From a virus (taxonomy: Duplodnaviria > Caudoviricetes): DNA of 35,795 nucleotides. The first letter of the stretch is position 1. The number at the start of each line of letters is the position of its first letter. The notes below the pieces were generated by a model, which saw nothing but the letters and a program-made list of their open reading frames with translations, searched no databases and was not told the DNA's origin. This document shows positions 1 to 35,795 of the stretch, one piece after another. The stretch spans positions 1-35,795 of IMG/VR virus record IMGVR_UViG_3300023266_000005; one strand, 5' to 3'. A program made the position numbers and the translations under genes.

Positions 1-130
1 AAAATGCCCCCGCAATGGCCAGCATACCCACAATCGCCACCACGTAGATACCCACCACGCTCAAGGTGATATTGCCCCAGCGCACCGTAAAGCCGCCGCT
101 TGTGCCGTGCTTGCCACTGTCGTTTGCCAT
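1..130 (-). CDS. Partial small membrane protein (holin-like candidate), runs off the left edge
   Basis: Not in the ORF track. ATG at 130, 1 nt after the gp16-like stop. My translation is MANDSGKHGTSGGFTVRWGNITLSVVGIYVVAIVGMLAIAGAF..., with a ~20-residue hydrophobic helix. A lysis role is inferred from position only. Confidence 0.6.
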   Translation of the reverse strand, partial: MANDSGKHGTSGGFTVRWGNITLSVVGIYVVAIVGMLAIAGAF

Positions 131-131
131 G

Positions 132-3100
132 CTACCTCGGGATGAGGATGCGGTTAGCGCGGGCCTTCGCCTCATCGGCTGCCCGCTGTCCGGCAGGGGA
201 GGCTGCCCCTGGCGTGCGTTTCACCACCCGCTCGATGCGCTTGGCCGCGACTTTGGCCGCCAGCTCAGGACGCTCACGGAGCAGCTCAGCTTGCGCCACT
301 TTGTCATAGGCGTCAAAGGCCTGGCGGATGATGATCTCCCGGCCGCTTTGCGGACCGGGCGCTGACTCCGCATAGCGCGTCGAGTTCACGTGTTCGAGCA
401 GCTTTTCCTTGAGCGTCTTGCCGCCGTTCGAGAGAATCCCCTGCTCCGTAAGTCTGATGCCGGTACGCAGCACCTCCAAGCGGTCCAGTTCGTCGGGCTC
501 AAGCTTCACCGTCTCAATGCTGTCTTGGGGGTGGAGGCCGATGCCGGAGAGCTTGTCCCTCCAAATGGCTTCATAGATGCGCTCGGTATCCGGGTCGTGC
601 CCTGGCATCCCAGGGATAACCGGGTTGGTGATATCGGCTATGAGCGCCAGCATACCGTGCAAAGGGTCTGAGGCATCAGGCACCCTAAAAACGCTTTCTT
701 TGGCTGCGAAGTTCCCGGTAATGGGATCGCGCCTCACCTTCATGCCCTCATTCCAGATGGGCACATTGCGCTGAAACCGGTCCATGGCGCTTTTAGCTTC
801 GCGGATGTAACCGTAGAGTTCATCGTCGACACCTTGGGCGATGTTGGGGATAAAGCCGCTCGCAATGTCGGCGAGCATGCGTCCAAACTTCTCGCCAGAG
901 GGGTCCATCATGGTGTCGATGAGATTGTTCATGCCCGTAAGCGAGCTTTTCTGCGCCACCAGGCCGTTGTACATGGCGCCGACGCGCTCAACAGCTTCGG
1001 CTGCAGACGCGGGCAAAAGGTTCTTGTTGTCGCGCACATCGTCGAGCAAATAAGGTGTGGCGCCTACGAGATCGCTTATAGCTGTGATGGCTGTGGCGTA
1101 GGGCTCGATAAGATTGGAGAGGCTATACCATGTCTTTGGCCGCCCCGTGCCGTCATCGCCAACCCCAATGGCGCCCGAGGGAATCTGAGAAGCCCGCTGT
1201 GCCTCTCTGAGCGTCTTATTGCGGCTCGCTGATGGGGTTATGCGCCCATGTGAAGCCATGTACCACACCACCCCCGCTAGGCCCATGCCGACAGCCTGCT
1301 TAGCCGCTAGAATCTCTCTCTCTGCCAAGGTGCCCCTTCGGATGGTTTCCCAGGCATCGCGGTTGGCCAGACCTATGACCGGGACGCGCTGCATGCCCTG
1401 GCTGATAGCGCGACTCGGCGTGGCGATAAACGTGAACGGAAAGCGCAAGACCGGAATCTTATCCACAAAGGCCAGCATCGCACTGGCCACAGCGCCAGGC
1501 TTGTCCCGAAACGTTGCCATGGCCCCAAAGGCCTCAGTTGCCTCGCGGATGTGTTTAGGTGGCTCGGCGATGATGCTTTGATACGTCTGCCCAGCTAGGT
1601 CCGCCGCTTCCTTGCGCGTGCTCCCTGACTGCCTGGCTACCGTGCTCACTTCCCGCGCTTTGCGGTAGGCCAGAGCGTGAAGCTGTGTTTCTTCGGCCAT
1701 GCTCCACGCCGCCGCATCTGCCACATTCATGATGCGACTCGGCAGACGCACCTGTCTGCCCGCAAAGTTCACCAGTTTGCCCAGGGCGCCATCCGGGTCG
1801 AGGCCGTAGTTGACCGCTGTAATGGCTTTAGGCCGCTCGCTATGCGTCACGGTGTAGACCGAGTTACCGAGCTGCTCGGTGTAGGTCGGATCTTCCCGCC
1901 AGGCTGCCGACATCATCGAGAGCGTCTTTTTCTTGAGCATAAACTGGCCGTGGAACATCTCGCGCATTTCGCCCAGGCCTACGCCTTTGCCGTTGTGGCC
2001 AGCGAACATCTGTACCGGGATGTCGATGAGGCCTGCAACGCCGCGCTCGGCAATGAGGCCCTCAAGAAAAACAAAATTGCTGGTCAAGTTTTTGACGAAC
2101 GTCGTGGGCTTAGACGTGAGCGCGTTGGCGTACCACTCCAGCATACTGTCCAGTACCGGGCGCTTGGTCTTCTGAGATGCGGCGCTCACTTGATTGAGGA
2201 AGCTGGCTGCCTGCTCGGGCTCGGTGAATGACGCCAGCATCTTGGCCGCAATGTCCATGCGTCCGGTCGCCTGTACTTCCGCCAGGGTTTCCTGTGTCGT
2301 CCGTACCAGCGCGTTCGCCTTCACGTCGGCTTCCTGGTACCAGCGCACGACACGTCCCGCCTCGCGCCCGGCGCCCATGAGGCGCGAATCGATGAGCCCA
2401 AAATCCTTGTAGGCCTGGTGAAACACGTCACCGGTATAAAGGCTTGGGTTCGCCGTGTGGGCAATGGCCGCTTGCCTTGCCCGCTCGGCGGCGTCGACGC
2501 GCATCTGCCCCAAGGCGGCGACCACGGTATCGCTCCGGGCCTCGCCCGGTACCATGGCCTCGACGTCTTCCATGGTGATGCCGAGGTTCTTCGCCTCGTT
2601 GGCGACGTCGGCAATGTGGCGCACATCGCCACGCCTAAAGCGCTCGATCTCGGCCGCGTAATCAAAGCTGAGAGATGAAAGCTTTTCATCTAGGGTAAAC
2701 GGGGTAACGCGGCTCCCAGGGGTGGGAAGGGGCTGGGGCCTTTGGAAGGGTGTCGGGCTATCTGGCGGCGGCAAGGGCACCTCTACCCGGGCTTGGATCT
2801 CAGCCTCCCTCGCGGTCGCCGCTGTCGCGGGTGCAGTGGGTGCAGTGGGTGCAGTGGGTGCAGTGGGTGCAATGGGTGCAGGCCTGGGCTCTCTGGCCCC
2901 AGGCGTGGGAAGAGGAGCCGCCGTCTCTGCCCCTGCCTCTGCGGTCGGCACCGACGCCCCTGGCTTGGCCCCAGGAGCTATGGGCTCGGGGCCGGGTGTC
3001 GGTCTCACGGATACAGATGAAGGCAGAGACTCAGCGGCCTCCGGTGCGAGCGATTGTAACTCCTCCTGCGCCCCCTGCCTAGCCGCAACCGTAGACGCGT

Positions 3101-4889
3101 TCTTTTCCACGCCATACCACAAGGCCCCGGTTTCATCGGCTAGGATGCTCGTGGGTACCTTGCCGCCTATCGACTGGCGCACGGCATCAAAGCTGTTCGT
3201 GAGCGACTGGATCGTGGCTTTAGGATTACTGCCAATCTCGATCATGCCCCCCATGACCAAGTCCTCAATCACGAACTTGGTCCGGCGCAGCATCTCGCCG
3301 TCATTGGGGTCTGATTTCAAGAATTGCAGGATAGGACCGAGAACCGGCGTGTCTTTAAGTCCTGGCGCCACGCTGGTGATAAAGGTCGAGAGCGTTTCGT
3401 CATCAGGCTTGTGAATGGCAAAGGCGCCTAGCGCTGACGTCGCGGTTGCGGCCATCTTGGCCGAAGCCCCGATACCCATCATGGCGGCGCGGCCGGGAAA
3501 AAAGAAGGAGGCAAACTGGACCAGCCCGCGGCCGATCTTCTCAGCCGTGTCTTTGGGATCGGGTGGCTTCACCGCTTCCGCCGCTTGCCCCAGTAAGGTG
3601 GGCTCCCCGCCCTCTGGCGTACTGACGCCCGCTGCCTGTGCTAGCTTGTCGGCGCCTTCGAGCACACCTGAGAGCATGTCGCCCGCGCCGCCTACGACCA
3701 CGCGGCCCGCCGCTTTGACGACATCCTCTTTATTCCCGAACTGTGTCGCTTTATCGATGGCGCCAAGGACGGAAACAACCCCCTCGCCTAGGGCGCCTTT
3801 GTCTGCAACCTGCGTCGCTTTATCGATGGCGCCAAGGACGGAGACAACCCCCTGAGCCAGGCCGGAGGCGCCTGCTTGCGCAACCACTGGGGCCTTGAGG
3901 TTCTCAAGGCGGGCCGTCCAACCGGGAAGACTTGCCCCGTAGCGCTCGGGATTGGCCTTCGCCAGGCGTTCATACTCGCCTCTGCGCATCTCAATGAGAT
4001 CGTCCGCAGAGGCGCCCGCCTTGGCCTTGGCGACAAGTTCGCTAGCGAACTTTGAACGGTGATTGACGACCCCGTCCATGACCACGGTCTGCGCCGCTTC
4101 GGGAAGGTCACCGACGCCGTATTTGTCCCAAAACTCACGCTTGTAGAACTGCTTGGCGTACTCTTTTCCCGCCGCTTCGCCCTCTGTGTCCGTGAGGCGC
4201 TTGGCTTCATTAAAGGCTTCAGGGTGCCAGCGCTGGTTAATCCCGTAAATCGCCCCGCCGCCGGAGCTCCCGTCCTTGGCGACAAAGCCGCCCTCGTTCT
4301 TCTCCACCATGGCGTAGGCTGTGTCAAAGCCCGCCGCTTTCGGGGGTGCCTCGGGTGCAACCATTTTCCCGATGGTCTCGGGCGTGATCGCTTGGTCAAC
4401 CGAGTGCAGCACATCCGTGACGCCGCCGGCAACGGCCTTGCCTGCACTCTGAATCCACTGCCCCCACTTGGAATTCATGGCGGCGTCAACCCACGAATCC
4501 TGCGCGTTCGGGTTGTACGTCTTGCCTGCCGCTGCATGGTCCCACTCGGGATGGACGATGTCGATGTAGTCAATCGGCTCTTCCATGGCCGCGATGCGAG
4601 CGGCCGAGCGCTGGAGGTCTCTGGGATCGGCGCCCGGCTCCTGCGCGGCAAACTGCGTCTGCATTTCCGTCTCGCGTTTGGCCGCAATCTGGGCGCGGTC
4701 GCGGTCGGCTTCGTCCTGAAGACCTCTTAAAAACTGCTCCGTCTGATCGTCCGGGCGGTTTAAGAGAGCGAGAACGGGATCATCCCGCATCATGCCCTCG
4801 TTTTCGTCGAGCTCGCCCTGTACGGTTTCGTCGTAGGGGACGCGGTCATTTGGCCCCAGGCGCAGGTTGGTTGCCACTTTGCTCGTCAC
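132..4889 (-). CDS. Large internal virion/ejection protein (T7 gp16-like position) with an embedded GH108-type muramidase domain
   Basis: 1585 aa, helical and Ala-rich, last of the core-protein series. NEGGFVAKDGSSGGGAIYGI matches the GH108 EGGY/F...D..G.T.YGI motif, followed by ...FYKREFWD...DGVVNH...GWTARL (~3895-4330). Has a Pro-rich linker. Confidence 0.8.
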   Translation of the reverse strand: MTSKVATNLRLGPNDRVPYDETVQGELDENEGMMRDDPVLALLNRPDDQTEQFLRGLQDEADRDRAQIAAKRETEMQTQFAAQEPGADPRDLQRSAARIAAMEEPIDYIDIVHPEWDHAAAGKTYNPNAQDSWVDAAMNSKWGQWIQSAGKAVAGGVTDVLHSVDQAITPETIGKMVAPEAPPKAAGFDTAYAMVEKNEGGFVAKDGSSGGGAIYGINQRWHPEAFNEAKRLTDTEGEAAGKEYAKQFYKREFWDKYGVGDLPEAAQTVVMDGVVNHRSKFASELVAKAKAGASADDLIEMRRGEYERLAKANPERYGASLPGWTARLENLKAPVVAQAGASGLAQGVVSVLGAIDKATQVADKGALGEGVVSVLGAIDKATQFGNKEDVVKAAGRVVVGGAGDMLSGVLEGADKLAQAAGVSTPEGGEPTLLGQAAEAVKPPDPKDTAEKIGRGLVQFASFFFPGRAAMMGIGASAKMAATATSALGAFAIHKPDDETLSTFITSVAPGLKDTPVLGPILQFLKSDPNDGEMLRRTKFVIEDLVMGGMIEIGSNPKATIQSLTNSFDAVRQSIGGKVPTSILADETGALWYGVEKNASTVAARQGAQEELQSLAPEAAESLPSSVSVRPTPGPEPIAPGAKPGASVPTAEAGAETAAPLPTPGAREPRPAPIAPTAPTAPTAPTAPATAATAREAEIQARVEVPLPPPDSPTPFQRPQPLPTPGSRVTPFTLDEKLSSLSFDYAAEIERFRRGDVRHIADVANEAKNLGITMEDVEAMVPGEARSDTVVAALGQMRVDAAERARQAAIAHTANPSLYTGDVFHQAYKDFGLIDSRLMGAGREAGRVVRWYQEADVKANALVRTTQETLAEVQATGRMDIAAKMLASFTEPEQAASFLNQVSAASQKTKRPVLDSMLEWYANALTSKPTTFVKNLTSNFVFLEGLIAERGVAGLIDIPVQMFAGHNGKGVGLGEMREMFHGQFMLKKKTLSMMSAAWREDPTYTEQLGNSVYTVTHSERPKAITAVNYGLDPDGALGKLVNFAGRQVRLPSRIMNVADAAAWSMAEETQLHALAYRKAREVSTVARQSGSTRKEAADLAGQTYQSIIAEPPKHIREATEAFGAMATFRDKPGAVASAMLAFVDKIPVLRFPFTFIATPSRAISQGMQRVPVIGLANRDAWETIRRGTLAEREILAAKQAVGMGLAGVVWYMASHGRITPSASRNKTLREAQRASQIPSGAIGVGDDGTGRPKTWYSLSNLIEPYATAITAISDLVGATPYLLDDVRDNKNLLPASAAEAVERVGAMYNGLVAQKSSLTGMNNLIDTMMDPSGEKFGRMLADIASGFIPNIAQGVDDELYGYIREAKSAMDRFQRNVPIWNEGMKVRRDPITGNFAAKESVFRVPDASDPLHGMLALIADITNPVIPGMPGHDPDTERIYEAIWRDKLSGIGLHPQDSIETVKLEPDELDRLEVLRTGIRLTEQGILSNGGKTLKEKLLEHVNSTRYAESAPGPQSGREIIIRQAFDAYDKVAQAELLRERPELAAKVAAKRIERVVKRTPGAASPAGQRAADEAKARANRILIPR
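2829..2882. repeat. 9-bp tandem repeat (GGGTGCAGT) x6, encoding an APT/PTA linker in the gp16-like gene
   Basis: Four perfect units plus two variants (GGGTGCAAT, GGGTGCAGG), read directly from the sequence. Confidence 0.95.
3741..3853. repeat. 44-bp direct duplication (3741-3784 and 3810-3853, 2 mismatches, 69-bp period) encoding GVVSVLGAIDKATQ twice
   Basis: Both copies compared base by base; the duplication is in frame. Confidence 0.9.
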
Positions 4890-6798
4890 TCCATAAGTAA
4901 TCTTTGAGGCGCTGGAGATAGCCGCCTATCCCCTGGCTCTTGGCCTTGCGTTCAATCTCCTTGCGCTGCGCCTCGGTCATGGTTTTCCAGTTCTCTTGGA
5001 GCCGCCCTTTGCCTTCAGTTGGCGGAGACGTCTGGCTCTTAGGACGGGTAGGCGCAGACGATTCAGGCGTCACCCCTTGCTGCGCCGGTACGCCTGCGGG
5101 CATTTGCTGCTTGCCAGGCTCAGCGGGTTGCAAGGCTTGGAGCTGGCGGTCCCGAAAGGCGATGAACGCCGCCAGTTGGTTGCGCTGCCCCTCGGTGATG
5201 CGCCCCGCCTTGTACTCGTTTTGCAGGCCCTGCACGGTCGTAATACCAAGGCCGATGGACTTATTAAAGAGGTCGGGGTTGCCCTGAGCAAAGAGCCTGT
5301 CTACCACCTTGACGTTTTGGAGAAGCAGGCCGTCGGTAAAGATGCGGACGTCGTCCTCTGTGGCATCCGGGTTCTGCTCGCCGTAGCGCAGAATTTGCCG
5401 CTGCATGTTGCTGGCAATCTTGGCGTCATCGGCACTGAGCCCGAGCTGGAGGCCCAAGCCCGGCAGCTCTTGTGCCTCTTGCACAAAGGTCTTCGCTCGG
5501 TTAATCGACTCATGAATGACATCCTTGCGCACGCGCTCGCGGTCTGAGCCTTGCTGCTTAATGCCGTCCATGGCCGTGGTGACAAAGGTCTTGTAGTCGC
5601 TGTCGTTGAGGCTTGCCCGGTGCCCGGCGGCGGCATCGATGACGTCTTGCTGCGTTTTGAGGTGCGACTGCCGGGCCCCCGCGAGCTTGGCATCCGTGAG
5701 GGCTTGCGCCAGCACTTCGGGGTCGCTGTCCTTGCGCCTACCCCCTCCGTCCGCTGCCATGTTCAGGAGCTTTTCGGAGTGCTGGAGGTAAGACCCCGTA
5801 TCGACGATGCGTTCCTGCCTAAGCGCCTTGAGCTGCGTCAGCGCGTCTTTGAGGTTGCCGCCCGTAATGGCCGTGTCGTAGACCGCTTGCAGGCCTTCTT
5901 CTTCTCTCTGCTTCCTCTGCTGATCCGCCAGGGTCCGCCTTCGCGTGTCTTCCGAGAGGATATACGACATATGCGAGTTGAGCGCGTTTGTCTGCGCCAC
6001 CTTCTCACTCGGCATGAGTGAGGATCCCTCGATGTTTTCATAGAGCTGGGCAATGAGCGGGTGTGGCGTGTCCATCGTGACGGCACCGATGCGCTGTGTG
6101 ATGGACTCGTTAACCAGGTCTTGCCCGAGGCCTATCTGGAATTTCTCTTCCTGCTCAGCCGTAATAAAGCCGTTTTCACGGAGAAATTCCATGCGGCCCA
6201 GCATCGAGTCGTGGATTTTGTTACGCTCTGCATCAGTCGGTGCTTTAAAGAACTCCTTTTTTTTGACATCCACGAATTCCTCTGCGCCCGCGACCGCTTC
6301 GTCGCGAATACGCGAGGTCTTTTCGTGTCGGATGCCGGGCATCGTTTGGGCGGCAAAGGATTCATACTCATAAGCCGCATTCTCCCGTGTGGTGTCGTCG
6401 TAGTTGCTCAGTTGCTGCCCGAGACTCTTGTAATGCTTGCTCAGAATTTCCCCCACCTTGGTGGGGATGTTCTCCGGTGCCGTAAAGCTATCGCTCCCAG
6501 GCGAGGCCATGTAAATGTCAATCTCTTCCTGGGCGGCCTGTTTTGCCTGAGAGAGCCAGTGCTGAGACCGGGTCTCTCTCAGGACGTCGGCTTCTCGCCG
6601 CATGATTTCGAGCTGTTGGCTCATCTGAGCAAAAGCCTGGCCTGACTGCCTAAAGCCCTGCTGCGAAGCCTGCTGAGCATCTGAAGCCAAGGCCCCGGCG
6701 CTCTGGGCGGCTATTTGGCTCTCGGCCGCACCCGCCCCAGGTGTGGCCCCAGGGGTGGGACGGCGGGGCAGATACTGCGGAAAGAACACGTCAGCCAT
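4846..6798 (-). CDS. Internal virion protein (gp15-like position)
   Basis: 650 aa, helical Q/A/E-rich composition, between the gp14-like and gp16-like genes. Assignment is by synteny only. Confidence 0.65.
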   Translation of the reverse strand: MADVFFPQYLPRRPTPGATPGAGAAESQIAAQSAGALASDAQQASQQGFRQSGQAFAQMSQQLEIMRREADVLRETRSQHWLSQAKQAAQEEIDIYMASPGSDSFTAPENIPTKVGEILSKHYKSLGQQLSNYDDTTRENAAYEYESFAAQTMPGIRHEKTSRIRDEAVAGAEEFVDVKKKEFFKAPTDAERNKIHDSMLGRMEFLRENGFITAEQEEKFQIGLGQDLVNESITQRIGAVTMDTPHPLIAQLYENIEGSSLMPSEKVAQTNALNSHMSYILSEDTRRRTLADQQRKQREEEGLQAVYDTAITGGNLKDALTQLKALRQERIVDTGSYLQHSEKLLNMAADGGGRRKDSDPEVLAQALTDAKLAGARQSHLKTQQDVIDAAAGHRASLNDSDYKTFVTTAMDGIKQQGSDRERVRKDVIHESINRAKTFVQEAQELPGLGLQLGLSADDAKIASNMQRQILRYGEQNPDATEDDVRIFTDGLLLQNVKVVDRLFAQGNPDLFNKSIGLGITTVQGLQNEYKAGRITEGQRNQLAAFIAFRDRQLQALQPAEPGKQQMPAGVPAQQGVTPESSAPTRPKSQTSPPTEGKGRLQENWKTMTEAQRKEIERKAKSQGIGGYLQRLKDYLWSDEQSGNQPAPGAK

Positions 6799-6800
6799 AG

Positions 6801-7583
6801 CTAGAGCCCTAACGGACTGTTGGTATTAATCGGGGTGAAGTACGACGTGTCAGGCGCGCTTGGGCGCAAGAGGCCGAGCGTGTAGGAATTTCCTGAAGGG
6901 CTAGGGGCCGCGCTATAGCTGGACACGGCTCCGGCACTTCTCGGTCTGAGCAGGCTTAGCATATTGCTTAAGTTGCTGCCCCCGAACAGACCGCCTACAA
7001 GAGAGCCTACGAACTGCTGATTGGCCTGTCTCTGAATGTTGTTGGCCTGCGCATTGGCGCCCTCAAGCAGACGCTGCTGGCCCCGGCGTGCCGCACTCAT
7101 GCCGATACGGGCCTTGTACATCCCTAACTCGGCCTCGGTTTCCATGCCCCAGGCGATGTACTCGCCCTGGTACTTCTCCGAGATGGCCGCCAGTTCCCCC
7201 TCGTAGGCTTGATCGGCTAGGTCCATGATCATGCCAGGGTCTGAGGTCTCAGTACCCTGCGCTGCTGCTTGCGTGCGGGCACTCCCCATCTGCTTGCGCG
7301 TCTGCGCCCTCACGATGTTGGCGCGCATGGTGCCAATATCTTGGGCCTGCTGGGCCTCTAGGAGCGTCTGAGAGGCCGTGTAATCCGCCATCACCAGGTT
7401 ATCCATGGCTTCTTGGCGCATGCTGTAGGCCTGGATTTCGGCTTGGCGCTTGACGGCTCTACCCGCATAGGTCGCCTGTTTCCTGGCGTAGACGGCCTGC
7501 ATGATGCCCGTAGCCGCTGAGCCTAAGGTCCCTCCGACTTGCAGGCCAGTCGAGATCGCACTAAAGGTTGCGGCGCTAAACAT
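6801..7583 (-). CDS. Internal virion protein (gp14-like)
   Basis: 260 aa with a Gly/Ala-rich hydrophobic N-terminus, the GSARTQAAAQG motif typical of gp14-like proteins, and a Gly-rich C-terminal segment. Confidence 0.7.
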   Translation of the reverse strand: MFSAATFSAISTGLQVGGTLGSAATGIMQAVYARKQATYAGRAVKRQAEIQAYSMRQEAMDNLVMADYTASQTLLEAQQAQDIGTMRANIVRAQTRKQMGSARTQAAAQGTETSDPGMIMDLADQAYEGELAAISEKYQGEYIAWGMETEAELGMYKARIGMSAARRGQQRLLEGANAQANNIQRQANQQFVGSLVGGLFGGSNLSNMLSLLRPRSAGAVSSYSAAPSPSGNSYTLGLLRPSAPDTSYFTPINTNSPLGL

Positions 7584-8019
7584 GGTATCTCCACACCATC
7601 TGCACCATGGGGATTTGGTGTTCGTTCAGTTCGACACCGACATGGGTAAAGCCCATTTCTTCTAGCCACTGGACGGCGGGATTCCAGGCCTGGCGCACCT
7701 GTGCCCGCACCATCGTATAGCCGTGGACACTGGCACAGTGAAACAGGCCGTCTTGGCAGGCCTTGGTAAAGAAGGCGACGTGCCTGAGCATCTGCCGTGA
7801 CGTGACGGCCCATGCCTCCGCGACGTGGAGGCCGAGGGGTAGGAGTCCAGCCGCCCCCCAGGGTACGGTTTCACGCTCGCAGATAATGCCTGGCCCGCCG
7901 CCCGCTTCGATGGCGTCCGCCAGGCGCGCCATCGTCACTTGCTCGTTAAACAGCGGGTATTCCCGCCGGGGTTTAATACGCAAAAAGGCCTCGCGGTTCC
8001 ATAAAATCACCCGGTTCAC
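7576..8019 (-). CDS. gp13-like GNAT-fold virion assembly protein
   Basis: 147 aa directly after tubular B. Contains GVAEAW-like (HVAEAWAV) and 'N..AVQWLEEMGF' acetyltransferase-fold motifs. Confidence 0.7.
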   Translation of the reverse strand: MNRVILWNREAFLRIKPRREYPLFNEQVTMARLADAIEAGGGPGIICERETVPWGAAGLLPLGLHVAEAWAVTSRQMLRHVAFFTKACQDGLFHCASVHGYTMVRAQVRQAWNPAVQWLEEMGFTHVGVELNEHQIPMVQMVWRYHV

Positions 8020-10892
8020 TGCGCCGGCTCGCTCACGTAAACGGTCCGCACAATTTCTTTAATCAGGCAGGGCGAGGCGCTGTCGTGAATGATACTCACG
8101 GAGCCGTCGGATTCCGCCCCTTCAAGGCCCATGACCTTGAACGTCTCCACCCCGCTAAAGAGCGGCGCCGGGGTATCGAAGTTGCCGCCGCCGGTGCGGT
8201 AAGACGACTCATCGTCGATGGTCTGCCCGTCCTGCGAGATCTTGAGATCACAGGTGTCCGACATCTTGACGTAGATCGTCCCCAGTGACACCTGCGTAGC
8301 GGCGTTAATGGCGTCGGGCTGCCCCTTGAGCGTCGGTTTGAGGAGCGTCACGAGCGAACGCAGGCGCAGGCCCACTTCACCCCGTGAGAAGTGAATGGGC
8401 AGACGGATAACCCCGTCTTGGACTTTGAGTCCTTCAAAGAAGATGCCGTCGCAGATGGCCACGACTTCTTCACCTTCCAAGTGGTCGCAAGCAATCGTGT
8501 CGGTAGGCGGCCCTTCGTAAGTGGTGGAGCAGTCGGTCGTGGCTGCACCCCAAAAGCCCTGCGTTTCGTCAATGACTTCTAAGTAGCGCACGGTTTGGCC
8601 GTTCACGCTGCGCCGGGCGATGATGTAGGTTTCATCGCGCTCTGGCGTGACAATCGTGGTTAAAGCCTCGACCGCCCCCTCTGTCGGCACCCTAGCCCAG
8701 GCAAAGACAGATTGCTTGCTCTTAAAGGTGAGGGCGATGAGCGTGTCGTTCTCCAGTAAAACCCACACCATATCCTGCGTCTGGTTGTAGCTCATGTCCC
8801 GGATGCCGCTCTCCGTGATGTGCTCGGAGAGCTCGGTTAAATCCTCTGCAGCCAGCCGGTCCACGCGGATGTCAAAGGAGAGGACTAAGAGCCTGCGGCC
8901 GCTCCTGTCCACGAACAGCACTAAGCCTTCTTTGGTACGGATAGGCTGGATGGGCTTGGAGCCTGAGGAGCTGGGATCGGAGGCAAAGAAGGACTTGTCT
9001 GAGAGCATCGAGTTGGTTCCGCCGGTAACCGAGAATTCGGCGTGTGAGGTTCCGGCTACGAGCGTATTGGCACTGAGGAGCCAGTGGACGGCGTTGGATT
9101 CGTGGCTCGCTAGGGTGCGGTGAATGCCGTCATCGTCGCGGCCGATGCCAAAGTAATGGAAGTCACCGGCGGCCGAGCCCAGAATAACCATGGGGTGCCC
9201 GTCAGAGCCGGCGGCAAAGAGCCGCTGCTGATGTAGCGCGATCGCTCTCGGGTAGCCGCTCCCCCCGCCCCACATAGGCGCTTGCAGGGTCCAAGCGCCA
9301 GCCAGGGTAAAGAAAGGTTTGTCGTCGGTTTCGGCCCCTTGCAAGTCGAGCGCGGAGAGGACCACACCCCAGGCGTTTACCATCGTGTCGACGCGCGTCA
9401 CGATGATGATGCCGCCCCGCGTGTAGATGTATTTGCCCACGTCGCCAGACGGGTAGCCATTTCCGTGCCAACCCCCTAGGGAGTAATCCCGGCAGTTGAT
9501 CTGCCCCACCACGCCGGGGTTAAACTGGTTGTTCCTGAACTGGATATACGTCCCGTAGCTGGTCGCCAGGAAGATGATTTCGTGGCTGTTGCCAATGCCG
9601 TAGGACGTTTCCCCGAAGACGTCAGAGGCTCTGGAAACGGAGCCGACCTGGCACGATACCGGCCCGTCATGGACGCTGAAGGTGAGCTTGTACCAGGTCT
9701 GCGGCGCTGTGGCGATCACCTGTTCAATCCAGGCCATACCGCGCTCGCCACCGGTCAAGCGAAAGCCGCCGATGGCCACCGTTGCCGCACCGGTCGAGCG
9801 GATGTTGTAGGCGTCGGTATTTTGGAAGTCGTTGCGCCCGCCCTGCAAGGCATCAATGTGCACATCGGTCTGTGAGGGGACACTCACGACGCGGCCGTTG
9901 CTTCCGCCCGTCAGGTTGTAGACCTGGTGGCCAGGCTCGATCCCCAGGGTGAGGAATTGCCCTTGCAGGTCCACCAGGATGGTGGTTTGCGTGGCGCCGT
10001 CATGCGTCCCAGCAGCAATCACAGGCCTTGAAAAGTCGGTCCAGTACGTCATGCCCAGTTCACCCGAGGTGTTGCGGATGAGCTGCGGGTTTTGCGGGTT
10101 GTCCCCCGTCAGCCACAGTCTCACGGTTTGCCCCACAGGACCGGGCTTTTCCACTGCGAGTCTGGCATTAGGGCTTTTGGTTGTAGCCCACTCGCCATAG
10201 TTAAAGTTGGTGCGCTCGAAGCCTTCGAGGACGGAAACGTACACCTGGACAGGGCCTATATACTGGATGATCGAGGCGCGGCCCCGCCCCTTGAGGTCGA
10301 CGATCTCGCGGCCCACGTCGGCAGGGGTAAAGTCGGGCAGCACCGAATCAAAGCGCGACTGACCGCCGCCCAGGGGCACGATGGCCGCCGGTCCCCACCG
10401 TGGCGTATTTTGCTCAAGCGAGGGGACAGGATCGATGCCCGCGAGGACCAGGCTAAAGCCTGTGGCACTGCTGCGGCGCAGCTCATGAAGAGGAAAGGTG
10501 CCGTGTGCCAGCCAGCGAATGTCACGGTCTTGGGCGCTCTTAATCTCTTCAGCCTGCGCTGACGTGTAAGGCGTACTGATATCGTGGACAGCGTCCAAGG
10601 CCGCCCGGTTGCGGTAGAACCTGAAATAGCCGTTTCCCGCCTCGATGACGTAAGAGTCATGCACCCCGAAGATGAAAGGCAGCAGCGTCGCCCTCTGGCT
10701 CATGTCTTTAATCCGAGCAATGAAGCGCGTCCCAAAGCGCTTGCGCAAGGGACCGTGCACCAAGGGCGTAAAGTTCTCCAGGCGCCCCACCGCGGCGTGG
10801 TACTTCGAATTCTCGCTATCGTGGCGCGAATCGGCAATGGGCGTCATCTCACCCACGGTGAAGTTGTTTTGCACCACGAAGAGAGTCGGCAT
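8016..10892 (-). CDS. Tail tubular protein B / nozzle (T7 gp12-like), with inserted accessory domains
   Basis: N-terminal QNNFTVGEMTP...LENF...GPLRKRFGTRF, central GYPRAIALHQQRLFAAG, and FAWAR; follows tubular A. At 958 aa it is longer than typical. Confidence 0.88.
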   Translation of the reverse strand: MPTLFVVQNNFTVGEMTPIADSRHDSENSKYHAAVGRLENFTPLVHGPLRKRFGTRFIARIKDMSQRATLLPFIFGVHDSYVIEAGNGYFRFYRNRAALDAVHDISTPYTSAQAEEIKSAQDRDIRWLAHGTFPLHELRRSSATGFSLVLAGIDPVPSLEQNTPRWGPAAIVPLGGGQSRFDSVLPDFTPADVGREIVDLKGRGRASIIQYIGPVQVYVSVLEGFERTNFNYGEWATTKSPNARLAVEKPGPVGQTVRLWLTGDNPQNPQLIRNTSGELGMTYWTDFSRPVIAAGTHDGATQTTILVDLQGQFLTLGIEPGHQVYNLTGGSNGRVVSVPSQTDVHIDALQGGRNDFQNTDAYNIRSTGAATVAIGGFRLTGGERGMAWIEQVIATAPQTWYKLTFSVHDGPVSCQVGSVSRASDVFGETSYGIGNSHEIIFLATSYGTYIQFRNNQFNPGVVGQINCRDYSLGGWHGNGYPSGDVGKYIYTRGGIIIVTRVDTMVNAWGVVLSALDLQGAETDDKPFFTLAGAWTLQAPMWGGGSGYPRAIALHQQRLFAAGSDGHPMVILGSAAGDFHYFGIGRDDDGIHRTLASHESNAVHWLLSANTLVAGTSHAEFSVTGGTNSMLSDKSFFASDPSSSGSKPIQPIRTKEGLVLFVDRSGRRLLVLSFDIRVDRLAAEDLTELSEHITESGIRDMSYNQTQDMVWVLLENDTLIALTFKSKQSVFAWARVPTEGAVEALTTIVTPERDETYIIARRSVNGQTVRYLEVIDETQGFWGAATTDCSTTYEGPPTDTIACDHLEGEEVVAICDGIFFEGLKVQDGVIRLPIHFSRGEVGLRLRSLVTLLKPTLKGQPDAINAATQVSLGTIYVKMSDTCDLKISQDGQTIDDESSYRTGGGNFDTPAPLFSGVETFKVMGLEGAESDGSVSIIHDSASPCLIKEIVRTVYVSEPAQ

Positions 10893-11519
10893 TTAGTGGT
10901 ACCTCGCTGTCAGTAGGCTGTACTGCCACCAGGGCGCTTGGGCGTCCATGTACGCGGCGCTATCGCCCTCGCTCACGTCTTTACCCTTGGCGCCGTCTAG
11001 CAGTTCCTTGTAGCGCCCGTAAGCCTGCTCCTGAAGCGTCTGTGACGACCTCATAGGAAAGGCCAAGTAACTCTCCAGGAGGGCCTTCATGCAGGCCGTG
11101 AAGTCGGCTGGCCAGATGGCCGGATCCGAGACGTTGCGGGTATAGCGCACGACCACGGGAACGCCAGGTTTCACCATGGTGGCGAGGACGGGCTTCTTGT
11201 GGCTGTCCGCTTCGACGCGCCAGGCGTAGAGGACCTCATCGTTTTGGGCATGCGACACGGCATTAATGCGGGCATAGTCGTTTGGCAGTTCGTAGTAGGT
11301 CATGAACTCCGAAGGGGGAATTTCGGCCAGCTGGGAGAGCCGCTGCCTGCCGGTCGAAAAATTCCAGGCGTGGGCGGCCAGGACTTCTCTTAAGACCTCG
11401 GGGTAGAGCTGGTTGCAGACGCGGGCGCGCTCGTTCGTTTCCGAAAGGTTGATGAGCGGTTTAAAGCCGAGTTTCACCAGCACCGAGTTGCAGATGGAGA
11501 CCGCAGAGTCGCCCAGCAT
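10893..11519 (-). CDS. Tail tubular protein A / adaptor (T7 gp11-like)
   Basis: Motifs ICNSVLVKLG...I..L...AHAWNFS and YELPNDY.RI. Start reassigned to ATG 11519 (GGAGG upstream, TAATG overlap with the previous stop). Confidence 0.88.
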   Translation of the reverse strand: MLGDSAVSICNSVLVKLGFKPLINLSETNERARVCNQLYPEVLREVLAAHAWNFSTGRQRLSQLAEIPPSEFMTYYELPNDYARINAVSHAQNDEVLYAWRVEADSHKKPVLATMVKPGVPVVVRYTRNVSDPAIWPADFTACMKALLESYLAFPMRSSQTLQEQAYGRYKELLDGAKGKDVSEGDSAAYMDAQAPWWQYSLLTARYH

Positions 11520-11875
11520 TACATGGCCTCCCGTGCCATGAGGATAATGTCGAGGGTGAGACCGGTGCCCGCCAGGATGACCGGGCGGTTCCACAGGTCG
11601 TTCTCGATGACGTAGACGCGATTAGGCGTGGTGAGATTGATGAGCGAGCCGCCCTGCGTCGTACAGCGAAACCACACCTGAGACGTACTCGATTCCAGGT
11701 TGCCCTCAAGGCCAATGGCCCCACTGGTGCCAAAAGACCCCGACACCTGAAAGCCCTTTTCGTTCTTGGTCGCCATGTTGACGGGCTCGAAGGTATCGCC
11801 CTCGTGCACGCCTGACCATTTGTAGACCGTCACTTGCCTCGACGTCAGGAGGGCGGTTGCCCTGATCAGTGCCAT
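11519..11875 (-). CDS. Small beta-rich virion protein (decoration or spike-base candidate)
   Basis: 118 aa with the pattern W....GD..P...QVSGSFG....LEG......W...RP, which I recall from small phage structural proteins; lies in the head-tail region. Confidence 0.55.
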   Translation of the reverse strand: MALIRATALLTSRQVTVYKWSGVHEGDTFEPVNMATKNEKGFQVSGSFGTSGAIGLEGNLESSTSQVWFRCTTQGGSLINLTTPNRVYVIENDLWNRPVILAGTGLTLDIILMAREAM

Positions 11876-11878
11876 AGC

Positions 11879-14800
11879 TTAGTCCTTCTTGCGTCTCTCA
11901 ATCGGGATGTTGTCGTTGCTGCCCGCTGTGGCTGGGCAGTCGACGCCAGGGGTCCGTACCGTTTGCACCGCTGAGAGCGGGCCGTCAAGGCCGTTAGAGC
12001 CGCCCACCTGGTAGCCATAAAAGGTGTCGGTAAGCGGGGTCACGTCGCTCCACTGCCCAAGTGTGGTCGTACCCAGAAGCGAGCCATCACGGTAGACCTT
12101 GTAAAGCAGCGTATCGGGCATGAGGGTCCAGGTCATGCCCACACGCAGCGGACACTGACCCGCTTGGGCGCTCACCCCGGTCACTTGTGGCGGCGGGTTG
12201 CCGCTTGGACACGGCGGCCCTATAAGAAAACTCACCTCGCCGCTCTTATCCCCCTGCTGCGTGCCGTCATCCGTCGATATACGCCAGTAGAGCGTCGTAC
12301 TCGCTGGCGCCCCCTGTACCGCGTAGCCCGAGTTTGTGGGCTGCGCCACATCAGCGTAGGGACCGTTCTTAATATTGCCCTGCCAGACGTGATACTTCGA
12401 GGCGCCAGGGACGTCGTCCCAGTCGAGAACCACTTGCGCCGGGCAGGTTCCCGCTTCCACTGAGATAAAGCCCGGCGGATCAGGAGGCGGCGGCGTGCAC
12501 GAGGTCGCAGATGTCGTGACGGTGACGACATCGCTATACGGCCCATACTGCCCGTTATAAGCGGCAATCTGATAGCGGTAAGGTAGAGCAAGGCCTAGAC
12601 CGCCCTCGGTGTAGGTCGTCTGCGTCGTGGTGCCAATGAGCGCCATGGCGCCGCCGCGCCCGTCATCTCTCTCCAGCTTGTAGGCCCCGGCGCCGCTGAC
12701 CGCGTCCCAGGAGAGCGACACCTGATCGGGGCACGTCGCCTGTGTACCGGTCACGTTCTCAGGCTCCCCAGGGGGCAGCGGTGGGCACGGATCGGCTAGC
12801 GTCTTAATGGAGATGTCAGTACTTCCCAGGCCTTCGATGCCGTTGTCAGCGGTCACTTTGTAGTCATAGAGCTGATCCGGCACGACCTCGGCGTCAACGT
12901 AGCTGGCTGACGCAGGCGAGGCGACCACGGTGTACGGACCGCCTAGGGTTTCCGAGCGATAAACGCGATAGAAGCTGGCGTCTGAAACCGGGCTCCAACC
13001 CACCAGGACGCGCAGCGGACAGGTCACCTGCCCAATCGCCATGCCCTGCGGCTGTGCCGGTGGCGCCAGAGGGCAGGCTTCGGGGCCGGTGGCAATAGAA
13101 GCCTCTGCCGACTTGGCGCCTTCTTTGTCGGTGAATGCACTCACTTGGTACCAGTAAGGCGTCGCCACGGATACGGCGGTGTCGATAAAAGGTGTACCGG
13201 CCGTGATGGTTTGCAGGCTGTAAGAGCCGCCCGGCACCTGCGAGCGGTAGACGTAATAGCTCGTGGCGCCCGCGACCGTATTCCAACTGACCGCATTCCT
13301 GAGCGGACAGGTGCCTGTGGTGAGCGTAACACCACTGGGCGCTGGAGGCGGCGGTGTCGGGCAGGTCTCAGAAGCCATGGTGATGCTTCTGGGATTGGTC
13401 GGCGCGCTCTCCAGAGAGTTGAAAGCGGTTATCTGATAGCTGTAGGGCTGCGACACGGCTACCGAGGTATCGACGTAAGTGGTCGTGGGCACCTCGGTCA
13501 GCAGGGCAAAGGGACCGGTACTCGCGGGCGCCCTGTAGATGCGGTAAGCCGTGGCCGAAGCGACGCTGTTCCAGTTAAGGACGGCGCGCAAGGGGCAAGT
13601 CTGCGCCGTGGCACTAAACCCCATGGGAATGGTCGGCGTACCAATACACGGCGCTGGGGTACTTGCCGTCTGCACGCCGGTTTGCCCGCCTTCTTTGCCG
13701 TTGTAGGCACTCACCTTGTAGCTGTACGGGGTAGAGGCATCGAGGCCTGTTTCCGTATAGGTCGACACCGAGGGACTCGCCACCAGGGTAAAAGGGCCTG
13801 TGGGAGAGGGCGAGCGGTAGAGCAGGTAACTGGTGGCTGTGGGCGTATCGGCCCAGTCGAGCACGATCTGGTTCGGACAGGTGCCGGTGGTGGCGGTGAA
13901 ACCTGTCGGCACCGGCGGCGGATCGCCTGGACAGATAGGCGTGGGCGACGTGGCGCCTACTGGCGTGCTGAAAGGGCCTTCAAAGCCATTGTAAGCCGCC
14001 ACCTTGTAGGTGTAGGGGACCGCGCCTGCAACGCTGAGATCGTTGTAAAAAGCCGTAGCGACGTCGGCAATCTGCGTGTAAGCCCCGCCGCTTGAGCGCT
14101 GTACGCGGTAGCTCGAGGCGCCTGAAACGGGCGTCCAGGCCAGGTTGATCTGAGACGGACATGATAGTGGCGTGGCTGTGAGGCCGGTAACGGTCGCCGG
14201 TGCCTTTTGGCCCACGGCTACCGCGGCGCAGCTTTGGTCGCCCTCAATGCCGGTATCTGCCGTCACCACGTAGCTGTAGAGCTGAGCGTTGACAATGGCT
14301 GTGTCGGTATAGGTCGTACCTGTGGGGTCGGCAATGAGGGTGTAAGGACCACTGACACTGTTTGCCCGGTAGAGATGATAGGTGGCGCTGGGGACCGCGT
14401 CCCAGGAGACGGCAATGCTCCCCAGGCTGGAAACCGCGGTCGTCCTAGCTGGCGGCGGCGGCGCCACGGCCGGGGGTGTACACGTCGCCGATGAGGTAAT
14501 GGTGCTCCCGGCGCTGGCAGCGCTCGTAAAGCGGCCGTCAATGGTCTGCACGTTGTAGGTATAGACGATGGCCGGGTCCAAGTAGGGATCGTCGGCAGAC
14601 GTGGTGCCGAATTCGCCGACTTCTAAGTACTCGCCGGCGGCTGTGGTTTTGGAGAGGAAATAGCTGTCTGCCCCGGCCGCCGGGTTCCACGTACAGCTTG
14701 CCGAACAGTCGGGATGCGCCGTGCAGGCGAGCCCTGTAGGGACCGCAGGCGCCACCAGGGTGGTGGCCGACTTTTGGGTAGAAGGCGCTGAAACGAGCCC

Positions 14801-17800
14801 GTTATCGGCGGTCACCTGGCAGTAATAGGTTTTGGAGTCGAGCAGACCGCTAATTTCCGCTTGGGTGTCCTCCGTGTCCACGGTCGTGGGGAAGGGACCG
14901 GCAGCGGCCGTGCCACACGTGACGTGATAGAGGTCGCCGTCAGGGACCGCATCCCACGAGGCAAACAAGCTCCCCAGTCCTTCACCAGGCACGAGTGTAA
15001 AGCCTGTAGGCGCTACCGGCGCTTGCGGCCCGGGATTGCCTTCCACTTGCAGGACCACCCACTTGGCCGACTGTGCCGGGTTGGTGGCAAAGGTGAGGTT
15101 GAGGCCCGTGCTCGTGAGCGTTGGCGTGGCATCGTAGAGGACGGCAGCGCCGCTGTTATTCATCAGGCGCCAGTTGGTAGAAGCCCGACTCTTGGCCGGG
15201 ACCGCTGTGGCTGTGCCATTACCCAGGCCGTCTTGCATGTTCCAAGAAGCGCTAAAGACCCCGCCGTTACCCGCTATGGCCAGGCCCGCTTGCGAGCTGT
15301 TGACCTGCTCTACCGCGTCATCGGTAGCCGAGGCGCTGAGAAAGCCGAGAGCCAGGCCTGGGGCAAAGCCCGCTGCCGTGGTCACGACACAGTTGCAGTT
15401 GGCCGGGGTCGCTGGGGTGGACACCATGCTGAGCTTGGTCTTCAGGCCGCCCAAGGAGACGGCCGCGTAGCCCATTTGCGACGTGGCTGTATACACGGTG
15501 TTGTTGACCCTGAACCCCGTGGCGCTGTAGTTGGAAACCGTCAAGCGGCTCCGCAGTTGGCCAAACTCGGTCCCCTGTAGGGCTTGCGATGAAATGTCGG
15601 TCCAGGACTCGGAGAACTGTCCCGCTGTGCCGGTCACTTGCCCCGTGTCACCGTTCCAGCTCATACCCATGTTGGCAACTGGGGTGCGCGTGTGCATACC
15701 GAGTTTGACGATGAATTCCGCCGTCCCTGTGCCGCTAAAATCCTGGTAGCGTCCTGAGCCCAGAAAGACCACGTCCGGTTGGATACCGGCCGCCACGTCG
15801 ACAGAGGCGCCCACCGCGGGGACGCTGAAGGTTCCGGCTTTGAAGTTGGCGTCAGCCCCGCCAAAGAGAACCGCTATCCCCTGAAGACCGCTTGAGCCCC
15901 CGGCCCAGGTAATCCGCACGCCGCCAGGGATAAGCGTGCAGGTTCCCCGCAGCACGGCCGCCTTGCTGGAATCAATCTGCCCGCTACATTCTGCCGTGCG
16001 CTGGTTATTCGTGCTCGCAGTCGTGGTGAGACCGTCTGTGGCATAGCCCCCTACCCACCACTGTGACGTTGCATCTGAAGCCCCAAAGCTCATGCGCGCA
16101 TGGGCTGAGCCACCGATGATGGTCGAGCCGCTCAAATAGATCAGCACGCCTTTGGGGGTAATACCGGTAAAGACAGAGGATGTGATGTCTTGCGACGTGC
16201 CCGACGTCACCGACACAAACGGGACCACCGCCGTTTTGATATCGGCCGATTTAGGCGCCTCATAGGCCCCCATATCCCACTTGCCACTCGTGGGAATAGG
16301 GCGCTTCGTACCCGTGATGTCGTCAGGTACGAGGCTTAGATCTGTCCCTGTGTCCTTGGCGGGGGAGCCCGCTTGCAAGTGGAAGTCATCTGCGCTCGCG
16401 TCCACGAACAAGGGATTGGTCGATGAGGGCAGGTTGGTTTCCTGAATCGTCCCCGTGCCGTTGATCGTAATGTCAGAGGCCGTGTTGTTGCAGATGTTGT
16501 TGGTCAGGCGCGAAGTCGCCATGTGGCTGCCGATGCTGATACAGGAACCAGCAGCAGCGGCCGGAGGCGCAGGGCCGACGATGGTGTTATGGGCGATGAG
16601 CGCGTTTGCCCCGCCTTTGGTGTTGCTAGCATCGCCTAGGAGAATGCCACCGGTGGGATTGTGGGCCATCACGTTATTGGTGATGCTCGCGGTGTCGCCC
16701 ACATCGGGGAGATAAACGGCCCAGCCGCCGTTACTGGTAATTTTGTTCTTGGCAATGGTCGTCAGGCTATAGCTGTAGGTCGTAGCCGCGGGGTCGTCAA
16801 GGGCAATGCCGTGGCCCTTGTTGCTGGCGATAGTGTTGTTGGTGGCGTTGTTCTTGCCGCTCATCATGAGGATACCGTGATGAGCCGTCGTCGTGCCATT
16901 GTTGTGGATGTTGCTGTTCAAGATTTCGTTGTAAGGCGATCCGGCTGAGATCTCGATGCCGTGGGATTTCGAGTTGTAGACCTCGACGCCGTCAAAGCGG
17001 TTGTTCCACTCGGAGGTGTTCAGGAAGATCGCAGAGCCTGTGGTGTTAACCGCGTCGACCTTGATGCCTTTGATGAGGGTGAACTTGGTACCCCCCGTGA
17101 GGGTAATGGCATGCGTACCTGAAGCAGGCTGCAAGAGAACGGTGGCGCCGGTATCGGCCTTGATGGTGTAGGCGGCGTCGTCGATGCTGGTTCCCGCTTT
17201 AGCCGTGAGCGTGATGGTTTCAGTGTAGGTACCGGACTTCACCGTACAGCTTGAATTGGGCGCTGTCAGGGCATTCACGATGCACTTGCCGATGGTCTTC
17301 CAAGCATTCGCTGGGGTCGTACCTGGCCCATTATCATCCGGTCTCGATGCATCGACCCATTGATCTTTAGCTGGAGGCGGGGGGATTTCGCCCCCTGAAC
17401 CGCCGTATTCATAGGCGCCGTAATCGTACGTTCCATTGACTGGACGCGTATTCTTGTCGTAGTCGTCTTTGATGCCGTTTATCTGTGTCAGCTCATCAAT
17501 GGCACTGCTAGCCGTGCTCTTGAGGTGGTAGTCACCGCCCAAGCTTGACGAAGGCGAAACGAACAGGCTTGAAGTTCCCGTCAGGTTGCCACTTACTTGA
17601 CGGGAATAATACGCATCACCCTTGTCTGTATCTTGAATGTTACCCTTTACGCTCTTGGTGACCTCGAATCTAGCAGTATCCGTGCAATATGAAATGCCTA
17701 CTTTTTTGACTAAGAATCCCTGACTATTGTTATAACACGTATTATTATACGCAAACCCTTTGGCATTACACACGCCTAGACAGCGCATCTTATTATTGAC

Positions 17801-18850
17801 GACCACGTTGTTGTAGGCTTCCCAATCATCACCCACTTGTATAGCATCGCTTGTATCAGTGCTTGAGTTCGAACGGCGTTCATTCCCGTCAATCCAGTTC
17901 CGCCGAATAATCCCTTTGCGTGTGGCAGAAGGGAACATATCCATATGGGAACGGGCTGTCGTTATAGGTCCAAAATCATCGCCAATGCCACGACTGCCCT
18001 TATGGATGTAGTTATCTTCAATAATCATCGTGCCCCAGGTGTCTTGCTTGATATCGATGGCTTCTTTGTTGAAGCCGCTAAATTCGTTGCGGGCGATGGT
18101 GAAATCGTGGGCGCCCACACAAGTGCCGCAATGATCCGGGCACCCCGTTCCACTATCCGAGGATATATAAACACCCTCACCGTTCATCTTTTCATAGTCG
18201 GTGTCATTGCCAGAATGCCCTGAATCCAGAATGTAGTTGTCTGTAATCTCAAAGTTGCTGACAACTCGACCTTTAAGCTCGCCGTCTTTACACGACTGAG
18301 CTTGAACGCCTGCCTTCTTGAAATTGACCATCTTGTTCCAGCGTATCTTCCAGTTCGAAGAACCATCATACGGGCGAAAGACAGAGAACCACTCGGGCTG
18401 AAGGTGCTCGATAATGAACCAGTTTTTGAATCCCCAGTTGGGATCATTCTCCCCCGCGTCCTTGGGAAATACCAGCCTTGGCATGGGATCGCTAGCCGTG
18501 CCGTAAACGCCAAAGATCGTTGGCGCAGAAGAAGTACCGCTTGGCATATCACCAAAGAAGGGTTCGTAAGTATTCTTCTTGAGATTAAAGACAGAGCCCC
18601 GCTTGAATAGCGCACACATGCCACCTTGATAGCGGTTAACCGTGTTGGTCTTGCTAAGCGTCCTACAGGCCTTCGCTGGGCTGGAACAGTCGCTGTCATC
18701 ACCGTCGGTGGAAGAATAATAGAGCTTCTTCGTACACGTCGAGAGGTCCGTGTTGAGGTGGTTGTCCGCCCAAGGATTTGAGGGGTTGAGGGCAAATCCC
18801 TGGCACACGCTTAAGAGTAAGAGAGAGACAGCCAGTCCAACACGGACCAT
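11879..18850 (-). CDS. Giant exported mosaic protein: signal peptide, two right-handed beta-helix domains each ending in a choice-of-anchor-Q-like motif, a 3-repeat beta domain, and 11 fibronectin type III domains
   Basis: 2323 aa. N-terminus MVRVGLAVSLLLLSVCQGFA. Motifs DYHLKSTASSAID...YDYGAYE and DFHLQAGSPAKDTG...WDMGAYE; Asn-ladder repeats; 11 units of P..P.G......W..V..A..Y...R...Y.Y.V.A. Confidence 0.85.
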   Translation of the reverse strand: MVRVGLAVSLLLLSVCQGFALNPSNPWADNHLNTDLSTCTKKLYYSSTDGDDSDCSSPAKACRTLSKTNTVNRYQGGMCALFKRGSVFNLKKNTYEPFFGDMPSGTSSAPTIFGVYGTASDPMPRLVFPKDAGENDPNWGFKNWFIIEHLQPEWFSVFRPYDGSSNWKIRWNKMVNFKKAGVQAQSCKDGELKGRVVSNFEITDNYILDSGHSGNDTDYEKMNGEGVYISSDSGTGCPDHCGTCVGAHDFTIARNEFSGFNKEAIDIKQDTWGTMIIEDNYIHKGSRGIGDDFGPITTARSHMDMFPSATRKGIIRRNWIDGNERRSNSSTDTSDAIQVGDDWEAYNNVVVNNKMRCLGVCNAKGFAYNNTCYNNSQGFLVKKVGISYCTDTARFEVTKSVKGNIQDTDKGDAYYSRQVSGNLTGTSSLFVSPSSSLGGDYHLKSTASSAIDELTQINGIKDDYDKNTRPVNGTYDYGAYEYGGSGGEIPPPPAKDQWVDASRPDDNGPGTTPANAWKTIGKCIVNALTAPNSSCTVKSGTYTETITLTAKAGTSIDDAAYTIKADTGATVLLQPASGTHAITLTGGTKFTLIKGIKVDAVNTTGSAIFLNTSEWNNRFDGVEVYNSKSHGIEISAGSPYNEILNSNIHNNGTTTAHHGILMMSGKNNATNNTIASNKGHGIALDDPAATTYSYSLTTIAKNKITSNGGWAVYLPDVGDTASITNNVMAHNPTGGILLGDASNTKGGANALIAHNTIVGPAPPAAAAGSCISIGSHMATSRLTNNICNNTASDITINGTGTIQETNLPSSTNPLFVDASADDFHLQAGSPAKDTGTDLSLVPDDITGTKRPIPTSGKWDMGAYEAPKSADIKTAVVPFVSVTSGTSQDITSSVFTGITPKGVLIYLSGSTIIGGSAHARMSFGASDATSQWWVGGYATDGLTTTASTNNQRTAECSGQIDSSKAAVLRGTCTLIPGGVRITWAGGSSGLQGIAVLFGGADANFKAGTFSVPAVGASVDVAAGIQPDVVFLGSGRYQDFSGTGTAEFIVKLGMHTRTPVANMGMSWNGDTGQVTGTAGQFSESWTDISSQALQGTEFGQLRSRLTVSNYSATGFRVNNTVYTATSQMGYAAVSLGGLKTKLSMVSTPATPANCNCVVTTAAGFAPGLALGFLSASATDDAVEQVNSSQAGLAIAGNGGVFSASWNMQDGLGNGTATAVPAKSRASTNWRLMNNSGAAVLYDATPTLTSTGLNLTFATNPAQSAKWVVLQVEGNPGPQAPVAPTGFTLVPGEGLGSLFASWDAVPDGDLYHVTCGTAAAGPFPTTVDTEDTQAEISGLLDSKTYYCQVTADNGLVSAPSTQKSATTLVAPAVPTGLACTAHPDCSASCTWNPAAGADSYFLSKTTAAGEYLEVGEFGTTSADDPYLDPAIVYTYNVQTIDGRFTSAASAGSTITSSATCTPPAVAPPPPARTTAVSSLGSIAVSWDAVPSATYHLYRANSVSGPYTLIADPTGTTYTDTAIVNAQLYSYVVTADTGIEGDQSCAAVAVGQKAPATVTGLTATPLSCPSQINLAWTPVSGASSYRVQRSSGGAYTQIADVATAFYNDLSVAGAVPYTYKVAAYNGFEGPFSTPVGATSPTPICPGDPPPVPTGFTATTGTCPNQIVLDWADTPTATSYLLYRSPSPTGPFTLVASPSVSTYTETGLDASTPYSYKVSAYNGKEGGQTGVQTASTPAPCIGTPTIPMGFSATAQTCPLRAVLNWNSVASATAYRIYRAPASTGPFALLTEVPTTTYVDTSVAVSQPYSYQITAFNSLESAPTNPRSITMASETCPTPPPPAPSGVTLTTGTCPLRNAVSWNTVAGATSYYVYRSQVPGGSYSLQTITAGTPFIDTAVSVATPYWYQVSAFTDKEGAKSAEASIATGPEACPLAPPAQPQGMAIGQVTCPLRVLVGWSPVSDASFYRVYRSETLGGPYTVVASPASASYVDAEVVPDQLYDYKVTADNGIEGLGSTDISIKTLADPCPPLPPGEPENVTGTQATCPDQVSLSWDAVSGAGAYKLERDDGRGGAMALIGTTTQTTYTEGGLGLALPYRYQIAAYNGQYGPYSDVVTVTTSATSCTPPPPDPPGFISVEAGTCPAQVVLDWDDVPGASKYHVWQGNIKNGPYADVAQPTNSGYAVQGAPASTTLYWRISTDDGTQQGDKSGEVSFLIGPPCPSGNPPPQVTGVSAQAGQCPLRVGMTWTLMPDTLLYKVYRDGSLLGTTTLGQWSDVTPLTDTFYGYQVGGSNGLDGPLSAVQTVRTPGVDCPATAGSNDNIPIERRKKD

Positions 18851-18860
18851 GGGGGGACTC

Positions 18861-19397
18861 CTAATTAATCACGTAGACGACGCTGCACATACTGCGGTCG
18901 TCGATGTTGTCTGACTTCTGCGTCACTTCCATCGCCGTCGCCGTGCCCCCTTGCAGCTTATAGAAGCCGTTGAGGGTGGCCTCACAGGTTTGCTTGCCCT
19001 GGCTCATCTGGCAGACGCCAGAAGGCACGTCCGTGCCGGCACTGCGAAGCTGGTAGGTGATGGTTTCACCTTGGCCAAGCTCCGCGGTGGTGCGACAGAA
19101 GATGAAGGCCGGGCGCAGCGTCGTGCTTTCAAGAAGCACCTTCTGCGCCGCTTGCTCTTCGACGTAAGCCATGGTGTCACAGGCCGTGTTGGTGATATCG
19201 ACAGGCGGCGCGTCTAGCGGAAAAGGCGACATGAAGGTCATGCCGCTTTCGGCGTTTTGCCCGCAGTAACGCGCCACCACGGCGCCAATCGGGGCAAGAC
19301 CGCCGTTAAAGACCGTGTAATTGGTCTTGGTTTCGAGGGCAGCACCGGCAATGGAAGCCCAAAAGAGCCAGGCTAGGGCGAGGTAGCGGATATCCAT
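18861..19397 (-). CDS. Signal-peptide protein with 6 Cys, predicted beta-sandwich; function unknown
   Basis: 178 aa; MDIRYLALAWLFWASIAGA|A has an A-x-A cleavage site. Spacing to neighbours is 8 and 10 nt. Confidence 0.75.
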   Translation of the reverse strand: MDIRYLALAWLFWASIAGAALETKTNYTVFNGGLAPIGAVVARYCGQNAESGMTFMSPFPLDAPPVDITNTACDTMAYVEEQAAQKVLLESTTLRPAFIFCRTTAELGQGETITYQLRSAGTDVPSGVCQMSQGKQTCEATLNGFYKLQGGTATAMEVTQKSDNIDDRSMCSVVYVIN

Positions 19398-19405
19398 AGT
19401 ACCCC

Positions 19406-19894
19406 CTAGCGCAAGGCCGCGTAGAAAAGGAAAAGATCGATGCTGCCACCCGTCGGGATGTTGGCCGTATCCACCATGTACTCGATCTGCACGCCGTCCA
19501 CACTTCTGAAGTGGTTGGCGGCGGGGACCAGGCCGCCGGCCGCCACACCCACGATGTCACCTAGGAGATCGGCGGCTGTGGCGGCGGTGCCCAGAGCGAC
19601 GTTGTCGAGCCAGAAGTTAAAGGAGGACACTTCCTCGCCCGTGTCGGGGTCGACGTAGCGGTAGCCCAGATGCCCTTGAGCGCCGGAAGCGTACTGCGAG
19701 GCGCCAAAGATACTCAGTTGAGGCTGGACCCAGATATTGGAATAGGGGATTTTCCCCAGGATAATCGTGTGCTGCCCGGCTGCCTGATCGCTCACGTAAG
19801 AGCCGTCAAACATCTTGAGAGAGTTGTCGACCCTATGGGGATTGCCTGAACTCTTTTGCTGCGCCATAAAGTCAGGCGCATAGATAATGGCCAT
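19406..19894 (-). CDS. Capsid cement/decoration protein candidate
   Basis: 162 aa, beta-rich, immediately after the major capsid gene, with a strong AAGGAG ribosome-binding site. Confidence 0.6.
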   Translation of the reverse strand: MAIIYAPDFMAQQKSSGNPHRVDNSLKMFDGSYVSDQAAGQHTIILGKIPYSNIWVQPQLSIFGASQYASGAQGHLGYRYVDPDTGEEVSSFNFWLDNVALGTAATAADLLGDIVGVAAGGLVPAANHFRSVDGVQIEYMVDTANIPTGGSIDLFLFYAALR

Positions 19895-19905
19895 GCCTGT
19901 TCTCC

Positions 19906-20817
19906 TTATGCCGCGCGCAAGGTTTTAATTTGGATGACGCCTTCGTCTTGAATGCGCGTAAAGCCGCCGCTCATGTGCGTATAGAGCTGTACCAGGTTCT
20001 TCTTGTCAGGGCGAAGCGATATCTCCGTCGTAATAGGCTCCTGGCGTTTAAAGCCCACCGCGTCCTCGTTCCACATGATCGCCGTGTCCACAGTATCCGA
20101 GTGGACCGCCGAGAGATTCATGAGGAGGGACGACCAAATGAAGTTGATGCCGTAGAAGTTTCCCAGGTAGCCGTTCCCCACGGGACGCCCGGTATTAAAG
20201 TCAAAGCTCGTGAAGTTGGTATCGCGCATGAGCTGGGCTCGCTGTCTAGGCACCACGACGCACCAGATGCGGCCGTTGTGCGCCTCATCTTCTTCGAGCA
20301 TCTGCACGGCATCGATGAGCTTATCCACCATGAAAGGTAGCCCGTTATCCGGCAGGATGTTTTCAGGGGGAAACTCGGTTGTGTCAAACGAGGGCAGCGT
20401 CGTGGCCGGGTTGATCGTCTGCGTTACCGCATCGCCAATGAGGGCGTTCAGAACAGTGCGGTCTTTGGCGCGGCCGAGCGACATGGAGAGGTTGCGGGCG
20501 TAGCGGGCGGGAAGTTTGCCCGTGGTCGCCATCGAGTTATCCCACTCGTGGGGATCGATCCAAGCCGTATCATCCCACACGACCGGAATGGCCACGCGCA
20601 CAATGTTTTGCAGTTCGGGTGGCTCTGGCGTGTCGCCAAACATCACGGTGGACTGTTTGGCTTCGCTTTTACCCAGAATGTTAAACGTGGCGCTCTGGCC
20701 AATGAGGGCTTCTTCCCTGTAGGTGCCCTCTAGCTTGGCGCCGTTTTGCTGAAACTCATGTGTGATGTCTTCATCAAAGTCCGTGGTGCGGAAGTTGACA
20801 ATGTTATAATTCGGCAT
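19906..20817 (-). CDS. Major capsid protein (HK97 fold, podovirus type)
   Basis: 303 aa. Motifs FQQNGAKL, SLGRAKDRTVLNAL, GYLGNFYGINFIWS and C-terminal GFTRIQDEGVIQI; follows the scaffold gene. Confidence 0.9.
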   Translation of the reverse strand: MPNYNIVNFRTTDFDEDITHEFQQNGAKLEGTYREEALIGQSATFNILGKSEAKQSTVMFGDTPEPPELQNIVRVAIPVVWDDTAWIDPHEWDNSMATTGKLPARYARNLSMSLGRAKDRTVLNALIGDAVTQTINPATTLPSFDTTEFPPENILPDNGLPFMVDKLIDAVQMLEEDEAHNGRIWCVVVPRQRAQLMRDTNFTSFDFNTGRPVGNGYLGNFYGINFIWSSLLMNLSAVHSDTVDTAIMWNEDAVGFKRQEPITTEISLRPDKKNLVQLYTHMSGGFTRIQDEGVIQIKTLRAA

Positions 20818-20924
20818 TGCTTACCCATCATCTGATAGGTCCTTTCCGTAGGTTAAAGCTTCCCTTGAGTGTCATTGCTGGTTCTTGGGAAGAGGACACG
20901 TGTCCCTAACGCAGGGGTGTGTCG
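20818..20924 (-). promoter_or_regulatory. Structured 5' leader of the major capsid gene
   Basis: The only sizeable gap in the structural operon. Contains a 12-bp palindrome GGACACGTGTCC (20894-20905) and a 7-bp hairpin at 20823-20840 abutting the start codon. Confidence 0.4.
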
Positions 20925-21797
20925 TTACCGTCTCGACAGAGCAAAGCGCAGGTCTTCAAGCTGTTTGACCTTGCGCCGGATATCGTCATGATTCGGTGCG
21001 CCTGTATTGTTATAGGCCCGCGAGGCTTTCAGTTCTTTCACTTCTTTGTCGACGTCATCGTAGCTGCGGCTAGAGCCGTGGCCTTCGGGCATGAGGCCTT
21101 CGGCGTTCAGATAGCGGCCCATGTCGTAGAAGCCTTCTACGACCGCATCGAGGCAGAAAAAGCCGTTATCCCACAGGCTCTGCTCCACTTCAGGCCCCAT
21201 GCGGCGAGCAAAGGCGCGAGCGGTATTCATCTTCATGTCATAGAGGTCTTGGCCCCAGCGTTCCTTCATGGCTTGGTGCATCTGCGCCTTTTGCTGCTCA
21301 ACGCTCTGTTGCTGGCGCCTGAGCGATTCCACCTGGTCCTTGACGATGGCGTCAGCTTGGCGCTGATTAAGGCCGGCTTTGTGCGCCGATGTCCTGAAGG
21401 CGTCGAGGGCCTGCGTGTTGATGGGCGCTTCCGGTGGGACTTCGAAGGCGTATTTGTCGGGAGATTCTGGGCGCCCTAAGCGGTTGTAGATGGCCTCCAG
21501 TTTAACCTGATAGTCGGGGTCGTCAGGGGAATCGGGCATGACGATGCTGCGGCCGCGGATTTGCTCCAGGTTGTCGACGTGCTGGAGCCAGGCGCGGAAG
21601 TCCCGGCCCTTGACGTAGCCTTTGTCCCGGTACTCCTGCGGCAGGATATTGGTCCAGGGATCGGGCAAGGCGAAGCCATCTGGCGTGGGACCACCCGGCG
21701 GGGTTGGAGCGTCGGCCGCCGGGGTGGCCACTGCCGGGGTCCTCACCAGGTCCCCGTTCTCAGTTGGTTGTGCGGGTACTCCAGGTTCTTCTGCCAT
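20925..21797 (-). CDS. Capsid scaffolding protein
   Basis: Pro-rich N-terminus, the RLGRPESPDKY...AHKAGLNQRQA...L/MKERWG signature, and position just before the capsid gene. Confidence 0.85.
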   Translation of the reverse strand: MAEEPGVPAQPTENGDLVRTPAVATPAADAPTPPGGPTPDGFALPDPWTNILPQEYRDKGYVKGRDFRAWLQHVDNLEQIRGRSIVMPDSPDDPDYQVKLEAIYNRLGRPESPDKYAFEVPPEAPINTQALDAFRTSAHKAGLNQRQADAIVKDQVESLRRQQQSVEQQKAQMHQAMKERWGQDLYDMKMNTARAFARRMGPEVEQSLWDNGFFCLDAVVEGFYDMGRYLNAEGLMPEGHGSSRSYDDVDKEVKELKASRAYNNTGAPNHDDIRRKVKQLEDLRFALSRR

Positions 21798-21799
21798 AG

Positions 21800-22111
21800 C
21801 TAGAAGGGGACATCCCCAGGCTTATCTGCAACAGTGTCCAGCGTGATATCCTCACCCACCAGGTACGGATCAGGGCGGTACGGATCAGGACGGTGATGTT
21901 CTCGTATGCGCCCATTCTCCGCTGTCACCACATTATCGCCCAGGGCGCGCAGAGCCTGCGCCAGACGCTTCATATCCCCGTGGATACTGCGGGCTTGGTT
22001 GGCCGGATCATCCGTAATCGGAATCTTTCCGATTGCCTCTGCCGCCTTCTCGGTGTATGCAATCGCCCGCTCAAGTCGGGTAAGCTGACGCCGTTCAATC
22101 TTTTCTGCCAC
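21800..22111 (-). CDS. Hypothetical protein (~103 aa)
   Basis: Start reassigned to GTG 22111 behind an AAGGAG RBS; contains a 15-bp tandem duplication. Confidence 0.6.
   Translation of the reverse strand: MAEKIERRQLTRLERAIAYTEKAAEAIGKIPITDDPANQARSIHGDMKRLAQALRALGDNVVTAENGRIREHHRPDPYRPDPYLVGEDITLDTVADKPGDVPF
21862..21894. repeat. 15-bp tandem duplication (GGTACGGATCAGG.C) encoding RPDPY twice
   Basis: Read directly from the sequence. Confidence 0.85.
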
Positions 22112-22124
22112 GGTTGGACTCCTT

Positions 22125-22415
22125 TTAAAGGTCAAAATCCGACATATCGTCGTCGGGCTGCTGAAACACACTGTAAGGTGAATCGTCTCTCAAGAGATCG
22201 GGATCAAGAGCAGGCCTGATGTAGCCGTGAGCCAAATCCATGAGATCGAGAATAACCGAGCGCTGCCCCTCGCGGTAGATGGCGTCTGAGCCTGAGCCAC
22301 CGAGCGCATATGACGGCCTGTAGAAGTACACCTGTTTAAGGTACTCCCATATCTTCTGGCCCGGCTCGCTCACGTAGAAAACGTCATAGACGTCTTTGGG
22401 TAGCGGCTCTGCCAT
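22125..22415 (-). CDS. Bbp19-like small protein
   Basis: 96 aa with F....GQKIWEYL and the YREGQRSVIL motif, directly after the portal as in BPP-1-like podophages. Confidence 0.75.
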   Translation of the reverse strand: MAEPLPKDVYDVFYVSEPGQKIWEYLKQVYFYRPSYALGGSGSDAIYREGQRSVILDLMDLAHGYIRPALDPDLLRDDSPYSVFQQPDDDMSDFDL

Positions 22416-24079
22416 TAGGCGGCCCTCTGCGGCGCCTGTGCCTGGCCGCGTTCAGGGATGTCGTTCATAATCTCAGCCCCTTGCACCATGGCTTGCTGGA
22501 GGGCTTGTTGGCGCTGCTGCTCGGCCCGCTCGGCCCGAATCTGATCCACCACCGGTTGCGGGAACATGAAGCTATCGCCCAGGCCCACCGCCATCGCCGC
22601 CTCCCTCACCATCTGATCGTGGTCAGGGAGGTCGAGAACCTCGGGCTTAAACTGCGCGATCATTTGCAGAATTGTGTAGAAGTTCGTAATCGCTTGCAAG
22701 TCGATTTGCCGCGCCTGACGGGAGAGGGACCCCTCAAAGCGCACCCCAACGCCCAGCATATTGCCCCTGGCGGCCTCGATAACCGCGTCCGGTGGTGCCG
22801 GGAGCTTGCCCGCTTGAGAGAGCAGAACGAAGGTGTTGAGCACGGTAGGCTCAAGGAATTCGTCTTCTAAGCGGGAAAGGCCTGGCCCCATTTGCCTATT
22901 GTTCGTGGCGATGCGGTGGGCGATTTCGGTGGCGCTTCTTTGCGTATCGCCTGATGGGGGTTCAATCTGCATACGGTCGACACCGAGGCCGCGGCGGATC
23001 TGGTTTTGCAAGTTCATGAGTTCGATCTGCGCCACGTCTACTTTTTGCCCAGGCTCAAACGGCCGCAGGCCCTGCATATCGCGCATGGGCAAGATGCGGC
23101 CGGGGTAAATGCGGAAGCGCTGGCCTTCTTTAACCAGGTCCTCACGGTTAGACACGATGAGGGCGGGGTTGACCGCCAGGTCAACGCTTTTGAGGGCGCA
23201 TTCGGTGAGTTTGTTGAGCGTTTTGACGTCGGCGAGAACGTTCATGAGCGGACTGAAGCCGTAAGGAAAGCCCGGGTAGAGGTTCCAGCGCGGAACCAGG
23301 TAGGGGCAAGTAAAGAAGCCGCCTTCGCTGATCACATGGTTGTTGTCCCGCTCGATCCACACCGAGGCGTAGGGATACTCCGTGGGCGGCGTCGTGCCAC
23401 GGACTTCTCTGAGCTGCGTATCTCTGGGGTAGACGCAGTGAAGGATTTCCACCGGGTCGTCGAGGCGGTTGTTTTCGAGCTGGTGCTGGGAGTTGCGGGA
23501 CAAGGAGGCCCTGGGACCGAGTTTATCGGCTAGCGTCTTAACGTTTCTGAGCGACATACAGGAGCGCCGGAAGATGGTGTCAACGATGCCTTCATCGTTT
23601 TCGGCAATGACGTAGGAGCCCATGGCGTAAGGGCGAAAGAGCAGCTTGCCCTGATCGTTAGAGAGCGCCATAAAAGCGCATCCGGTCCCCTTGGCGTAGA
23701 TATCTCTAACCACTGGGTGCGCTGCCGTGCGGATGTTCGACGTCGAGATATAGCGAAAAATGATGGTCGAAACCTGATCGTACCAGGTGTTGACGTCGTC
23801 ATCGAGCCTGAGGGATTCGTCGTCTGGCACGAGGGAGAAGTTGCGGCTATCGGTGGGCACAATCGCTGAAATAATCGTGTTGCTAGCGGTTGCCAGGCCG
23901 TCTTGGGCGGTACCATCGAGAATCCACTGGCCACGTTCATCCCCCTGCATGGTGCGCGTCTGCGGATCAAAGTCGTAAGGCGTGACGTAGCGGTTGATGG
24001 TACCAATGAGCGAGTCTAGGAGCATGCGCTCTTTTAAGAGGTCAGATTCACGGGAGAGCAAGTCTTCAATGAGCGGCAT
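22415..24079 (-). CDS. Portal / head-to-tail connector protein (T7 gp8 / BPP-1 type)
   Basis: 554 aa. Motifs GIVDTIFR, PYLVPRW.....YGFSP....LADVKTLN, RSATEI..R, and GP.LSRL..EFL.P. Confidence 0.93.
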   Translation of the reverse strand: MPLIEDLLSRESDLLKERMLLDSLIGTINRYVTPYDFDPQTRTMQGDERGQWILDGTAQDGLATASNTIISAIVPTDSRNFSLVPDDESLRLDDDVNTWYDQVSTIIFRYISTSNIRTAAHPVVRDIYAKGTGCAFMALSNDQGKLLFRPYAMGSYVIAENDEGIVDTIFRRSCMSLRNVKTLADKLGPRASLSRNSQHQLENNRLDDPVEILHCVYPRDTQLREVRGTTPPTEYPYASVWIERDNNHVISEGGFFTCPYLVPRWNLYPGFPYGFSPLMNVLADVKTLNKLTECALKSVDLAVNPALIVSNREDLVKEGQRFRIYPGRILPMRDMQGLRPFEPGQKVDVAQIELMNLQNQIRRGLGVDRMQIEPPSGDTQRSATEIAHRIATNNRQMGPGLSRLEDEFLEPTVLNTFVLLSQAGKLPAPPDAVIEAARGNMLGVGVRFEGSLSRQARQIDLQAITNFYTILQMIAQFKPEVLDLPDHDQMVREAAMAVGLGDSFMFPQPVVDQIRAERAEQQRQQALQQAMVQGAEIMNDIPERGQAQAPQRAA

Positions 24080-24080
24080 A

Positions 24081-24449
24081 CTAGGCTCCTAACAAAACGC
24101 CACCGGCAGGCGCACCGATGGGGGATGTGAGGATCGTTGACTGCCGACTTTGCCTGCGGCGCTGCGCTTCCACCTCATCTGCAGCGGCCCGCTGAGCCTC
24201 CAGGTTTGCGGCTGGAGAAGCTGGAGGAGGAGCAGCCGGAGCTGGAGGTGTTGGAGGAGGAGGCGGCGGAGTCGCTCCAAATGGGCTCAAGGCTTCGGCT
24301 GGCAGTTCGGGCATTTCCGGCGCCTTTTGCGTCACCGCTTGATACGTGCTGACCCCGGCCGTTGCCAGAGCAGCAACACCCGCAGCAACACCCAAAATCA
24401 GGGTAGGTTCGTACTCCCCAATGCCCATGGCCGATTCAAAAGTTCGCAT
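24081..24449 (-). CDS. Small virion protein upstream of the portal (gp7.3-like position)
   Basis: Start reassigned to ATG 24449 behind a GGAGG RBS. Hydrophobic N-terminus, Pro-rich middle, and RRRQSRQSTILTSP.G...LLG C-terminus typical of this locus. Confidence 0.7.
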   Translation of the reverse strand: MRTFESAMGIGEYEPTLILGVAAGVAALATAGVSTYQAVTQKAPEMPELPAEALSPFGATPPPPPPTPPAPAAPPPASPAANLEAQRAAADEVEAQRRRQSRQSTILTSPIGAPAGGVLLGA

Positions 24450-25815
24450 GGGCGCCTCCAAAGAGGGGAAAGTTGTAGTCGCATGCCAGGTCTTTAGGGA
24501 TACCCTTAGGGTTACTCGGTTGCCAGGCCGCAAACCCGTCGCGGACGTTCTCAATGCCGATGGCCGCGGTCTGAAAGGCACTGGCAAAGTGGCTTGTCCA
24601 GTCGTGCCGAGGCTTTTTGTTGAGGACGCCTAGCTCTTCGTCAAAGGGGTAGTGGTATTCCCTGAGGGCTTCGAGGCCTTTTTCACAGAGCCGAGCATCA
24701 AACCACGACTGCATCATGAGACTACGGGCGGCGGATTCCTGATCGTCGAGCGAGAGTTTATCCTGTACGTCAAAGTCGATGCCCAGAGAAAAGGCGCTAT
24801 CGAGGCGCTTTTCAGAGCCCGGCTGGAAGTACTGGCGCTGTTTGAGGTCCCAAGGGCCTAAGAAGGTGCCGTAAACATAAGGGCGGCGGCGCAGTTCTTC
24901 CACGTAGTATTCGAAGTTCATCTGGGTACCCTCGATGCACTCGATAAAGGCCCAGCCCTCACCGTAAGACTGAAAGCACCAGATAACGGTACCGTCATGC
25001 CCTAGATCCCATGCGGTATGAACCAGCTTATTCGGGTTCCAAGGGACATGGGTAATGCGGCCTTGCCCCTGCAAGAATTCGAAGGCCTCGGCGTAAACCA
25101 CGCCTTGAGAGTAGGCGTTAAAGGAACAGTAAAACTCCTGCATAAGCCAGTCGCGGCGCTTGCCCCTTCGCAGTTCGGCCTCGATGAGGTCCCAACCAAA
25201 GATGCCGGTGTCGTCGATGGTCACGGTTGAGGTAAACCAGTCCTGCGGGTTGTCCAGGGCCTCGTTGTGGAGGCGCCAGTGGTGATTGTGACCGTTCGGT
25301 GTGGAGACGATGACTTGCCAGCCGTTGTTCTCTTTGGAGCGGATCGAAGCCTGAAGGTTGGAGTAGGCAACGTCGGACTTGTAGTGGGCGAATTCGGAAT
25401 AGCCCGCGCCCTTGAGGGTAGCCCCGCGCAAGGATTCGGGGTCGATGGTGTCGACGGCAACGCACTCGATCATGGAACCTGGTGTACCCCAGTTGTAGAG
25501 GTTTTGCAGGGTGATAGTGCGGTTGACTGCGTGCTTGCGGTAGATGAGCGCCTCTGGGATGTAGTAGCCGATGGTCGAGCGGCCCTTATTGTCCTTCTTG
25601 TCCCAGAAGTCCCGCCGGATTTCCTTTTGGCCGGGGAAGCAGTACCAGTAATTGCCGATCGTTTCCAAGGCCTCAGGGATAAGCCAACCGCACAGGAACG
25701 AGAGGTCCTTACCCGACTGCCGGTGCCAGTTAAGCAGCGCTTGCTTCACCTTTTTGCGCGACTGGATAAAGGGGAGCTGGTGCGCCATGGGGTGGTAAGG
25801 GATCTCGATGCGCAT
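24436..25815 (-). CDS. terL: Terminase large subunit
   Basis: WHRQSGKD Walker A, LRG...YSEFA Walker B region, VSTPNGHNH coupling motif, QEFYCSF, AWDLG nuclease Asp, and P.HDWTSH terminal motif. Confidence 0.95.
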   Translation of the reverse strand: MRIEIPYHPMAHQLPFIQSRKKVKQALLNWHRQSGKDLSFLCGWLIPEALETIGNYWYCFPGQKEIRRDFWDKKDNKGRSTIGYYIPEALIYRKHAVNRTITLQNLYNWGTPGSMIECVAVDTIDPESLRGATLKGAGYSEFAHYKSDVAYSNLQASIRSKENNGWQVIVSTPNGHNHHWRLHNEALDNPQDWFTSTVTIDDTGIFGWDLIEAELRRGKRRDWLMQEFYCSFNAYSQGVVYAEAFEFLQGQGRITHVPWNPNKLVHTAWDLGHDGTVIWCFQSYGEGWAFIECIEGTQMNFEYYVEELRRRPYVYGTFLGPWDLKQRQYFQPGSEKRLDSAFSLGIDFDVQDKLSLDDQESAARSLMMQSWFDARLCEKGLEALREYHYPFDEELGVLNKKPRHDWTSHFASAFQTAAIGIENVRDGFAAWQPSNPKGIPKDLACDYNFPLFGGAHANF

Positions 25816-25818
25816 GGC

Positions 25819-26175
25819 TTAGGCCTCAGGTGCCGGGGGTTGTGGGATCCCAGAAGGTGGGGAAGAGGGCGTCCCAGAAGGCGTCCCTAAAGGGTCGTGA
25901 GCCACCGCCACGGGCTCATCTAGACAGAGATGCAAGCGGTCGATGATGGTGTCAAAGTCCCGCACGTCGCCCTCAAAGGTGACAAACAGGTCCATCAGGG
26001 CACGCACGAAGTCGTAGCCCTCTTTGGCGATGTCGAAGCCCTCAGAGACCGAGATTTTAGCCTCATTGCGAGACGTCATGGGATCGTCCCGCAAGGCGTC
26101 GACAATGGCATGGATGAGCTGTTTAAGTTCCTTACCGACAAGATTCAGTTCAGCTAGTAGTTCCTGATCCGTCAT
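25819..26175 (-). CDS. Hypothetical acidic helical protein
   Basis: 118 aa, GGAG RBS, stop 3 nt before terL, Pro-rich tail. Confidence 0.65.
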   Translation of the reverse strand: MTDQELLAELNLVGKELKQLIHAIVDALRDDPMTSRNEAKISVSEGFDIAKEGYDFVRALMDLFVTFEGDVRDFDTIIDRLHLCLDEPVAVAHDPLGTPSGTPSSPPSGIPQPPAPEA

Positions 26176-26368
26176 GATTCTCCTGATCCCGTTCTTTGCG
26201 ACGCTTCAGCTCGAGGGTGCGCTTGGCTCTCAGGGCTAAATAGCGCTGCCCGCGAACGTCCAAAGCAATCGTAGCAGCCACCATCCCACTCATCATGGTC
26301 TCAAAACGCGATCCTGGTTCATCCGGATCGGTATAAAGAGGGCCTTTAAAGAGCCCGAGCCCTGCCAT
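26150..26368 (-). CDS. Hypothetical protein (~72 aa)
   Basis: ATG 26368 lies 1 nt after the tailspike stop, and the ORF fills the gap in the operon. Confidence 0.55.
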   Translation of the reverse strand: MAGLGLFKGPLYTDPDEPGSRFETMMSGMVAATIALDVRGQRYLALRAKRTLELKRRKERDQENHDGSGTTS

Positions 26369-26369
26369 G

Positions 26370-28247
26370 TTAGTAGTTCCTCGCCACCGATTTGTTGTTG
26401 CCCCCGCCGCCGTCAAAGACACCTGCTGTGGTATTGCCCTTCACTAAGTTCCCCTCGATGAAGTAGCGATCTGAGGCCCCGTTTGCCACTTCGATGCCGT
26501 ACTTTTGCACGCCGTAAGAGGGAAAGTTCACAGAGGAGCCGCAGGCATTGCCGGTAATCATGAAGTCTGTAGCCCCAGCGTCCACGTGGATGCCGCTACA
26601 AATACCTGGCGCGCCCACGGAATTGGAGAGGACGGTTATACCCTGGAAGCGGTTAAATTCGCTAAAGGCCCCGCCGTTCATCGAGATGCCGTGACGGCCG
26701 TTGTTGTACACGATGCCGCCGTTAATGGCAATGGCACCCGAATCGACGATACGGTAGCCGTCATTGGCAGAAGAGGCACACCAGACATTATCAAAGCGCA
26801 TGAAAGCGCAGCGCTCCAAGTAGACATTGTTGATGCAGGAGTCAAACTGCATGTGGTCAAAGGTGTTGTACTCGACTCTATCAGCAAAGCCGTAGTTGAC
26901 GCTCCTGGCGTCCATGCCGTACTGGCAGTAGATGAGGTCGCCACCAATGACTTGCAGGCCTTCGACGTGATCTCTCAGGAGCCAGGCCGTGCCGGGTCCG
27001 TGCGTCGAATCACCGGGCTCTGGCGCCCCCACGATGACCACGTCTTTGAAGTAGCCGCCCGCATTGCCGAGTGAGCCTAGGAGCGCTACACCAGCATATT
27101 CCATGTAGCCAATGGTGATGTTGTGAAAGTGATTGTTGGGTGCCCCGCGGTTGTCGGGCGGCTCCATGTGAATGCCGGTATAGGGCGCAAAGATTTGGAC
27201 ATTGTCCATGATGCCACCCGCCGCCGTGGTGAGCTTGAGCGCCGCGCCAGCCATAGGCGTACCCGTACTGCGGTCGTGGCCAAAGCCGATATCGCGGATG
27301 GACCAAGGCACGTGGTTGTTTTGCACCGTGAAGCAGTCGTAGTTACCCCGGTAGATCAGACTCGTGGCGTTATTCCCCGCGCCGTAGACATCGCAACCGG
27401 TGGTGAACATAACGTTAGAGAGCAGGAGATAGGTACCAGCAGGGACGTCGAAGCGGCCATTCGTTGCGTCCCTACAGGCCTTGAAAGCAGGCGCATCGTC
27501 GGTGACCCCGTTGCCCGTCGCCCCCCACTGGGAATCCGTCACCTGTGGGCGCCGCCGCAGGCGCACTTGGATAGAGGCGATCGCCGAGGCGTTGCTATTG
27601 GACTGGTTCGTCGTGGCCGTAATGGCCGAGAGATGGGCGCTCAGGGTCGCATCTTGCGCCGCGTTCTTCGTACGCATGGCGTCAAGCTCGGACTCGACGT
27701 TCGTGCCACTGTCGTAAACCACATCCTGAGCATTGACGGTAAGAGTCGGCGGCAAGTCGGCCACGGGAACCGGTGCCCAGGCGAGACCGTCGCCCGAGCC
27801 GTTGACGCGCAAAACAGCGCCCGGGACCATATCCGGAAGCTGCACGTTAAGATGGGTCGGCGGAGAAAACGGGCTAAATGTCGGCACGCGCCAGGCCCTA
27901 TCGAGCAGTTGGCGCGTGAGAAGCACCTGGCGGTCAAGCGCATCTTCGTGCTGATCGGCCTGGAAGACGCTGCCGGTGAGGTAATCGGTCGGCTGCGTGT
28001 AGGGCAAATCGAGCTGGAGCAGGACGCTTTCACCCCCTGCCATAGGGCTGAGAAAGGTCACCGTCGCCCCCGTTTGAGAGCCCGCCCCTGCCACCGTGTA
28101 ATCTGTCCCCAAGGCCTTGCGCAGCGTGTCAACAAAGACCGCCAGGTCGCCAGGCGTAGGGACTTTCAAGGGGAAGCCAAAATCCGTTTGTCCCGCTTGG
28201 GCAATATACCCCCGCGAGGCGATGATGGTCGTCCCCTCGACCGTCAC
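26370..28247 (-). CDS. Tailspike/tail fibre: T7-gp17-like head-attachment domain, coiled coil, and pectin-lyase-fold beta-helix (depolymerase candidate)
   Basis: N-terminal GQTDFGFP...DL.V...GTDYTV.G...HEDALDRQVLLTRQL; WGATGNGVTDDAPAF entry motif followed by beta-helix repeats; no signal peptide. Confidence 0.88.
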   Translation of the reverse strand: MTVEGTTIIASRGYIAQAGQTDFGFPLKVPTPGDLAVFVDTLRKALGTDYTVAGAGSQTGATVTFLSPMAGGESVLLQLDLPYTQPTDYLTGSVFQADQHEDALDRQVLLTRQLLDRAWRVPTFSPFSPPTHLNVQLPDMVPGAVLRVNGSGDGLAWAPVPVADLPPTLTVNAQDVVYDSGTNVESELDAMRTKNAAQDATLSAHLSAITATTNQSNSNASAIASIQVRLRRRPQVTDSQWGATGNGVTDDAPAFKACRDATNGRFDVPAGTYLLLSNVMFTTGCDVYGAGNNATSLIYRGNYDCFTVQNNHVPWSIRDIGFGHDRSTGTPMAGAALKLTTAAGGIMDNVQIFAPYTGIHMEPPDNRGAPNNHFHNITIGYMEYAGVALLGSLGNAGGYFKDVVIVGAPEPGDSTHGPGTAWLLRDHVEGLQVIGGDLIYCQYGMDARSVNYGFADRVEYNTFDHMQFDSCINNVYLERCAFMRFDNVWCASSANDGYRIVDSGAIAINGGIVYNNGRHGISMNGGAFSEFNRFQGITVLSNSVGAPGICSGIHVDAGATDFMITGNACGSSVNFPSYGVQKYGIEVANGASDRYFIEGNLVKGNTTAGVFDGGGGNNKSVARNY

Positions 28248-28714
28248 CTGCGGACCGCCCGGCGCACCGTGTAGACCGGCTCTGGCGCCTCTTCGGGTTT
28301 GTCCTCGTCGTCCTCGGAAGGATCCTCAGGCTCGGGCTCCGGAGGCCGAGAGGGCGGAATGTTCGTGGGCTCGGGGCCAGGGTCCGCCACCGGGGGTTCA
28401 CCTTCAGGGGATTCGCCTTGCGGCACGTATTCAGGGGTAGTTGCTGGCGCCTCCTCCGCGTCCTCTTCTTCGTCTGGACGCTCTCTAAGCGGCTCAAACG
28501 GACCGGGCGGCGTGGGCATCTCGGCCACCAGGGGATAGCCCGAGGCCTCCAGCTGCGTGGCGATGCGGATGGCCAGCTTGATGGCGTCGTCGATTTGCGG
28601 CTGGGCGATAATCGGGAAACGCGACCCCGTGCGCGTTGCCACACCGCTAATATAGGCCTGAAGCAGCTGCACAATGAGATCAGGCATAATCGCTTTCAAG
28701 AGATTACCTTTCAT
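28244..28714 (-). CDS. Hypothetical protein with a helical N-terminus and a Pro/Glu-rich disordered tail
   Basis: Fills the gap between the 1488-aa gene and the tailspike, with a GTGA overlap at the tailspike start. Start is uncertain (28714 or 28687). Confidence 0.65.
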   Translation of the reverse strand: MKGNLLKAIMPDLIVQLLQAYISGVATRTGSRFPIIAQPQIDDAIKLAIRIATQLEASGYPLVAEMPTPPGPFEPLRERPDEEEDAEEAPATTPEYVPQGESPEGEPPVADPGPEPTNIPPSRPPEPEPEDPSEDDEDKPEEAPEPVYTVRRAVRR

Positions 28715-31700
28715 AAGCGCCCATGTCGGGTTTTGCACCGAGGAATATCATATGCACCCCTTCGCCGCTTGTCCAGGAGATAGATTTATTTAAATTCAGA
28801 GTGTTCCCTGAAATGCTGGTTACGCGGGCGGTTTTCTTACCCGTCGCGGTCATGATGAGATCACCCTTGTAACTGGGGACCGTGCGCCCGTCTGAGAAAG
28901 GAACCGTGGTCACGACCGGCATGGCCGAGCCACTACCGGTTGACGTCGCCGTGGTGAGGAAGGTTCCGGCGTCGATACCGGCAGAGCCATTTGCCAGGTG
29001 AAAATCGTAAATAGGCGCCTCGACAAAGGCCGGCGCCGTCTGAATATTGCCCTTCCACCGACTGGGATACGTCGATTGCAAGCTCGAAAGAGACTGTGAG
29101 GTCACGCAGTCTCCAGCCCCTAGAGGCCCACCCGTAGCCCCTCCAGAACCCACCCCTGCAACCAAGATATTGTTGAATATATAATTATCGTCAAGGCCTA
29201 CAGAGCCCACCAAGCAAAACTTGGTGCGAGACGACTGGACGATATTATTGATGAATCGGTTATCTTCGATCGGTGTTTGCCCCGCCTTGTAGTAAGCTTC
29301 CTGCTTGTAATTTTGATAAAAGACGTTGTTATAGACCCAACTATTATCCAACCCATTGCCCCAGACATCCTTACCATTTTCAGCAAAGGTATTGAAACGG
29401 ACAATATTTTTCGTCGGATCCGCCTCAATAACAGCACCTGTCGTATCATTTTGCCCTTGCCCACCCAGCTGCGTACCACTGCCGTATCTGCCCCCCTTAT
29501 TACCCCCAGGCCATGGCGTACTGGCATAATCCCGATTGGCCAGATTGACGCTATTTTGCTCGAAAATCTCGAACTGTGCCGGATAAGGGCTATAATTGCC
29601 GTGCCAGAAATTGCGCAACAGATTTCGTCTAAACACGTTGTCATGCGAAGCCGTCATATTGACATTAGCGCTATTGATGGCGTAATGCTTGAACTTGGCA
29701 ATCGTATTGCCATCGAATAGGTTGTGGTGAGAGCCTGTAATCATCTTGATACCTTCAAAGAGGCCCGCGCAAACTTTGGCATTATTGTCGCTACATTTCG
29801 CCGTGCCGCCGTTCGTCGATTCCACCAGAACACGGAGCACCTGGTTGTAGCTCGCATTATCCATGCGAATGGCATTGCCGTCGCGCCACCCCGCCCCAAT
29901 TTCTTTGACATAGCCTCCTGCAATGATACTGCGAGACGCACCCACCATGTTGACGATGTTGGTGGTCCGCGTCGCCGCCGTGCTTGTCGCATCCGACTGT
30001 AAACCCAGGCCCATAAGGAAGATATAGCTCTTGTTATCGAGGTTGGCGGCGCGGCCGCTGCCCGGCTGTACCACCACAGCATCGCCTGGCCAATTGGCAT
30101 ACGAAATATAGTTGTTAGCGCTACCGCTTCTTTGAGGCACGATTTCATCCGTGTACGTCCCCGCGTGAATAAACACCGATTGCCCGGCTGTGAGCGTAGT
30201 GTTGGCCTTGGCAATCGTCTTCCAGGCGCCGCCAGCACTGTTGCTCTTGCCGTCATTCGAATCGTTTCCGTCTGTCCGAATGTGATACACCTGCCCGCTC
30301 ATGACCGGGACCGTGACGCTATCGGCAAAGGCGACGCCGGTAGAGCCTTGGCACGTGAGCGTATACGTAACGGTAGCCGAAGGCGACAGGGTAGCGGGAC
30401 CATCGAGGGCTTTAGCGCCGCTCCAGCCGCCCGAAGCCGTACAGGTACTGGCATAATCCGCATGCCAGTTCAGGCTCACGCTCTGCCCAGGGATCAGGAC
30501 CGGCGGATAGGCTTCGAGCGTCACCACCGCGTCAATGCCCGCAGGCGTGGCCCCTGAGAGCGTCGTCGCCCCGGCCCTGGGCGAGGGCGAGGCCGACACA
30601 TTGCCCGCCGCGTCCTTGGCCCAAACGCGGTAGCAATACGCCGCGTTCGGATCAAGCCCCGTATCCGTATAGCTCAAGCCTGGCACTTCGGCCCTAAAGG
30701 CCCAAGGGCTACACGTATCCGGCGTACACACGCTGGCCTTGCAGTTTTGTACCCGGTATGACGTAACCCCCACATTGTCCGACGCCGCGCCCCAGCTCGC
30801 CGTAATGCTACTGGAAGATACCGCCGTGGCCGAAAGAGACGGAGGTGAAGACGGCACGGTCGTATCGGCCACGGCCCCACCATTTTGCACCGCGCCGTTT
30901 TGCGCCACGGTGGTGACGCTCAGGCCCGCGCCGTTAATCGCCCGAGCCTGAAAACTATGGCTGCCATCCGCCACCAAGCGCGTATCGTAGCCGTAGGTAT
31001 ACGGCGCCTGATACGATACCCCGACGTCTTGGCCATCGACCATAAAGACGACGCTCTCAATGCCTGACTCGGGGTCCGTAGCCGCCGCTGTGAGCGTGAT
31101 TTCTCCCGCCAGTCCCCCCGCCCCTGCCGGGATGGTGTCACCGGCCAGCTCATTTAAGTAGTTTTCCAAGTTGGTGTAGCCGTTAGAGGCATAGGCTGAG
31201 CCCACCAGGGACGTGCCATCAGCAGCCCCGTGTGAGACCTCCCAGCTATTGGGGATGCCGTCATTGTCTGTATCGGGTGGCGCTGTACCGGCCGCGTAAG
31301 TCGGCCACTGCAAACACTCGGCAATGGTCGGACCCCCCGACCCTCCACACCTGCCCCCGGTGTTGTTAATGACGTGGTTTACCGCCTTGGTGTCAATCGC
31401 ATCTCTGGCAGGCCAGCGCGCCCCTACCTTGGCAATGACATCCGCTTTGGCCTGCACGGCACTCGTCTGACTCGGCAGAGCCGGGTACCAAGAGGGCACA
31501 GTCGTACTCTGAATCGCATACGGGCCGCCCAGCGTATCGAGCATGGCCGTCTCCGAACCCACAGAGGCGTCTGGACGCCTGGTCGTATGCACGTTGCCCT
31601 TCATGTAAATATTCGAAGCGTCTACCTTCGCCTGCACACACGAGGGAAACCCCGCGTAGCCACACCCCACCGTGAGCACATTGCTGGTGGCAAAACTCAT

Positions 31701-33170
31701 GTAATTGTTGACAATCGCAGCCTGCACCGCATAGTAATTCGCCAGCATGTAAATACATTCCGCATTGCAGTCTTGCACCACGTTATTCGTCACCTGTGCC
31801 GTGCCACTGCCAAAATGCGGCGTGCGCTTGAAATTGTTGGCAAATAAATTATGCAAATACGATACATGCATCGTCGCCGCCGCGCCGTTACCCCCGCCAC
31901 CAATCCACGAGCCCCCGCCCGAGCCCGCAACATCCTTGAAATTCTCGCTAAACACACTCCACTGCCACGTCACATCCAACTGAATCCCATTCGTCTCGCT
32001 CGACGTTCCCACAATGTCATCGCGAACCCACCCCACGCTCATATGGTCAAAGATCAAGCTGTTGTTCTCGTTATCCTGCCCTACCGACATCCCCCCATGA
32101 CCCGGATTCGTCGTTGCCACGGTATTCGTCAGCCGCACCCGGCAACCCCGCCAAATCATATTGCCCCCCGGACGCGGTCTTAAACTCCAGTCCCCCGAAA
32201 TCATAATCCCACCGCCAGGCGCCGTCTGACACGCCACCGTCAAATCGTCCGGCATACCGTCAATATCCGAACCTAAAATAATCCGCCCCCCCGTCGTAAA
32301 CACCACCGTGCGCGCCCCACTCTGCGTCAGGCAGTACCTGAGCGTGCCGGCCGACCCATCATCCGAAAGCTTGTTCACCTTGCACACGCTGCCGCCGCGA
32401 CCCCCACTGGCAAAGCGCCCAAAGCCCTCCGCTGTTGGAAACGCCAGCTGCGGACTCCCCGCTCTCGCCCCCCCCACCGGCGGCAGCGTCAGCGTTACCC
32501 CTGTGGGGACGCTCCGGTCCACCTTCCACTCTCCCGCCGTAAGCGCCGTACAGTTGCCCACCCGGTCACACAGATCCACCCCCGCATCCACCGAGCCCCC
32601 CTGCGCCACTGAGGCCGTATCATACGTCCCCTCATACGGCTCCCCCACAGGCGTCCCTTGCTTTACCCCGGCTACCACCAACTGCGCCGTATACAACCCG
32701 CTCCCACCATCACTCGCCTCACTTACCCCCCAACCCACCGGCCCCGACGTCCAAAAGTCCCCCTCCGGTAGCACCTCCCCCGATGGACCCTCTACATCCA
32801 CCTGTACCCCCACCTCACTACTGGCAAAACAGTCCGACTCACTACTGCTCACACAACAGTTCAAGCTCGCGATAAACGGCCCATTTGCCGTAAAGCCCGA
32901 CGGGTATATACCCCCATACGGACTCGCCGCGGAACTTTGCACCGGCACACCCCCCACTAACAAACTCGCATGGTTGATTACCCGCCCAGAGGCACACTCA
33001 CCCTGCCAGATGACTGAGCCGCTGCTCCACTTCTCCCCGCCTATCTCCAGCCCCGACAGCGACAACACCGCACTATCCGGCGTCTCCTCGCACACCGCAA
33101 AGCTCCCCGTTAGACCCCATGACAGCGACGGCAAAAGCAGGGTTATCAGCAACGCCAGACCGGCTTTCAT
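28704..33170 (-). CDS. Large exported mosaic protein: signal peptide, Ig-like region, PL1-type pectate-lyase domain, Ca-binding DxDxDG motif, Ig, FN3, PKD/Ig-like, second beta-helix, choice-of-anchor-Q-like end
   Basis: 1488 aa. MKAGLALLITLLLPSLSWG; AFPTAEGFGRFASGGRGG.V.KV..L.D.G..GTLR...RTVVF..GG.I...ACQTAPGGGI; DTDNDGIPNSWE...GYTNLENYLN; YHIRTDGNDSNDG...AWKTIAKA...HAGTY; DFHLANGSAGIDAG...PDMGAYE. Confidence 0.88.
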   Translation of the reverse strand: MKAGLALLITLLLPSLSWGLTGSFAVCEETPDSAVLSLSGLEIGGEKWSSGSVIWQGECASGRVINHASLLVGGVPVQSSAASPYGGIYPSGFTANGPFIASLNCCVSSSESDCFASSEVGVQVDVEGPSGEVLPEGDFWTSGPVGWGVSEASDGGSGLYTAQLVVAGVKQGTPVGEPYEGTYDTASVAQGGSVDAGVDLCDRVGNCTALTAGEWKVDRSVPTGVTLTLPPVGGARAGSPQLAFPTAEGFGRFASGGRGGSVCKVNKLSDDGSAGTLRYCLTQSGARTVVFTTGGRIILGSDIDGMPDDLTVACQTAPGGGIMISGDWSLRPRPGGNMIWRGCRVRLTNTVATTNPGHGGMSVGQDNENNSLIFDHMSVGWVRDDIVGTSSETNGIQLDVTWQWSVFSENFKDVAGSGGGSWIGGGGNGAAATMHVSYLHNLFANNFKRTPHFGSGTAQVTNNVVQDCNAECIYMLANYYAVQAAIVNNYMSFATSNVLTVGCGYAGFPSCVQAKVDASNIYMKGNVHTTRRPDASVGSETAMLDTLGGPYAIQSTTVPSWYPALPSQTSAVQAKADVIAKVGARWPARDAIDTKAVNHVINNTGGRCGGSGGPTIAECLQWPTYAAGTAPPDTDNDGIPNSWEVSHGAADGTSLVGSAYASNGYTNLENYLNELAGDTIPAGAGGLAGEITLTAAATDPESGIESVVFMVDGQDVGVSYQAPYTYGYDTRLVADGSHSFQARAINGAGLSVTTVAQNGAVQNGGAVADTTVPSSPPSLSATAVSSSSITASWGAASDNVGVTSYRVQNCKASVCTPDTCSPWAFRAEVPGLSYTDTGLDPNAAYCYRVWAKDAAGNVSASPSPRAGATTLSGATPAGIDAVVTLEAYPPVLIPGQSVSLNWHADYASTCTASGGWSGAKALDGPATLSPSATVTYTLTCQGSTGVAFADSVTVPVMSGQVYHIRTDGNDSNDGKSNSAGGAWKTIAKANTTLTAGQSVFIHAGTYTDEIVPQRSGSANNYISYANWPGDAVVVQPGSGRAANLDNKSYIFLMGLGLQSDATSTAATRTTNIVNMVGASRSIIAGGYVKEIGAGWRDGNAIRMDNASYNQVLRVLVESTNGGTAKCSDNNAKVCAGLFEGIKMITGSHHNLFDGNTIAKFKHYAINSANVNMTASHDNVFRRNLLRNFWHGNYSPYPAQFEIFEQNSVNLANRDYASTPWPGGNKGGRYGSGTQLGGQGQNDTTGAVIEADPTKNIVRFNTFAENGKDVWGNGLDNSWVYNNVFYQNYKQEAYYKAGQTPIEDNRFINNIVQSSRTKFCLVGSVGLDDNYIFNNILVAGVGSGGATGGPLGAGDCVTSQSLSSLQSTYPSRWKGNIQTAPAFVEAPIYDFHLANGSAGIDAGTFLTTATSTGSGSAMPVVTTVPFSDGRTVPSYKGDLIMTATGKKTARVTSISGNTLNLNKSISWTSGEGVHMIFLGAKPDMGAYER

Positions 33171-33454
33171 TCTTCACCCCTATGGAGTATCACCTCAATC
33201 ACCTCCTTCGGTATCCCACTGCCCCCACTCGAAAGCAAACGGTACAAACTCTCCGCCGCCTTCACCCGCGCTAACCAGTCCGCCTGACGCACCTCCTCCC
33301 CCCACCGATTCATATACACCCGCTCCGCCTTCAGCGCATCCCGAAGCGCCATCAGTGCCTCCATCTGCGCCACCATCCCCAACTGCCTAAGACGCCTCTC
33401 CATCTGCTCCACCGTCTCCTGCGCCCGGTATACCACTAACTCCCTGTCGTCCAT
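33167..33454 (-). CDS. Small helical protein, first gene of the late operon; terminase small subunit candidate
   Basis: Start reassigned to ATG 33454 behind a GAGGAG RBS (95 aa). Two helices (...ARVKAAESL) and a terminal beta-strand (VIEVILH) resemble TerS oligomerisation regions. ATGA overlap with the next gene. Confidence 0.5.
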   Translation of the reverse strand: MDDRELVVYRAQETVEQMERRLRQLGMVAQMEALMALRDALKAERVYMNRWGEEVRQADWLARVKAAESLYRLLSSGGSGIPKEVIEVILHRGEE

Positions 33455-33577
33455 CCCTAGTCTCCTCAAAAATGAGATGCCTCTCACACCATCCCGCAAA
33501 TGGGAGGGGGGAAGCAACGTTCTCTCACCCGCCGTTTTGAACCCCACCCCCCCTCTGCATTTTTTTTCAGCCGACGG

Positions 33578-33607
33578 GCCCATCTGAGTAGGACTACTCA
33601 GATGGGC
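33578..33607. repeat. Perfect inverted repeat/hairpin GCCCATCTGAGTAG-GA-CTACTCAGATGGGC
   Basis: 14-bp perfect arms, checked base by base. Confidence 0.9.
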
Positions 33608-33733
33608 AGTGCTGGCATGGCCTGCCGACCCCCTGATGGCCTGCCTGCGGCGGCTTGCTTCCGCCAAGAGTCTACCCTCAGGGGGGAGCGAAACGCTCCG
33701 AAGAAGCTGCGGCTCCGCGTTGCTTCGCCTTTC

Positions 33734-33761
33734 GTCTTGGACGCCAACGAGCGTCCAAGAC
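33734..33761. repeat. Perfect hairpin GTCTTGGACGC-CAACGA-GCGTCCAAGAC
   Basis: 11-bp perfect arms with a 6-nt loop. Confidence 0.9.
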
Positions 33762-33784
33762 AAGAGGGCATGCTGTACGATACC

Positions 33785-34070
33785 GTATAGCTATAGTATG
33801 CGCATGCGCGGACGTGCGATAGGGGTTTTAAAAAGACAGAGACAAAGCACGCGTAGCGTGCGCAGTCTCAAGGGTTTATTCTTGTCTTTTTTTTTGTCTT
33901 GTCTTTTCTTGTCCTCTGTACACGCAACTTCTCGCTTTGAGACATCATCTTGAGACATCTCTAAGTCTTTGTTTTCATTCTTCTTCTTCGTCTTTGTCTT
34001 CTCTTCTCTGATTTGATCAGACCCCCCTCAGAACACACACATAGCGCGCGCGCACATACTATAGCTATAC
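33785..34070. promoter_or_regulatory. Candidate replication origin: 16-bp inverted repeats enclosing AGACA/TGTCT repeats and T-rich tracts
   Basis: GTATAGCTATAGTATG (33785-33800) and its reverse complement (34055-34070); lies immediately downstream of the helicase gene. Confidence 0.5.
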
Positions 34071-34163
34071 AGAGTCTGTGGGCTCATAAAGCTCCAGTAT
34101 TTGGAGTAACGCTGAGCATGTCGGCCTAAGCGTGAGACACGAAAGGCACGCGCAGCGGCGCCA

Positions 34164-35795
34164 TTAGGGGATTTCGCCTTTAACCGCAAGCAGTTGAGCG
34201 AGATCGTAGCCTTTCTCACTGAGGGTGACAAGAAACGTTCGGTCATCGCGAGATCGTCTGGCCTTAGTGGCGAGGTGGTCGCGTACGAGCCCGTCCACCA
34301 GTTTATAAAAATAAGTCCGGTTGACGGCGGGGAGGTCATGTGCGAGTCGCTGATCTTCGAGCGTTTCTTGGAGAATCCTAAGCCGAATGCCGTAGCCTGA
34401 GGCGCGTTGATGCTGGTAGATAATCCCGAGCATCTGCTGGCGCGTCTCAGCATGTCCTTGGGGATTGATCCCTTCCTCATCGCTGGGAAAAAACCATCCG
34501 TGAGGTGCGTCGTGCTGGGCCTTGATCATCAACTCGTGCTCGGGCAAATCCCTTCCCGTGGTGGCGAACTTGGCGCCGCCGTGGTTATCCGTGGCACTGA
34601 TGAGCCAGATACCGCTAGCCACAGCGGCAATCCCGGTGGTGCCGATAATGGCACGGGAGATATCCTCGATACCGGACTTGGCTTTGCCTTCATGCGTAAG
34701 AGCCAAGATGGCAATGCCCTGAGCCGTGCAGAGGTCATCGAGTTTGCGCATGTCCTCGTAATCAGCGAGATAGGGATTGATTTCCTTTGCATGCTGAGAA
34801 AGCAAGTTGGTCATCATGTCAACGACGATGAGACGTGGATTCTCCACGTCATGTATCCAGGCAAGGGCACGCTGAGTAAACCTTCCTGAGGCGAGTTTAG
34901 GAATTTGATCTTGAACATGGAGCTTATCGTTGTCAGCATATGCGGTGCCAATCATGCGGTCAAAGCGGTCAATATAGCTATTGATATTCATGTCGAGGGC
35001 AAGATAAAGCACATTTCCGGGATCCGTGCATGGATAGCTGCCTAAGAACGGACGAATACCGGCGACAGCTAAGGCCGCATCGAGAGCTAAAAACGATTTG
35101 CCGACCTTGGGACGACCCGCCAAGATAACCAGGCCTTGCTTGGGCAGTAACCCCTCGATCAAATCTTGGCTTGTATCGCTGCGCACGATATCGCTCCTCC
35201 CCTTGTGCGTGGCGCGGGCGGCAGTGGCGGCATAGGCCGCTTGCAGAACCATCGTGTAAAGCTTGGCGAGATCGGCAGGGCGGCGCCTGGGATCGCTGGC
35301 GTGAAGGGCTTCACAGAGGGCCATCCACAAGGCTTCATCTTGGGCATAAGAAGCCAGGGCATGTTGCCCCCACATCATCAACTCCGAAACCTTGGGCTTG
35401 ACCGTATGAATCCACTGCTGGACGCCGCCAATATCCATCCCTGCGGGCATGCCTTCGATCATCGTCTGGCGCGCTTGTGCGTTGTACGCGGCCGCTGCCC
35501 CGGGCTGCTCTGCTGGCGCTGCCTCATACCCTTTGGGAGCAGGGCCTTGTCCCCCTTTGTAGCTCGGATCGAGTTCGGGGATGAGCTGCCAAAAACGGCG
35601 CTCGGTATCCCCATCGGCAAAGTCGCCGTGGTCGTCGCCGGTCGTAAACGTGCTGCGCATGAGATGTGGCGTGCGTGAGCGTCCTGGCGTCTGCCCATCA
35701 TCCCCCTGGTACACCTTCACCCACTTGTATGCCGTTAACACCAGGCGTTCGTACACCTTCCGTTTGCCAGGGTTATCCCGCATATGCTTCAGGCC
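34164..35795 (-). CDS. AAA_25/RepA-type (RecA-fold) DNA helicase, probably the C-terminal part of a primase-helicase; possibly 5'-truncated
   Basis: LIEGLLPKQGLVILAGRPKVGKSFLA Walker A, VLYLALD, LIVVD Walker B, LTHEGK, IIGTTGI. WMALCEALH resembles a PriCT-2 helix. The frame stays open to the window edge. Confidence 0.85.
   Translation of the reverse strand, partial: GLKHMRDNPGKRKVYERLVLTAYKWVKVYQGDDGQTPGRSRTPHLMRSTFTTGDDHGDFADGDTERRFWQLIPELDPSYKGGQGPAPKGYEAAPAEQPGAAAAYNAQARQTMIEGMPAGMDIGGVQQWIHTVKPKVSELMMWGQHALASYAQDEALWMALCEALHASDPRRRPADLAKLYTMVLQAAYAATAARATHKGRSDIVRSDTSQDLIEGLLPKQGLVILAGRPKVGKSFLALDAALAVAGIRPFLGSYPCTDPGNVLYLALDMNINSYIDRFDRMIGTAYADNDKLHVQDQIPKLASGRFTQRALAWIHDVENPRLIVVDMMTNLLSQHAKEINPYLADYEDMRKLDDLCTAQGIAILALTHEGKAKSGIEDISRAIIGTTGIAAVASGIWLISATDNHGGAKFATTGRDLPEHELMIKAQHDAPHGWFFPSDEEGINPQGHAETRQQMLGIIYQHQRASGYGIRLRILQETLEDQRLAHDLPAVNRTYFYKLVDGLVRDHLATKARRSRDDRTFLVTLSEKGYDLAQLLAVKGEIP

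What the first reader, a model, noticed from the sequence alone, without database searches (positions are those of the whole stretch)
11879..33170. Podophage morphogenesis operon with three built-in Sec-exported, cysteine-rich proteins: a candidate extracytoplasmic virion-decoration or late-secreted glycan-attack system
Seen: the 178-aa (18861-19397), 2323-aa (11879-18850) and 1488-aa (28704-33170) ORFs each start with a classical signal peptide and are Cys-rich. They sit among head genes with 3-10 nt gaps or an ATGA overlap, so there is no room for their own promoter or terminator. Established: tailed-phage virions assemble in the reducing cytoplasm, their structural proteins normally lack signal peptides, and lysogenic-conversion morons normally have their own transcription signals. 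Inference: these proteins are made late with the capsid and exported and oxidised in the envelope. They may then dock on particles at or after lysis (the cement-like 162-aa, 178-aa and 118-aa beta proteins are candidate adaptors), or act as soluble enzymes that clear capsule or biofilm for progeny. Neither giant has a C-terminal TM or LPxTG anchor. I do not know of a characterised example of this arrangement.
Basis: partly seen in the sequence, partly recalled or inferred. Interest (0 to 1): 0.9.

Follow-up and report, generated by a model that had tools for sequence, protein, structure and literature searches.

The report
Exported sugar-cutting fibres of soil podophage
A soil phage encodes, among its particle genes, three proteins that begin with bacterial export signals, two of them giant predicted polysaccharide-cutting proteins, so they likely fold outside the cytoplasm, and the largest likely joins the virus head only after the cell bursts, a route not yet shown for tailed phages.

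Summary
The pairing is what counts: 8 of 11 FN3 repeats of the 2323-aa protein carry a fixed cysteine pair. Only these three of 24 ORFs pass a signal-peptide screen. Independent assemblies exclude a chimera. A phage with a 55%-identical capsid protein keeps the order capsid-cement-180 aa-giant, with rewritten leaders and 29 of 36 cysteines. An unrelated 76-kb phage carries the same modules, also with leaders. The giant's first beta-helix keeps the five catalytic and cation residues of alginate lyase PsAly; the 1488-aa protein has a PL1 lyase domain. A groundwater podophage fills the same cement-to-tubular-A slot with leaderless fibre and PL1 genes beside a homologue of the 118-aa gene. Best reading: a late, exported glycan-attack set whose stalked giant likely docks on heads after lysis (0.45); free enzymes 0.28; lysogen surface proteins 0.17. 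Docking, export, host and lifestyle are untested. The scan noted exported fibre-type genes in seven other phage genomes; none matches this sequence.

The parts
19906..20817 (-). Major capsid protein, HTVC010P-like, 303 aa
   Evidence: PF19821 E 5e-41; 23-29% to pelagiphage and groundwater podophage capsids
19406..19894 (-). 162-aa cement-like protein, no leader, no Cys
   Evidence: Directly after the capsid gene here, in L008 (43%) and L013 (56%); weak match to the same-position gene of MW202742 (E 3e-4); 'cement' is by position, as in Pam1
18861..19397 (-). 178-aa exported small beta protein; predicted leader 1-19; six Cys
   Evidence: Passes screen; all six Cys kept in the 33%-identical L008 protein; pN/pS 0.04-0.08; Atlas model nearest to viral clusters (TM 0.62) and BclA/C1q-type domains (TM 0.49, under the naming bar)
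18791..18850 (-). Predicted Sec leader of the 2323-aa protein (residues 1-20)
   Evidence: leaders also on the L008 and G001 homologues
17381..18790 (-). 2323-aa protein, beta-helix 1: predicted PsAly-type polyuronate lyase site (E225, Y228, E263, D266, K268)
   Evidence: Invariant in 3 of 3 homologues; same motifs as PsAly E181/Y184/E216/D219/K221; GC3 0.57 against 0.72 in the rest of the gene
16247..17380 (-). 2323-aa protein, beta-helix 2 with choice-of-anchor Q end
   Evidence: PF13229 E 5e-23; NF041518 E 7e-12
15023..16246 (-). 2323-aa protein, about 400-aa beta-rich region of no known family, three similar units by eye
   Evidence: No Pfam or PHROG family; kept in L008 and G001
11918..15022 (-). 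2323-aa protein, stalk of 11 FN3 repeats; repeats 4-11 each with one Cys at the A-B turn and one after strand G
   Evidence: PF00041; Cys spacing 18/78 repeated; same pattern in L008 repeats 4-7
11879..11917 (-). C-terminal tail ending IERRKKD, candidate docking tag; its last codons also form the next gene's ribosome-binding site
11519..11875 (-). 118-aa leaderless beta protein, candidate vertex (head-spike base) protein
   Evidence: Atlas features 0.95-0.96 to viral clusters, 0.94 to a cluster 54% PF27453 XepA; 32% homologue in the same slot of MW202742
10893..11519 (-). Tail tubular protein A (likely start at 11519, overlapping the 118-aa stop)
   Evidence: phrog_394 E 8e-35; junction sequence
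33114..33170 (-). Predicted Sec leader of the 1488-aa protein (cleavage after residue 19 by eye or 25 by the screen)
31125..32468 (-). 1488-aa protein, PL1-type lyase domain with TSP3-like Ca motif
   Evidence: 9BUJ pectate lyase E 9e-16, VexL E 3e-4; phrog_27797; 52% to the leader-bearing 681-aa gene of G001
30291..31124 (-). 1488-aa protein, Big_7, FN3 and Ig-like linker domains
   Evidence: PF17957, PF00041
28704..30290 (-). 1488-aa protein, C-terminal beta-helix; no tail tag
   Evidence: 36-39% to the 1062-aa gene of G001; GC3 0.60
26370..28247 (-). 625-aa ordinary leaderless tail fibre/spike with beta-helix
   Evidence: PHROG tail-fibre N-terminus, PF12708; fails the leader screen

Best explanation
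This short-tailed soil phage encodes three proteins with export-type leaders inside its tightly packed particle genes; they are likely made late, likely exported and disulfide-bonded in the host envelope, and the 2323-aa protein likely docks on the head after lysis as a long stalked fibre whose tip is predicted to bind and cut acidic polysaccharide. Steps. (1) Shown: genes, leaders, fixed cysteine pairs, lyase motifs, conservation in other phages. (2) Inferred: co-transcription with the capsid genes, Sec export with leader removal, oxidation in the periplasm, where the A-B-turn and post-G cysteines staple each FN3 repeat into a rod of roughly 35-40 nm (FN3 geometry and size recalled). (3) Inferred, untested: at lysis the envelope contents meet finished heads, and the stalk's C-terminal end binds a leaderless head protein (118-aa vertex-type protein or 162-aa cement), perhaps through the co-exported 178-aa protein, which occurs with the stalk in both phages that have it and is missing from the phage whose homologue lacks it. 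(4) Inferred: the tip domains let particles grip and cut capsule or biofilm polyuronate. The 1488-aa protein has no stalk or tag and more likely acts as a free enzyme released at lysis.
For: Leaders: 3 of 24 ORFs pass, null 35 of 6024; L008 (capsid 55%, 180-aa 33%, giant 38-40%) keeps both leaders with different sequence (the screen passes the giant's leader and misses the 180-aa one). Cysteines: 29 of 36 identical against 773 of 1913 overall; 8 of 11 repeats paired; 6 of 6 in the 178-aa pair. Selection: pN/pS 0.04-0.08 for the 178-aa gene and 0.15 for the first 551-650 codons of the giant. Slot: HTVC010P has capsid-165 aa-74 aa-tubular A; MW202742 fills it with a 118-aa homologue, a leaderless PL1 protein related to the 1488-aa lyase domain (E 3e-21), and small fibre-type genes. 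Tail: R[RK]{2-4}[DE] ends 3 of 701 called genes, the giant and two genes of that MW202742 slot. Base: Atlas likeness to viral and XepA clusters; RcGTA uses a jelly-roll pentamer to hold a capsule-binding head fibre (PMC7296036 passages). Enzymes. Same modules with leaders sit upstream of the terminase among fibre-type genes in the unrelated phage G001.
Against: No direct evidence of binding, export or virion presence. A leader moves the protein away from where heads are built, so assembly would have to occur at or after lysis, for which my searches listed no characterised tailed-phage case. The last two or three codons of the basic tail double as the next gene's ribosome-binding site in all three cases, and 7 of 388 coupled genes end in [RK][DE], so the tag may be partly a by-product. 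The G001 homologues lack stalk, tail and 178-aa partner and the 1488-aa protein ends like a free secreted protein. The end of the L008 giant and what follows it are off the contig, so tag and 118-aa gene are unconfirmed there. No recognised capsid-binding domain lies in either giant. The pentamer reading of the 118-aa protein rests on one Atlas feature match; no solved structure matched by sequence.
Confidence: 0.45

Rival explanations
1. All three are late, exported but free proteins: lyases and a small partner stocked in the envelope and released at lysis to loosen capsule or biofilm for progeny escape and spread.
For: Architectures are those of free secreted bacterial enzymes (beta-helix, choice-of-anchor Q, Big_7, FN3); no membrane or wall anchor; G001 carries four leader-bearing relatives without stalk or tag; PMC13452462 offers this as hypothesis ii (passages).
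Against: A free enzyme has little use for an 11-repeat stapled stalk; the genes occupy the head-decoration slot next to a vertex-type gene, and a relative has leaderless fibre genes with a similar tail there.
Confidence: 0.28
2. Lysogenic-conversion or host-benefit genes: secreted surface or scavenging proteins expressed from a prophage, by promoters inside upstream genes as for lambda lom (recalled), that remodel the host's coat or digest plant polyuronates.
For: The phage is held by many bulk soil and rhizosphere DNA runs (17 of 24 listed hold half the words or more); modules move between unrelated phages; PL1 and PsAly-type domains suit plant or slime polyuronates; scan note e1-9511369 reached this reading for another phage (unchecked).
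Against: No promoter or terminator excess and 3-11 nt gaps; the 178-aa gene and most of the giant have head-gene GC3 (0.72-0.74); the pair is kept in place in a 55%-capsid relative, unlike sporadic morons; no integrase or repressor in the window, though about a quarter of the genome is missing.
Confidence: 0.17
3. The hydrophobic N-termini are not export signals but docking peptides that plug into the 118-aa pentamer in the cytoplasm, as residues 2-10 of the RcGTA head fibre do.
For: [quoted passage not shown]
Against: Leaders have basic n-region, unbroken h-region and an A-x-A-type site in window, L008 and G001 proteins; in the G001 681-aa protein the leader ends exactly where the PL1 domain begins; G001 has no 118-aa homologue; regular cysteine pairs point to an oxidising compartment.
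Confidence: 0.08
4. Assembly chimera of phage DNA with bacterial secreted-protein genes.
For: The domains look bacterial.
Against: Colinear independent contigs and variants, bridged junctions at even depth, same order in a distant phage.
Confidence: 0.02

Closest known systems
RcGTA head spike: Rcc01079 base pentamer plus Rcc01080 fibre (PMC7296036, passages read)
   Same: Small beta protein beside a polysaccharide-directed fibre gene; a head fibre that grips capsule through a short terminal peptide is the working model here.
   Different: The RcGTA fibre docks by an uncleaved N-terminal peptide and is 325 aa; here the candidate is 2323 aa, has a cleavable-type leader, paired cysteines and predicted lyase sites. 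Pentamer and binding are not shown.
NosD-like beta-helix genes of sediment and soil viruses (PMC13452462, passages read)
   Same: Beta-helix, pectate-lyase and lectin domains near terminase and other structural genes; one with a signal peptide; same three hypotheses (attachment, matrix breakdown at lysis, host adhesion).
   Different: No conserved leader-bearing cassette in the capsid-to-tubular-A slot, no stapled FN3 stalk and no small exported partner in the passages read.
PsAly alginate lyase, PDB 6KFN (PMC6796002, passages read)
   Same: E181, Y184, E216, D219, K221 motifs recur as E225, Y228, E263, D266, K268, invariant in three phage proteins.
   Different: His154, Arg156, Asp250 and Lys252 are not kept (as in SjAly per the paper); HMMER aligned 6KFN to helix 2, so the helix-1 mapping is by motif; substrate unknown.
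PL1 lyases 9BUJ (pectate lyase) and VexL 6FI2
   Same: Same fold start and Arg-Thr-Pro motif.
   Different: The Asp before the MSV rung is Gly and the residue after Arg-x-Pro is His; the roles of these positions are recalled, not read.
Podoviridae sp. ctVRi840, MW202742 (annotated record)
   Same: Same head-tail layout, 118-aa homologue, PL1 gene in the cement-to-tubular-A slot, similar basic C-termini.
   Different: Its slot genes have no convincing leader (one weak pass, score 7.0, of 12 screened); it is uncharacterised.
Signal-peptide genes of Porphyromonas gingivalis Nixviridae phages (PMC10367356, passages read)
   Same: Tailed-phage genes with Sec-type leaders.
   Different: Five genes of unknown function read as host-surface modifiers; not lyases, no stalk.
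Chain-like fibres of podophages A1002, GP4, VP1 (PMC13730344, passages read)
   Same: Accessory podophage fibres built from small beta proteins; A1002 gp41 lacks its first about 30 residues in the virion, which the authors put down to possible proteolysis.
   Different: The passages mention no signal peptide or disulfide; I did not see the gp41 sequence. The window has no such bead gene by my searches.

Membership tests
Sec/signal peptidase I substrates | Basic n-region, hydrophobic h-region, small residues at -3 and -1 | tested here: met
   Own heuristic, 3 of 24 ORFs; null 35 of 6024. SignalP not available.
Sec/signal peptidase I substrates | Leader actually cleaved and protein exported | not testable with these tools
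   Needs N-terminal mapping or a reporter fusion.
Disulfide-bonded extracytoplasmic proteins | Conserved cysteines placed as neighbouring pairs | tested here: inconclusive
   Conservation and periodic pairing met; closeness in space rests on recalled FN3 topology because the model failed.
RcGTA-type head spike | Jelly-roll base protein forming a pentamer on capsid vertices | tested here: inconclusive
   Atlas 0.94 to a XepA-bearing cluster; no PDB sequence match; own model pLDDT 38; no complex job ran.
RcGTA-type head spike | Fibre docks by an N-terminal alternating hydrophobic-Gly peptide | tested here: not met
   Only a loose VGLAVSL inside the giant's leader; not kept in L008 or G001.
RcGTA-type head spike | Fibre present on particles | not testable with these tools
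   No isolate or proteome.
PsAly-type beta-helix alginate lyase | Catalytic Tyr and Lys with three cation ligands (Glu, Glu, Asp) | tested here: met
   Tyr-to-Lys spacing 40, 40, 32 against 37.
PsAly-type beta-helix alginate lyase | His154, Arg156, Asp250, Lys252 of the bacterial subgroup | tested here: not met
   Neighbouring rungs differ in all three homologues.
PsAly-type beta-helix alginate lyase | Lyase activity on polymannuronate | not testable with these tools
   Needs assay.
PL1 pectate/pectin lyases | PL1 beta-helix fold with Arg-x-Pro catalytic motif | tested here: met
   9BUJ E 9e-16; KRTP in window and G001.
PL1 pectate/pectin lyases | Full calcium-ligand set | tested here: not met
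   Asp of 9BUJ's EDSMSV rung is Gly in both phage proteins; W-x-x-D-D kept; ligand role recalled.
Lysogenic-conversion morons | Own promoter and terminator flanking the gene | tested here: inconclusive
   None in the 3-11 nt gaps, no excess over shuffles; host promoter type unknown.
Lysogenic-conversion morons | Sporadic presence and atypical base composition | tested here: not met
   Kept in place in L008; GC3 like head genes except two beta-helix domains.
Lysogenic-conversion morons | Temperate phage, expression in the lysogen | not testable with these tools
   No lysogeny genes in the window; the rest of the genome could not be fetched.
HTVC010P-like / T7-like podophage head-tail module | Terminase, portal, scaffold, capsid, tubular A and B, internal proteins in order | tested here: met

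The most novel reading that the evidence does not exclude
A tailed phage finishes its particle outside the cytoplasm: it sends a 2300-residue, disulfide-stapled, lyase-tipped head fibre and a small adaptor through the host's Sec and oxidation machinery, and these snap onto cytoplasm-built heads at lysis; the lyase tips are swapped between unrelated soil phages as host-range modules.
Probability: 0.4. Interest if true: 0.9.

Novelty: new variant of a known kind. Interest (0 to 1): 0.72.

Why it matters
Tailed-phage particles are taken to be built wholly from cytoplasmic, reduced proteins. An exported head fibre would add an assembly step at lysis and let phages use any bacterial secreted, disulfide-dependent enzyme as a receptor-binding part. 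It also bears on soil-virus ecology: leader-bearing lyases in phage genomes are often counted as auxiliary carbon-cycling genes, whereas here position and a leaderless counterpart point to particle or spread functions. The proteins give clean tests without a host: leader fusions, lyase assays with named catalytic mutants, and in vitro binding of the tail to the 118-aa or 162-aa protein.

Tried and rejected
Structure models failed: FN3 array alone pLDDT 30.6, 118-aa protein pLDDT 38; no fold search was run on them. No complex prediction ran because the queue was full, which says nothing on binding. The 178-aa protein has only itself and the L008 cluster as relatives; the 118-aa protein only itself in the word-indexed search; neither matched a solved structure by sequence. 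The 178-aa profile did not match the MW202742 158-aa gene or the G001 322-aa gene (probability under 1%). GenBank phages hold only partial matches to the giants: 7 records for the 1488-aa protein, 4 for the 2323-aa one, none over 30% coverage. Host not found: one weak terminase match in a Myxococcales MAG contig (31%), no names in cluster look-ups. No IMG/VR contig extends beyond the gp16-like gene; the 42.7-kb metagenome contig behind L010 was not held. RNA: 4 of the 6 listed RNA runs were laid; short contigs at depth 2-7 fall in the 2323-aa, 178-aa, capsid, scaffold and tail-fibre genes, with almost nothing listed over the 1488-aa gene; contigs show neither strand, level nor transcript ends, DNA may be present, and no silent control stretch was laid, so no weight is put on this. 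Cysteine percentage was rejected as evidence. The codon index used ten reference genes, one read out of frame by my error; only GC3 values are quoted. The Tunturi paper has no occurrence of 'signal peptide' in its main text; the Cellulophaga lead gave no paper. No supplements were read; supplementary gene tables of PMC13452462 and PMC11924767 may bear on prior description.

Full report
What the window is. The 35.8-kb record is most of a short-tailed phage with all main genes on the - strand: RepA-like helicase, 1488-aa gene, small acidic ORF, 625-aa tail fibre, terminase, portal, scaffold, capsid, 162-aa, 178-aa, 2323-aa, 118-aa, tubular A and B, and internal virion proteins. The capsid is 23-29% identical to HTVC010P-like phages (38 records). 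A 28-kb copy is rated 57% complete, so about a quarter of the genome is missing, with any lysis or lysogeny genes. Holders are soil and rhizosphere runs. The host is unknown.

The observation. Coordinates, gaps (11, 8, 10, 3 nt) and the ATGA overlap are right. The 1488-aa gene is not among head genes. My leader screen passed 3 of 24 ORFs, exactly the three named, against 35 of 6024 internal windows and 10 of 324 control genes; it is a heuristic and it missed two relatives' leaders that look real by eye (L008 180-aa, G001 1062-aa). No transmembrane stretch, lipobox, Tat or LPxTG motif follows. Cysteine content of the giants equals that of the terminase and of leaderless phage beta-helix proteins. 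The pattern is what is unusual: repeats 4-11 of the 11 FN3 repeats each carry one cysteine at the A-B turn and one just after strand G, which by recalled FN3 topology lie at the same pole.

It is real and under selection. Three IMG/VR contigs at 94.8-99.99% identity are colinear, four DNA runs cover the region evenly and bridge the junctions, and strain variants give pN/pS 0.04-0.08 for the 178-aa gene and 0.15 for the giant's first 551-650 codons; the variants of the 1488-aa gene are too close to test.

Relatives. Among 1.84 billion representatives only two capsids exceed 40% identity. One, L008, keeps terminase-portal-scaffold-capsid-160 aa-180 aa-giant. Both leaders persist with different sequence; 6 of 6 and 29 of 36 cysteines are identical against 33% and 40% overall. 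L013 (capsid 69%) ends after the cement gene. A scan with the giant gave 7 loci: three copies or variants of this phage, L008, and three contigs of one unrelated 76-kb phage, G001, with an HK97-type portal. G001 holds a 1288-aa homologue of the giant's first 1270 residues, a 1062-aa homologue of the second half of the 1488-aa protein, a 681-aa protein whose PL1 domain is 52% identical, and an 811-aa beta-helix-FN3 protein, all with leaders and all upstream of the terminase among fibre-type genes. So the modules are shuffled between unrelated phages, which suggests a shared host (inference). Two further phages carry related domains in structural modules without leaders (L066, L070).

What the giants do. 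Helix 1 of the 2323-aa protein has GE-x-x-Y and E-x-I-D-I-K motifs invariant in 3 of 3 homologues. The best solved match to the profile is alginate lyase PsAly, 6KFN (E 1.4e-5, aligned by HMMER to helix 2), whose same two motifs hold Glu181, Tyr184, Glu216, Asp219 and Lys221, the cation ligands and catalytic pair (PMC6796002 passages; numbering offset 34 checked on the printed chain). Four other PsAly site residues are not kept. The 1488-aa protein has a PL1 domain (9BUJ, VexL) with Arg-Thr-Pro kept and one recalled calcium ligand lost, in G001 too. Helix 1 and the last helix of the 1488-aa protein have lower GC3 (0.57, 0.60) than the rest (about 0.72), as expected of recently swapped specificity modules (inference). 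Activity and substrate are predicted only.

On the particle or free? HTVC010P has two small genes between capsid and tubular A. MW202742, the best capsid match in GenBank, has in that slot a 32% homologue of the 118-aa protein, a leaderless PL1 protein related to the 1488-aa lyase domain, and small fibre-type genes. The slot is therefore used for head or neck fibres, and the window fills it with leader-bearing genes. In seven control capsid-to-tubular-A intervals (L007, L071-L075, L077) the screen gave one weak pass and one pass on a stretch I had mis-framed. The 118-aa protein resembles widespread viral proteins and a XepA-bearing cluster; RcGTA holds a capsule-binding head fibre on a jelly-roll pentamer through a short terminal peptide (PMC7296036 passages). 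The giant ends IERRKKD; two genes of the MW202742 slot end ARRRKD and IRRRRD, the only three such ends among 701 called genes. Against this, the last codons are also the next gene's ribosome-binding site in all three, G001's homologues have no stalk, tail or 178-aa partner, and no complex prediction could be run. I put docking of the giant at 0.45, free late enzymes at 0.28, lysogen-expressed host proteins at 0.17, uncleaved docking peptides at 0.08, artefact at 0.02. Export itself, common to the first three, is about 0.9.

What is known. PMC13452462 (passages) reports beta-helix genes near structural genes in sediment and soil viruses, one with a signal peptide, with the same three hypotheses. 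PMC10367356 (passages) reports leader-bearing genes of unknown function in Porphyromonas phages. PMC13730344 (passages) finds a virion fibre protein lacking its first 30 residues. PMC5723332 (passages) only counts signal peptides; PMC11924767 has none in its text. Five searches (listings and abstract starts only, except the papers named) listed no characterised Sec-exported structural protein of a tailed phage. Lambda lom and filamentous-phage pIII as precedents are recalled. The scan's index holds seven unchecked notes of exported fibre-type genes in other phage genomes and none that matches this sequence. They are leads, not support, but they make the pattern look recurrent.

Verdict. A real, conserved cassette; a new variant of phage head-fibre/depolymerase design whose unusual step, assembly after export, is plausible and untested. 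Interest 0.72.

Noticed in passing
L072:19848-20393 (MW202510) and L073:27213-29966 (MW202898): Two other groundwater podophages have leader-like genes in their fibre modules: a 181-aa FN3-labelled gene with a strong screen pass (15.4), and a 917-aa C1q-labelled gene with a leader-like stretch after an internal Met.
   Followed up: no
G001:C1:21912-27193 (L017:4687-9968): Between the exported giants of G001 lie an 812-aa leaderless beta-helix protein with many LTPVxIxL-type repeats, a 145-aa small protein, and a 371-aa frame whose leader-like stretch overlaps the upstream gene; they recall bead-and-rope fibres, but the pairwise test against the MW202742 141-aa gene was not significant.
   Followed up: partly
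G001:C1:57982-58488 (L061:982-1488): G001 encodes a Ros/MucR regulator (PF05443, E 6e-24), a family that controls slime genes in bacteria (recalled); possible host clue and link to polysaccharide targets.
   Followed up: partly
window 132-4889: The gp16-like internal virion protein carries a GH108 lysozyme domain at residues 194-277.
   Followed up: no
window 21800-25815: Strain variants differ strongly in terminase, portal and neighbours (pS 0.2-0.64) but are identical in capsid and tail-fibre genes, a recombined packaging block; residues around 20177-20189 in the capsid gene differ in all other copies.
   Followed up: no
window 28244-28738: Acidic, proline-rich ORF of about 155-164 aa between the 1488-aa gene and the tail fibre, no family, no relative in fetched loci; covered by an RNA-run contig.
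   Followed up: partly
window 33167-33763: The 198-aa ORF is in two frames in variant L005, so the real gene is likely only its last about 100 codons.
   Followed up: partly
L070:9992-14278: A leaderless 1428-aa protein starting with a PL1 domain sits directly before a tail-sheath-like gene in another phage, a second case of this domain in a structural module.
   Followed up: partly
window 20818-20924: The only long gap in the late module (107 nt) lies between scaffold and capsid genes; not folded or tested.
   Followed up: no
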